From Leptogorgia sarmentosa (taxonomy: Eukaryota), in NCBI GenBank assembly GCA_964658305.1, contig OZ210885.1, forward strand, positions 10,850,001 to 10,914,000: a stretch of 64,000 bases of DNA, in the 5' to 3' direction. The notes under the pieces were generated by a model. The model was given only the letters and a program-made list of their open reading frames with translations, did no database searches and was not told the DNA's origin. Shown here one piece after another: positions 1 to 64,000 of the stretch. The position numbers were made by a program, and so were the translations under genes. The stretch's first letter is position 1. Each line of letters opens with the position of its first letter.

Positions 1-388
1 AATGATTAATAAATGAACATGAAGGTTAATTCTATTCAAATTGCTGTTTTTGCGTTACGCACATGGTTACGCACATGGTTGAACAATTAAACAGATTTAT
101 TTAATTGATGTAATTCGCCTTATAATCAATGTCACATGATCAAATACATGTGGGATGTGGACTCTGACAATACTAAATCATTATTGAATGATTTGAGGCA
201 TTTTAGATTGCCTAGCTACGTTCTTATCCATACGAATAACTGCAAACAATGATGAGCAATAGTATAACGTTAAAATTGCGATAGCGAGTAGCAAAACATG
301 TGAATTTTCGTTCAAGAAAATGTCTTCTGAGACGCGTTTTTAAATTATTTTTCGCAATATTTTCATGTTTGATCGCTGATTCTACTAA

Positions 389-496
389 AACAATTAAATC
401 CACTCGCTCTCGATTTCTACGATATGATAGTTGATTCGGGCTTCGCCCTCATCAACTATCACCTCATAGAAATCTCGAGCTCGTAATCTAATTGTT
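389..496. repeat. Imperfect hairpin repeat (GAA loop and tandem GA mismatches on the minus strand)
   Basis: AACAATTA...GGGC-TTC-GCCC...TAATTGTT with three TC/TC mismatches on the plus strand. Confidence 0.75.
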
Positions 497-1280
497 AAAT
501 AGCAATCTCGAACTCGTAATCTTATTGTTAAGTAGAAAACAACCTTTGCGAATAGAATCGAGTAAAACCTCGCCAATTTACGACAGCTTTAGAACTTGGC
601 AAAGTTATTTTACTGTTCTGAAAATGTATTTTCTACAAAAAACACATGATGGTGGGAAAAAAAGTTGTGGCGCCTTCGTATCTCGAAATTTGTTCGGGGT
701 TTGCCCTGACATGCATTCCGTAGAAAATGTTATTTATCACGACCATTATTAACTAATGTAAAATGCATTGCAAGCATTTAGACTTTTGTTCAAGGACGAG
801 ATTTCATTTAATTTAATTGTTTTAACCTGATCACTCTATTTCTAGCCCATGTTATTCGCAAATATATATTTTAATAAAAACTGCCTTCGCATACTTTAAT
901 TTTAAAGGTTTCGCCGTCTTATACAAAATAGTATGGAATTTTTTCATATTCATTTTAAAATTATAGCTTTAGGTTATTGCGTCATCGCGGCTCGCACATT
1001 TCTGGTAATGAAAGAAAAATCCAGCAAGAAAAAAACTATTAATTTGGTTGATTTCTTCCTGACATGGTGTGAACAATGGGGATTTATTCCGAATTTGTTT
1101 CCCAATTTTCAAAATGAAGATTGGGACGAAGTTAATTTGCAATAATTCTAGAAATGCTTCATAACGTGTATGTGCATGTGCTGTTTTACATCATGAAATT
1201 TGAATTACAGCTCAACCTACAACAAGTAACACGCCCAAAAATAACATTTGAAAATCTCGTTTGGAAAATGATATACATAC

Positions 1281-1885
1281 CTTTTTGCCAGAAGCAACTA
1301 TGATATCATCCGAGCGGGGCACGAATTCTAACGCGGTAATGGAATCAGAACAAATGTTGTCATGTGACCATATTAACGTCGGCAAGTTTTCTTCAACATT
1401 CCAAAGCTTCACAGACCCACCGATAGACCCCGATGCAAAGCGACGTGAACTATCATGACCTCCTAGCTCGCCTTTAACTTGAGAAATAGCATCCTTGTGC
1501 GCTGGGAATTTCAACTGCGATTTATTGTTAAGATGGAAGCATAACAGTTCTCCGTCATCACAACCAAGCAATGCATAGTTTGAACCAAGAGCAGTAATGC
1601 AGTTTACTTTAACTTCTGGTTGACCCAAATCAATGCTGGCCTCGGTATCAATAAAAGTTCTTAGTTCGATCCTGTTTGCGTCGTCAACAAAAACGAAACG
1701 GACATCATCACTTAATAAGCACACAAAACGTATGGCGACTCCAGATTCGGTCTTTGCGAAGGTTTGAACTATTTTAGAACACTCTATGTCAACCAGTGAC
1801 AATGTTCCTGAACTGCTTCCAGACAGCGAAAATTTCCCATTTGATGTGATGTCAATTGCTGTAACTATCGAGTCGTCAGGGTGAC
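1281..1885 (-). CDS. Gene A exon 14: WD40
   Basis: GHPDDSIVTAIDIT...AHKDAISQV...FASGSIGGSVKLWNV; ends at a donor (AAG|gtatgt), so the gene continues. Confidence 0.88.
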
Positions 1886-4800
1886 CTGAAAGAAGTAAAA
1901 CGTTTAAAGTCATTTGAAGTTGTCAAGTATATCAATTAATATTTTGTAAGTACAGCAAGTCAGTGAATAATACAAATTACCATAAACTTTTACGCCGGGC
2001 TCCGCTTTTTGCGAGTAATACTTAAAGAAATAAACTTATAATTTTGATGGGGGAACAACATATTTTTCGGAAAAATAAGCTTGAAATTCAAATTTCAGGA
2101 TACTTATATAGACAACAATCGATGAAATCTTTTAGCTTGAACGAGTGGCTTTTGAATTGGTTTCATCATCTTGGATGTTTTAGCGATCTATAGCCACTCT
2201 GCTTTTTCAAGTTACCATGTCCATAAAGTCCATTGTGTTATCGGAACAATCGTGTACGTTTAGTATTGAACTGAGGTTTATCGTTCACCAATATGTCCCA
2301 AGAGTAAAATGCATACTATGCCGTGTTTAGTACCAAAATGAAGAGCGAGAAAGAATTTTTCCCGAGGTGCAGCCTTTTCCTATACAGGGTGTATCAAAAA
2401 AAAGTTTACTCGCGAAAAATGTCTTTTAGGCCGAAGCGCACGCACCCCATTGCAAACCATTGGTATATATAAGTAGTTTGAGCCCTTCGGATACATCCTA
2501 CACTAAAAGTTTGCAGAAAACGACCATTTTACGACTACGAAAAGTGTTATAAAAAGCCGCAGTAAAAATGGCTTGCGCGAAAAAATGTGAGGCGGAAAAT
2601 GCAATTTGATTTGACAGCCTAAATCTATCGAACAAGTTTCATAAGTTATTCAAGTTTTGAGAAATTTGGTGCACGCTGAGACGAACGTGCGATGTCCAAA
2701 AACTGGATTTTGCGTTTTTTCCTGCGTGATTATCGATTAATTTATGCATAATTGGATATTTGCATTAATTACCAATGCAAATTGCAAGCTAATTCCCAAA
2801 GGTACGTAATTACGCGAAGAAATTGCGGAAAATCCAGTTTTCGGGCATCGCACGTTCGTCTCAGCGTGCACCAAATTTCTCAAAACTTGAATAACTTATG
2901 AAACTTGTTCGATAGATTTAGGCTGTCAAATCAAATTGCATTTTCCGGCTCACATTTTTTTGCGCAAGCCATTTTTACTACGGCTTTTTATAACACTTTT
3001 CGTAGTCGTAAAATGGTCGTTTTCTGCAAACTTTTAGTGTAGGATGTATCCGAAGGGCTCAAACTACTTAGATATACCAATGGTTTGCAATGGGGTGCGT
3101 GCGCTTCGGCCTAAAAGACATTTTTCGCGAGTAAACTTTTTTTTGATACACCCTGTAGATGTGCCGTGAGTCCGAGACTCTATTCATCAGCAAACGCGCT
3201 TTGCCAAAAAGCAACGCGTGAAAATTTAAATTCAGAATGGCTGAGACTGCTCACGAGGAGAGATGCGTATTGAAAAAAGTCGGATGATTTAGATGGTTTC
3301 GACAGTTGGACTATGTTTCTCAGTACGAGCTGTTTTTGGCATTTTGATTTTGATGAGAAAACGCTGAGGGATATCGGGGGGTATTGATGAATTCTGATGA
3401 CATTGTTCGTACAGCCGCTGGGAAGATAGGGCGGGCTCAAATGTCCGCGAATTCTGCCTATGGTGCGGACTATAACAATAGCGTTATATATCAAAATAAG
3501 TATATTGTGGTAAAGAAACGGTTAGCCAGCAGTAATTCACGCGGTTACCTTTTGGCAAATAGTTTCAGTTTATTTTTCCAAGACAACTGCACGTCAATTG
3601 TTAACCGGATTGTTTTGCATTCATAAACTTGTTTGAGAAGTTTATATTCAATGAAAATAATGTCATGGAATAAGAAATACTTCTTAACACAGGTTTGGAG
3701 CCAATTTATATAAAATCCGTCCTAATAGTCCATCATGTCTTTATATAAAATTTTATATACTTTGTTTTGTCGTGAATTATTGCATGACGAGCAGGTTCAG
3801 ACAAATACACTCTGTTACACCCAGATCTTTAACAATTGGGACAAATTACATACAATTACGTTTTTTCTTTTTTTCCAGGATCGCATTGTTTTCAGTAGCA
3901 GATTGTCATCATGCAGTTTTACGAACAATGCAGTTTTAGAATTAAGGAGAGTTGCGCGATAATGGAAATCGTAGACGGTCAAACTCATCACTGCCAGTCG
4001 AATGGATAATTTATTTTTAACTGGATCCCGCATTTTTAACAGCAGGATGACCCAGGAAATAGAATATTGGCGTCAAAAATGACTGGAACTACAGAATTGG
4101 GGCTCGTAGTTGGGGTCCTTTATAGCACTTCCAAACAGTGAACTAATCTTGATAAGGTCAAAATTAAATATACATAATATATAATGCAAATAAATTGAAA
4201 AGGATGACGGGAAAAAATTCTTGATCAGCTAAAAATGCATTGAGATTTACATTCACCGCAGCAACGATGTGCTGCAAATCCTATAGGATTTCTATATATC
4301 ACAGCAATCTTGTAGCTTTGGTATTCTTTCTCTACATGCAACACGACCTAAATAATGCATATCAGCTTGTAGATACTCGCGATGAAACCGTTTTCATTGT
4401 ATTGTTCATAATCAGAAAATAGCATGTGAAGCCATAACAATTTGTTAAATCGAATCCAATACTAATTTGAATGCACTGGTTTTTTCGGAGAAATATATTG
4501 TCAACTAAAACGGATATTTCACAAACAAAATTTTGCGTGTATAAAGAAAGTACAATACCCTGTAGTCGCATCAATGACTTAAAAGTATTTAGAAGTTTCA
4601 AATAATCCTTCATTTACCCACCTGCATTATGGTCGATCCAACTATCAGTTGACAGTTTCCGGTTGAAAAACACATTATTCTGAAGCGATCCAAATAATAC
4701 TCTTTTGCCGTCAGGTGATATTACAAGTGGGACGCTCGACCCTTGACGAACAGTCGATACTTGTAGTGAGTCGAGATTGATTTCACAAATATGCATGTCA

Positions 4801-7800
4801 GGGCTGCATGTGTAAATCATGTTGTGATCGCATGCTATTTCCACTGTATAGGACGCGGGTGAAATGACTTCTTTCAAAGACGCATCGGGCTTTTGCCAGT
4901 CCCAGATGAACACATGGTTATCTTCGCATCCAATTATAACTTGCAACCCATCAGAACTAAAGCGAACAATCTCAGGTGTGCCATCGCTATCAATTCCATT
5001 GATCACACTGCCATCAGACAAATTCCACACCTTGAAAAATAAAAGGAAAAGTTGTTCTGTGTGATACGCAACACGCGCTTAAAACTTGTGACTACAATGA
5101 TTTCTTCAAAACTAATTATCAATAAAAAACTAACACGCACATGAATGACTTTATAAATAGGTCTACTTAGTTATATTATGCGTGCACCTCAAAGCGATAA
5201 AAAACCGGACGTTATGCAGATTTTAAAGATTTTGATAGAGCATACTAGTTAGTTAATACGTTCTAGATTAGTTTTTACGTTTCAATTTCCGAGATGTACG
5301 TATTAAGAACAGTCTTATAATATGACTGGACAACGCTTCGGTAATGTATAAATGAACCAATGGCGCCCATATTGGAGTGACCATCTAAAATCCATTGTGG
5401 TGTTTTTGACGTTCCTACAACTTTAGGTTATAACTTGGAATAAATAAACATTCTCTGAATAAATTTCCTCTAAAAATGGTGTCTTTTTGTTTAAATTTGC
5501 TCGTGAATGACTAATGAGTTCACACCAAGAAGGACGCCGTGTGATTCTTTGTTCTGTCACCCTGAAGGATGGTATTCAGCGCCTCCTAACGTATGGGTGT
5601 TTAGAAGGTTAGTGGCCCGCAAAACACGTGGTTGTTACTTTTTGTACTCACATCATTGCATGCACATTGTGCTGGTATTGCTCTCTTTTTACCGGAATTA
5701 GAAATAAAATCTTAATTTTTTACTGTGGCTGCTCGGTACGGGCCCCGAAGGATCAGAATATCCTTCGTGAAGCTTTTAAAAAAGTTATGACAACCTATGT
5801 GTATGTCTTGAAGTCTTGAACTGCAAAGGCATTTTCTTATAATCCGACATGCAGCATATGCGATACCATTTACGGAAACTGCGATCGATTTCACTCATTT
5901 TAAAACTCATCTCATTCAAAATTTCTAACTTCAAAAGGATGATAAATCCAGTAGTTAAAGATCAGTGGATTAATGGGCTCGAACAGGAAATTTTGCTATC
6001 TCATGAAAAAAGTGGTGCGAATGTCCCAAAAAGCATCTTTACTGAACAATATTTACAGTTTTAGTGCTTTGCATTACGTGAGTGCAATTATTAAGATATT
6101 TTACGCTAATTGTTTAAAAAGATGTCTCCTCTCAACGCAGTAACTGTAATAGCAAAGGATCGAGTTTATAGTAAAGAGAAAAGGACATCTTCCTGGAGTC
6201 AGTCCACCCTTGTGCGAAAAAATTGAACTTGACTAACATTTTACGTTGTATTCGAATCTTTGAAAACCAGTTTCAGTTTATAAGCGGTTCAATATGGAAT
6301 TAAATGAGTCATGCGAATTAGAAAATAAAAGTAGTTGCGAAGGAGATAACAAACTTTGAAACAAATTCAGTAAGTTGTAAGTTGTGGTCCTGAACTCAGC
6401 AAATTAACTATATTAGATTAAATTAGTTGCGCTCTGAATATATCCCCTAAACGAGTGCTGAAAAATTGCTTGAACACAATGTGAAACCGAAATTGTGTGA
6501 GATTTTACCTAGCCCTTTACCAATCAATCAACCAACCAACAACACAAACAAAGCTATGATGACAAGTTGGTTCGACCATTCCAGCGTGTGACATGCATTT
6601 TACTAGCTACCTATAGTGATGACGGTGTCTGCTGATGTATTACGCATATCATAAATTTCCTGTCTCAGGCCAGATAAACGGCAATCCAGGCAATACAAAA
6701 CAAAATTGCACGAGAAGGGCCTGGCAGAAAATGCAAACAAGATGGTGGACGCGAGCATATGCACGGCGGATCACCGTGATTTAATACACTCTTGTTTGGA
6801 TAATGATGTTGAAAATGTGCGCTCAGCGATTTTGGCAATGGATCAACCGTTTGGTCTGCTTATTACAAATATGCAAAATATACAGCGTATACACTATTTA
6901 TATTTAATACATGCATAATCAAACATTCAAATGAGAACATTTTTGAATAAATTTACCTTCAAAAGTCATATATTGAAGTGATTCATCTATCTCATTCATG
7001 GTTCTTTGGAAAAACAGACCAACAAGCGCGAAATTTTAAAACAAAAACCCGCAAATTCAAAAAATCTCACTTTTCGACAGAAATCTCACTTTCCGATTCA
7101 TTTTCTGCCAGGCGCTTCCTCCTCGCGTCGTGGGCTACTCAGACGTGTTTCCACGCGCGTGCCACGTGACCGCGCAATTGTTTTAAAACCCCGGGGACGA
7201 GGCTGAGGCGAGATAACTGTATGAGGAGAAGAGATATTTTCCTTTGTTATGAAAGACAAGTAATTCACGACTTCATTCCCTGCAAAAAAGTGAGCGGGGG
7301 AACCACAGGCTCCAGAGCCCTCATCTTTCGCCGGGTCTGCCATCTAAGACACAGTAGCATGCACGACGTTAGAAAATATAGGGTTATGATTTGGTTTGAA
7401 ATAAGAAATACAATTTCCGTCACTCTAACACTTCCCCAACAATATAATCTTTCTAACGATTTTGTTTAATTTATGTCTTCACTGTTTATGTACGCATTTA
7501 ACTGCATTTATATAACCCCGTGAATAAAGTTACTGGAGAAAGTTTGGTTAGTTTATTTCAGTTCAGGGGTCTACTGGAGTTTTCGTTATATTGTATCATC
7601 AGCCTTATAACATGAGCCTTTTGTGGTGATTGTAACAGATATAAATCATTAAAGTCGATAGTTGCACACTCATTTCTGTTCTGGTTTAAAATATGTCAGT
7701 ACGAAGTCCTGGAATGGATTGAATGTGAACTTACAGGTTTCAAAACAAAGCGCATAACGCGGATGTCGTACAGTTTGAGGCAGAGTTTCCAGTGCATGCC

Positions 7801-10800
7801 TTCGATTATCTAAGGTCTGATTCAAATCTTCTTTAAATTTAAAAATAAATTTGATATAACATCAGTAAATCAAAAATATAGTTTATGCCAATCAACCGAA
7901 ATCTGCGTATAACATATACTGACACCTGCACGCTGACGATTTCCTCTGTGTTTTCTTCATGAATTATTAATGAGTTTCAGAAGTATATATACCCATGTTT
8001 TGTAAAAATTGTATACATTCCTAATAATGAATACGCCGAGTCGAAACGTGGAACAAACAATTCAAAAAATTTCTTGTGTTCGGATGCTTGTATTTCTATA
8101 TGTACAGTATTGCTAGTAGCCTTGTGTACCATACCTTTATCGAGGACTTCGTTGAGTTATATTCCTTTGACAACGACACGACATAGCGACCATCAGCAGA
8201 GACTGCAACATGTTTTGCCCATTCAAGGTCACCTATTGATCAGGAAGGAAAAATAATCAACTCAGAAATTGAAGTAAATATTAAAAGGATATTTTCTGAA
8301 ACAGTCAGAAATGAGATGTGCATGATCAGGTTGGACGCGTTATTAAAATTGACGTAAAAATCTTTGCAATTTAAGGATTTATATACAATGAAAAGAAAAC
8401 TCTTGAGGAGTGGATTAAATACTGTATCTAATATGGCTGGATACTTCAACAAGCAGCAAAATTTCTATTCACCAACTGAACGATAGGCAGTGAATTTGTT
8501 TTCTAACGTTTAGGTAGTAAGTAGAACTTTTGTTGCTTGTTGATGTTTTAATATCCGGCCGAACCTTCACGGGTCGTATATTGAACCTTATTTTAGTGGG
8601 CTAGACCATAAACTATCAAAAGAATGGACTGGAAAACGCACGCTGAAACTGCACAACAACCGTGATACGCTTTATGTGGAACCACGTAACTTCACATTAA
8701 ATCCTTTCCAAGACTTCGTATTGACATATTTCAAACCAGAAGAGAAATGAGTGTGCATCTATCCGCTGTTCAAGGCAAAACCTCATTGTTGCAATAAGTG
8801 GTGAGGAATTTTATATCTGGATATTTTGCTTGCGTTGTATTTGTCATTGTTGTCTTTCAGTATCAAATATTCCGTATCTCTACACTCTTCTTTATACTCC
8901 TGTAATAAACAAACAACTTCACAGTTGCTCCATTGTACCGTTATTATTATTTACTCCTTGTGATCGCAAAGCTCACACGGGGTCACTCGATTTCTCACGG
9001 GGTCACTCGTTTATTTTGAGGAGATCGCTAGATGGTATACTCCAAAATAAGATATCCGCGACTGCTGTACCTTCACGTCAGCGGTGATAGAAATTTCTAT
9101 TGGCGTATTCCCAAAATAAACCAGTCCCAAACCACAAATCTGACCCTAACCACGAGTCCCAAACCATAACCAAAGGTTAGGGTCAGATTTATGGTTTGGG
9201 ACTGGTTTATTTTGTGAGTACGCCAATAGAAATTTCTATCACCGCTGACGTGAATGTACAGCAGTCGCGGATATCTTATTTTTGGAGTATACCATCCAGC
9301 GATCTCCTTTATTTTAACGATCCTTCACAATTGGTAAATACAAATCGTATGCACTCGCCAACCGTGAAGTAGCCATTAATCTCTATGTATTGTCTTTCCG
9401 TAAACGAGAGGAACTCTTCGAAATTTCTGAAACAAAGTGTATAAGTAGACAATCGCCAAATCTCATAAAACATTTCCCTTTCGTCAATGATGTAAATAGA
9501 GATGTGTACGATTTGTAAATAATAAAATGCGAAAAACGAGCAAACTGCGCATGAAGTAATTTGTTTATTATATGAATACAAGGAATACTGTAGAAATACG
9601 GAATATTTGATACACACAGACGACAATGACAAACACAACACGAGCGAAATACCAAAATATAAAATTTCTCACCACTTATTGTTTTGTTTTCAAGTTTTAT
9701 TTCGTCATTCTGCATGAAACTAGTTGAAATTTTGTAATTATGATTGGTTATAAGAATATCAAAGTAATTCTTTTCTTTACATGCAATTATCTTAGGAAAT
9801 ACAAATTAACGGCAATTAACGTTATTAATTTAGGAAAGCCTGCTATCCATTCAACTGTACTTAACCATCGGTTTTCTGTCTTCATATCAGTGCAGAGCGT
9901 TGCAGAAAATATCAATTTAGTAAAATGAAAATGAATTTAGTCAGTGAAATGAAATGAAAACGAGATCGTCCGCAACCTATTTATAAGAAAGCTGGCCCAA
10001 ATAGACAATTTGAACTATACCTTTGACAGAAAAGCACTGTGCATGTGTGTGAAGATTCCAAACTTTGAAAGTACCATCATTTGCAGCGGAAACGCATATT
10101 GGGCCATCACGAGCGATTGTGATATCTGTGACGTCATTTGAATGATCAGAGAAACTGTTTTGTTCCATGTACGCAGCAGTTCCCAGGTTCCAAACCCTGA
10201 TACTTTGATCCAATGACGCTGTCAATACCTTCTTTGCATTGGGAATTATTGCGACACCGCTGAAATATTACAAGTTGATTGTTTATTTCTAATAATAATT
10301 ATTTCTACCGAAAAAAGGCAAAGACGACCTCTGTCAGATTATTGATTGTTTAAGAAACCAATGTTTTCAAAATATGCTGTATAATTTATTCATACATGAT
10401 CAGGGAAATATGTCGTATTCATCAAATTTTAGTGCAAATGAAAACAACACCTATGGTCACTTTAATTTTTGCAAAAATCTTTCTATTACTATGTCAACAA
10501 TTAAGAAGATGGATAGATAGATAAAACCTTTATTTATACATAGGGTAGTCCCGTCAGTAATCAAAATAACTGTTATCAACGGGAACCCTATTGACATATT
10601 GTAGCGTTCAGTACTGCTGAAAATCAACGAAAGCGACAATACAAGATAGGATAATGATAGATGTACAACACGGGTAAAATTATGTTGCACTGAATGTCAT
10701 ACGCTGAATTTCCTACGTTTATCCCTCATTAAAATCTTTCTAAAGCCCAAGTCGTCCATTGCAAATAAGCACGACTATAGCCAGAAGCCAAATAGTATAT

Positions 10801-13800
10801 TAGTGTAATAAATAGAAATTCTTGTAGCGTTGCGAACAAATGGATGACTGAAAATTACTTTCATGGCGTTCATCTTCGCTATCTTTTCAATTCATCAATA
10901 ACCGATTTCAAGAAGCAGTACGTCTAAGTGTGACTGTGAAATATCGTAATAAATTAATACAATTACACAAAACAGAATGTCTTGTATGTTAAGCTTAATG
11001 TTATGTATTGGGTCTTCGTTGTTGCCTTGCCCGCACAACGATCCTTTCGCTAAATTAGATATAGCTGCTAGAGTGAACCCACCTGATGCTACCGGTATGA
11101 CCTTCATAACAGGAAAGGAACTTTCCAGTGTGCAAACACCACAACCTCACACTTCCTCCGCCGTCTCCAGAGATAATATACTTTTTATCACCGCTCACAG
11201 CAATACTGGTAACATAGGATTCATGACCCTCAAGAGTACAAATTTCTTCATATTTTTTTAAATCCCAAATTTTTATTGTCCCAACGTATGAAACAGACAC
11301 AAGCATTGGATTGTTTTTTCCTGAATCTAAAAGAGAAACTTCGCACTTTAGTCGAACTGGCACAAAAAAAACAAGGGAAAGCAAAGTACATGATATCGTA
11401 AATATATTCAATAACTCGATCGCTGACAGGACAAATTTTTATATATGCATTCTGCATGTCCAGGCAATGGATTCTACAGTAGTAGAATACCGAAAGTTTA
11501 TTTTGTTGGTACCGTTAGGATATTGAAGAGAAATTGACGCAAAAAGAAATTCCAATGTGTCAGGATAAACTTGAAATACTCAAAATATGGCCGAACCGTC
11601 TGGCACGTACAATAGTCATGATCACGAATCAATTGTGCAAAGTAACATCATTCTTCCAGTTAGTTTTGCATAAGCATAATGTTAAAGCTCATTACGACCG
11701 CGAGGAGGTTATGTAATCATCCTGGTTTTGTTTGTGAAATATCGAACATCTTGCACAATTGTTTGCCATTAGACAAGGAAGAGATGATTACATTTTGGTT
11801 CAATTCGGCTGAGAATCAAGCAAAACATTTATGATAAAAAACTTTCGTTCCTTTATTTTTTAATGCGTAATGAAGTTAATTGATATTCTGGATGTGCTGT
11901 GTGAATTAGTATACTTACGGTACCAAATTTGGGTGAAAATTTATTAAGCCCCCACCATCTACTTAGTCCCCTCATCAGTCAAGCGCCCACCTGAAAGCAG
12001 GAAAACATAAATATCCCCCAGGGGCTAAATACAGGAAATACGGTAGTTTTTCTTGAAGCTGCTCGAATAGTTAATTTCCCAATACATGTTTAATTGGATT
12101 TTATACAAAACAAATTTCCTTCCCGTTTAATAAAAATACATAGGAAATACGCAGTCGTAATCAACATTTAATTTGGGCCTCAAAGTTCTAAAACTTTGTT
12201 GAAGTTATTTCAAAAATTTATGATAATATAAGTGTTAAAACTAAGTTTAACTTCTGAAAAGTCTAAAATGTTTTTTCCTCAGGAAATACTCGAGTACCTA
12301 AATTTATAATTGCTATTTCTACCTATATCCATACTATGTACTGTACATAAAGTTACGGAAAAGTCTAATGAAAGATCGTAAGAACTCTGCGTTGGTGCAA
12401 TTATTCAAAACCAGAGTGTAACAGTATTGAACAGTACGTACACTGTAGCACGTACCGCAATGGGAAATTTTCATTTCTGCATTAAATCATTATTAGTTTG
12501 CACATGTATTCATACTTATGTTTGGGAACATAACTGTGTTTAACTGCTCTTAACTGTTGCCTAACTGCTCTTTCATGTCAATGAGTAACTGTGATAATTG
12601 ACTGATTAAATTCAATTATTATCACATTTATTCAAGCAACTAACCTACCAAGTTCTAACAGTACAGCACAATGTTTGTCACAACAATTATAAAACAGGTC
12701 AAAGTATATAAATTTTGTCTGTTGGAATAAGAGGGTCTGAAGTCAAGATGGACTAGATAAGTCAAACGACACCTGGCTATATATCTTGGCAATGGACAGT
12801 ATATCTAAAACAATATTACTTTACAAACAACATTCATGTTGGCTTCGATCCATTTGTTACTTTATCTATATAATTTCATAAGTTAAAAACAAATGGTATA
12901 AAATGCTGTCATATTCTGTTGTATTGAATTCTATTATATATTGTAGTTCAATTTGATACATGTGCATTAATTAGATACATGTGAAACGGCTAGAATTGTT
13001 CTTGGTTGATGTATCCCTATGAAATGCATTTGAGAGCAGTGGCGTAGGATGGTGGGGCACTTTCACCCCCAACTTTCATGGTTATAAGTGCCGTTTTAAA
13101 AAAGAAATTGACCTTCTTTCATGCCTAGGATTTGTACAGCTTTCTGATAGACATGAGAATTTGCCCAAATGTACTAAAATATTTTGTAGGATTCCATCAT
13201 TCATTAGCTTTTAAATGTTTTTTTTCCAAGATGCCGCCTTGCTGATTGCAAGTTGCAAATACAGGAACAAGTTTTTATTTAAAGTTGCAACATTTAATAG
13301 TAAAGGTTTCGATTCTGTTGTCCTTGTGCCTCCCCCTCCCCTACAAACTACAACTTGATTCGTATGCCCTTGTTTCAGAGCTTTCTTCTATTTTTACGGC
13401 ACACTATTATTACTTACAAGAGGTCTCAACGGTAATAAAATATACAATACCCGGCCTAAATGCCAAGTCTTTTGAATCTACTTGTACAGTATCACAATTT
13501 ATACATTAAGGTCTGCGACACAGGGTAATCAGTTGAAATATACACACACAAGCAAATTGTCTCAAAGTACATTTAGAAAGCTAGCATAGATAAATCTAGT
13601 GGCCATTTTAAAATACTCTTACCATATACAAAAACAAACAGCCTAAAAATTTGAAAGAAATCAGAAAGCCCTAAAATAGTGCTTGTACATGAAAGCACTG
13701 GCTACCACCATACTAACAATTAAGGAAAGACATTGCTTTCTTTCTAGGCATAATTTTTAATTACAATATTAGAATGCTGTTGCAAGCAGGTATTTGTGTG

Positions 13801-16800
13801 CAACAATTGGGAAAATGTATTCCAAAACATGATATTCCCCACCAATCATTGCTTTATTGAACCATTAAGGAAGTTTATAATAAATAATATGTTTTATCCG
13901 AATGAAATAACAAATATAATTCTGAAGAGACTCTATTGAAGTAAGATCTTCAAATATTAACTCATACAGTATTACATACCTGTTGCGACAACGCATCTCA
14001 CCCAATCTGTATGGCCAACCAAACTGGCCTCAAAATTTAGTGTATCGGCTTTCCACAACTTGATAGTCTTGTCATCATATCGAACAGTAGCAATGAACTG
14101 TCCATCTTTGGTCGTACACAGCGACTCGACTCCCTCAGGAATACTTGTTGAGAGGTTTTCTCCGGTAGATACACAATACACTTTCAGCCCTACAACGCAT
14201 GATGGATACTCGTCAGACTGATGTTTCAATAATGTCTAACCCTAGACGATTTTGTGAAATCTTGTTTTTAATTGTGTCCCTCTCCGGCGCTGATCCTGCT
14301 CTGGCTGTTGCTGGCTTATGTTTTTACACTGCGTTTCACTGCGCTCTACACGACGTTTACAGTTAACCGCTGGTTTGAACATACGCAGTCGCTGGAATCC
14401 TCAAACCAGCTGTTGCAATTATTGTTTAAATATGAACAATTTGTACTTTTGGCGAAGGTTGAGAGGTGCTACTCAAACAGACGTATCTGGTTTTCCCAGG
14501 AAATCATTTTACTACAGCTACGTTGTAAAACTGCTGTTCCTGGCATCAAACACAAAAAGAATTAGTGAACATGGTCCAATCACACGATACGAAGCGTTAG
14601 CTGTTTGTAAATTTCATAAACCCACCCTGTACCATAACTACATTGTGGTCAAATTGTATGCATTGTACAGGGCATCCATCCAGTGGTACTGTTGGTAAAA
14701 CTTGGTTACAGATCGCGAAAGTTACAACCGTGAAGCAAGGGCCATGTATGGCAGTCGGGCTTCGTTCAAAATAATGAAATTATACTTTGTTTTGAAATGT
14801 AGTCGATTATGTACAACAGGTTACAGGTACGAATTCAGATAAAATGGTTGAAATGTACGACGGATTAAGAACGAGCTCTCTTTCTCTCCAACACGTTTCC
14901 GAAAGTTGAAATACAAATTTTTAATTTTTTTTTTTTCACTGAGTATATACCGCACGAAATAAAGACAAACATCATTGAAATCCTAATAAACTGATCTTTC
15001 GAACGGTGGGTCGCATGTTAGTTAAAAAACAACACAAAAAAAAAATAAAGATTGATCTTCGGAAACGTAAGGAATTAGCATCTATCTGAGAAAAACAGAG
15101 TCCAATATGTTGAAATCCATCTCCTTATTTCTCCCTGAAGCAGCATATTCATGAAACCTGTTTTATGTTCGTGTTATTTGCACATATAATAACATTTCTA
15201 CAAGCTTTTTTGCAATTGTAAAAAATTTCCGCACGCGAACGGCATTAACTAAAACAGGATAAATCAGGTTGCGCAATATAGTCTGAAACATGTGGAAAAC
15301 ATGCCTTTGATTACGTAGAGTGCGTATTCGTATGTTTTTCAGTCTTGGATAAACTCACTTCTGGTTTATTCGCACACGACATAAAAAACACGACAGGTGT
15401 CCCAGGAATTTCGCCCCCCCCCCCCCCCCCACCCAGCTAATTATAGTTACAGGACGAATTCGACCTAAATTAATATGGTGTTGGAGAAAAAGAGTACTTT
15501 TCGTAAGTAATACATTTTTCTAAAATGTATTAACGATTATGCTGCACGAATCTGACGAAATGCTTCTGAATTTCACACATTCGCTACGAAGCGAATACTT
15601 AACTCACTGTGATGACTGCGTCGCTATTTAGAGTGCACTCCCACTCAAATATGGAACGTTACGTGAAACCCAAGAATTGAAACAATATGCATCAATCCGC
15701 TTCATAAACGTTCTTGCATTAAAATGTGAAGCAAATTTTTTTAGTAAGCAACGATGTAGCTAATGTGCACAGAGGCGTAACTACTAGGAGCCCAACCTGG
15801 CCGGGGGCCCTGGGAAGAGATTTCTTCAGGGCCGTGGCTAATGTGAAATTCAACTAATTTTTATAAGTTAACAAAATGTTTGATATCATTCAGTAGCTAG
15901 CTGAAACAATTTTGTTGCCTTTTAAATTGTGCTTGGATGTATATTAATAGTTGTATATTACAGTCGAACTTTTACTGTTGTCATTGTTTCTGCTTTATGG
16001 GAACTTATTTTAGTGTGCTTCTTTTTACGGAACGTTTTTGCCTTTTGGGTATAATTGAAGCAGAAGAGATGTTAAATAGCTATAATATGTTCGATAAGAA
16101 ATAGCGCAGTTAAAATGCATATCTTATGCAGAATTCAGGAGAATATTTCGTAGAGTTAGCATAGTAAAAATGTGAAGCTAAGAGGTATAACTAAGAGGCC
16201 ATCCACAACAGTTCAACCGAGGGCCGACACTGGAGATTTACGCCGCTGAATTTGCAACGTAAAACAAACATTTTGTGGACGTACTTTCAAGTATTTTTAT
16301 TTGAAGAAAAAATAATTATTTTAAGTTAATAAAAGTATTCCAATATTCAATTTGGTACCGGCGGGGTAACATATTTCCGAAAGTATGATCATTTCCGGAG
16401 TTATTTGACAAACATAGTATGAAAAGGATTTAATTTTTTCTCCAATGGCATCGTTGCTGGCGTTCCTTCAGAACCGTTAAATCCGTACACGTCAGCAAAA
16501 TCTTATTTCTTATCGAAACTCGCGCACTTTAATAATAACTTTTAAGCAGAGCGGAAGTCGAGAAAACGTTTATGCAAATTTTCGTTTGCCTATTCTGAAC
16601 AACATTTTGATATCCTAGTTTGATTTGTGTTTAAGATGCTTACCAGCCTCGTACCCAGGCGCTTCTTAGCTTAGAGATATTAGCAGGAATCCAGATAAAT
16701 ATATAGAGATCGGGCGCAAGCGCGCAAGGGTTGATGGGCAGGCGCGACGGAGGAAGCGCCTGGCAGAATATGCAACAAACATGGCGGGCGACTTGTCCAT

Positions 16801-19800
16801 ATTCATAAATGCAAATGAGGAAATTGCTGTTCTTGATGAAATTGACAGGCCAGTCCATCGAGCGGTACATTATTCCGAACGGTGTAATTTCTTCTTCCGA
16901 ACTCGACGATACTATTGAAGCGAAATATTTAAACGAATCGAAACAACGTAGTGTGTAACTGTGTATGCGAAGCGAGATTTGTCAGAATCGTCATAAAATC
17001 AAGATGACAGTATAAAACTACCTTCGAAAGATAATTCCTGAAGCGATCTTTCCAAATCATCCATATTTAAGTGCAACCGGTGCGAGATTTTTCAAAAATT
17101 ATCACATTTTCAAGCTTTTCATACGCAGACCACTTTTTGCAAAAGTGGGACACGGAAATTTGCATATTCTGCCAGGCGCTCCACAAGTCCGTCGCGCCTG
17201 CCCATCAACCCTTGCGCGCTCGCGCCCGATCTCTATATATTTAACTGTATTCTTGCTGATCTCTCTAAGCTAAGTAGGTAGGTAGGTAGGTAGGTAAAAC
17301 TTTATTTGACTACGCTTACCCCTACAGCAAGAGCTGGTTTCCAAGGGGGGCGTAGATTTAGATAGTTAAAAAAAAATACAATTAGCTAATTGATACAAAT
17401 TATGGTCATGCATTACATTACTGTTGACAAACATTACAATACAATAACAAATACAGCTAATATATAATTGTTTACATGTTAAATTAATGTTAATATAATT
17501 CTAGAGGCTGAATAATTCTAATAAGCTAATTAATTAATTGGCCAGGTGACGTATATATGAATTAAATGAAGCAAGAGAAAATTTGTTTCCTGCTTCATCT
17601 GGAAGGCTATTCGACAATTTTGCTCCTCTGTAGCTAAGACTTTTTTTAAGATATTCAGTCTTAGGTTTGGGCAAAAAGAGTTTGGTGGAAGAGCCTCGCA
17701 TATTGTAGTAATAAGAGGAAGGCGTCCCTTGAAAAAGATCGATTAGTCGTTTTGGCGCTAGTTCATGGGTTATTTTATACATAAGACTTGCTACGAAATG
17801 TGCTCTGTGCTCATTTAAAGGTTTCAATTTCAATTCGTCCAGAGCAAGTTCAGATTGACCGTGTTCGTTTTTACGGCCAGTAATAACTCTAGCTGCCCTA
17901 TTTTGTAGTTTCTGGAGTCGATCAGAAAGTGTAGCGCCAATGGTATCCCAAACTTCGCAACAATAATCTAGGTGTGGTAGTATAAGTGCATTATAAGCAC
18001 ATATTAATGTATTGTGATCCACACAAGATTTTAGCTTTCTGATCGCCCCAATGCCGGATGAGATCTTCTTAGCAATTTTATCAATATGCTTGTCCCATGA
18101 TAGAAACTCGTCAATATGAACTCCAAGTGCTTTTGTTTCTTTGACCCTTTTAATTGGTGTATCACCAACAAATACGTTTGGAGCAGCAAGTAAATTATTT
18201 ATGTTGTACCGTGATCCTATTAATAGGTACTCAGTTTTGACAAGATTAAGAGATAATCTATTTGCAGAAAGCCATTGTTTGACGTTGGTAAGGTCATGGT
18301 TTATGGCCACCTCTACATCTTGAATTGATTTGCCAGATACAGTTAGAGCCGTGTCGTCGGCAAACATTCTTGTCGACGAGTACTCCAAACTGTTAGGCAG
18401 ATCATTTACATAGAGTGGGCCAAGAATTGAGCCTTGGGGGATTCCACATGTAACCAACTTCGTGCCCGAGAGAGCGCCATTAACGGAGCACATTTGGGTT
18501 CTATTCGTTAAATAGGATTCTAATAGGTTTAATGATGGCTTCTGAAGGCCATAAAGATTAAGTTTCTCTAACAGGATATCATGATTTATGGTGTCGAACG
18601 CTTTTTGCAGGTCCAGAAAAAGAGCTATATTAAACAGACCACGGTCCATATTAATGAACCATTCATTTGTACTATCTAAAAGAGCAGAGGCTGTAGAATG
18701 AAACTTCCTAAAACCAAATTGACGGGGAGAAAACAACTCCTGTGTGTCAAGATACTCTTGGAGTTGTTCACATAATACTTTTTCAAAAAGTTTACTTACA
18801 ACAGGGAGGATAGAAATCGGGCGATAGTTGTTTAATTGGTTTCGTGGGCCGTTTTTAACTATGGGAGTGACTTTTGCGATTTTCCACTCAGAAGGAACAG
18901 TTGCGCTTATAATGGCCATGTTGAAAATTTTTGTCAATGAATTTGTAACTACAGGAGCAGCAATGCGAATAATTTTAGCAGGGATTTTGTCGATTCCGGT
19001 AGATTTACGAGGATTTAGAGATAACAGAAGTCTGTATACATTCGATTCAGACACTGTTTGAAAATTAAAACTACTAGATGTTGTCGTTATGTAATCTTTG
19101 AAATTTCTGTCACCAGAATCGATATTTTTGGCAATATCTGGGCCAATATCAGTGAAATAATTATTAAAGCACTATAATTATTAAAGCACAGAAGCGCCTG
19201 GGTACGAGGCTGGATGCTTACCATCGTCTGTTCCAATAAACACTCGCTGATCATCTGCACTGAAATCCAGAGCATTAACGCGACTCTCCCCTTGGAACAC
19301 AAAAAGCTGTTCATAATTAACCATTCTCCAAAGGATTGTACTTCGGTCCCACGACCCCGACGCTAGTATTGTTCCACTTTGTGACACAGCCAAACATCCA
19401 ACTCCCTCAGAATGTCCCAATAGTTGTTGAACTTCTCTACCTGTTTATAAATAAGATATCACGTATATAAAAGGGTGTAATAGGTAATTTTCACTCACAT
19501 CGTTACTACATTGGGAGTACTTTTCAAAACATTGCGGCGATAAAATAAATGATTGAGACAAGTAACTACATTAACTAACCCATCAGCTACACTCTGTTTA
19601 CACCGCTAACTTCCATTGTTACTATTACGTCCGTATAGCAACTTAAAGTGCCTATATCAGGGTCAGGGAAATGACTTATTTATGTAGTTCAGGTGATTTT
19701 AAGAACATTTGCAATATATTTGGTAAGACGAAAATTTGATCTTCCTGTACTTTTCGGACCTCAAAGTTGGTAATTTTTTCAATTTTCCGTGAGTACAAAG

Positions 19801-22800
19801 TACTGGTAACTAATTGACATTACCGACGGAAGTGACGTAAAAAGGAGAACACGTCAAATATGCAAAGTATAAATGCCATAGGAAAACAAAGCGTTTGAGA
19901 CGAAATAGCGCTCGAACCTCTTTGAAATATAGACTTTTCGGTTAAAGTTCCTGTGAGAAGATGTCGTCAAGTTTTTCCGACAATTTTGACAGCCAACTAG
20001 ACTCGGATAGATTTTCCATAACGGAATATGTAATGCGAGCAAGCGAAGAACAATGGCAAAGTTTGCAACCGTACCAAGACGAACCGATTGCAAATGTTGC
20101 GTGGAGAAGCGTTAAAGGCAGAACTTGTCGTAGAGGAAGTTGGATCTGTGCAATCTGGCAAAGAAATGGTTGGATATACACAAATCCCGAATTCGTCGCT
20201 CTTTAGTATGGCTTTCAATTTCGCTTTATCGCCAGTCAAGCGAACATCGAAACGCCGAGTAAAATCTCCTGCATTAAAATGCCTGGAACATATCTTTGAA
20301 GAGGCAGATGGTTCAAAGTTTAATCGCCTTCTTCGAACAAAATCGACCCATTTCTTCCTTCGTTTTTTTGCCTCTGGTCGATCAACATTCGCAAAAGGAA
20401 TAACGTGCAGCGATATTCCTTCGTCTGAACTGGTAACATTCGAACATCCATAAACTGCAGACCTGTGTGGCATTTTAAGCCCATAAACGTTTAGAGCAGT
20501 AAGAAAAAATATTTATTTTCGAAGATACAGTGTTCAATGTTGCTGTTTTTACTATAAAGCCCTATTGTTGTCAACGCATGTGTTCTCTTTCTACGTCACA
20601 TCCCATAACTACTTACCAGTAATTGTATCTCACGGTTAAGCGCTAAAATTACTGAAAATTACCAACTTTGAGGTCCGAAAAGTACAGGAAGATCCAATTT
20701 TCGTCTTATCAAATATATTGCAAATGTTCTTAAAATCACCTGAACTACATATTAAATAAGTCATTTCCCTGACCCTGATATAGGCACTTTAAACAGCAAT
20801 GTAAGCGATAGACAAACACCGAAACGATCTTCAATACTAAAAACAAAATAACTGTAATTTTGCGGAATTTACTGTGGCGTGTTTTACAGGCGTGTGTTCT
20901 CATTCGTTACTTCTTGGGATTTCATAAAAGTATGCTCTCATCTTTGTTGTGCAAGTCCATAGATATAGGTATCGAGCCAACTTGAACGCTTGGGTAAGAC
21001 TCGCTACAGGTCCCTGTTGCCTCGATAACTAAAGTGGTAGAGTAACGGTCAATGCCAAACAATTTACTGAAACTTATAATATATTTACTAGTGTTTAAAA
21101 TTTAGTGGCTGATGTTGGCGGTAGAACAGGCGGTAGAACATGCATGAAGCTATGAACAGGAAATATTCTATACAGCGAATACCAATGATTGCACAGGAAT
21201 GTTGTCCTACTTGTATTTGTAATTACTGAACTTTCACATTTTAAAATTGGCATATATCCATTAATTTTATGCACACGATTTCTTAATAATTGTATGTTTT
21301 ATTGTTTAGAAGAAATAATATGTCACTCTGTCCGAATTGATTTTTATAGTTTGATTAATATGTTGCAGACAAAAGCATTCCCTCCAGCCATTTGTGAGAT
21401 TTTTTAATTTTTTACCCAGTAATCATTGATCCAGAAATGACTGAATTAATTTTTATCCCAGCGTAAATCTGGATGAACATGTCTCTTCAAGTTTCCAATC
21501 CAAATTTCAAATATCATCATATGACGACGACTACCGTAGATGATTGGCTAATTTTCTAATGAATTATCAATTACTTTACTTTAACCTTTGTTCCCTCACA
21601 CATAACAACTGCATATTAACTATATTCTCGTTTCAATGAATAACCAAGATCAAAGCTTTTGTTTAGCTAAAAAGGCATGTATGAAGATGTTTAAAATAGA
21701 GTCATAGTATATACGCTACAATTCAATTTGTCAGCTTCCAAAACTGAAACTTTTCTCAAAAACCGGGGCAGTGGGCTACAGGCACTGAGATATAATATTA
21801 CTGGAGAGAGTGCACTCGACTTCTTCCATACAAAGGGGTGAAGCCAAAAACATGACGGATTTTCCGTTGCTGACGCCACTGGTTCTTATTTCTCATATAA
21901 TTTCCACTGACCAACAGCGGTCTCATGTTTCCGACCGACGATTTTCCCTCTTTGTTTTTGTAAAAAAAAGCCGAAATTTTGTTTTTAGCTATATTGAAAA
22001 AATTAAGACATAAAGGCCGAACTTTTGCACGGCTGAAAAGGTTTCACAATCCTTATAAGAAAGCAGATTATTTGAACCAGAAAGGTAAATGTAATCCTTT
22101 TTTATGCAAAAAATTGAATAAAATATTTTCCAAAACGACTACCTTTCAAGTTTCAAATGGGAATTTCGAGGTCTGAATATCTGTGTCGCTTCATTTTTAA
22201 CTAACTAGAATAGATGTCGCTACTTCTTCGGTCGTCTTGAAGATATCAAGACGATATGATATATCAAATGATATCAGAATGTCAAACTAGGGATCCAAGG
22301 ATAGTGCAAAGTTTCTAAGGCCCGTTTCATACGTCTAATTTTGGTCGCATCGAATACAGTTCAAACAATGGATAATGAAGTTAGTCATCTCATTATTCAT
22401 TGTTTGAATTGCATTCGATGCGACCAAAATTCCACGTTTGAAACGGGCCTAAGAAGACATTAAAATCATATTTTGAAAATAATCACTATTTTATTGTCAG
22501 AAAGCAACTGGCAGTCGCAGCAGCGCGTGTGTTAAAAGCAAATCAGATAAATCTCTGACCTCTGACCTTTTTAAAATACATACACATCGTACTGATACTT
22601 CTGCGTCGTAATAAAATATCCCGTTTATTCACAGTATCAGGCCAACGTTAAATTTACTTTTGTATCCCTGTATATGGTTTAGTTCTTTTAGTATCGAAAA
22701 TTCTGTAAATCCCTGGTATGTCTGGTAAACAAACATTTGCGAGGCCGGAAGACGGGAAGAGTCGAAGACGGCGAAAACAAACACGGAAGCTATAAATGCG

Positions 22801-25800
22801 AAAGCTCGCAAATATGTTGGCTATCATCAACCATATTAACTAAATACAATTTAAAATTATGGCTATCTTGTTGTGACGAGTTCTACTGTGTTACACATCT
22901 GAGTTTGCCCGCTATTTGCGAATTGCGATGGCAATGTCGGCCAACTAAATATTTTAATATAATACGCACGGCGGCTGGTTAACAGTAGCTATTTTAAATT
23001 GTGCATGACGAGCCAAATACAAGTTTCTGCTAATAATGATAATAAATTTAAATCTCTATATTCATTGCTGATATATAAAGAACATTTTAACTGCTTTATC
23101 AACGTATTCAGACATGTTGGCCACATGTTATCATCATAGTGAATTACTGATTCACGGTCTCACTCTTAGCGTCCGCCATATTGTGTAATTTCATTCCCTG
23201 ATTCCCCAGACATTGTGCTGAGTTGCAATTTTTGCAAAAACTTAAATTCCGGAGGGGCCTCCGCCACTGTGTACTGTATTGTGCGCTTCTTTGATCACAT
23301 TTCTCATCTAACAAACTTTCGTATCAATGAGAACAACTGCAAATAATGATGACCAATGATATATAACTGCAATCGAATCATTTTTGTTCAAACATTCCAA
23401 GGATATCAGTCAACTACGGAGTTTCGCATATCAGGAGAATTTGGGACGCTCCCCCCGGAGTTTACACTATGAATGAATCGCTGAATCGCTGAATCGCTGA
23501 ATAGCTGAATAGCTGAATCGCTGATGTGAATTTTCGCCCCTCATCACAATACTGCAAAGTTAAACTTTGCACTAAAAAGGAAGAAAACCGAAATATCCTT
23601 TGCAAAAACCAAAATATTTTCGCCAAAACAAAGTTAGTTGTGGTCAGTGGTGCTCCAATGAAAATTAGGAACCAGTGGCGTGGATTTCAATGAATCCACG
23701 CCATAATTTTGGCTTCACTTTTTGATGCCGTGCACTCTCTCCAGTATTTCTTTAGCTCAGTGGCTACAGGTCTAAAAAATTTGGATAATTATCCGTGTAA
23801 CGAAATGAGATTTGGATGGCGTAATATTATTAATACTTACTAGTTATTTGCGCGAAATATGACGTGTGTATACAGTGGTTTATTTTACACTGCACCATTG
23901 CTTTAGCTGAACCGGTGTAACTGTTTCTTGAAAAAATTCCAACATCTATTTCAAGCATAAAAAGGTCAGCACTCATTTTCAAGCTGAAATTTAGACCCCG
24001 TCGTCGAGTTTGTGGCGTTGTAGATTTTAAGGTCCCTACTATTAATTATTGGACGACGTCGCACGAAATACCGCGAGTTATCGTTGGCGAGCGGATCAAT
24101 TATTTGCCGATTCCGAAAAGATCAGCACGTAATTAATCTGAGAACAACCGATATATAACTGAAGCAAAGCATAGCCACATTAACTGGAGTGATACGAAGC
24201 ATAATGGGACGAGCCCTGAGGCCAGTGGCCAGTGAGCTCCATGAGATTATATATAGCGCCGTAAATTTCCGACGTAACATGTACTTTAATAAACTTTTTA
24301 TCTACTTAGTTCATTATCAGCGCTAACGAAAACAATTGAAGCTGAAGGCTAGTACAACGTTTCTCGACAAGTGGGGATTTTGCACTGCAAAGTTTTGTTA
24401 ATTAATAACGTCACCCGACTGGCTTTGCGAAATTGAGAGCGATTTCAAATTTGCTCAGTTTTTTTATACACGTATATCGCGCAGCCGCTCAACTTCATAA
24501 CTCAGAACTGATGATTCTTTCAAATGTGAGTGAGGATATGGTTGCACATATAATTACAATTACAAGCAGAGGCGGCATTGAATCTGTGTTTTATCCCTTT
24601 TCCGGACCGACGATCGGTCAAAAAAAAAAAAAACTATTGAAAACCCCAAACCTTGCCATTAGTTTTATCCACAGTACGTTACCACACGGTTACCTACCTG
24701 TGTCAAGATCAAAGATTGTGATTGAACCATTCCTTAAACCACAAATGACAAGAGTAGCAGATGGAGTATTGGACGTCGCTAATGAGTATACTTCTGAATC
24801 AAACGTTTTTCGAAAGATCTCAGGGCCGCCAAGATCTAAACATGAGAATTCCGGTATAAGACGGCAAGTCTCCGTGCATGTTGCACGAAGTTGCTCTAAT
24901 AGCGTCTTTATCCCCGGATACTCTTCATAAGATAGCAGTCTGCCTGGAAAACAAAAATACACAACAGTATTACCGCACGTATATAACAAATTCAGAAAAT
25001 TTAAAATAGCATTTAAAGATGAAGACAATTTCTGACCGGGAAAAAATAAAAACTGAACAACTAACGGGATTATACTAGCTATATATATATCTGTTTCTTG
25101 ATTATTAATATAATAGGTTCTTAAAATTCATCATATGAGTTCTTTTCTAATTTCTAAAGGAAGTTTTTGATTGTTTTAACAAAATGTTCGTTCCCGTTCA
25201 GTGAATTTCATATAAAGGGGACATAAAGAAAAAACGTTTTTGAAAGGTTTGCAATTGCATGTTAAAATGATGTTGTATTCTGTTTTATATTGTGACAGTA
25301 AAAAGATAAGTAATTTATTTTATGATAACGGAACGAGTATTTATGAATTGATTTATTTCCGCATATGGTACACTGACAAGGGTTAATTCTGCTATATACC
25401 AGCAGTTGTCATGCTTAGTTGCTAGTTACAATTTTGTCATCAGAACCAACGATTAACAGAGTATAGTATGGACTATTGCTTACTTGATTAAGTTAGCAAT
25501 AGTCCATAAATATCGACTTCAGTTCTGGGAAGAATAATCCTTCTTAGGTCGTGTCTTCAATTGTCAAACTCGTTTTGAGACAATCATTCTTTGCATGAAA
25601 CTTTGTATAGGCTTCAGAAATTGCTACATGTTAGTATTTGCAGGTTTTTGAATCACATTTTTGTGGTATCTTGTAGAGAGAAATTGTACCAACATGATGA
25701 TCTTTGAATGAAATTAAGCTTTTTATTCTACGCCTTTTGTCTTATAAATGTGCTCATTAAATAAACCAACTTTTTCATGGGAATGTCTAGACGGTTCACG

Positions 25801-28800
25801 ATCACATTTTCTAGCATGTCGCAAATGTTTTATACATCATGAACTAGTTTTGTTGATAAAAGTTCACCTTTTATATTCGTATTAAAATCATTGTTACTTA
25901 GCTGTAAACTAGCATCGGATGTTGTTTTTGAATACTTGTGATTGACCTTTGATGCATTTTCAAGGTCATCTGAACTTTTGATTCATACAAGTAAGCGTCT
26001 CATAAGCGTAATTGTTTCATATATAAATTTTTCATAATTTCAGATAAGTTAGCATAGTTTCTCGATTACACAAGGCTCGCTGGCAAGTGAAGGGAGTGGT
26101 GATAACACATTGGCTATCTCCTCGACGTTTTCCTCGATTACATAAGGCTCGCTGGCAAGTGAAGGGAGTGGTGATAACACATTGGCTATCTCCTCCACGT
26201 TTTCCTCGATTACATAAGGCTCGCTGGCAAGGGAAGCGAGTGGCGATAACACGTTGGTTATCTCCTCGCCTTTTACTTTTAAAACCAGCTCACTGACGAG
26301 TCAAGAGGTTTTCAGAAATGTCGTAAGGTTTGCACTTCATTTTCTTCGATCGTATACTAACAATTCTTTGTGTGTTGGCACGAACTCATATGACGTTGTG
26401 CGACAGCCACATTGATTCGTATCGATCAGCCAGCTAATTATTTTCAATACACGCAGCGTGTTGTGCACGTGTTATGGTTTTATAATGATCTTTGGCAACT
26501 TACTCAACTGAGTGTACTTCCATATTTAGTGAGCCAATCACCTTGAATTACCCAAAGCATGCTTTACACGTGCTATACGAGGTACTGCGTCATGCGTAGA
26601 CGCACATAATGTGACGATTTTACATTTGCTGTAATTACAGCGTTTACATTTTGTGGTCTTGTGGTAGTCAAACATTGTTAACCACTTCACTGATTGACGG
26701 CCCCACTCTAAGCGTTCGCCATATGTTGTGTAGAAATTTTAATGCCCGAATGAATGCTGAGTTTGCAATTTTTGCAAAAATTGAAATTCCGGAGGGGCTT
26801 TCCGGCATTGTGTACTCTAACTTGTGGGCTTCTTCACCTATAGCTTACTTTTCTATTCATTAGAGTAACTGCAAACCATGATGATCAACGATTTATAGCT
26901 ACAATTGCATAATTTTTGTAAGGATATCAGTCAATTGTGGAGTTTGTACATGGGAAGATTTTGGAAAGCACCCCCCATGCCCCCTCCCCCATCGAGTTTA
27001 CACTATGAATGAATGACTGATGTGAATTTTCCCCACTCATCAAAATAATGCCAAATTTCTTCGAAACTTTGCACTAAATAGTGAGGCAACTTAAACAAAT
27101 CATAGAAGAATGAGACAAATTAAAGTTCATTATTTGAATTACCTAGGAGTTGAGGACAGATAGAATCTGGGTTTTCGTTGATGACATCGGCAGAGAACAT
27201 TAACGACGATTTGAGAAGTTGGATTTCCTCCGATTCTGTGTCCACAAAACGAAAATCTGATATTACAGAGAATACGCTGACGTGTTTCGCTTTTTGTTTG
27301 AGCCAGTGTAGATCAAACAGCAACTGGAGTAGTTCACTATGTCGTCCCGAAGAATAAATGTGATAGGGTAGGTACTTGAAATAATAGTCTTTTTGGCAGG
27401 TAGTTGAATTATCATTCCAGTCACCATCCACGCACAGGCCACAAAGTGTCTTTACGAACTTATCCTGAACATCATTTAGTGTACCCATGTCTTGAAGTTT
27501 TGTCTGGGCAAAATCCAAAAGCAAGTCATGGACACGATAGCTTTTCTTTCCGCGGAGTTCAGGCCCTGAAATTGATCGAAATGTTAGGAAATTTGTACTA
27601 GAGGCGGACAATTTTTGAAATCTCAAAATCGCCGTTGAGTAGTATAGAAGGAGTTGCGCTATCAGGTTTTCGTAAATACGAAATGGCTTAGTCACAATAA
27701 GAATAATTATTGGCTATATCGAGCCAAGAATAATGCAATATCTGTAAAAAGACACATAGACTTAAGGTAGTCTTGGTAAAACTCCTAATTCCTAAAAAGC
27801 AAACAATATTTTTTAATTTACATGATTCGCCTTATTATTACAAAACATCAAAAAATCCACTTGATCCACTTTGCAACCTGTATTACTGGTTCACTGACTG
27901 TTGTAAATTTTCGTTACTAATGACAATACTGCAAAGTGAACTTGGCACTGAGATAAAAAATTTTCGGAGGATGTGCAGATCAAAACCGTTAAAAGATAAA
28001 ACTGTACCTTTTAAGATCAGCGACTTTCTCTCGAGCACAGCAAGTATATCTTTGTGTTTCTGGTTCTGTATCGAACACCACAGCAGCTCGAGTACATCTG
28101 ACGGTATATCTGTATCCTCTGGAAATATAGCCAAATAAAGAAACATCTCGCGTACACTTTCGTCCAGGCGTTGATAGCTCACATCAATGACTGCTAAGAG
28201 GTTATCATAAGGATAATCGACTTTGGGAAATAATGAACGAATTCTCTCCAGGTCAGCATTTTTAAGATCATCTAAAACATCCTCCCAGTCTTGTTCCGCA
28301 CGAGTGTCCGTTAAATTTGAACCCACCAGTGACAGAGCCAGCGGTAAACCTCGACACTGCTCTAACAGGTCTGCAATAATTCGCCGTAAGTTTGGCGTTA
28401 ACTGTTCGTCTGGACGTATCCCAGCGCTCTGATACAACAGCCCTCGGGATTTATCTTGTGACATAATAACAAGTTCGTACTTAGTAATTCCCGAACCGCA
28501 GAGAACAGTAGCATCTCTAGTTGTTATTAGTAATTGGCATTTGCCAGATAAGCAATTGAATACAGCAGCGTCGTCCACCTTCCAAACATCATCAACAACA
28601 ACCAAACAGTCTTTATCAATCTAAAAATGAGTTGAAAACTAGCTCAGAAATCGTATCTGTTAACTGCATTCAAAGGTTGGTAAAATTTACAACTCTTACT
28701 GGCCAAGGACTTTAAAGGCTCGCTTGCAATTTTTTAGTGCCATTTTCTGGCCTTTCTGATATATGAGGCACATGTTCATAGGTGGATTTATGACGAGTGT

Positions 28801-31800
28801 TCTGATTTTATTATTTCTGACTTCCGCAACTGGTTTAGTCTTTCACCTCTATCAAAGCGGAAATAATAAAAATCGTACTAGAAATAGCTGCAAAAATTGC
28901 AGTGTAAAAGAGTCCCAACTGCCAATGCATGATATGAGTGAAGTTTTCTAAAGAACTGAGAAAGTAGAGGTAATATTTATCATTTATAGACCCGGAGGCA
29001 ATATGAAGCAAATATTTCGACCATTAGTCAAGCCACATCAGTCGTATGCAAGTATATATTGTTTTCGTTTCACAAGAATGTACGAGTTAAGAATTGTGCT
29101 TTGTTTACAAATACTTACACGAGCTGGCAGTACAACGCACGAGAAATTTTCAATACTGAACGAGGCGAAGCCGAGTTAAAATGCTAACTTTGTTTTAAAA
29201 ATTAAAGACAATTAATAAAGCTTACCACCCTGTGCATGTGGTCGTGTGAAAGAAAAGACTTGGGAGAATTGCAACTATTATAGCTTTAACATCCATCTAA
29301 CATCAGACTTCTACATTTAACGTCGCTTTAATTTACGTTTACCAACGCTGTACCGGATATATTTTTCTGTATTCGTGCAAGTTCGCTATTCGAGCTTAGT
29401 GGCGTCCCCAGAGCCGATAAGTGGGGTGGACATATTCATAAATTCGTGTTCGCAGACCATAAAAACAATCGATTTCAAAAGAAATTAATTGTGCAAAACA
29501 CGAATATATGAATATGTCCACCTCACTTATCGAGCTGGGGACGCCACTGTTCGAGCTACATCCCATTAAAAATCGTCCCTACCTTGAAAATAGCGCTATC
29601 ACATTTTATCACAAACATCAAATATAGCACACCATACACACATACCGTGTATTTTCTTAACCAAGATTGCGCTGCAACAATATCACTGAACGACACATCT
29701 CCGCCAAGGACTCTGACGAGGGTGTTAATCAGTTTCAAGCGATCAGGTGTTTGACCAATGTCAAGCCAGACAACTTGACGAGATTTTGAGACTTCCCAGG
29801 CAACAGCTTGGGCTAACACCGTCTTACCGAGGCCTCCCATTCCACGGATACCAACGTCCCCACCATGACGTCCAACAACACCCACTTTATTTCCCTGCTT
29901 GAGTAACTCCAATATCTCGGTTACTTCTGATGGCCTTTCCACCATGTGAGCAGGTAGATTGCGTAATCCATACGGAACTAGAATATCGATTAAAAAATAT
30001 AGATGATAATTTTGAAATCGCTCTGCTGCACGCTTCAAATAATTGTGCATACCAGAATGCATATTTGTATAATTTCAACTTTGAACATTAATTTCGTTAA
30101 ATATTTTACGTCGCTCTGGCATTAAAATCTCTTGCTACAGTTTGCGGTGTATTGTTACTGAAGTGAGTCTAAACTTTATTTAAACTTTCCCAAGAAAAGC
30201 AATTTGTAGTGTGCTTTACAATTATTGATGGGAAGTTTCTACGTTGTGGCTGTTCCTGTTTGGTCGTTTATGCTTGCGCGCGCAGAAGGTGCTAATTGGT
30301 ACAGTCTTTCCTCACCACCTGTACTGCAGGATGAGAGAACTTGGAGTACGTTATGATTTTGAAGTGCTGTCCACTGCGTGCAGTGGTGATATAAAGATAT
30401 GTAATATCAAACTACCATTCCTAATCATCGAGGTCACTCGTGCATATACTATATGGAAATTGCATTGGAAACCATGCCAATATGTACCTATACAAATAAG
30501 AATTAGACATTCTAGGGTATGATTCGGCTTCTGGACAGCCGACGTTTCATTGTATATATCGCGCAACGTCCATTTCAATTGAAGCTTTCAAATCATGCTA
30601 TAGAATATAGCTATAAACATCATTTACAGCATGGATGTTTAGAAAGTAGTGCAAACGAATAGTGACATCTCGGCAATCAGAGCTTCTAAAGTCACAAAAG
30701 TGGCAACCAGCAAGCTGGCCAGTCTCTTCCTACAAGTCATATAACTTTGCCGACAGAACACTTTTCCTAACGCCGGGACCTCCATTTAGGATCATAACTC
30801 TGGATTTCGTATCGCGAAGCCATTTTTCAAAGTCGTCAAAGAACGATTGTCTGGTCCCTTCTTGAAATTTTCGAATAAGCTAGTCAATCTTTCCATTAAA
30901 GACAAATTTAGCTAATTTTCAGAAGATTTTACATTTTCTACCACAGTTCGCAACTTGACAACTTGACTTTCAACATTGGCTACTGAATCTCCTATTGATG
31001 AAGCATTTGAGGACATAAATCAAAAGAAGAAGCATTTAACTACTATCAGCAACATTTAAGCATTCTTGTCGCAATTGAGCGGCGTCAACTTTTCACGAGC
31101 GTTTTTTATTTTGCTGTGACCTACGCAGTTAACCCGCCCAACATTAAAATTCAATTTTTTAGTGATGATGAGTGCGACAGCGCGTACTGCACTGCCAATG
31201 CTTTCGGATTCCCACTAAATCTGGGAAGTGTTAGAAGACATGTTGCATTCCTGTTGCCGTTTACTCTAACGAGATATTTTCCTACAAGAAATTCTTAGAA
31301 ACAGAACGTTGAACACCGGGAAGGTTCCTGGGGGACAAATTTCGAAAATTGAATGGCTGCCTGACTAGTCTGTAAATTTTTCTGCATAATATATTCTGCA
31401 TAAATGGTTTCCGATCTTTCCTAGTTAATTGAAACACTACCTTTTTTCTCTGCAAAATCTGAATGCTCCGTCCACGCCTTTTTCTGACGACATTCGATTT
31501 CATCTGTTTTCTCCGCCAGACGTTTAAGCTCCATTGAATGATGTTCAAGTTTCTCTGCTGCAGACCTTTCAACCTCTTTAATTTTGCGAAGCAGTGTGGA
31601 TTGTATGTTATCGAGTTTCTCCATCGCTGGATTTATCTGAATAGATAAAATTGATTTAGTAATATTCAATTTACGGGCTGAAACAAATTTGAAATCACTC
31701 TCAGCTTCACAAAGCGGCTTAAGGTGTGTGATGTAATAATAGTTATAATCTAACGTTATTAGTATAGGTAATTGTATGGTTTCGAGTGCAATTTGGAAAA

Positions 31801-34800
31801 ACATGCACGAGTGAGTTTTTCAAAGACATTCAAATTGCACGAGTCCAAAGGACGAGTGCAACTTGAAGTCTTTGAAAAACTCCTGCACGAGTGTATGTTT
31901 TTCCAAATTGCACGAGAATGTTAACTTGTTAATAACATACATGAAAAAAATTTACATAGATTATACTTGTCTCGCCTTGTTCGGCCGCTAATATACGGAG
32001 ATGTTTTGCTTGTCCACCGACCACTTGCTTGAAGGAAGAGGAATTTCTGTCTCGTATTATAAAAAGGTTGTCATCATCGACTGCTGTTAATATCACTTTT
32101 AACCTGTCTGGTTCATATTCATCGCCGTTTCATTTTTAATTCACAGTTTTCGTTTAGCATAAAAACAATCGAGCAAAATATATAATCTAACACCTGTTAT
32201 TGCGGAATATTTTGTACTCAAGCTGTATTTTCTTTTCAATGCGCCACTTTATCCGCACAATCAAGATTTGCTAGATATCTTTGGTGGTATTTTCATTTTT
32301 CGAACTATTTGTAAGTCCCTCTATCATTTGTCTGTTGCCTAAAAAATCTACCCAAAGAGGCAGCCATTTTTTCATCCTTGAATAATTTCATTTTTTGTTA
32401 TTGTTCGCCAGAAATGGCTTAATCTGATTGGCTAGCTTTGTAATCTTAGCCAATCAGGAGACATAAACATCTGGAGAAATTTGCACTGAATTTCTTTTTT
32501 TGGCACTGTATTCCCTTGTTTGGTACTGTATTTCCTTCAAATTGCACTGCTCTCAGCCAATCAGATTCGAGAAATTTTTTCATGTATATTATTAGATTAG
32601 AGATTAAGATGAGTATGTAAATTAATGAGATAATATATATGAGCCGAGGACAGAGTTCGTGGTGTGTCCACAGTGTGCTGTGGACGACCTGACAAGTAAA
32701 GAGGGCAAGGTCACGCAAGGATTCGAGAAGAGTTAGTTGGAATTGAAAGCGTGTATCGAGGTGACTGAAAACAATCTTAGGCGAGAAGAGTAAAGTAAAA
32801 TTGTTAGTTCCTAAATGAAATATAATTACAAATCTTGTTTTTTCATTGGACAATTTGAATTTGAGGTATAATTTTTATCATTTATAGACCCTCCGCTCGG
32901 GGGATTCGGCGATATTTCCCTCAGTGATGATATTTGCCTCGGGGCAGAGCCCCTCGGAAAACATCATCACTTCGGGAAATATTACGCCGAATCCCCCTCG
33001 CTGCGGGTCTATAAATGATAAATATTATACCTCAAATTCAAATTGTCCAATGAAAAAACAGGATTTGCACTAGAAAAACAGGCGTGCTATTAACGTGTTA
33101 CTATAACACGTCCCCATGTTCTTACAACACAGCCGTGTTGTTGCAGATGTCAAACGTGTTGCAAATGTGTTGTGAACAACATGCCACAACACACTTGCCA
33201 ACACATCAACGTGTTACGAAAGGACACGGTATTAGTGAGGATTTACTAAAACACGCTACTAACACAGTAAACGTGTTGTGGTCTGATTTGTAACACGTCA
33301 GTGTGCAAATGTCTTACTTTTACAACACGCGTGGCGTGTTTCTTCAGGAATGTGATAGGACACGCAAATGTGTTCTATAGGACACGCAAGATGTGTACTT
33401 CGCAACACGGGTAGTGTGTCGTTTTTGCAACACACCAACTTGTCCCCTATATCGACACGCTTGAGAGCAGGTGTGTTTTTAGAGCACGAATGCAGTGTTC
33501 TGACAACACACCCGAGCTCGCAACACGCTACATCCATAACACACCGCCGTGTTCTTACGGGGTTCCTGGCGTGTTATTAACAACACGCCAATATTTTCAG
33601 ATGTGTTGTTGCAGTCGTAACAACACGCTTAAACAGAAACACGCCTCCTATAACAACACGCCACATTAGCGTGTTGTTATAGGGGACAAAAAGTGTGTTC
33701 CTACAACACGCTTGATTTTCTAGTGTGTACCACGTGATAGTGTGATTTTTCGCGGTATTTCACTAAAATTCATGATTTCGCAATCCAGCGTGGGATACTA
33801 TAATATCCCACGGCAGATCCACCGTGGGATATTATAGTATCCCATGCGTGACGCGTGGGCAACACGCGCTTAGCATAGCTATGGAAAATGGCGGGAGAGC
33901 AAGACTCGACGAAGAAATAAATAGACTTCTTGAAAACAAAGATGCAAAAATATTTTGTTCGGTATAATATATCATTTATATAGACCCTCCGCTCGGGGGA
34001 TTCGGCGGTATTTCCCTCAGTGATGATATTTTCCTCGGGACAGAGCCACTCGGAAAATATCATCACTTCGGGAAATATTACGCCGAATCACCCTCGCTCC
34101 GGGTCTATAAATGATAAGTATTTATCAGTAATTGATATGTAGTGTGTTTTATTCAAACCCGCATTTGAAACATGTCTTATATTAATTTGAACAGCGTCTT
34201 CCTACTTATTCAACGACTGTTAAATGAAACATCAAAAGTTCCTCAAACCTTTGTGGCGTCCAAATCGTAGTTTTTGATACAACGGCAAAGTTCAGCTACA
34301 CTTTCTGCAATTAGTTTTGCGTGACGACCATCAACAAGAATGTCTGGAAATAATGAAGAAAATTTATCTTGAGTATCGCAAACACTATAAATATACCGCT
34401 GCTAATGCGCGTAGCACGAAGGATACATGAAAAAGCATGCCCTGCTGTCCATACAAACTATTTGATAAGCATGGTCTGTCGTCGTTACTAGCAAACTTCA
34501 ATATGCGGCCAGAGTAGTGGATAGGGGATAACAACATCAGCAAGCAGCACTTGTCATACCCACAACCTAAACAATGCAAATAGGTTGGACGTTTTGAGTA
34601 AAGTAGATTTTTTGCATGATATAGACATGCAAAAATTTCGAAATAGTACAATCCAGAGCAACAGCGTTAAAGAGTATCACAAAGTTAGTAAAACTGTAAA
34701 GTCTGGTTGAGAAATGTTTTAAAATGCGAAAAATATGACCCTGTAAAGTTTTCAAATTTTGTATATTTTAGTATTACCCATGCATTTATATCCTTATCGA

Positions 34801-36125
34801 GAAAAGTCTATCAATTTTGCGTGCCTAATACTAAAATGAAAAAAAAAATGGCAAAATTGCATTAAACATTCCTTTTATTCGATAAATACTGTATATGATT
34901 GACCCTGTAAAGTTTTCAAATTTTGTATATTTTAGTATTACCCATGCATTTATATCCTTATCGAGAAAAGTCTATCAATTTTGCGAGCCTAATACTAAAA
35001 TGAAAAAAATGGCAAAATTGCGTTAAACATTCCCGACTTTTGAATGATTGAAGTTTTGAACACAAATGTCCAACTGGAATTAGTACGATTTACGAAGTCT
35101 AATTCATGTGAAAATTTTGATTTTATGCATATGTCAGCATATATTAGTTGTACTATACTGTATATCATGTTGTATACAGTATTAAAGGCATTTAACTTCT
35201 GCACTTATATGAAGGTCTAAAAATAAATCACTGTCACCAATTCAACACATGATTTCTATGTAAAGTTTCAAAGTATAGCTACACTATTGGAGAATTTAAT
35301 TTTTTTTACCTGTTCGACCACATATAATTTCAACGATTGATCGTATTGAGAATCGCATTGAATTGTATATATGGTAATATATGAATAAAATTGAATGATA
35401 ATAATAATAATAATAAATGAATAATAAGAGAAATTCTTTCAACACATGGGGGTTTTCTTACAGGAGATCAAAAATGATCTGCGCAAAACATATTTAAAGG
35501 CATGATGAAATTCCGGCAATAATGCTAATAATACAGTACCTGTTTTATTCCAGAAGTCTAGTTCATCACAAATTATTTTTTCGTCAGCTATTGGTAAATT
35601 TAATATTTTGACCAAAGATTCCATTCCTTGAAACGAGGCATTGAACATATGTACTGTCCATTCAGAGATGTTACAATGAGCCCATGGGTTTCTGATGTCC
35701 GACCGAACTTTGTTTGCTTCAGCTGCAGCACCAGATGATACAAAAGGGTCTGCCTTGCCGATAATAGTCAAAAGTGCTGACATATCCATGGTTTTATCAA
35801 ATCCAGTGAAATGTGCCATAAAGTCCGTGACGAATAGTTTCGCCAAAGAGACAGGATCTTTAACAGCATAATCATAAGCTGATTTAGTACGCTTGTGGAT
35901 AATGTTATTGTTAATGTTCTGATATTGTAGGTTATGTGTGGAAGGGGGTAATTTCTTCCTTCTGTATGCTGCGAAATCTTGCTTTTGAATTTCATCAGGT
36001 GGTTGGCATAAAGAATGATACCATTTCCCAAGTTCAGTGGCGACAACTTTCCTCAATGCAGGTGCAAGAACTTTGGTAAAGGCAATGCCAACTAAAACCC
36101 AATGTTGTTCTTCCTCTGATATCAT
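1281..36125 (-). CDS. Gene A: multi-exon HEPN-like / coiled-coil / NB-ARC / WD40 STAND receptor (APAF1-like architecture, not a clear APAF1 orthologue), 3' end not found
   Basis: Manual splice model: 36125-35540, 34343-34249, 31636-31441, 29977-29646, 28620-28008, 27565-27143, 24943-24698, 19440-19222, 14189-13980, 11326-11083, 10259-10021, 8232-8135, 5030-4622, 1885-1281. All introns are GT-AG with matching phases; 4515 nt = 1505 codons with no stop. Confidence 0.85.
2385..3155. mobile_element. Tc1/mariner-like foldback MITE
   Basis: TA|CAGGGTGTATCAAAAAAAAG...CTTTTTTTTGATACACCCTG|TA; near-perfect inverted arms over about 330 bp. Confidence 0.85.
4622..5030 (-). CDS. Gene A exon 13: WD40
   Basis: VWNLSDG...FSSDGLQVIIGCEDNHVFIWDW...ISPDGKRVLFGS. 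Confidence 0.88.
8135..8232 (-). CDS. Gene A exon 12: WD40
   Basis: GDLEWAKHVAVSADGRYVVSLSKEYNSTKSSIK; caatag| acceptor and |gtatgg donor. Not in the ORF track. Confidence 0.8.
9019..9308. mobile_element. Palindromic MITE with CCCTAA/TTAGGG near its centre
   Basis: AGGAGATCGCT...AGCGATCTCCT, arms about 130 bp; lies between older inverted arms at about 8790-8930 and 9545-9680. Confidence 0.75.
10021..10259 (-). CDS. Gene A exon 11: WD40
   Basis: LTASLDQSIRVWNL...SAANDGTFKVWNL. Confidence 0.88.
11083..11326 (-). CDS. Gene A exon 10: WD40
   Basis: GTIKIWDL...LEGHESYVTSIAVS...SVRLW...GHTGSI; an alternative in-frame acceptor would start at 11320. Confidence 0.88.
13980..14189 (-). CDS. Gene A exon 9: WD40
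   Basis: VESLCTTKDGQFIATVRYDDKTIKLW...GHTDWVRCV; 210 nt, phase 1-1. Confidence 0.9.
17275..19189 (-). mobile_element. 5'-truncated CR1/L2-group non-LTR retrotransposon
   Basis: RT ORF with NYRPISIL, DLQKAFD, GIPQGS, FADD; 3' AATAAA followed by a (TACC)n tail. Confidence 0.92.
17534..19054 (-). CDS. LINE reverse transcriptase (ORF2 fragment; frame extends to about 19170)
   Basis: 506 aa ORF with RT motifs; apparent short in-frame deletion at GPL-YVND. Confidence 0.9.
   Translation of the reverse strand: MSESNVYRLLLSLNPRKSTGIDKIPAKIIRIAAPVVTNSLTKIFNMAIISATVPSEWKIAKVTPIVKNGPRNQLNNYRPISILPVVSKLFEKVLCEQLQEYLDTQELFSPRQFGFRKFHSTASALLDSTNEWFINMDRGLFNIALFLDLQKAFDTINHDILLEKLNLYGLQKPSLNLLESYLTNRTQMCSVNGALSGTKLVTCGIPQGSILGPLYVNDLPNSLEYSSTRMFADDTALTVSGKSIQDVEVAINHDLTNVKQWLSANRLSLNLVKTEYLLIGSRYNINNLLAAPNVFVGDTPIKRVKETKALGVHIDEFLSWDKHIDKIAKKISSGIGAIRKLKSCVDHNTLICAYNALILPHLDYCCEVWDTIGATLSDRLQKLQNRAARVITGRKNEHGQSELALDELKLKPLNEHRAHFVASLMYKITHELAPKRLIDLFQGTPSSYYYNMRGSSTKLFLPKPKTEYLKKSLSYRGAKLSNSLPDEAGNKFSLASFNSYIRHLAN
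19222..19440 (-). CDS. Gene A exon 8: WD40
   Basis: LLGHSEGVGCLAVSQSGTILASGSWDRSTILW; 219 nt, phase 1-1. Confidence 0.9.
19647..20788. mobile_element. Kolobok-like DNA transposon, internal-deletion derivative
   Basis: TTAA TSD, AG...CT termini, TIRs about 130 bp, THAP ORF; empty TTAA site in copy B at about 52589. Confidence 0.88.
19997..20473 (-). CDS. THAP zinc-finger fragment of the transposase
   Basis: GCSN...W...ICSRHF...PTI; the first Cys position reads Ser. Confidence 0.82.
   Translation of the reverse strand: MPHRSAVYGCSNVTSSDEGISLHVIPFANVDRPEAKKRRKKWVDFVRRRRLNFEPSASSKICSRHFNAGDFTRRFDVRLTGDKAKLKAILKSDEFGICVYPTISLPDCTDPTSSTTSSAFNASPRNICNRFVLVRLQTLPLFFACSHYIFRYGKSIRV
22286..23575. 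mobile_element. Helentron-associated non-autonomous element (HINE/DINE-like)
   Basis: Sub-terminal TAGTGCAAAGTTT / AAACTTTGCACTA inverted repeat, terminal palindrome, (TGAATCGC)n tract; related copies at about 26720-27077 and 52290-52493. Confidence 0.6.
22319..22449. mobile_element. Tourist/Harbinger-like MITE
   Basis: TAA|GGCCCGTTTCA...TGAAACGGGCC|TAA palindrome. Confidence 0.75.
24698..24943 (-). CDS. Gene A exon 7: end of helical domain and first WD40
   Basis: GRLLSYEEYPGIKTLL...VYSLAT...CGLRNGSITIFDL; 246 nt, phase 1-1. Confidence 0.85.
26060..26268. repeat. 72-bp minisatellite, about 3 copies
   Basis: CTCGATTACA recurs at 26061, 26133 and 26205. Confidence 0.9.
27143..27565 (-). CDS. 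Gene A exon 6: MHD-type motif and APAF1-like helical domain
   Basis: YRVHDLL...YYFKYLPYH...WL...CPQLLG. Confidence 0.9.
28008..28620 (-). CDS. Gene A exon 5: NB-ARC Walker B, sensor 1, GLPL, winged helix
   Basis: CLVVVDDVW, LLITTRD, CRGLPLAL, LAIFPED. Confidence 0.92.
29397..29549. mobile_element. hAT-like MITE
   Basis: TAGTGGCGTCCCCAG...CTGGGGACGCCACTG with 8-bp TSD TTCGAGCT. Confidence 0.85.
29646..29977 (-). CDS. Gene A exon 4: NB-ARC Walker A
   Basis: LPAHMVERPSEV...VGIRGMGGLGKTVLAQAVA. Confidence 0.9.
30661..30915 (-). pseudogene. Decayed NACHT NTPase exon (HET-E/NPHP3-type N-terminal part) inside a gene A intron
   Basis: Translates LAKFVFNGKID*LIRKFQEGTRQSFFDDFEKWLRDTKSRVMILNGGPGVRKSVLSAKLYDL*EETGQLAGCHFCDFRSSD: GTR motif, broken Walker A, HFC motif, two stops. 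Confidence 0.8.
31441..31636 (-). CDS. Gene A exon 3 (coiled coil)
   Basis: INPAMEKLDNIQSTLLRKIKEVERSAAEKLEHHSMELKRLAEK...; canonical splice sites, phase 0 to 1. Confidence 0.7.
31756..32595 (-). mobile_element. Crypton-like non-autonomous element with terminal hairpin
   Basis: Bounded by direct repeat TTATTAG; hairpin 31781-31918; CCAAT boxes and AAAATGGC on the minus strand. Confidence 0.55.
32831..34117 (+). mobile_element. Crypton-like element with the same hairpin at both ends
   Basis: Hairpins at 32876-33022 and 33970-34117; ORF stub MENGGRARLDEEINRLLENKDAKN at 33881. Confidence 0.55.
33068..33725. mobile_element. CACTA/CMC-like non-autonomous element
   Basis: CACTAGAAAA...TTTTCTAGTG termini, 2-bp TG flanks, dense ACACG/CGTGT motifs. 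Confidence 0.75.
34249..34343 (-). CDS. Gene A exon 2 (linker)
   Basis: ttccag|ACATTCTT...ACAAAG|gtttga, reads DILVDGRHAKLIAESVAELCRCIKNYDLDATK; bridges phase 1 to 0. Not in the ORF track. Confidence 0.65.
34737..35032. repeat. Local tandem duplication (about 135 bp unit, two copies)
   Basis: TGACCCTGTAAAGTTTTCAAATTTTG... at about 34737 and 34900. Confidence 0.85.
35540..36125 (-). CDS. Gene A exon 1: DZIP3/HEPN-like N-terminal domain
   Basis: MISEEEQHWVLVGIA...VRSDIRNPWAHCN contains an R-x4-H HEPN-type motif; phase-1 donor ACAG|gtactg. Confidence 0.75.
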
Positions 36126-37459
36126 TATCGTTCTTTTGTAACTTTACCTTGTCGTTACCTTTTGTAAACAGTACAGACATAATTACTTTCTGAGATTTTA
36201 AGTGTTTTACAAAAATGTGAAAGTAGAAGTTTCTTTGAAAATAATTGTATGGAATCATCTGGTAACAAACTTCAACATGTGGCCAGTAGCTATATAGGTA
36301 CCGCTACCGAATAACAACATCAACAGGCAGCTAAAGTTCTGCCCACTAGCTGAACAAATGCAATAAGAATTAATGCTTGAAGCAAAGTCCAATAGTAAAA
36401 AATTAGTGTGTGTTAAAATGCCCGAGGGCCGTTGCACAAAACATCGAATCCTAGTTTATCCTGTAGGTAATTAGTAGAACTTTTGCTGTTTTTTGACATA
36501 ATCTAGTATCCACTGCCTTTGACAATTATATGTAATTATTCAGTAATTTGTAGGTAAGACGTGTGGTCGAGTGCATCGAGGTCTCATATAAATTGAAACA
36601 TTTTGCTGCAATAACGATAAATCAAATAATTATTCGGCAGCAAAAGGTATTCTGGCCCCTTTCTTATGGAATATTAGGGGGCGGCTTTAACGTTTCCGAG
36701 AGAGGCACACAATTTTCTTTCCCGTTGCACTGCAAAAATTTTAGAAATTTGGAATCTCTTGATGGTCGGAAATGGCATCTCCGCTGTCTTCCATATACCT
36801 CCTTCCGGGAGAATGAACATGGCAACAAGATTATGGTTTTCAGAATTACTTTTATTATCTCTCAGCTTTGCCCAACGAATCGAACTGACTAAATTACCGA
36901 ACAGGGAGGCTGAGGCTCCCCGACAGGGGGACTGTAGCCCTTCCCAACCCCCCCACCCCCACCCCCCACCCCCCACCCCCCCTCCTTTGGCGCCACCACT
37001 GGTAAACCTACAAGGCAGTATCCAACATTATCATTTCACTCAACCAAAATTTTTGTCATGCGCATCTCTCCTTTTAAAGCCGTAACATATTATCTTACTT
37101 CCTACTTTGCTATCGCAATTTATCTATATGAGTAACCCAGTTTTGAACAATCAGACAAGCCAGATTTATTCAATTGGAAAGGCGAGTGGAAAGTATTGAC
37201 CACTCAACGCTGTCTCCAAATATTCGTTGCCTCGCAGTGTGTTCCGTATTTCGAGCATATTATGGATAGTTGTAAACTGACAACGATTAAATATATTTCT
37301 TTCGTTAATTATGTCATTCAAGCCGTGCCATATTAATGTAATAAGCGCTTAAAAGTAACTTAGATCATAGACAATCGTCTATGCTCAGACTTAAGTAAAA
37401 CATTGTTCTTTTTACATATCCTGTCCATCCTGAAATATGCATATACATAGCCTACTTAT

Positions 37460-38430
37460 AATTACGGGAAACACTGAGTATTTTCATGAAATACACAACA
37501 GCGGTACCTCCGAATAACGTAAACATTTTGATTCAACGTTTCGACTTTATTTAGTCATCATCAGGATTCAGGAATGGTTCTATTTCATGTGCATGCGTTA
37601 TATATACTGTACGTAATTTGATATCTGATCAGAAGAAAACCGATAGTTCTCTAGATGCTTTAGTCCCATGATTCAGTTCCGGTTTTTGTCGATGAATGAT
37701 TTTTTTCTTTGAACAGCAGATTTGACCAATGCTTAGCCCTGTCTATGATGTTGCAATTGTTCAGTAGGTTCAGATAGTTAAATTGTTCGCAAGTGTTAAT
37801 GTTTTTATCAATCTCTGAGTTTTTGTCTGTGATTGCATGTTCGTTCAGTCTTGTATAGAGGCATCTGTCTGTCTTTCCTATGTATGTTTTGCCGCACCCA
37901 GGACATGAAAATTTATAAACCACCGAACTTTGAAACTCCTTAGGTGTTTTATCTTTGCACGAAACAGTGCAAGTACTATGCACAAGTGACCTAATCCGTG
38001 CAATTTTGTACGAACACGGAGTAAAACTAGATTAATGGATATACTGGCCTGTGTGTGTGCTCTTACGAAAAATCGAAGTGCCGTTAGATGTTAATTCGAT
38101 ATCCAAAAAATTTACCTCGTATCCTATGTAAAAAATGTCCAAATGTATTATTTTGAATAAAAGTGATTATTATATATTTAAAAAAAAAAAAAAATTTACC
38201 TCGTTATCGACGAACTCTTCATGCGTGAACTGTATATCCGGATGGTAGGTGTTCAGTTTATTTAAAATCAAGTTAATATCAGACGGTTTGGCCAAAACTT
38301 GTGTGTCATCAACATATCTTATATAGAATTTTATAGTATCCTTTTCGAAAAGTTCTTTTATTATTTCGTCTTCTAATGCCATCATGATGATGTTAGCTAA
38401 AGTTGGACTTAAAGGCGAACCCATCGAAAC
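37460..38430 (-). mobile_element. Decayed Penelope-like retroelement (RT + GIY-YIG) with pLTR
   Basis: MGSPLSPTLANI...RYVDD (38170-38424); VVYKFSCPGCGKTYIGKTDR...RLNEH (37660-37983); inverted pLTR copy at about 39550-39667. Confidence 0.85.
37529..37570 (-). ncRNA. Minimal hammerhead ribozyme-like motif in Penelope pLTR
   Basis: tgaatc-CTGATGA-tgact aaata aagtc-GAAAC-GTT-gaatca. Confidence 0.65.
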
Positions 38431-39550
38431 TCGAAATTGTTAACGGAAAATTGAGTTTTGGTACAATCATCAAGGATCAGTTTTATGGTGTTTTCGCCGT
38501 AAAGTGTGGTCATATGGTGTTTTCGCTGTGAAGTGGTATGTTGGTAGATAAAGAAAATTCGCAAATTTATGTCTTGGAACGATGTCAAGCGAAATTCTTG
38601 ACCAAGCGTGACGGCTCATGTATTTCGCGTACGTAGGCGGGAAATACATGACGCTTGCGAAATACCTCACTCGATGAAAACCTCAATCAAAACCACTTTT
38701 CTTGGCTGACATCTCGGTTTATATCGTGTTTAATGCTATAATAATGTATTGTATCGAACACCGAAGCTAGAATCAATTTGATATTTCTGATATTACAAAA
38801 CAATCGGGAATATATGTGTTTTTTATCGATTATACTTTATATAGAGTATAGTCAGTAAACAATCTGCGACTTCACGGGAAATGAATAATAAATAAATAGA
38901 AATATATTTTGCATATAGAATATCTTTGCAAAAAAAAGTTGATTATTATACTAGTATAACGCGTTTTAGGCCTACCTATGTAGGTATCTTCGGATACCAT
39001 TGTAAGGTAGATCGCTATGCCCTAGTTTTAAGCTGCGGTTTTATAAGGAAAAGTTTAAATATTTTTAAATCAGTTTTGACTGTTCAGTAAATTATTTGAA
39101 CTACAAATGCACAATGTCAATGACATTGAATCATTCATACAACTATAATATGAAGATATTTCAACATACGCACAATATACGCATCACCAACTAGTTAAAT
39201 TAGATAGAAACGACTCAATGAGTTTAAAATAGGCCGTGGGCTGTTCGCGAAACAGACTTTCGATTGATGCTTCGCTACTTCAACACTAGCACAGTCAGCA
39301 ACAGATGCCGTACTTGAATTTGGAGCCATTCGTAAAGAATTTTTGTAGGAAAATCACTTAAAAATCTCTTTCAAAGTAAAACGTGTTGTTGTAGCTTCAG
39401 CAGTTGCGAAATTCATGAGCCAGCGTGGATGACGCACATCATTTGCGCATGTGCAGAACTGCGATAATCATGTATTTAGCAAGTCAGGAATTTCGCGTCA
39501 CAACGGATTCCCTAAAACATTGGCCAACAAACTTAGATAAAAATCACATC

Positions 39551-39592
39551 CTAATCCTGAAGATGACTAAATGAAGTCGAAACGTTGAATCA
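39551..39592 (+). ncRNA. Minimal hammerhead ribozyme-like motif (inverted pLTR copy)
   Basis: aatc-CTGAAGA-tgact aaatg aagtc-GAAAC-GTT-gaatca. Confidence 0.6.
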
Positions 39593-41633
39593 AAATGCTT
39601 ATACGTTATTCGGAGTTACCATTGTAGTGTATTTCATGAAAATACTCAGTGGTTCGCGTAATAATTACACTCTTACAGTAAATCTAAGGCACGTAAGCAT
39701 CGCATGGTAAAGAATTTGAAGAGAAGCGGCGAAAAATGATATAAATGGTCCGAAAATGAAAAAATATTAAAAATTTAATGTTGTGAAATTTGTATAGTGT
39801 TGTGAATTGCTTCGGATCTCGTGAATGAGTTGAGCAACGCTTGCACACAGGTGGATTTTGGCCAATAATTGGGGCTGTCTTCTCCAACCACAGCAGTTCA
39901 AGCGTTCGAATAAAGTTGTCCGCTTACTCTTTTTTACACTTAAGTTACTCTTTTTTACACTAAAGTTGTCCGCTTACAAATCACGACGGAATCATGAAGG
40001 AATCTCGACATGATCTCGTAGGATCAACCGTGTCTGGGGATGTCGAAGCGAGGATTTAAAATAGTTGATGAATTATGGACGATGAATGATGTCAACCAAC
40101 ACTACATATTTTTGCTACAGGTTACGCCAACACATCAAAAAACTAAAATACCAACAATGTCCGTTTTGCAGAGGTACTAGATAGATAGATAAGTCGTTGA
40201 AAAATTATATACTAACACACTTACCAAAAACTTAGGTTGATTTCCACAAGAGGCGACCGGAGTAAAGATTGTTCCTAGAGAAATCAGAAATATATCATGA
40301 AGTCAAAAAAAAAGTTTCATTACTTTGATCTTTTAGGATGTGTATTTTTGGCAAAAAATTTCTTGTTGGATATGGTACAAATTTGTCAATCAAGAGTCTT
40401 CGCACAACAGTGATAGTAGCAATTATTTAAATATTGTATAGCAGTGAAACAAGATTTAGTGTACAATAAGGATGGCCTCAGGTGCACAGTAGAATACTTG
40501 CAGACTCCCGGGATACGCGAGACAGAAGAATATCGGTGTAATCAATAGTGATGCTCGTTTTGCTTGATTAAGGGCCTTATTCAAAAGCTTAAAATAAAGT
40601 ATTCTATAATCTATCTGTCAATGTTGTTTGTTACATACCTTTCTACGTTAATACGATCCTACCATCAGAAAAGTTGAATTTAACGTTGAACTCAGATGAC
40701 AAATTTGAATTGAACTCCCTACAAACGCAAATAAGTATGGTTTTTGCCTTTCGTTTCGTGGTGGACAGCAAGTACACACATTCAGAATTAAAGAATTCAA
40801 AATTCATTAGTAAATACAAGCACTGCCACTATTCATCACCAAAAGGCATACGATAGAAATACATTCACCATATATACATCCGTATACATCTGTATATACA
40901 TTTTAAGCATCAGACCACTTTTCCCATGCTTGTTTTTGCCAACAACAACATGTGATGATCCAGAAAGATTATGACAAGATCTCGAACGTCAAAGAAAAGC
41001 TGATAACAACATCAACAGACAGCAAAGAAAGGTTCTACTTAAACGACACATTTGACATTTCGAGTAGAGGCCCCCCTTCTAGCGGCAATTTGTAATTAAG
41101 TACGGTAACTCCCAACCAAGGGCCTTCGCTCAAAACGTCGAATCTTCTGCTGATCACACATGGCCAGACGTTATGAAGATAAATCTTCGATGAATCTTGC
41201 AACATTCCGGGAAAATTTTGTCGAGGCCTTTAACATGTGTTATGCCAGGAACTTACAAGATCATGATTGAATGATAATACAATCTTGGCAAGAGCATGGC
41301 AAGATCTCGGATCATGGGTAATTGTGGCAACAGAATGGGAAGATCCAGCAAAATCATGAAGATTTAGAAATACAGACACAAAAGGAGATATAGATACAAA
41401 AGGAGAGAAACTACCCACAAAAAATGAAATCCTAATTTTAACATTATCTTGAAATTGGGTTAACTAATGTCTGAGTGCGATGACTGAACATGTACAATGT
41501 AATAACTTATCGACAACCAGCTAATTTATTCCCCACTATATCTACATATTAAATGATATACCACAAGGTTTGACATTTTGACCAACTGGGCCCTTTGTCA
41601 GGAAATATTGTGGGAGATGAGAGAAACATGGTA

Positions 41634-42177
41634 TATACAATTTTGTCTATCACCTCACAGTAATTGACAAATCTGATTGGTCGAAACAGAATCGATAAAT
41701 CTCGTATCTTTTTGTGAGCGTGAGCTCCAGCAGGATACGGATTTTTCCCCCGGCAATTTATTCAAAATGGCGCCCAACAACAATGCAAATCTAATTTCTG
41801 ACGAAGAATTAACGCAGAAAAGACAAGATTTGCATAACAAAAACACTATAAAAAGTGATAACGATGCAAATATAAAGTTGGGAGCGTATTTGAAGGCTCG
41901 TCGGATTGAAAACTATGAAGAATAGGTTACTTTCAGTGCCGACAAGGTGTATGACTTGTTTCGTGAAATTTAAATTTGCTTATAGCTAGGTGATAGACAA
42001 AATCCTTGTTCCGAAGGTCTGTCGGGGTATACGAGATTTACCCCTCTCAGCCTGGAGCCAGAATTCGTATCCCCCTCAGCGCTTCGCGCTTCGGGGGATA
42101 CGAATTCTGGCTCCAGGCTTCGAGGGGTAAATCTCGTATACCCCTCAGACCTTCGGAATAAGTGTTAGTATACAATT
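41634..42177 (+). mobile_element. Crypton-like non-autonomous element with terminal hairpin
   Basis: Direct repeat TATACAATT at both ends; GATTGG, AAAATGGCG, ORF stub MAPNNNANLISDEELTQKRQDLHNKNTIKSD...AYLK; hairpin 42009-42158. Confidence 0.6.
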
Positions 42178-45100
42178 GCATTAAGTAGTCTATATGTAGG
42201 GGACCAAACCATATTGGAAAACCATTGACAACAAAGATGTTAATATGTTCACCCTCATAAAAATAATATGTGCACTTTTCCTTAACTATCAACACTGATT
42301 CTCGATCAAGGAGCACCTCATGCTTGTCGATTCTGTTATCCGCTGGTAATACTGACCACATTATGAAGTTTGTTACTGGACAATTAACTTACCTTAATTT
42401 ATTTTATAATCTCAGGAAACTAAATGTTCTAATTTGGCAGCCTTGATTCAGGTTGAAAATCAAGTTTTTCACACTCTGTATTGTTGTTCGATGATGTCAA
42501 CAGATGAACAAATCACATTTCTATAAGGAGATAAGAAAATGGGGCAGAGTCAGTGTTAATTTTGACAAGAAATCAACAATTTCATTGATGTTTCATAGAC
42601 TAACTAAATGTTGTGATCTACTTTATTATAACTTGACCCAAACTAAAAAATCAGTGCCCCCTCCCCCTTGTTCTCCCCCACCCACCATCTATACTCTAAG
42701 CTACCGGCAAAGTACAGGAATATATAATAAATGAGATAATCAATGTGAGGATTATATATACTGTAGCTACCATGTTTAAGACCTGATTATGACCAGGAAA
42801 GGGAAATAAAACACTTAATGTTCTTTGGCAGTATCTGTGGCAGTTTGATTTTGTTTGGACAGTATTATATAACAACTGAGGAATAACAACCAACCATCTG
42901 CACAAATACAAGATAAATCTACACGAACTTAAAGTTATTACTCAACAAGTGACTTCTATAGCTCGGTCGGTCAGAATGCTGGTCTGGAATCTCATGGTTA
43001 CAATTCCTGACAGTCAGGTTTTATAGATTAAAACAGTTTATAAACTTATCATAGGCTAACAAATCTGACAATGAAAATTAAAGTAAAATGTGCGAGATCG
43101 AGGCAGGGGGATTTTTCCAGTAAGTGGCAGAAAGAAACTCATGTCTAGTTTGACAGTTTATGTACATGCAAAATGGAATTTAAGAAATGAAAACATGTGG
43201 GCAAAAAACATGCATGATTTGTTTTGCAGTTTCAGGCCCAGTCATATTCTTTCTGCAATAAAATTAGGATTTCACATTCAATGCATTATTTTCAATCAGC
43301 AATTCAATCCACCCAGATTGAAATCAAAATCAAAATTGAATCCAGAATGAGTTGTAACTCAATTCAGATTGATATTAGCCTTATGATTTCAAAACACAAA
43401 TGAAATATGTAGATCTGATCAAAATCTGAGGTAAAAACACTCTAAATTCAATTGTGACACTTGAAATTTGCAGTGAAATATAACATCAGTATGTAAATCA
43501 ATATGGTTTTATAGAACTTCACTCAATGTGAAAATTTTTGATGGGAGTTAATGTGTCTTAATATTGAGTAAAAATTATACACATGCTGGGACAGTTGCTG
43601 CAATGTATTAAAATGCTCCAAAATGTCTTTTTGTCAAATTTCTGGTTGTGTAGTTTTTACTTTTTGATGGAGATTGACATCCTTGTAACATCAAAACATG
43701 ATTGAATTCTTGTGGTATAAAACAGCTATAAATATATGTAACACAAAACTTGTTTGCTGGGCAAATAATAGAATTGTCTTCACTATTTAACAAATTTATA
43801 TTAAGCATAGTATAATTGTACTGAAAGAATGTGGGTTAGCAGAGCAAAAGCTAGAGGTTTTGGTGGTGTTTTTAGAGCAAGTGAAGGCCCTGTGTAACAG
43901 GGAATGCTCTTGACTTATGTGCCATGCTAGGAATCACCAGCTAGGTCACAAACTACTGATGCAATATACAACTTGATGCAGCTGTACTACAGTATAAAGT
44001 CAATGATGATAGGGTTAGAGTTTCTATATCATTTATTAATGCATGTCTGAACACAGCTTGGCTTAGTCACTGCCAAGAAATTTGTATGGAATGGGCTGGA
44101 ATGCCTTAGAGAAGCTGTAGGAAAAATCATTAATGAACGGGACAAAATTAGCCACTGAATTCACCAAAGTGTACAGTATATATTGTAATGAACACCCTGT
44201 TTAATGAGAAGGTGACTTCTATCAGACTACTGACTGCTGATATTATTTCACTAACATTAAATCATGATTGTAACCTTGTCATATGAAATGCAGTTATAAA
44301 TGTTTGTAAAGCAAATCTTGCTTAGTAAGCCATATTCCCCTCGTAAGCAACTTCTATTTAACAGAGCGAAAACTTTTAGGTTTTGGTGGAGTTTTCAGCA
44401 AATAAATTCTGATAGGGATATAAATTCGCTTGAAATGGCGAACAATACAATCATGTATGGCAAAATATAAACGTAGTTACAGCATGAAGATTTAGCTTCC
44501 GGCTTTGGTCTTTCGCAGTTCGTTCATTATTTCGAGCATATTATACCTATTTGTAAACTTATTACGGTTGAATATATTTGTTCCGTCATTTGTGTCGTTC
44601 ATGTCTAACGTATTTTCCTTTCAACGGGTATATTGCGTCCCTAACACACGGCATCTTCGCAGCTCTGTGACGGGAAATCCTACGGGAATTTCTTTGGTTT
44701 ACTCTACATTTAAATCAAACTCACCTCCTTGGTTATTCCCTGCCCCGCTTTCAATTATTCGTCAATGTAGTATGATTGCGATTATATTGACAGAGAACGA
44801 AATACATGAAACTCACTGCCACAATAAAGCACAGAGTGGCTAAAATATTAAAACTCTGAGTGTAATCAGAACATGGCTTGAGAAAAGGGGAAATCCCTTT
44901 CAATTTCCGGCAGATTAAAATTCAGCCTGCGAGAACTTGAGAATGCCTTGGAAAATAGTTTTAAAATTCCTTGAATTTTCCTTTAGTTTCTATCAATATG
45001 TCACTTCGATTTCTCTATCGTGCTACCATGATACCATCAGACGTGAAAGTCAAACATATTTTATAACCATATTGTATACAAAGAGAAAATGACGGTAACA

Positions 45101-45929
45101 CATCTATCTAAGGCTTAAAATGTCGTTTGTGAAATTCAGGTAGAGTTATGACTTTTGCTATTTCACTAAATACATCACAGTTGCCCACATTTCACTAAGA
45201 CTTCTGCTCTAAAATATCATCTTGGAGGCTCAAAATGAAAGTGGAGATTAATCACAGTCTACGTAGCCAAGAGCTATGCGATACTACCCCCATTAGAATC
45301 TCTAAATTTTTTATCCTAACTACAGCGCGCAACTCAAACTTCATCTGATATACCAGAATATGATTTTTAATTTCTGCACATTCACTGCGGATCAGTATAG
45401 ATAGTATCGTGGAAAATATAACGCGAAACCTGCTCAGCATAAACAATTTTGCGTGCCATTCTTGATCGGTAATCCCTTCGATTTGTAAGCGTGGATTATA
45501 CAGTCTTCCTACATTCTTGTTAGCATATATTATAACCCAGCAAAAAATTGAGGAAGCTACAGCCCACTCTGGGCCATGGGCTCTGCTGCGCTTGTAGAAA
45601 ATAGTTGCAATTTCTCGTATGATATTTTTAAAGACTTTGTATTCTACTCTACATTGCAAAGGCATAGGATAATATCCGCGAGTACACGCAGTCTGCATTC
45701 CGCAGTAATCGCATTGGCCGAGTCAAGCTAGGAATGTTACATTTCGATCGAAATATTTTTAATACAGCAAATATCGTTTTATGTCATAACGTACAGTCTT
45801 TACCGTGTAAAAGTACGAAACATAAAAGCGTAAAGATTTTTGTTCCATAATAATGATCTTCTATGAATTTAATTGAGAAGAAGAACGCGTGGTGAACCCA
45901 TGAGTAAACTATTAAATTGCAATCCATCT

Positions 45930-48515
45930 AACAAGGGGGAATTTCGTTCTCGACCAATCAGCGCATTTGTTGACATTTTTGCGCTAAGCCAATCAGAACG
46001 CGTAAATCGCTATTTTGTAAACAAAGATGGGTACAGATATATACTTTACTCTTCGGCTTTGTTGCCATTGGAATCTTGATATTTTAATCTGAAATTAAAA
46101 TATGTTGTTTAGGAAAGATTTTTCTACAATATTACCGTGGCGATTTGTAAATAATGGCGATTTTGCGGAGATATGCACGTCCAAACTTTGCCTCGCGCAA
46201 GCACAAATAATGCCCTTCGAATCCACCAACCTTTTGACATCTTAACTTATTAACTTGTTAATTTCCCGTGTTTAAACATGGATCAATTCACTATCACAGT
46301 GTCATGAGTCATGATATGCACTACATGACTAACGGATGCTTTTGCGAACGTTTCAATCGCTTTTATTTTGCGAAGGAATGCGAACGATATTCTGAAACTC
46401 ACCGAACTTCAAGACATCGAAGTCTCAAACCTATGACAAGTTTTCACCCTCGATATCAAATTGAAGACATGAGGAATTCTTAGCAAATCTTGCACACGAT
46501 TATGTCTGGAAGTTGCACTGGAGATGAAACGAATTCCCACAGCCAAGAAAGACGCGCCATAATGTGCATGTGTGAGTGCAATGAACGGCATCACACACTC
46601 TGGTTTAAATCACAGAGTAAAAATAAGGTAAGAATTGATCTATATATTTTTATTGTACTATTTTAGAGACAAGGAAAGAACAGTGCAGCTGTCATTCAGT
46701 TATAGAAAGTATATATTAGTAAAATTTAATGGGCAAACTGAAATTCCCTATCTAGTTTTAAATTTGATGTTGTAATTTTGCAAGCAATAACACATTAATA
46801 TATTGCACAATTATATGACCAATTACATGTAACTTACTTTTGTGGATTTGGTGACATTTCCACTAAGGACAATCCAAGTGGGAGCACTCTGTTGGTTACA
46901 ACTTGTTCACCAAATAAATTGAATAAGACCCATCTGCTTATGTCCTTCCTCTGCCTGCACTGCATCCCGTGGTTGTTGGGTGGCTTGTACTGAGTGGGAG
47001 TGGATTAGCTCAAACTTTTTAACTAAATATTCTGCTGCTTTGGTTTTTAGACAATCAATCCGCTTTCTGCTGAAGTTAAATTTTCTGGGTGGGACAAATG
47101 ATGACTGCAACTCCTGCATTTCTTTCTTGCATGCATCAATCTCTCTGGGATCAATTGACTTTAATGCCACCCCACATGGTTAGGGTTAGGATGCTACGGT
47201 TAGGGTTAGATTTATGGTTTGGAACTTGTTTATTTTGTGAATATACGCCCCATGCGCGTGGGGTGGTGTTAAAGTCAATTGATCCCAGAGAGATTAATGC
47301 ATGCAAGAAAGAAATGCAGGAGTTTCAGTCATCATTTGTCCCACCCAGAAAATTTAACTTCAGCAGAAAGCGGATTGATTGTCTAAAAACCAAAACAGCA
47401 GAACATTTAGTTAAAAAGTTTGAGCTAATCCACTTCCACTCAGGACAAGCCACCCAACAACCACAGGATGCAGTGCAGGCAGAGGAAGGACATAAGCAGA
47501 TGGGTCTTATTCAATTTATTTGGTGAACAAGTTGTAACCAACAGAGTGCTCCCACTTGGATTTTCCTCAGAGGAAATGTCACCAAATCCACAAAAGTAAG
47601 CTACATGTAATTGGTCATATAATTGCAGTGCAATATATTAATGTGTTATTGCTTGCAAAATTAAAACATCAAATTTAAAACTAGATAGGGAATTTCAGTT
47701 TGTCCAATAAATTTTACTAATATATACTTTCTATAACTGAATGACAGTTGCACTGTTCTTTCCTTGTCTCTAAAATATAGTACAAAAAGTCAATAAAAAT
47801 ATATAGATCAATTCTTACCTTATTCTTACTCTGTGATTTAAACCAGAGTGTGTGATGCCGTCCATTGCACTCACACAAGCACATTATGGCGCGTCTTTCT
47901 TGGCTGTAGGCATTCCTTTCATCTCCAGTGCAACCTTCCAGACATAAACGTGTGCAAGATTTGCTATTCCTCATGTCTTCAATTTGATATCGAGGGTGAA
48001 AACTTGGCATAGATTTGAGACTTCGATGTCTTGAAGTTCGGTGAGTTTCAGAATATCGTTCGCTTTCCTTCGCAAAATAAAAGCGATTGAAACGTTCGCA
48101 AAAGCATCCGTTACTCATGTATAGTGCATATCATGACTCATGACACTGTGATCGTGAATTGATCCATGTTTAGACACGGGAAATTAACAAGTTAATAAGT
48201 TAAGATGTCAAAAGGTTGGTGGATTCGAAGGGCATTATTTATGCTTGCGCGAGGCAAAGTTTGGACGTGCATATCTCCCCCAAATCGCCATTATTTACAA
48301 ATCGCCACGGTAATATTGTAGAAAAATCTTTCCTAAACAACATATTCTAATTTCAGAATAAAATATCAAGATTCCAATGGCAACATAGCCGAAGAGTAAA
48401 GTATATATCTGTACCCATCTTTGTTTACAAAATAGCGATTTACGCGTTCTGATTGGCTTAGCGCAAAAATGTCAACAAATGCGCTGATTGGTCGAGAACG
48501 AAATTCCCCCTTGTT
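45930..48515. repeat. 2.6-kb foldback inverted repeat (arms about 1.25 kb)
   Basis: AACAAGGGGGAATTTCG...CGAAATTCCCCCTTGTT; mirrored ORFs in the track; spacer contains GGTTAGGGTTAG. Confidence 0.92.
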
Positions 48516-48700
48516 CGCCAACATGCTTCTCAACGAATATATGGCCAGAAATGTCGAAGTTTGGTACACAGTAAAGTACGAAACAGTAAAAATTAACTTA
48601 CATTACATTAAGAATCAAATATTTTATTGTTTCGTACTTTACTATGTACCAAACGTCGACATTTCTGGCCATATATTCGTTGAGAAGCACGTTGGCGACA
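48512..48700. repeat. Palindromic MITE-like hairpin
   Basis: TCGCCAACATGCTTCTCAACG...CGTTGAGAAGCACGTTGGCGA. Confidence 0.75.
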
Positions 48701-49301
48701 TCTCTGTCCGTCCTCAAATTGCGCTCTTCCTTCAACGATCTCCATCAAGCAAAACAATCAAACAAATAAACTTTAGACTGGCCATGTTTTACTCAAAACA
48801 ATTTCTCCCAAACAATTTCACTAGCCTGTGCCTGACAGATGTAAATTTCCTCACTGACATATGACACTGATTACACCGATTTAAATAATATGCTCACTCC
48901 TCAATTAAAACAAACGCGCCTTTATTATTGCCGGAAGTGAGACTAGACCGTGAATAACACTGACACATCCGGTGGAGTCTCCAGACGTAAACAAAGCTAG
49001 CACATGCGCAAAAGGGACTGTAACCTCTCTTTAAGGAAATACTTTGCTTTCTTTCTAGGCATAATTTGTCATTACAATATTAGAATGCTGTTGCAAGCAG
49101 GTATTTTTGTGCAATAATTGGGAAAATTTATTCCAAAACATGTTATTCCCCTCCAATCATTGCTTTATTGAACCATTAAGGAAGTTGATAATAAAGAATA
49201 TGTTTTATCCGAATGAAATAACAAATATAATTCTGAAGAGACTCTATTGAAGTAAGATCTTCAAAATGTTATGAAATATTAACTCATACAGTATTGCATA
49301 C

Positions 49302-49511
49302 CTGTTGCGACAAAACATCTCACCCGAGCTGTATGGCCAACCAAACTGGCCTCAAAATTTAGTGTATCGGCTTTCCACAACTTGATAGTCTTGTCAAGAT
49401 ATCCAACAGTAGCAATGAACTGTCCATCTTTGGTCGTACACAGCGACCTGACTTCCTCAGGAATACTTGTTGAGAGGTTTTCTCCGGTAGACACACAATA
49501 CACTTTCAGCC
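49302..49511 (-). CDS. Gene B WD40 exon (last one found)
   Basis: Paralogue of 13980-14189; 11 nt differences by hand count. Confidence 0.88.
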
Positions 49512-52500
49512 CTGCAACGCATGATGGATACTCGTCAGACTGATGTTTCAATAATGTCTAACCCTAGACGATTTTTTGAAATCTTGTTTTTAATTGTGTC
49601 CCTCTCCGGCGCTGAACATGCTCTGGCTGTTGCTGGCTTATGTTTTTACACTGCGTTTCACTGCGCTCTACACGACGTTTACAGTTAACCGCTGGTTGGA
49701 AGATACGCAGTCGCTGGAGTCCTCAAACCAGCTCTTGCAATTATTGTTTGAATATGAACAATTTGTACTTTTGGCGAAGGTCGAGAGGTGCTACTAAAAC
49801 AGACGTATCTGGTTTTCCCAGGAAATCATTTTACTTACAGCTACGTTGTAAAACTGCTGTTCCTGGCATCAAACACAAAAAGAATTAGTGAACATGGTCC
49901 AATCACACGATACTATGCCGTTTGTAAATTTCATAAACCCACCCTCTACCATAGCTACATTGTTGTCAAATTGTATGCATTGTACAGGGCATCCATACCA
50001 GTCGTGGTACTGTTGGTAAAACTTGGTTACAGATCGCGAAAGTTACATCCGTGAAGCAAGGGCCATGTATGGCAGGGCTTCGTTCAAAATAATGAAAATA
50101 TACTTTGTTTTCAAATGTAGTCGATTATGTACAACAGGTTACAGGTACGAGTTCAGATAAAATGGTTGAAATGTACGAAGGATTAACAACGAGCTCTCTT
50201 TCTCTCCAACCCGTTTCCGAAAGTTGAAATACAAACTTTTAATTCTTTTTTTTCCACTGAGTATATACCGCACGAATAAAGACAAACACCATTGAAATCC
50301 TAATAAAATGATCTCTCGAACGGTGGGTCGCATGCTAGTTAAAACACAAGACACACAAAAAAATAAAGATTGATCTTCGGAAACGTAAAGCATTAGCATC
50401 TATCTGAGAAAAACAGAGTCCAATATGTTGAAATCCATGTCCTTAATTCTCACTGAAGCAGCATATTCATGAAACCTGTTTTATGTTCGTGTTATTTGCA
50501 CATATAAAAACATTTCTACAAGCTTTTCTGTAATTCTAAAACAGGATAAATCAGGTTGCGCAATAGTCTGAAACACGTGGGAAACATGCCTTTGATTACG
50601 TAGGGTGCGTATTCGTATGTTTTTCAGTCTTGGATAAACTCACTTCTGGTTTATTCGCACGCGACAAAAAAAACACGACAGGTGTCCCAGGAATTTCGCC
50701 CTCCCATAATTAATTGCCCCCTCCCCCCACCCAGCCAATTATAGTCATTGGGCGAATTCGACTTAAATTAATATGGTGTTGGAGAGAAAGAGTACTTTTC
50801 GTAAGTAATACATTTTTCTAAAATGTATTAACGATTATGCTGCACGAATCTGACGAAATGCTTCTGAATTTCACATATTCGTTACGAAGCACAAGTTGAA
50901 TACATACAGTGAATATTAAACTCACTGTGATGACTGCGTCGCTATTTAGAGTGCACTCCCACTCAAATATGGAACGTATTTAAAATAAGAACTGAAACAA
51001 TATGCATCAATCCGCTTCATAAACGTTCTTGTATTAAAATGTGAAGCCAATTTTTTTAATAAATAGCGATGTACACAGTGGCGTAACTACTAGGGGCCCA
51101 ACCTGGCCGGGGGCCCTGGGAAGAGGTTTCTTCAGGGCCGTGGCTAATGTGAAATTCAAATATTTTTTATTGAAACTGGAGATGCAAAAAAGTTCGAAGT
51201 TAACAAAATGTTTGATATCATTCAGTAGCTAGCTGAAACAATTTTGTTGCCTTTTAAATTGTGCTTGGATGTTGACAGTATATTAATTGTTGTATATTAC
51301 AGTCAAACTTTTACTGTTGTCATTGTTTCTGCTTTATAGGAACTTATTTTAATGTGTGCTTCTTCTTACGGAACGTTTTTGCCTTTTGGGTATAATTGAA
51401 GCTGCAGAAGGGATGTTAAATAGCTATAATATGTTCGATAATAAATAGCAGAATTAAAATGCATATCATATGCAGAATTCAGGAGAATATTTCGTAGAGC
51501 TAGCATAGTAAAAATGTGAAGCTAAGAAGTATAATTAAGAGGCCATCCACAACAGTTCAACCGAGGGCCGACACTGTGTAAAACAAACATTTTGTGAACG
51601 TACTTTCAAGTATTTTTATTTGAAGAAAAAATAATTATTTTCATTTAATAACAGTATTCCAATATTCAATTTGGTACCGGCGGGGTAACATATTTCCGAA
51701 AGTATGATCATTTGCGGAGTTATTTGACAAACACAATATGAAAAGGATTTAATTTTTTCTCCAATGGCATCGTTGCTGGCGTTCCTTCAGAACCGTTAAA
51801 TCCGTACACGTCAGCAAAATCTTATTTCTTATCGAAACTCGCGCACTTTAATACTAACTTTTAAGCAGAGCGGAAGTCGAGAAAACGTTTTTGCACATTT
51901 TCGTTTACCTATTCTGAACAACATTTTGATATCCTTGTTTGATTTGTGTTTAAGATGCTTACCATCGTCTGTTCCAATAAACACTCGCTGATCATCTGCA
52001 CTGAAATCCAGATCATTAACAACACTCTCCCCTTGGAACACAAAAACCTGTTCATAATTATCCATTTTCCAAAGGATTGTACTTCTGTCCACCGACCCCG
52101 ACGCTAGTATTGTTCCACTTTGTGACACAGCCAAACAGCTAACTCCCACAGAATGTCCCTGTAGTTGTTGAACTTCTCTACCTGTTTATAAAATAAGATA
52201 GCACATATATAAAAGGGTGTAATAGGTAATTTTCACTCACATCGTTACTACATTGGGAGTATTTTTCAAAACATTGCGGCGATAAAATAAACTAGGGATC
52301 CAAGGATAGTGCAAATTTCTAAGGCCTAGGTCAATATTGGGAGTCAACTACGGAGTTTCGCATGTCAGGAGAATTTGGGACGCTCCCCCCGGAGTTTACA
52401 CTATGAATGACTGAATGACTACATGACTACATGACTACATGACTACATGACTACATGACTGATGTGAATTTTCGCCACTCATCACAATACACTAATTATT

Positions 52501-55500
52501 GAGACAAGTAACTACATTAACTAACCCATCAGCTACACTCTGTTTACACCGCTAACTTCCATTTTTACTATTACGTCCGTATAGCAACTTAAACAGCAAT
52601 GTAAGCGATAGACAAACACCGAAACGATCTTCAATACTAAAAACAAAATAACTGTAATTTTGCGGAATTTACTGTAGCGTGTTTTACAGGCGTGTGTTTT
52701 CATTCGTTACATCTTGGGATTTCATAAAAGTATGCCCTCATCTTTGTTGTGCAAGTCCATAGATATAGGTATCGAGCCAACTTGAACCCTTGGGTAAGAC
52801 TCGCTACCGGTCCCTGTTGCCTCGATAACTAAAGTGGTAGAGTAACGGTGAATGCCGAACAGTTTACTGAAACTTATAATATATTTACTAGTGTTTAAAA
52901 TTTAGTGGCTGATGTTGGTGGTAGAACAGATAGATAATTGGAAAGCATGCATGAAGTTATAAACAGGAAATATTCTATACAGCGAATACCAATGATTGCA
53001 CTGGAATGTTGTCCTACTTGTATTTGTAATTACTGAACTTTCACATTTTAAAATTGGCAGATATCATTTATGCACACGATTTCTTAATAATTGTATGTTT
53101 TATTGTTTAGAAGAAATAATATGTCACTCTGTCCGAATTGATTTTTATACTTTTATTAATATGTTGCAGACAAAAGCATTCCCTCCAGCCATTTGTGAGA
53201 TTTTTTTATTTTTTACCCAGTAAACATTGATCCCGTTCAAGAAATGACTGAATATTTTACTATATGGATGAACATGTCTCTTCAAGTATCTAATCCAAAT
53301 TTCAAACATCATCATATGCCGACGACTACCGTACATGATTGGCTAATTTTCTAATGAATTATCAATTACTTTGAGTGTAAACCTTTGTTCCCTCACCCAT
53401 ATCAACTGCATATTAACTATATTCTCATTTCAATGAATAACCAAGATCAAAGCTTTTGCTTAGCAAAAAAGGCATGTATGAATATGTTTATAATATAATC
53501 ATAATATATACGCTATAATTGAATTTGTCTGCTTCCAAAACTGAAACTTTTCTCAAAAACTGGGGCAGTGGGCTACAGGTCTAAAAATTTGGATAATTAT
53601 CCGTGTAACAAAATGAGATTTGGATCGCGTAATATTATTAATACTGTACTTAGTACTTATTTGCGCGAAATATGACGTGTGTATACAGTGGTTTATTTTA
53701 CACTGCACCAATATATTTTTTTAATTTTATCAAACTGTAACTATCACCAGACTTTTCTGTCATTCCTAATAGAAAGACAACTACATTGTGGATAAGTTCA
53801 AAAATGCTTTCATAGCAATTTTTAGGATTAGGGACCTTATGAACTACAACGTTACCAACTCGACAACGAGCTTTCCGAACAAACAAATTTTTATGCTGAA
53901 CAAAAACCAAGCATAAATTGTGGTATCAACAGCTTTGTTATCAACGCAACGTTAAGCCAAGCTTTATAAAGGGACCTTACGATTACAGTACGGAAACGGC
54001 AACGAGAACGTGTAGAGACTGGCGCTAGTGCGCGGCTGACGTCGCGGTTTCCCGCAAAAATTTAACCTTACGATTGCGCCAACGGGAACGAGAACGTGCA
54101 GACTGGTACTAGTGCGCGGCTGATATCCCAGGGTTTCCCGCGAAAATTATTGTTTTGCGATTGTAGATGAAAAAACAAAAACAAAACTTCAAAAACTACG
54201 ATATGCCAAAACTTCGAGAAGCAATTGCGTTTGCCTATGCTTGTAATGTAATAGACGAGTTAGAATACGCGTTGTTATATGATGCGAACAAACCAAGGAA
54301 CCTAGACATTCCATATTTTGTCTACGACGAATTTAACCTAAATTCCATGACGGATGATGAATGCAAAACGGAGTTTCGATTTTATAGAAACGATATTTTT
54401 AATCTAATAGACGTGCTTCGTATACCACCTGAACTTACTTGCAACAATGGTGTTAAAGTGGATTCAGTTACAGCAACCTGCATATTTTTAAAACGTTTCG
54501 CCTATCCATGCAGGTATGCAGATTTAATACCTCGATTCGCTAGACCAGAGCCTCAGTTGTGTATGATTGCCAACACAACAATGAATTTTATTTACGACAC
54601 TTGGCATCACTTGCTCACAAGCTTTGAACAGCCGTGGTTAGATCGTGCGAATTTGCAAGCTTTTGCAGAGGCTATTCATTTAAAAGGTGCAGCACTAAAC
54701 AACTGCTGGGGCTTTATAGATGGGACTGTCAGACCCATATCCAGGCCTGGCAAACATCAAAGAGTAGTGTACAACGGACATAAAAAAGTCCACTCATTAA
54801 AATTTCAGTCAATTGTTGCACCAAATGGCTTAATAGCGAATTTATATGGACCCTTGGAAGGCAAGCGCCATGATAGTGCAATGTTGGCACTATCACAGGT
54901 TCTTCCCCAATTACGAATCCACTCTTTTGACACAAATGACAATGTACTTTGTATATATGGCGATCCAGCCTACCCAGCGACTCAACAGATTCAAAGTCCC
55001 TACCAAGGAGCAATGCTAACTGCCCTTCAGAAGGAGTGGAATAAATCCATGAGTCAAGTCAGAGTTTCAGTGGAGTGGATATTTGGTGACATTGTCAACT
55101 ATTTCAAATTCCTTGATTTTAAAAAAAATTTGAAAATACACCTGAGTGCTGTTGGAAAAATGTATATAACCTGTGCACTGCTACACAATGCTAGATCCAT
55201 ATTGTACGGATCAACAACTTCCAAATTTTTTGGTGTTGACCCTCCTACACTTGATGAGTATTTTCAATAAATAAATATATTTTTCTAATTATTAATAACT
55301 ATTAATAAATGTTAAATATTAACAGCATGAACAGGTGTTCTTGTAACACACAACATTGTTGGTCAATTGCAGCTGTACCCTGTTCTCGTTAAAAATGCAA
55401 TAAGCAAGTCTGGTTAAAAACCCAAGAATTAGAAACCAGGTCTTCGAACACTTGAAAATTGTACAGTATAAACCTAATGAAATATATGCAAGGTGACACG

Positions 55501-58500
55501 GTATTAGGGCCAATGTGTACAGCTGCACCAATTTTAAACATTATTTTGAGCAAAATGTACTCTGTAGTATACTGTAAACATTGTACAGTAACAAAATAAA
55601 ACGTTATCAGAAATGTCAATAACAAATTAAATGTGGACTCATCCACATTCCACTGCAAAGTAACCTACTTGGCAAACTTCTGTAGTAAGGTCAAAAGTGC
55701 ATGGCTTTGTTGCTGCTGTTGTTGCAACATAGCCATATTCATATTGTGCATTTGTTGCAAAGACTGTTCCTGTAGTTTAAAGGCACTTTCCTGTTGGCTT
55801 ACCCTTTCTTCATGCTCTTTCTTCCTTAATTCCAGTTCTTTTTCCCTTACATTTCTTTCCCATTCCAATTCTTCCTTTTTGAGATCCATCTCTTGTTTCT
55901 TCAACTCCAACTCAGTTTCCTTCTGTTTCCCATCCAATTGAACTTTTTCTTTAATAAATGCTATGGCATCAGCCCCACTTGTTCTCTTCTTTTTTGGCTT
56001 TTCAGTATGATTTCTTTCTCTGGTTTCTTTGAATGATTCCAAAGACACTTTTCTCATTTCTTGAATTTGAGTAGCTTCTTCTTCAGCCTTTCTCTTCTTT
56101 TTTTCTTCTCCTTCTTCAGCCTCTTCAAACAAACCAACAATTTCCTCCATTAATTGATCTAATTCTGTATGCTCGGGGGATATGCCAGTGCTCTTTTCTT
56201 CTTCACGAACTTTCGTCTTGTATCTTCTTTCAAGCAGAAGGTACCTGTCCCTCAGAGATCTTTGTGTAACCCGAAATGTCAATTTATCACATTTCCCTAA
56301 ACGTATGGCCAGGTTAGCCCAGGTGTCACCTCTTTCTGTGCTACCTTTTTTGTGCAACCATGGCTGAAACAACATCATATCTTTGAGGAAATCATTTGCT
56401 TCTGACCACTTCATTGGAGGGGTGCTAAACATAGAGAGTGCAGTACCGATAAGTCAATGTAATACAAGAAATTAAATTGAATGAAGTAGATTTTCAGTAG
56501 TATTCCTATGTGCATTTACCAACTATAGATGAAATCACATGGTGCCAAATTGGGTTACTTTTTAATGTACTACATACTACAAGTCAAAATTTGCAAACTA
56601 CAAAGCATCAGTACTAGTGATGTTGTGGTACAACAAAAGCTCAACTCACATTGTGCTTTTATAAATGGTGATATATTTATTGTACTTTTATATATTATAG
56701 TGATTCCAACGAATAAACAATTTCATAAAATCGTAAACCCTGAACAACATAAAAGCCCCTACATGAAGCACATGCACGAAACAGTAACATTTTGTCATAT
56801 ACAACAAAATTCATTTCGATTTGTTCCACATAGCGAATTAATGCAAAGCACTTAGTTTGCATCAAAATACTCTAGCTATTTGTTATTTTAGCTTACTCTG
56901 TAGTATGACCTCAAACAACAGTATGCATAATTCAACTTTAAACTTACCTGTTGCCTTTTGACATGATGAATAAAAATATAAAATGACAATAATGGGTCAC
57001 ACGTTTTCACACAACGCCAAACTAGTCGAAACGGCGTCGTGTTAGCCTGCGACGACGGGAGCTTCCCGCCACGCGCATGCGTAGTTTTCACTTTTGCCGA
57101 TTTGGCGTCCCCGTTGCCGTTCTCGTCATGTTATCGTAAGGTCCCTTATAACGTCTTCAAAGCAACGTGAAGGCTGATTACAACGTGAGAGCTGTAACTT
57201 CAAGTTGACTACACAGCAACGATCGCATTGCTTTAGCTGAACCTATGTAACTGTTTCTTGAAAAAATTCCAACATCTATTTAAAGCATAAAAAGGTCAGC
57301 ACTCATTTCATTTCAACCTGAAATTTATACCCCGTCGTCGAGTTTGTTGCGTTTTAGATTTTAAGGTCCCTACTATCAATTATTGGAGACGTCGCACGAA
57401 ATACCGCGAGTTATTGTTGGCGAGCGGATCAATTATTTGCCGATTCCGAAAAGAGAAGCACGTAAGTAATCTGAGAGCAACCGATATATACCTGAAGCAA
57501 AGCATAGCCACATTACCAAGAGTGATGCAAAGCATAGTGGGACGAGCCCTGAGGCCATTGGGTACCAGTGAGCTCCCTGAGATTATAGCGCCGTAAATTT
57601 CCGATGTAATCAACTACTGTACATGTGACAGCACGAATGTTAAACACGTACTTTATTAAACTTTTTATCTATTTTGTTCATTATCAGTACTAACAAAACA
57701 GAATTGAAGCTGAAGGCTAGTACAACGTTTCTTGACAAGGAATAATTCAAAGTTTTGTCAATAAATAACGTCACCCGAGTGGCTTTGTGAAATTGAGAGC
57801 GATTTCAAATTTGCTCAATTTTTTATACACGTACATATATGGTATATCGCGCAGCCGCTCAACTTGCATAACTCAGAACTGACGATTCTTTCAAATGTGA
57901 GTGAGGATATGGTTGCACATATAATTACAATTACAAGCAGAGGCGGCATTGAATCTGTGTTTTATCCCTTTTCCGGACTGACGATCGGTCAAAAGAAAAA
58001 AAACTATTGAAAATCCCAAACCTTGCCATTAGTTTTATCCATAGTACGTTACCACACGGTTACCTACCTGTGTCAAGATCAAAGATTGTGATTGAACCAT
58101 TCCCTAAACCACAAATTACAAGAGTAGCAGATGCAGTATTGGACGTCGCTAATGACCATACGCTGGAATCAAACGTTTTTCGAAAGATCTCAGGGCCGCC
58201 AAGATCTAAACATGAGAATTCCGGTATAAGACGGCAAGTCTCCGTGCATGTTGCACGGAGTTGCTCTAATAGCGTCTTTATCCCCGGATACTCTTCATGA
58301 GATAGCAGTCTGCCTGGAAAACAAAAATACACAACAGTATTAGCGCACATAACAAATTCAGAAAATTTAAAATAGCATTTAAAGATGAAGACAATTTTTG
58401 ACCCGGAAAATATTAAAACTGACCAACTAACGGGTTTATCTGATTATACTGTAATATAGCTATATCTGTTTCTTGATTATTAACATAGTAGGTTCTTAAA

Positions 58501-61500
58501 ATTCATCATATGAGTTCTTCAGTGACTTTCATATAAAGGGGACATCAAGTAATATCAAAGTTTGAAACTGAGACACAGAAAAAAAACGTTTTTGAAAGCT
58601 TTGCAATTGTTGAAATGATGTTGACGTATTCTGTTTTATATTGTGACAGTAAAAAGATGAGTAATTTATTTTATGATAACGGAACGAGTATTTATGAAAT
58701 GATTTATTTCCGCATATGTTTTTTCACTGACAAGAGTTAATTCTTCTATATACCAGAAGTTGTCATGCTTAGAACCAACGATCAACAGAGTATAGTATGC
58801 ATGTGTTCTTAATTAAGTTAGCAATGTTCTTTGTGCAACATGTTAACAGCAATGTTCGATATGCAACATGTGCGGTCATGCATAAAGTCCATAAATATCG
58901 ACTTCAGCTCTGGGAAGAATAATCCTTCTTTGGTCGTGTCTTCAAAAAATCTTGGAAGTTAAAAATCTTTTTCACAAGCTTTCAAAGTATGGAGGTGATC
59001 CGGGTTAATTTCTTAAAACTCTAAATCCTTCATCCAAATTTATTAACTTGTTGACACAACTTTCTGACTTTAAAATTTTAACTTTAGTTTTAGTAAAAAG
59101 ATAAGTAATTTATTTTATGATAACGGAACGAGTATTTAATATGAAAGGATTTATTTCCTCATATGTTACACTGACAAGGGTTAATTCTGCTATATACCAG
59201 CAGTTGTCATGCTTAGTTGTTAGTTACAATCATTGACATCAGAACCAATGATTAACAGAGTATAGTATGCATGTGTTCTTGATTGATGTCATTTTCGGGA
59301 AGTTGAGATCACAGACATATTTACGATCGTGCTATATAGCTAGTTCTCTTATCTGATCATCGGTGGCTGACAGTTGATAGTCGAAGTACAGATGAAATTC
59401 TGCATAATAAGTAGCCTTATAGCTTTTATATACTGCTGTTCTGATTGACTTGAGCAAATTCAACAAAGTTAATGTCATGGTTTCATCTGCCTTGATGGAG
59501 TCTATATAACTCAGGTATTCGTTCTAAAGCTTTCTTTTTAATATAGCTGGGACATTTTCGTCAAGATCAGTCTCAGATGAAGGCTCTAAAATCATGGTTT
59601 TTGGCATTGGTGGTAACGGAAAATTAAATCTGCAAACAGCCTGACCACTCTTCTTACACGTTTTAGAGTGTTTATGCCAATGTAAATTTACCAAATCAGT
59701 TAAATCATCTGAGTCAACTTTACATGAAACATAACTATGGCCAAACTCAGCAATATCTTCATCACTATGTTTACCATACTCAGGAGCATTTTTTATAAAT
59801 TTCTTAAAACTCCAAACCCTTCATCCAAATTTATTAACTTGTTGACACAACTTTCTGATTTGAAAATTTTAACTTTGGTTTTACAGTTACGCAATGATAA
59901 CTTGCACGTCCTTGAATTTACCCGATCTGTAATTTCTTTAGCTCGTTAAAAATGTTTGGGACAGACTGCGCGAGTCTTCTATCTTTGCTTCGCAATGCCC
60001 ATTTACATATAGTGCTATAATCAGCAGGCGTTACTTCTCCGGGTGCAAAAATTATTATTCTGTCACCATCTTGGGTAATGTCGGGTTCTTGTAATAATGT
60101 ATCCATAAGACCTGATGACCGTTCAGTCACTGCACACCACTCATCATCTGTATCATTATCAATCAAGTCATTACTTTCATTTCCTCAACTACTTCTTGAC
60201 TGTGAGCGCTCAGATTTTCTGAAGTCTCCATTCCATCCATGGAAATAATTTCCTACCACTCCTCTTCATTATAATCGACTTGATTTGATACATAACTGTC
60301 CATTACTTGTATTCCTTCGTTTTTAAATAATTCACTGGTACGAACGAAGAATTGAGCTGCTTCTGAAGTTTTACTAATAGCATTCTGAAATTGATAATGG
60401 TGCAAATACTAATACCTTTTAAGACGTGAGGTTGGGCATGGTTAAAACGTGAGACGTATTCAATACTTCATATAAGCTTTCATGACTATATTACTATGTC
60501 GCATTCCGGAATCCGCGCAATCATATCAAATTGCATAAGGAGTTGAAACTTGACGACATATGATATCGCATGTCATTGGGTGTTTAAAATAGAGACAGCG
60601 CTTTGAGATTGTTTGAGAAAAATGTGGCTCTCTAAAAACCAAATTTACTCTTTTCAAAACCATATTATGATAATATATTTATATACACTAACACTATATG
60701 TTCTGTCCATTCATGCAGCATTTGCCTAGACGCTGAAGTGTATGATCGGTATGTGTATAGGTTCAAACCAGAATACTTTAAACTATATACGATTTCGTTT
60801 GTTTTGTTTTGTCTCGCGCTTAATAAACGCACAAATCCATTTTATTACATGCTACAAAATATATTTTCCTGGGATTGAGAGTTTCAACCATTCTGTGCGG
60901 CAAATTGATACAATTGTCGTGAAAAGGGTGTCAATTTTGTGTGCGTAATACAAAAATTTACAAATTTTGAAAACTTCACAGGGGTATATTCCTCGCATTT
61001 TATACCATTTCGCAACCAAACTCTGCAATCTTACTAACTTTTGAATGCTCTTTAACGCTGTTATTTTGATTGTATATTATTTCGAGGTTTTTGAAAATTT
61101 TCTCTATTATGTAAGCGGTCCATTGACGCCCTTTCTACACTGCCAGAAAGCATAAAACATCGCTTCGCAAAACAAAAGTAGAAAGACTGTTAAAGTTCTG
61201 TAAATTCACCGATCTCATGCTTAACACCAAAAAATACTTTACTCCAATACAACAGAACGTTACTTCCTACAGTTTTGTAAATTCTTAATATTATTGATTA
61301 ATTAATGTCTAACTGAATTTGATTCCAATCTCCAATAATATATGGTGTGGGTGAATGACAGTGACTGTGAAAATTGACCGACGCATGCATACTTTGTGTG
61401 AATCATGGGCGTGTATTACCCATGGAGACGCATCATATGTAAGAACCGCGTATACATACGAACTAGCTGGTTAACAACAGAGAATCTTTGTTTTCGGATA

Positions 61501-64000
61501 GCATGCCTAATGGAGTATTTATAAAGATAGGCATAACATTCATGAAGTAATACTTCGCGTTATATAGTGTGGTAACGACCCAAAACAATTCCCATTCATC
61601 TACATGCAAGCGTACTTGGGCAGTGCTGGTAGCCGTTTCGACGTATCGAGCAAAGGCCCTTAATCGTTAATTAGTAGTTGAGTCGGGGGAAAACACAAGG
61701 GTTTTTATATCAGTGAATATATGGAAACCAAGTAAAAACCAATCGGGTGGATTTGATACACCAGTTTTCGAAAGCCTTCGCCAGAAATGTGGAATCTTAT
61801 CGTATCGTGTAGGCAGTGAAACAAAATTTAGCAAAAAAAGAAAGTAATTACCTAACAGCTGTGGACCAATAGAATGCAAATTCTTCTCGATAACCTCGAA
61901 AGACCGCATCAACGACGACTTGAGCAGTTCGATTTCTTTGGAGTGAGGGTCCAGAAAACGAAAATCTGATATTAAGGAGGGGAGATTGAATTGATTCACC
62001 TTTTCATAAAGCCAGTTAAAATTGAAGAACAGTTTATGTAGTTCATCAAATTGTTCGGAGGAGTGGAGGTGATAGGTCAGGTACTTGAAATAATAATCCT
62101 TGTTGCCTTCAAATTTTCCCCAATCACCGTTCTCGGAATGACCACGAAGTGCCTTCACGAACAATCTTTGGACAGAACTTAGTTTGCCTCCTAGTTTTGC
62201 GCGTGCAAAACCCATAAGGAGATCGTGGAGACGGTAGTTCTTCTTTCCATGGATATCAGATCCTGAAAATTATCGTTATAAGGCGAATTTCAATTAAGTG
62301 CAAAATTTGGTTAGCGATCGCTTTCTTTTGAAATGCTTGCAATCACCCAAAGTTAATGAGAATCGTTGACTGTTTGTATTTCAAAATGAAGCGTTCGCTA
62401 AAAGTCGATCCCGCGCCATTTCGCACTGAATTAAATTCTGCCATTAGAGAACATAGTCACGTATGGTGATTCGAAACGTTTTAGTACATGACAGTAGAGC
62501 ATTCTGGGACTGCAGTCAGGCTATAGTACAAAAATTTTTTAGACTTAGCATACCCCAGGGCGATGGAAGTATTTTGCATTCAATTCGATTTGTTACTCAT
62601 CTAGGAATGTCAGTGGAAAACACTAAAAATATTGGGCAAATGAACGGGCAAATTTGGCTTGCCCACATATGAGTCAACATATGATTATAGCTGAAAATTA
62701 ATTTCCTTAAGCTTGTTTGACATTGGTTTGATTAAATGTTCAGCCTAACAACGTGTTGGCAGTAAATATACAGCTTTCGCAAAAGGAGCTGTAGTAAAAA
62801 AATATTTCACAAACTTCTCGTCATTTTCTTGAATTTCATTTGATTATGGTGCAGGAAGCACCAGACAAATTTAGCGATCACAAAATGTTTAAGAAGACAA
62901 CAAGCACAAAGATATCATCATAGTTGGAAACAGCGTGCTGAAAATAGTATGAAAGCAAAGTTTGAAGAATAAAGATTAAATAAAATAAAAATGGGGAAAT
63001 TGTGCCCATGCAAATTTGGCACAATTTACATACCATTTATAACGCAGAAGTGATTTAATTATCTTATTTACTGAGACCGAGGGAAACATTGTGTTTTGTG
63101 GCCCTGAGACTACCGTTGAATGGCGGTTGAGGGGCCACAAAACACAATGTTTCTCGAGGTTTAGCGTTTTGTTGTATAGTTTAGAGTCAAAATATGAATG
63201 AATTCACCGGTTTAATACTGGAGTTAACTTTGAAACCAAAAAAAACAGACATTGAATGGGACGCCTTACGCCGTACATGTTCGATAAATTTCAAAACATC
63301 GTACAATTGAATGAACTTGAACGCATGCGCATTGTGCCCATTTAATTGTTGCCCGGTCAATAATTTTTTGATTTTTGACCGGTTGGCGAACATGACGTTA
63401 TATGGACCGGCACGTGATACGGTTTTGTCCAATCAGCAAACAGGAAAATTGAACTTCGACACCAACTATATAACAATACCCATTATCGTCTGAAATGGAT
63501 ATAATTCTGTTCGCACTGATACAATGTACACACAATGAGCGAACTGTGTCTGGCAATGATATTCCCATTTTATGATATTTCTTCAGTTATAGTAATTTTT
63601 ACACGCTGTTTCCAACTGTAGCGATATATTTTTGTCTATTATTATGCACCCTGCCTTCATTTACCTTTTTGAATCATCGACTTCTTTTCAAGCTCATCAA
63701 GTATACCCCTTGCTTCACGATCTTTACAAGAAGTTCTCCCGGCTACTTTGGAAGACCAAAACAGCTCAAGAATGTCTGATGGTACATCCGTATCTTCTGG
63801 AAATAAAGCGAAATCTAGAAACTTTTCTCGTATTTCTTCGTCCAAATGTTGAAAGCTGGCGTTAATGGCTGTTAAGACGTTATCGTAAGGATAAGCGTTG
63901 GCAGGATATATTGACCGTAATTTTACGAAGTCTGCTGTTTTTAGGTCATTTAAAACGTCCTCCCAGTCTTGTTCATCGCGAGTGTCAGCTAAACTTGAAC
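49302..64000 (-). CDS. Gene B: partial NB-ARC/WD40 paralogue (5' end outside window, apparently 3'-truncated)
   Basis: Exons >64000-63665, 62262-61852, 58313-58068, 52181-51963, 49511-49302; same intron positions and phases as gene A, all open. No downstream WD40 exons were seen before gene A begins. Confidence 0.8.
51963..52181 (-). CDS. Gene B WD40 exon
   Basis: Paralogue of 19222-19440; 15 nt differences by hand count. Confidence 0.88.
52290..52493. mobile_element. Short HINE-like insertion specific to copy B
   Basis: ACTAGGGATCCAAGGATAGTGCAAA start shared with 22286; (CATGACTA)n tract; absent at the equivalent site near 19549. Confidence 0.65.
54167..55270 (+). CDS. Harbinger DDE transposase (HARBI1-like)
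   Basis: 367 aa; GFIDGT, YNGHK, RHDS, GDPAY, RVSVEW. Confidence 0.92.
   Translation: MKKQKQNFKNYDMPKLREAIAFAYACNVIDELEYALLYDANKPRNLDIPYFVYDEFNLNSMTDDECKTEFRFYRNDIFNLIDVLRIPPELTCNNGVKVDSVTATCIFLKRFAYPCRYADLIPRFARPEPQLCMIANTTMNFIYDTWHHLLTSFEQPWLDRANLQAFAEAIHLKGAALNNCWGFIDGTVRPISRPGKHQRVVYNGHKKVHSLKFQSIVAPNGLIANLYGPLEGKRHDSAMLALSQVLPQLRIHSFDTNDNVLCIYGDPAYPATQQIQSPYQGAMLTALQKEWNKSMSQVRVSVEWIFGDIVNYFKFLDFKKNLKIHLSAVGKMYITCALLHNARSILYGSTTSKFFGVDPPTLDEYFQ
55665..56432 (-). CDS. Harbinger accessory Myb/SANT-like and coiled-coil protein
   Basis: W...W..LA..L...RSLRDRY followed by an E/K/Q-rich coiled coil; convergent with the transposase. Confidence 0.75.
   Translation of the reverse strand: MFSTPPMKWSEANDFLKDMMLFQPWLHKKGSTERGDTWANLAIRLGKCDKLTFRVTQRSLRDRYLLLERRYKTKVREEEKSTGISPEHTELDQLMEEIVGLFEEAEEGEEKKKRKAEEEATQIQEMRKVSLESFKETRERNHTEKPKKKRTSGADAIAFIKEKVQLDGKQKETELELKKQEMDLKKEELEWERNVREKELELRKKEHEERVSQQESAFKLQEQSLQQMHNMNMAMLQQQQQQSHALLTLLQKFAK
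58068..58313 (-). CDS. Gene B first WD40 exon
   Basis: Paralogue of 24698-24943; 11 nt differences by hand count. Confidence 0.85.
59290..60480 (-). mobile_element. Helitron2/Helentron Rep remnant
   Basis: FAPGE, YSTICKWALRSKDRR, IKNAPEYG, HKHSKTCKK...CRFNFPLPPMPKTMILEP; frameshifted. Confidence 0.75.
61852..62262 (-). CDS. Gene B helical-domain exon
   Basis: YRLHDLL...YYFKYLTYH...GPQLLG; homologous to 27143-27565. Confidence 0.88.
63058..63487 (-). mobile_element. Crypton-like non-autonomous element with terminal hairpin
   Basis: Direct repeat ATTATC; hairpin about 63075-63161; CACGTGA and CCAATCAG near the other end. Confidence 0.45.
63665..64000 (-). CDS. Gene B NB-ARC winged-helix exon (partial)
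   Basis: LADTRDEQDWEDVLNDLK...YPYDNV...FALFPEDTDVPSDILELFW; homologous to 28008-28620. Confidence 0.88.

Follow-up and report, generated by a model that had tools for sequence, protein, structure and literature searches.

How does an animal protein built along the lines of Apaf-1 come to differ most between its own near-identical copies at just those residues predicted to bind a ligand? The question is raised by 64,000 nucleotides from Leptogorgia sarmentosa (assembly GCA_964658305.1, contig OZ210885.1, positions 10,850,001 to 10,914,000, forward strand), the whole of which we call the window, where two genes share a recent block of three WD40 exons (Table 1). An original prediction, made from the letters of this DNA, held that the duplicated exons vary at the ligand face of a STAND receptor and that the family is a diversifying sensor of non-self or pathogens rather than a conserved sensor of cytochrome c. 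Copies that are nearly identical overall, and that differ at the predicted WD40 binding face about ten times as much as neutral DNA, are likely to belong to an immune sensor caught in an arms race. Our best explanation, which we consider probable, is that the product of gene 1 is a STAND protein of Apaf-1 shape, acting as a diversifying intracellular immune sensor with a HEPN-like effector.

Architecture of gene 1

Gene 1 is a 14-exon open reading frame of 1503 amino acids, cut by the window edge, in which a HEPN-like domain is followed by a coiled coil, an NB-ARC, a helical domain and about 21 predicted WD40 blades. The NB-ARC profile (PF00931) matches exon 4 at E 6e-6 and exon 5 at 2e-18, with Walker A and B intact; APAF1_C is found at E 7e-11, the winged-helix matches fall below the curated Pfam cut-off, and WD40 profiles match six of the eight exons A-H. 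With its NB-ARC, winged helix, APAF1_C domain and repeat sensor, gene 1 is a member of the Apaf-1-like class of STAND NB-ARC proteins. Its first eight WD40 repeats share a mean pairwise identity of 23% (maximum 32%), and the model predicted for P0002, a relative, contains 82 strands of at least three residues, or some 21 blades in three propellers (pTM 0.49). Apaf-1 itself has two WD40 propellers, of 7 and 8 blades. The N-terminal CARD is missing from gene 1, where exon 1 has no Pfam match and resembles HEPN clusters; by architecture (no CARD; about 21 predicted blades), gene 1 is not an Apaf-1 orthologue. No transcript linking exon 1 to the NB-ARC exons was seen at the gene 1 locus, and the architecture depends on P0002 and P0011, transcript-sized relatives that both have the same N-terminus.

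Within that N-terminal domain, R145 and H150 are invariant in all 17 aligned domains, an R-x4-H arrangement that conforms to the R-x4-6-H motif of HEPN domains. The predicted model is all-helical (pLDDT 81.5), and in fold searches the Swt1 C-terminal domain ranked second (Z 6.9, rmsd 3.5, 119 aligned), not above unrelated helical bundles, with the HEPN toxin 7ae2 at Z 5.9. An Atlas score of 0.98 links the domain to clusters in which HEPN_DZIP3 or DUF4559 occurs in 11-38% of members, at a recognition of 2038, under the Atlas mark of 2300. Pfam gave 0 families at E<=1 on the window's domain and a weak HEPN_Swt1 match (E 0.11) on the relative P0056; Foldseek returned no match to the domain at E<=0.001. 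A role in cutting RNA is predicted for this domain.

Table 1. Features of the window (positions numbered from its first letter)
Feature	Position	Strand	Remarks
Gene 1 exon 1	35540..36125	minus	HEPN-like (DZIP3/CXorf38-type) domain, R-x4-H motif
Gene 1 exon 2	34249..34343	minus	linker
Gene 1 exon 3	31441..31636	minus	likely coiled coil
Gene 1 exon 4	29646..29977	minus	NB-ARC, Walker A intact
Gene 1 exon 5	28008..28620	minus	NB-ARC with Walker B, HD1, winged helix
Gene 1 exon 6	27143..27565	minus	APAF1_C helical domain (HD2)
Gene 1 exon A	24698..24943	minus	HD2 end and WD40 blade 1; variable codons 50, 52, 70
Gene 1 exon B	19222..19440	minus	blades 2-3; variable codons 93, 94, 96, 112, 135
Gene 1 exon C	13980..14189	minus	blades 4-5; variable codons 174, 176, 193, 216, 217
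Gene 1 exon D	11083..11320	minus	WD40
Gene 1 exon E	10021..10259	minus	WD40
Gene 1 exon F	8135..8232	minus	WD40
Gene 1 exon G	4622..5030	minus	WD40
Gene 1 exon H	1281..1885	minus	WD40; gene likely runs past window start
Gene 2 HD1/winged-helix exon	63663..63998	minus	old paralogue; cut by window end
Gene 2 APAF1_C exon	61852..62262	minus	old paralogue; 68% nt identity to gene 1
Gene 2 exon A'	58068..58313	minus	pair to exon A
Gene 2 exon B'	51963..52181	minus	pair to exon B
Gene 2 exon C'	49302..49511	minus	last exon found in copy 2
Exon pair A (gene 1 / gene 2)	24943-24698 / 58313-58068	minus	246 nt each
Exon pair B (gene 1 / gene 2)	19440-19222 / 52181-51963	minus	219 nt each
Exon pair C (gene 1 / gene 2)	14189-13980 / 49511-49302	minus	210 nt each
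Shared recent block, copy 1	13720..25560	minus	intron divergence 4.4% outside insertions
Shared recent block, copy 2	49031..58945	minus	from self-comparison of the window

Placement of changes in the duplicated exons

The three exon pairs comprise 675 nucleotides with 37 differences, no indels and all AG/GT splice sites intact; six codons differ synonymously and 21 change an amino acid (13 by single, six by double and two by triple hits). These totals agree exactly with those of the original prediction, including its eight multiply hit codons (Y>W, E>S, R>V, W>V, G>S, L>Q, D>L and E>R). The ratio of 31 non-synonymous to six synonymous differences that it offered as evidence must be given up, since that is the neutral expectation (NG86 dN 0.057, dS 0.056, omega 1.02; M0 omega 1.00). 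So neutral-like an overall ratio means little alone; the signal lies in the placement of the changes. Fourteen codons (42 nucleotides) of exons A, B and C had been fixed beforehand from the literature as WD40 top-face sites, and ten of them are amino-acid-changed vs 11 of 210 elsewhere (Fisher P=4e-9; P=5e-7 for the concentration when each codon counts as one event), in keeping with the proposal that changes recur at equivalent positions of successive repeats. When the site set is moved along by 1 codon, or by 3-6, just 0-2 of its sites are changed. On the predicted model of a relative, the variable residues appear clustered on one face instead of scattered, as had also been proposed, and immediately precede strand a, occupy the second position of that strand or open the b-c turn.

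Codon models, which rest on two full codon sequences only, fit an omega of about 22 at the predefined sites vs 0.47 elsewhere (P=5e-11), a result still significant when multi-nucleotide mutation rates are left free (P=2e-6). A class with omega>1, set beforehand as a test, was also found blind (M2a vs M1a, LRT 28.0, P=8e-7), a comparison sensitive to multiple hits and not significant with free double and triple mutation rates (LRT 2.9, P=0.24). Eight multi-hit triplets were seen vs 1.5 expected from the flanking introns (P=1e-4). Older linked divergence around the variable sites was rejected as a source of the pattern, introns differing by 3.2% within 100 nucleotides and by 4.9% beyond 300, and so was an adenine-directed, template-driven mutator: the changes involve all four bases and the self-comparison shows no template copy. 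Three of the six synonymous changes are close to a variable site (P=0.22).

Might the second copy simply be a dead duplicate, decaying neutrally through clustered multi-nucleotide mutations and relaxed constraint on its surface loops? The mean omega of 1.0, the truncation of copy 2 and the absorption of the blind site signal by the free multi-nucleotide model would all suit such decay. Neutrality, however, caps divergence at the level of the block's flanking introns, where 177 of 4050 nucleotides (4.4%) and 12.3% of triplets differ, whereas the predefined sites reach 19 of 42 nucleotides (45%) and ten of 14 codons; codons outside those sites fall below the neutral level (17 of 210 differ, P=0.03), changes are present on both lineages, and four other sequencing runs vary at the same codons. 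The 675 coding nucleotides hold no indel or stop; at intron rates, about 3.7 indels would be expected in each lineage (P ~0.03). Neutral decay is thus largely refuted already, and we hold it to be very improbable.

The second copy and variation in public runs

Copy 2 is a mosaic, in which the NB-ARC half of an older paralogue (55% amino-acid identity to gene 1) is joined in phase to the three-exon block, 95% identical between the copies; an AU test speaks against sisterhood of the two NB-ARC halves (P=0.016). No downstream exon of copy 2 was found at E<1 between 49282 and 36143 when the window's 2922 six-frame segments were searched. The original prediction had mentioned neither this lack nor the much greater age of the NB-ARC half. 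The block ends abruptly inside introns, no repeats were found at its 3' breakpoints within the 64-kb window, and the intron phase of the truncated upstream copy matches the exon D junction of gene 1. Such a mosaic is compatible with conversion or duplication, and also with an assembly error.

In four public runs, 70-136 contigs per run cover one exon, exon B. Their contig data are unphased and confined to this exon, with 40 of 49 variant rows listed; of the 35 listed rows that fall in the exon, 22 lie in four codons at top-face sites, and 16 hit three of the six predefined exon B codons, among them codon 94, which is identical between the two window copies yet variable in the runs. The predefined codons 112, 137 and 153 show no variant among the rows listed (40 of 49). 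In run X2 the first base of codon 135 takes three different letters, none matching the window; short of the run being a pool, a single diploid locus cannot account for them. Run X8 contains spliced joins of exon B to A and C. Four presumed-RNA runs compared with 19.3 kb of the window yielded repeats and diverged paralogues for the most part, with 40 of 219 variant rows listed, and served for approximate exon joins only. The multi-allelic variation at top-face codons may be balanced polymorphism or divergence among many near-identical paralogues.

These observations bear on the suggestion that copy 2 represents an allelic haplotype, or sequence mis-joined in the assembly, whereby the differences would be allelic (an old balanced polymorphism) and the mosaic gene an artefact. 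An intron divergence of 4.4% with many indels is possible between two haplotypes of a marine invertebrate, and the abrupt block ends within introns and the lack of exons D onward in copy 2 would fit; against this stand the in-phase union with a different NB-ARC half, the three letters of X2 (with the proviso of a pool) and a selection signal that persists under either reading. We judge a haplotype or mis-join to be improbable. The three-exon block likely exists in several near-identical copies, moved among paralogues by duplication or gene conversion.

Relatives and the nature of the ligand

The named relatives of gene 1 are octocoral. A protein search with exon A gave one match among 58 candidates, a search of representative proteins 13 matches, mostly single-exon pieces, and a metagenome scan three loci, of which the useful one was the contig of P0002. 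Top-face identity in the variable group is 0.18 vs 0.67 elsewhere (10 pairs; in the non-overlapping pair P0011/P0002, 6 of 24 vs 212 of 302 residues), and in a conserved death-fold group 0.76 vs 0.70 elsewhere (28 pairs). The death-fold NB-ARC-WD40 'Apaf-1-like' proteins of Dendronephthya (P0004/P0005) and Xenia (P0013-P0015) are 52-64% identical to gene 1 in the NB-ARC exon and collinear with it across the WD40 region, but their top-face residues are conserved at least as much as the scaffold. On an NB-ARC tree drawn with midpoint rooting, without any Apaf-1 sequence, the variable group is nested among death-fold proteins.

A conserved, Apaf-1-like sensor of cytochrome c with a surface that tolerates change would share the domain order of Apaf-1 from the NB-ARC onward, as gene 1 does, and Apaf-1 is its best solved relative by sequence (ranks 2-3 by fold). 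It would not be expected to have a HEPN-like N-terminus in place of a CARD, about 21 predicted blades or a binding face 18% identical among close relatives, and the pattern of a conserved ligand sits instead in the death-fold sister group; we regard this explanation as scarcely credible. The claim of a diversifying sensor is supported by the top-face omega of 22 and the 18% face identity, neither of the two conditions set beforehand to refute it having been borne out, and from it we infer the sensing of non-self or pathogens.

On our preferred explanation of an immune sensor, the face of the first propeller would bind a fast-evolving foreign or non-self protein. Lock release, ADP/ATP exchange and oligomerisation are established behaviour of STAND proteins, and binding would free the NB-ARC lock and set off this sequence. 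The HEPN-like domains, so brought together, might form a composite RNase site that destroys RNA and stops or kills the cell, and copy 2 would be a mosaic, truncated example of a block moved among paralogues.

The ligand of a diversifying receptor might instead be a polymorphic protein of the same species, as in colony allorecognition and fungal het-d/het-e. A host protein, in its allelic variants, is what HNWD receptors recognise, the variable positions share the spacing of the selected positions in HNWD (in an inferred register) and several variants occur within single runs; but there is no linked partner gene and no genetics of fusion or rejection, an RNase-type effector equally suits antiviral defence, and among the soft-coral allorecognition papers retrieved none deals, by its title or the opening of its abstract, with the gene 1 family. 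This alternative we consider unlikely. A broader picture can be offered tentatively, as a possibility short of probable: a soft-coral, HNWD-like repertoire on the Apaf-1 architecture, in which near-identical blocks of three exons, each encoding its own version of the first-propeller face, pass between NB-ARC backbones through gene conversion, or the truncated upstream copy is spliced into the constant exons D-H of gene 1 across 38 kb, yielding combinatorial intracellular non-self sensors that kill via RNase.

What the locus provides is codon-level evidence, at positions fixed in advance, of an arms-race WD40 face in an animal Apaf-1-shaped protein. The variable group and its conserved death-fold sister group form a natural experiment in how a death-fold sensor with a fixed ligand turns into a receptor that diversifies and carries an enzymatic effector. 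The exact residues and variants are named and usable for ligand hunting, and the loci are octocoral candidates for disease resistance or colony recognition; the large STAND repertoires of this group have, in the literature as excerpted, been counted up to now but not tested.

Comparison with known systems

Gene 1 shares with Apaf-1 the NB-ARC, winged helix, APAF1_C helical domain and WD40 propellers, and differs in its HEPN-like N-terminus, three predicted propellers and hypervariable binding face. CED-4/Apaf-1 proteins form an expanded family in cnidarians and amphioxus, with invertebrate paralogues bearing DD, DED, CARD or TIR N-termini, and the available parts of that report contain no selection analysis and no HEPN form (PMC2246300). 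HEPN (DZIP3-like) effectors on NACHT or NB-ARC receptors are expanded in anthozoans, with an antiviral or apoptotic RNase role proposed and the NB-ARC proteins of stony corals mostly TPR-bearing (PMC8260672, PMC10236652, PMC3710099); Dendronephthya gigantea alone has 83 HEPN-NACHT proteins (PMC8260672). As far as their accessible text goes, these surveys count domains and do not report diversifying selection at the level of sites on a WD40 face (PMC8260672, PMC10236652, PMC3710099), whereas the evidence for gene 1 is codon-level. Animal NLR-like receptors are usually seen as reading fairly invariant microbial patterns, the arms-race WD40 face being, in the excerpted account, mainly fungal (PMC4986451).

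A close parallel is offered by the HNWD/NWD receptors of fungi, namely het-d, het-e, het-r and nwd of Podospora: excerpts of the reports describe a WD40 sensor carried on a STAND ATPase, hypervariability under diversifying selection at a few positions of the top face, indications that paralogues exchange sequence and an N-terminal enzymatic or death effector (PMC12222747, PMC13449251, PMC4986451). Gene 1 likewise joins an N-terminal effector, in its case HEPN-like, to a WD40 sensor on a STAND ATPase, with hypervariable top-face positions under diversifying selection. The two differ in their ATPase (NB-ARC against NACHT), in their effector (HEPN-like against HET), in the likeness of their internal repeats (mean 23% against 80-100%), in the unit shared between copies (a multi-exon block against a single repeat) and in blade number (about 21 predicted in the gene 1 family against 14). 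Gene 1 probably works like the fungal HNWD receptors but does not belong to them.

Gene model and relatives

Guided by full-length relatives, gene 1 was modelled as 14 exons, all with GT-AG introns, that join into 4509 nt encoding 1503 aa without a stop; its last blades fall outside the window. The product comprises, in order, an N-terminal domain, a likely coiled coil, NB-ARC, a winged helix, APAF1_C and WD40 repeats. Searching with the NB-ARC exon returned 54 matches, of which the best 14 (52-68% identity) form one group, and the seven named sequences among these 14 are all octocoral (Dendronephthya, Paramuricea and Xenia), pointing to an octocoral as the probable source of the window. The same exon scores 110-122 bits against prokaryote-looking NB-ARC proteins (P0016-P0018) but human Apaf-1 gives 72.5 bits; a prokaryote-type ancestry of the family is possible. 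The WD40 region of P0002, a transcript-sized relative, was modelled with AlphaFold2 (925 aa, pLDDT 84.7, pTM 0.49); the model has 82 strands, enough for about 21 blades, and is interrupted after strand 28, which suggests three propellers with exons A-C as blades 1-5 of the first.

Features of the window
Feature	Position	Strand	Description
Gene 1	36125-1281	-	STAND gene
Exon 1	35540-36125	-	N-terminal domain
NB-ARC exon	28008-28620	-
Shared block, copy 1	13720-25560	-	Contains exons A (24943-24698), B (19440-19222), C (14189-13980)
Shared block, copy 2	49031-58945	-	Contains exons A' (58313-58068), B' (52181-51963), C' (49511-49302)
Decayed NACHT-type exon	30660-30879	-	NPHP3_N, E 1e-5; altered P-loop, in-frame stop; gene 1 exon 3-to-4 intron
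Tandem repeat	26061-26268	-	72 nt, 2.9 copies, two open frames; exon 6-to-A intron
THAP-domain element	19650-20790		Inverted ends; A-B intron, gene 1 only
Insertion	16646-19212		2567 nt, terminal inverted repeats, 545-aa reverse transcriptase frame (RVT_1)
Harbinger-like transposon	53710-57226		A'-B' intron, copy 2 only
DDE_Tnp_4 frame	54167-55270	+	Within Harbinger-like transposon
262-aa frame	55665-56453	-	Within Harbinger-like transposon
Broken frames	59335-60467	-	Just upstream of copy 2 block's 5' edge; local duplications
Inverted repeat pair	45930-48515		1.25 kb, 95.6%; about 500 nt beyond 3' edge of copy 2 block

Placement of changes

Exons A-C differ from A'-C' at 37 of 675 nt, with no indels and with AG/GT sites intact, giving six synonymous codons, 21 changed residues and eight codons hit two or three times; this recount reproduces exactly the hand counts of the original prediction. 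The non-synonymous/synonymous ratio which that prediction stressed carries no evidence, as whole-exon rates are even (NG86 dN 0.057, dS 0.056; M0 omega 1.00). Introns diverge at 177/4050 columns, or 4.4% (five alignable blocks, columns near gaps masked). A diversifying sensor is instead supported by other evidence, namely site placement, other samples and the contrast with sister proteins.

The available text of Wu et al. (PMC3419727) defines three top-face binding positions per WD40 blade (R1-2, R1 and D-1), and the site set, 14 codons in exons A-C, was taken from it beforehand as a guard against post hoc choice. Ten of these 14 codons are changed versus 11 of 210 others (Fisher P=4e-9), and nucleotide differences number 19/42 at predefined codons, 18/630 elsewhere. 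When the set is moved by 1 or by 3-6 codons, the number of changed sites drops to 0-2; a move of 2 codons keeps 4-5 because R1-2 and R1 overlap. A purpose-written codon model gave omega 22 at predefined sites and 0.47 elsewhere (LRT 43, P=5e-11). The predicted class with omega above 1 thus appeared there and in the preference for M2a over M1a (LRT 28.0), but the blind M2a test gained nothing once double and triple mutation rates were freed (LRT 2.9, P=0.24), which counts against selection. The predefined-site test stays significant despite those free rates (P=2e-6), introns predict 1.5 multi-hit triplets where exons have eight, and counting one event per codon still contrasts 10/14 with the 12.3% of triplets that differ in introns (P=5e-7; 3e-6 with codon 50 left out). 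That the exons are merely decaying neutrally is highly improbable. In blades 1-5 of the P0002 model the aligned predefined positions occupy the b-c turn, the spot immediately ahead of strand a and the second residue of that strand, and by our reading 15 of the 21 changes fall in the d-a loop, where strand a begins, or where b ends and turns towards c. Clustering on one face rather than scatter, as originally proposed, is what the predefined counts and the modelled secondary structure point to, given standard WD40 topology.

Copy 2

The winged-helix and helical exons of copy 2 are 55% identical to those of gene 1, with sisterhood rejected (AU P=0.016); exons A'-C' are sisters of A-C (support 100/99). 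No exon D or later was found between C' and gene 1, and read-through past C' ends at a stop seven codons into the intron. A divergent NB-ARC half joined to sister exons, with nothing from D onward, marks copy 2 as mosaic and truncated in this assembly. Because indels are absent where about 3.7 were expected per lineage (P about 0.03), and derived residues occur on both lineages, constraint is taken to have acted on copy 2 during most of its existence. Copy 2 could have arisen by conversion and lost the 3' half afterwards; it could also serve as a donor block or as an alternative 5' module (the intron phase after C' equals that before exon D, 37,981 nt away), or be an assembly artefact. An origin as a haplotype or assembly product is improbable, and would leave the selection signal standing.

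The broken frames upstream of the copy 2 block presumably resemble a Helitron replication protein, though Pfam found no match for the one piece scanned, and are possibly tied to how the block moved. The 9-nt target duplication of the reverse transcriptase insertion is a copy of the exon B splice donor, and this insertion was not found in copy 2 or in loose ends of sequencing runs X1, X2 and X6.

Variation in other samples

None of the 24 public runs listed as matching the stretch holds half of the query words, so none is near-identical over it. Four (X1, X2, X6 and X8, from three studies) were compared over exon B and its flank, yielding 136, 76, 82 and 70 contigs, which are unphased and without copy number, so that variant counts pool alleles and paralogues. 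Exon B holds 35 of the 40 variant rows listed (of 49). Codons 93, 94, 96 and 135, counted along joined exons A-C, carry 22 of these 35, and three of exon B's six predefined codons carry 16 (P=5e-9, the rows not being independent); no listed row falls at codons 112, 137 or 153. Codon 94 is the same in both window copies yet has four of the listed variant rows, an out-of-sample prediction borne out. X2 shows three different first bases for codon 135, all unlike the window's; unless X2 is a pool, it contains more than one diploid locus. Blade 2 forms phased from loose ends (hand translation) read GHS-NR-V-R (X1, X2), GHS-SE-V-T (X6) and HS-KA-V-T (X8), while the window copies read GHS-EG-V-G and GHS-VG-V-S. 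At the two edges of exon B the loose ends of X8 match the last part of exon A and the first part of exon C, and intron depth falls from >1000 to ~40; this run therefore behaves like RNA in which A, B and C are spliced together.

Gene 1's letters at 19320, 19397-19399 and 19420 are almost absent from contigs of all four runs, and where it has V122, copy 2 and 8/8 relatives listed with a residue there have D; gene 1 may bear private, possibly slightly harmful changes.

Conserved and variable faces

We aligned the window copies with 15 relatives over blades 1-8, leaving out P0003, P0006, P0007 and P0008 for want of WD40 sequence and trimming the non-homologous tail of P0012. Averaged over pairs with shared members, and with the blade 4 D-1 column gapped in the conserved group, top-face identity is 0.76 versus 0.70 for the rest in a conserved group of eight proteins, and 0.18 versus 0.67 in the window's group of five. 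Non-overlapping pairs give 14/23, 18/21 and 7/9 for the former, and 4/14 (window copies) and 6/24 (P0011/P0002) for the latter. Conserved-group members complete at the N-terminus carry death-fold-type domains, Death on P0014 and, by our reading of sequence, DED on P0010 and P0004. In a quick tree, drawn from its midpoint and built without Apaf-1, the window's group nests within the family with support of 98, a placement which suggests that the variable sensor may derive from a conserved-ligand one.

A putative HEPN-like effector

The N-terminal domain had no match in Pfam, nor any in Foldseek at E<=0.001, and is found on 15 relatives, spanning the gene 1 family and STAND proteins of Dendronephthya and Mytilus that bear TPR or ankyrin repeats. 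R145 and H150 of its R-x4-H motif are invariant in 17/17 aligned rows. Atlas places it at 0.98 to clusters with 11-38% HEPN_DZIP3 or DUF4559 members (recognition 2038, under the 2300 mark), and a fold search put the Swt1 C-terminal domain (Z 6.9, rmsd 3.5, 119 aligned) in second place, level with unrelated helical bundles. It is likely a HEPN RNase. It is a mobile module, presumably an effector: among P0056-P0069, the HEPN-like domain sits on an expanded Dendronephthya and Mytilus STAND-TPR-MYND-beta-helix family and on a Mytilus nSTAND3-ankyrin protein. The decayed NACHT exon may record an older HEPN-NACHT gene, source of the module grafted onto an NB-ARC-WD40 body.

Proposed mechanism

Architecture, open frame, selection at predefined positions, variation in other samples, A-B-C splicing and sister-protein contrast are supported by data. 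We consider it probable that gene 1 is a diversifying sensor of a pathogen-type ligand, with an NB-ARC switch and paired HEPN-like RNase: the first propeller would bind a rapidly changing protein of foreign or non-self origin, the switch would then oligomerise, as STAND proteins generally do, and the oligomer would pair HEPN-like domains into an RNase. An allorecognition ligand in place of a pathogen-type one is unlikely, albeit less so than a haplotype or assembly origin of copy 2.

Comparison with known systems

Gene 1 was rejected as an Apaf-1 orthologue by architecture; invertebrate Apaf-1 families are expanded, with other N-termini, in the accessible part of PMC2246300. Cnidarian STAND proteins with HEPN domains are already known from portions of PMC3710099, PMC8260672 and PMC10236652, and the HEPN-NB-ARC-WD40 architecture may stand in the supplements of the surveys PMC10236652 or PMC8260672. 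Titles and abstract openings of the papers found yielded no report that the WD40 face of an NB-ARC protein evolves under diversifying selection in animals, most subscription journals lying outside that scope. Gene 1 was also rejected as an HNWD, having NB-ARC, no HET domain and repeats 23% alike versus 80-100% in HNWD (excerpt of PMC13449251, which also places NLRs with internally conserved repeats in animals). In its selected WD40 positions gene 1 nevertheless works like the HNWD receptors of fungi, in which selection acts on repeat positions 10, 11, 12, 14, 30, 32 and 39 according to the available text of PMC12222747. The spacing from R1 to D-1 in blade 2 equals that from 14 to 30 in HNWD, from which we infer the same register; in that inferred register 12 of 28 equivalent codons are changed.

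Follow-up and report, generated by a model that had tools for sequence, protein, structure and literature searches.

An intron of an APAF1-like gene of the octocoral Leptogorgia sarmentosa contains a decayed fragment of a NACHT gene, which is best explained, with a probability of about 0.8, as young and functionless debris of a different STAND family. Comparison of relatives indicates that the HEPN-like head of the host gene was indeed swapped onto its APAF1-like core, between NB-ARC-type lineages, and that the donor was not a NACHT gene. The window, a stretch of 64,000 nucleotides analysed as a whole, holds two tandem minus-strand APAF1-like genes, the host gene and an upstream paralogue, and the nearest named relatives of host gene and relic alike come from Dendronephthya gigantea and Paramuricea clavata. 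The comparison material consisted of relative proteins (P numbers) and public contigs of sequencing runs X4, X8, X12 and X13. None of these runs is recorded as RNA; X8, X12 and X13 were regarded as RNA-like because they show canonical joints that skip introns, or spliced loose ends.

The host gene and its third intron

The host gene is an open, spliced gene consisting of a HEPN-like domain, a coiled coil, an NB-ARC domain, an APAF1 helical domain and WD40 repeats (Table 1). Exons 1–8 together comprise 903 open codons, and the joints of introns 1, 2, 4, 5 and 6 were found in X8 with canonical ends. In neutral simulations of a 903-codon reading frame at d = 0.05, none of 500 runs retained zero stops, which indicates that the host gene is constrained. 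The core matches the Pfam models for NB-ARC (PF00931), the APAF1 helical domain (PF17908) and WD40, and is APAF-1-like among STAND proteins: the NB-ARC, APAF1-like winged helix, APAF1 helical domain and WD40 parts of the APAF-1/CED-4 family are all present. The heads of that family are death-fold or TIR adaptors, whereas the host carries a HEPN-like putative RNase and a coiled coil. Neither a CARD nor another death-fold adaptor was found at its N-terminus, exons 1 and 3 gave no Pfam match, and the NB-ARC part matched only generic NB-ARC clusters in the ESM Atlas.

Table 1. Features of the host gene and of its third intron (window coordinates).
Feature	Position	Strand	Evidence or remark
Exon 1, HEPN-like domain (Swt1/CXorf38/DUF4559-like), RNxxxH at R145–H150	35540..36125	-	Joint to exon 2
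Exon 2, helical linker	34249..34343	-	Spliced contigs
Exon 3, coiled-coil-like, phase 1 end	31441..31636	-	Spliced contigs
Intron 3, contains the relic, spliced out	29978..31440	-	Joint 29977/31441, canonical ends, X8 and X13
Multi-copy dispersed repeat adjoining the 5' end of the relic	30998..31300 (right end approximate)	.	Contig tables
Relic, decayed middle fragment: coiled-coil end and first ~85 aa of an NPHP3_N-type NACHT	30661..30996	-	~335 bp
Exon 4, NB-ARC start, Walker A intact	29646..29977	-	Pfam
Exon 5, remaining NB-ARC and APAF1-like winged helix	28008..28620	-	Pfam, joints
Exon 6, APAF1 helical domain	27143..27565	-	Pfam, joints
Exon 7, start of WD40 region	24698..24943	-	
Exon 8, WD40	19222..19440	-	
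Further WD40 exons	~14189-13980, 11330-11080, 10259-10021, 8232-8135, 5030-4620, 1886-1282	-	Ends not all fixed

The two tandem genes (13720–25500 and 49031–58825) are 85–98% identical across several WD40 exons and introns and 68–75% identical in the exons on the NB-ARC side, and the dS of exon 7 between them is 0.05, compared with 1.03 for the NB-ARC paralogue comparison. This pattern suggests that the sensor part has recently undergone gene conversion or been partially duplicated. Right after exon 8, a LINE-like insertion (17534–19171) holds a 545-aa reverse transcriptase ORF (RVT_1) and, to judge from the alignment blocks, is apparently missing from the corresponding intron of the upstream paralogue. 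Intron 7 contains a THAP-domain ORF (19997–20512) inside an element whose inverted ends were recognized by eye near 19650 and 20780. In an intron of the upstream paralogue, an open DDE_Tnp_4 ORF (367 aa) faces a 262-aa ORF without Pfam match (54167–56453), presumably an intact PIF/Harbinger-type element. The 3' part of the same paralogue (46000–48600) contains a long inverted duplication, with ~45990–47100 mirrored at 47100–48500 as seen by eye.

The relic lies on the strand of the host gene, 450 bp past exon 3. The joint between exons 3 and 4 was seen in X8 (side 67) and X13 (side 97), which come from two different studies, and a single 751-nt X13 contig holds both exons; the relic is therefore spliced out. 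No joint entering the relic was found among the eight listed joints or in the three RNA-like runs, this splice evidence consisting of assembled contigs from which rare isoforms can drop out. In one X12 contig, exon 3 is joined to a cryptic acceptor at 31281, which would yield a 335-aa protein of HEPN and coiled coil only. A short frame with a YEPD motif (31929–32129) gave no Pfam match and is reminiscent of fragments of Crypton/tyrosine-recombinase elements.

The NACHT relic and its family

The NACHT relic is genuine. The minus-strand frame 30918–30667 corresponds to the beginning of a NACHT domain, interrupted by two TAG stops, and its Walker A motif is GPGVRKS instead of GPGVGKS, the G>R change falling in a column that is 99% conserved in the family. 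The relic matches Pfam NPHP3_N (PF24883) with an E-value of 8.4e-10 and 39.5 bits against a cut-off of 24.8. Its best match within the family, P0017, is identical at 69 of 84 residues (82%), the family median being 61% over 84 aa. A family profile, built from 116 N-terminal parts after omission of six NACHT-set proteins without a Walker A match, scored 127.5 bits at 30933–30661, and none of 200 shuffled introns exceeded 2.5 bits. These matches, set against the shuffled control, establish that the relic is real, and they uphold the initial annotation in placing a NACHT start, broken by two stops and altered in its Walker A, on the gene's strand within intron 31440–29978. The coiled-coil-like stretch that it had placed ahead of the NACHT start was likewise recovered: such a frame precedes the NACHT frame across a frameshift, at which other contigs carry seven extra bases (30916), and the family profile weakly matches a coiled-coil frame starting at 31013 (iE 0.013). 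The proposed extent of 30661..31020 was correct at one end only, the homology running from 30996 to 30661. The relic deviates at six of the 39 columns conserved at 90% or more, two of these deviations (N-G before Walker A) being common to P0017 and P0018. Given the frameshift, the two stops and the G>R change, it has neither an open frame nor an intact Walker A, and no family match to an upstream HEPN_DZIP3 domain or a downstream NACHT body was found elsewhere in the window.

The relic is a piece of the anthozoan HEPN_DZIP3-NACHT(-WD40) family, exemplified by the Paramuricea clavata 'E3 ubiquitin-ligase DZIP3' (P0073). Unlike those proteins, it is disabled and retains only the coiled-coil end and ~85 NACHT residues, without HEPN_DZIP3 or WD40. 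Among the best 120 of 418 matches to the relic, 117 carry HEPN_DZIP3 (PF18738), and a tblastn search of the window with 122 NACHT-set proteins gave 137 HSPs, all on the relic. In the tree, the relic nests among family members, nearest to P0017 (branch 0.22 against 0.006) and then P0018, with SH-aLRT values of 92 and 87 (unstarred). Both neighbours also look damaged, P0017 having a shifted-frame start at the same coiled coil and an early end, and P0018 the same Walker A G>R change as the relic. Full-length JGI gene calls in the family measure 1045–1390 aa on contigs of 8–17 kb. Since JGI gene calls of that kind do not splice, they suggest a family of single-ORF genes, seemingly with no intron at the position of the relic's AG considered below. 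The available text of PMC8260672 gives 83 DZIP3-HEPN-NACHT proteins for Dendronephthya gigantea. In a large birth-and-death gene family such as this, debris like the relic is ordinary.

The initial annotation had described the relic as a fossil exon. An AG at 30993–30992 does have the appearance of an acceptor for exon 3, with a fair pyrimidine tract, phase 1 and a frame that agrees with the coiled-coil reading, no more than 5 nt from the edge of homology. None of the eight listed joints, which derive from contigs, uses it, and in the relatives it lies inside codons translated as I-G-D or I-S-D. In P0018 the reading frame is continuous from the HEPN_DZIP3 end via I-G-D-S to the NACHT and, the family apparently being one of single-ORF genes, the acceptor-like AG falls within coding codons, at variance with the description as an exon. 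The pyrimidine tract is supplied by the multi-copy repeat, which ends at 30998–31002 and whose other copies run on into unrelated DNA at that point, and paralogue contigs lose their match to the relic at 30996. The position of the AG was treated as a coincidence, though it may have been used in the past. A 12-nt near-direct repeat (31026–31037 and 30997–31008; family D8) ends at the junction and is short enough to be due to chance; the surroundings of the relic showed neither terminal inverted repeats nor a clear target-site duplication.

The relic is also probably younger than the joining of head and core. Four contigs of intact-like paralogues differ from it at 15/144, 15/186, 9/112 and 14/112 bases (8–12%); three of them carry the seven bases absent at 30916, and the fourth does not cover that place. 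An X4 contig from the same locus (30456–30744) shows 12 differences in 289 bases, and the second stop is missing from it, which makes some of the decay specific to the haplotype of the window. Between the host gene and P0002 (~66% identity), dS is extrapolated to ~0.7, or ~0.35 per lineage, compared with at most ~0.1 for the relic, a rough estimate that rests on extrapolated dS and on contigs from other individuals. For the NB-ARC paralogues within the window, which are 55% identical, dN is 0.30 at the dS given above. As the HEPN/NB-ARC junction is common to P0002 at 55–74% identity per exon and the relic has diverged by only 8–12%, the junction is probably the older of the two, by several times, and the relic does not serve as the footprint of the origin of the HEPN that it had been taken for.

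Relatives of the head and of the core

The head encoded by exon 1 is likely a HEPN, on the evidence of a conserved motif and a structural model, and is predicted to be a putative RNase. All 12 sequences compared retain R145, N146 and H150, which conform to the R-[DNH]-x3-H motif, as defined in the accessible part of bioRxiv 10.64898/2026.05.28.728550. The exon 1 model is all-helical (pLDDT 70.7), with the C-terminal domain of Swt1 as its top fold match (Z 7.6, rmsd 3.3, 118 aligned), tied with non-HEPN acyl-CoA dehydrogenase bundles (Z 7.3); several HEPN chains are among the top 15. In Atlas clusters scoring 0.97, 11% of members carry HEPN_DZIP3 or DUF4559, the recognition value lying below the mark of the tool. 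None of the Pfam HEPN models matched exon 1 above cut-off, and weak HEPN_Swt1 matches were obtained in 6 of 11 head relatives (best E 0.026). Searches against the PDB gave no match with Foldseek at E ≤ 0.001 and none with phmmer. A HEPN homodimer prediction scored 0.00, which has no bearing on binding either way. The RNxxxH motif and a predicted helical bundle are common to the host head and the CXorf38/DUF4559 and Swt1-like HEPN family (PMC3710099), from which the head differs in having no Pfam HEPN match on exon 1. According to the sections of PMC3710099 consulted, HEPNs of the CXorf38 and DZIP3 types are fused to NACHT in animals including cnidarians. The reported cnidarian CXorf38/DUF4559 fusions are mostly NACHT proteins with Ank, LRR or TPR tails, whereas the host has an APAF1-type core.

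Scoring of 1161 candidates gave 15 head relatives. The best, P0002 (70%), is a HEPN-like-NB-ARC-WD40 protein that shares exon 2, the coiled coil and the junction with the host, the amino acid identities of exons 1–8 being 70, 70, 55, 74, 60, 69, 60 and 67%. Ten octocoral-type relatives (51–63%) and two from Mytilus (~40%) have the architecture NB-ARC/AAA_16-DUF7779-TPR(-MYND)-beta-helix, and the remainder are a Mytilus nSTAND3-ankyrin protein and a fragment. The same HEPN-like head is found on three different NTPase chassis. None of the 15 is a NACHT gene, contrary to the expectation that the closest HEPN relatives would sit on such genes; some TPR-type relatives gave weak NPHP3_N/NACHT cross-matches (best E 0.004 and 0.0025). 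One relative, P0008, has an extra N-terminal domain of ~200 aa ahead of the head.

The HEPN-like-NB-ARC-DUF7779-TPR-MYND-beta-helix proteins of Dendronephthya and Mytilus (P0003–P0013, P0015) share the host's head and differ in their tail, which is WD40 in the host. Compared with P0003–P0012 and the Mytilus relatives, the host is only 22–25% identical in the NTPase, against 51–63% in the octocoral HEPN; this disparity reveals the head swap. Exons 2–3 are weakly similar to the same family (E 1e-6). In the HEPN tree, from which the partial P0016 was omitted, the host and P0002 pair (94/99) within an octocoral group (100/100) with Mytilus outside, and a test of whether the host HEPN nests within the TPR-MYND set gave an AU p of 0.53. 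Because the TPR-MYND architecture also occurs in Mytilus, the HEPN-NB-ARC-TPR-MYND-beta-helix family is by parsimony the likely donor of the head.

On the side of the core, neither the two HEPN profiles nor the first 292 residues of the host matched any of the best 150 NB-ARC representatives for exon 5, the closest of which (55–70%) are fragments whose head is not readable. Apart from P0002, the closest NB-ARC relative with a recognisable head is P0145, a DED-NB-ARC-WD40 protein (DED E 5e-16; 43% over the core) in which the YGLR.LP start known from the host follows immediately on the DED. P0150 carries a different short head, and more distant NB-ARC rows (31 of 150 scanned) carry TIR, trypsin, SIR2 and other heads, bearing out the prediction that the closest NB-ARC relatives have other N-termini. 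None of the 122 NACHT-set proteins matches host exons 1–3 (best blastp E 0.19 for exon 1 and 0.053 for exon 3). The family of the relic carries a different HEPN, DZIP3, which aligns with the host head only remotely (hhalign probability 26%, identity 20%), and the proposed derivation of the HEPN module from a NACHT-type NLR is not sustained. What stands of the proposed effector swap between STAND clades is the N-terminal exchange onto an APAF1-like core; its NACHT donor does not.

In the part of PMC2246300 used, the Apaf-1 family is CARD-NB-ARC-WD40, with DD-, DED- and TIR-headed paralogues in Nematostella, amphioxus and sea urchin. For five stony corals, the accessed rows of PMC10236652 file 16 give CARD or DEATH heads for all five NB-ARC-APAF1-WD40 rows; the seven APAF rows comprise five CARD/DEATH-NB-ARC and two DUF4062-NACHT. 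The 23 of 27 DUF4559 rows examined there are 22 NACHT and one NB-ARC, and DZIP3-HEPN-NB-ARC-TPR is common among the first 30 of 228 NB-ARC places in file 17 (PMC10236652). Domain assortment is described as routine in fungi in the portion of PMC12258605 seen. No published description of a HEPN-NB-ARC-APAF1-WD40 architecture was found in a search that mostly lay outside subscription literature. Other coral STAND proteins are already known to carry HEPN heads, and the HEPN-like head on an APAF1-type core appears to be new. A first metagenome scan gave 212 pattern matches and no relatives; the single match of a second (L001) was prokaryotic and due to chance.

Origin of the relic and of the head

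A broken HEPN_DZIP3-NACHT-WD40 fragment of ~335 bp is likely to have entered intron 3 well after the joining of head and NB-ARC, by ectopic repair or together with the adjacent repeat, and would then have decayed without function. The initial annotation had named an independent insertion as an outcome that would speak against its proposal; such an insertion fits the data best, and the host head most likely does not come from the relic's family. The three-exon head itself was likely grafted at a phase-1 intron from the HEPN-NB-ARC-TPR-MYND-beta-helix family and, judging from the relatives, would have replaced a death-fold head. As a counterpoint to the insertion, CXorf38/DUF4559-type HEPNs occur on coral NACHT genes (PMC3710099 and PMC10236652 file 16, in the parts available), and a hybrid paralogue with the host head on a relic-type NACHT may exist elsewhere in the genome.

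It is distinctly unlikely that a NACHT gene, or a large part of one, inserted recently, provided a temporary alternative 3' end by way of the fortuitous AG and was afterwards reduced to a stub. The AG is in frame and in phase, the donor of exon 3 uses another intron-3 acceptor in the X12 contig described above, and the relic is young; however, no joint into the relic was seen in the three RNA-like runs, only ~85 NACHT residues are left, and the frameshift and first stop are common to most of the covering depth of run X4. Highly improbable is the reading in which exons 1–3 once belonged to a NACHT gene, the relic was its fourth exon and the head was re-spliced onto an NB-ARC-WD40 core. The in-frame phase-1 AG with its pyrimidine tract at the 5' edge of the relic, the shared strand and short distance from exon 3, the DUF4559-type HEPN-NACHT genes of stony corals and the other heads on NB-ARC relatives would all suit it. 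Against this, the HEPN relatives include no NACHT gene among 15, the relic family has another HEPN subtype and seemingly no intron here, the divergence of the relic is too small for the age of the junction, and the tract comes from the dispersed repeat. Mis-assembly of a paralogous NACHT piece into the intron is barely credible, for although the region is repeat-rich and family copies are many, the 3' junction of the relic is crossed colinearly by X4 (30456–30744, with the differences given above) and by X12 (30601–30721).

Ligand-triggered oligomerisation is a feature of APAF-1. Carried over to the host gene, ligand binding at the WD40 end would lead to nucleotide exchange and oligomerisation, whereupon the RNxxxH motifs would meet and cleave RNA, a mechanism proposed on the model of APAF1 and of HEPN nucleases, with odds that appear about even. 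An unlikely extension would make the host gene an octocoral apoptosome-like receptor that kills or restricts viruses by direct RNA cutting, with a CXorf38/Swt1-type HEPN brought onto a DED-type APAF1 core by exon shuffling in phase 1; intron 3 would be a live swap site at which young pieces of other STAND genes arrive in frame downstream of the head, and the NACHT stub would be a failed capture.

As the relic illustrates, a fossil that lies in frame within an intron is not necessarily a trace of the origin of the gene. The host gene represents, by comparison with its relatives, an animal case of a head swap between two NB-ARC-type lineages that can be dated. With a putative nuclease head on its APAF1-type core, the gene would have no need to recruit caspases and would act like bacterial STAND-nuclease defence proteins. 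If the HEPN activity depended on oligomerisation, this would provide a direct test of the role of HEPN heads on coral STAND proteins.
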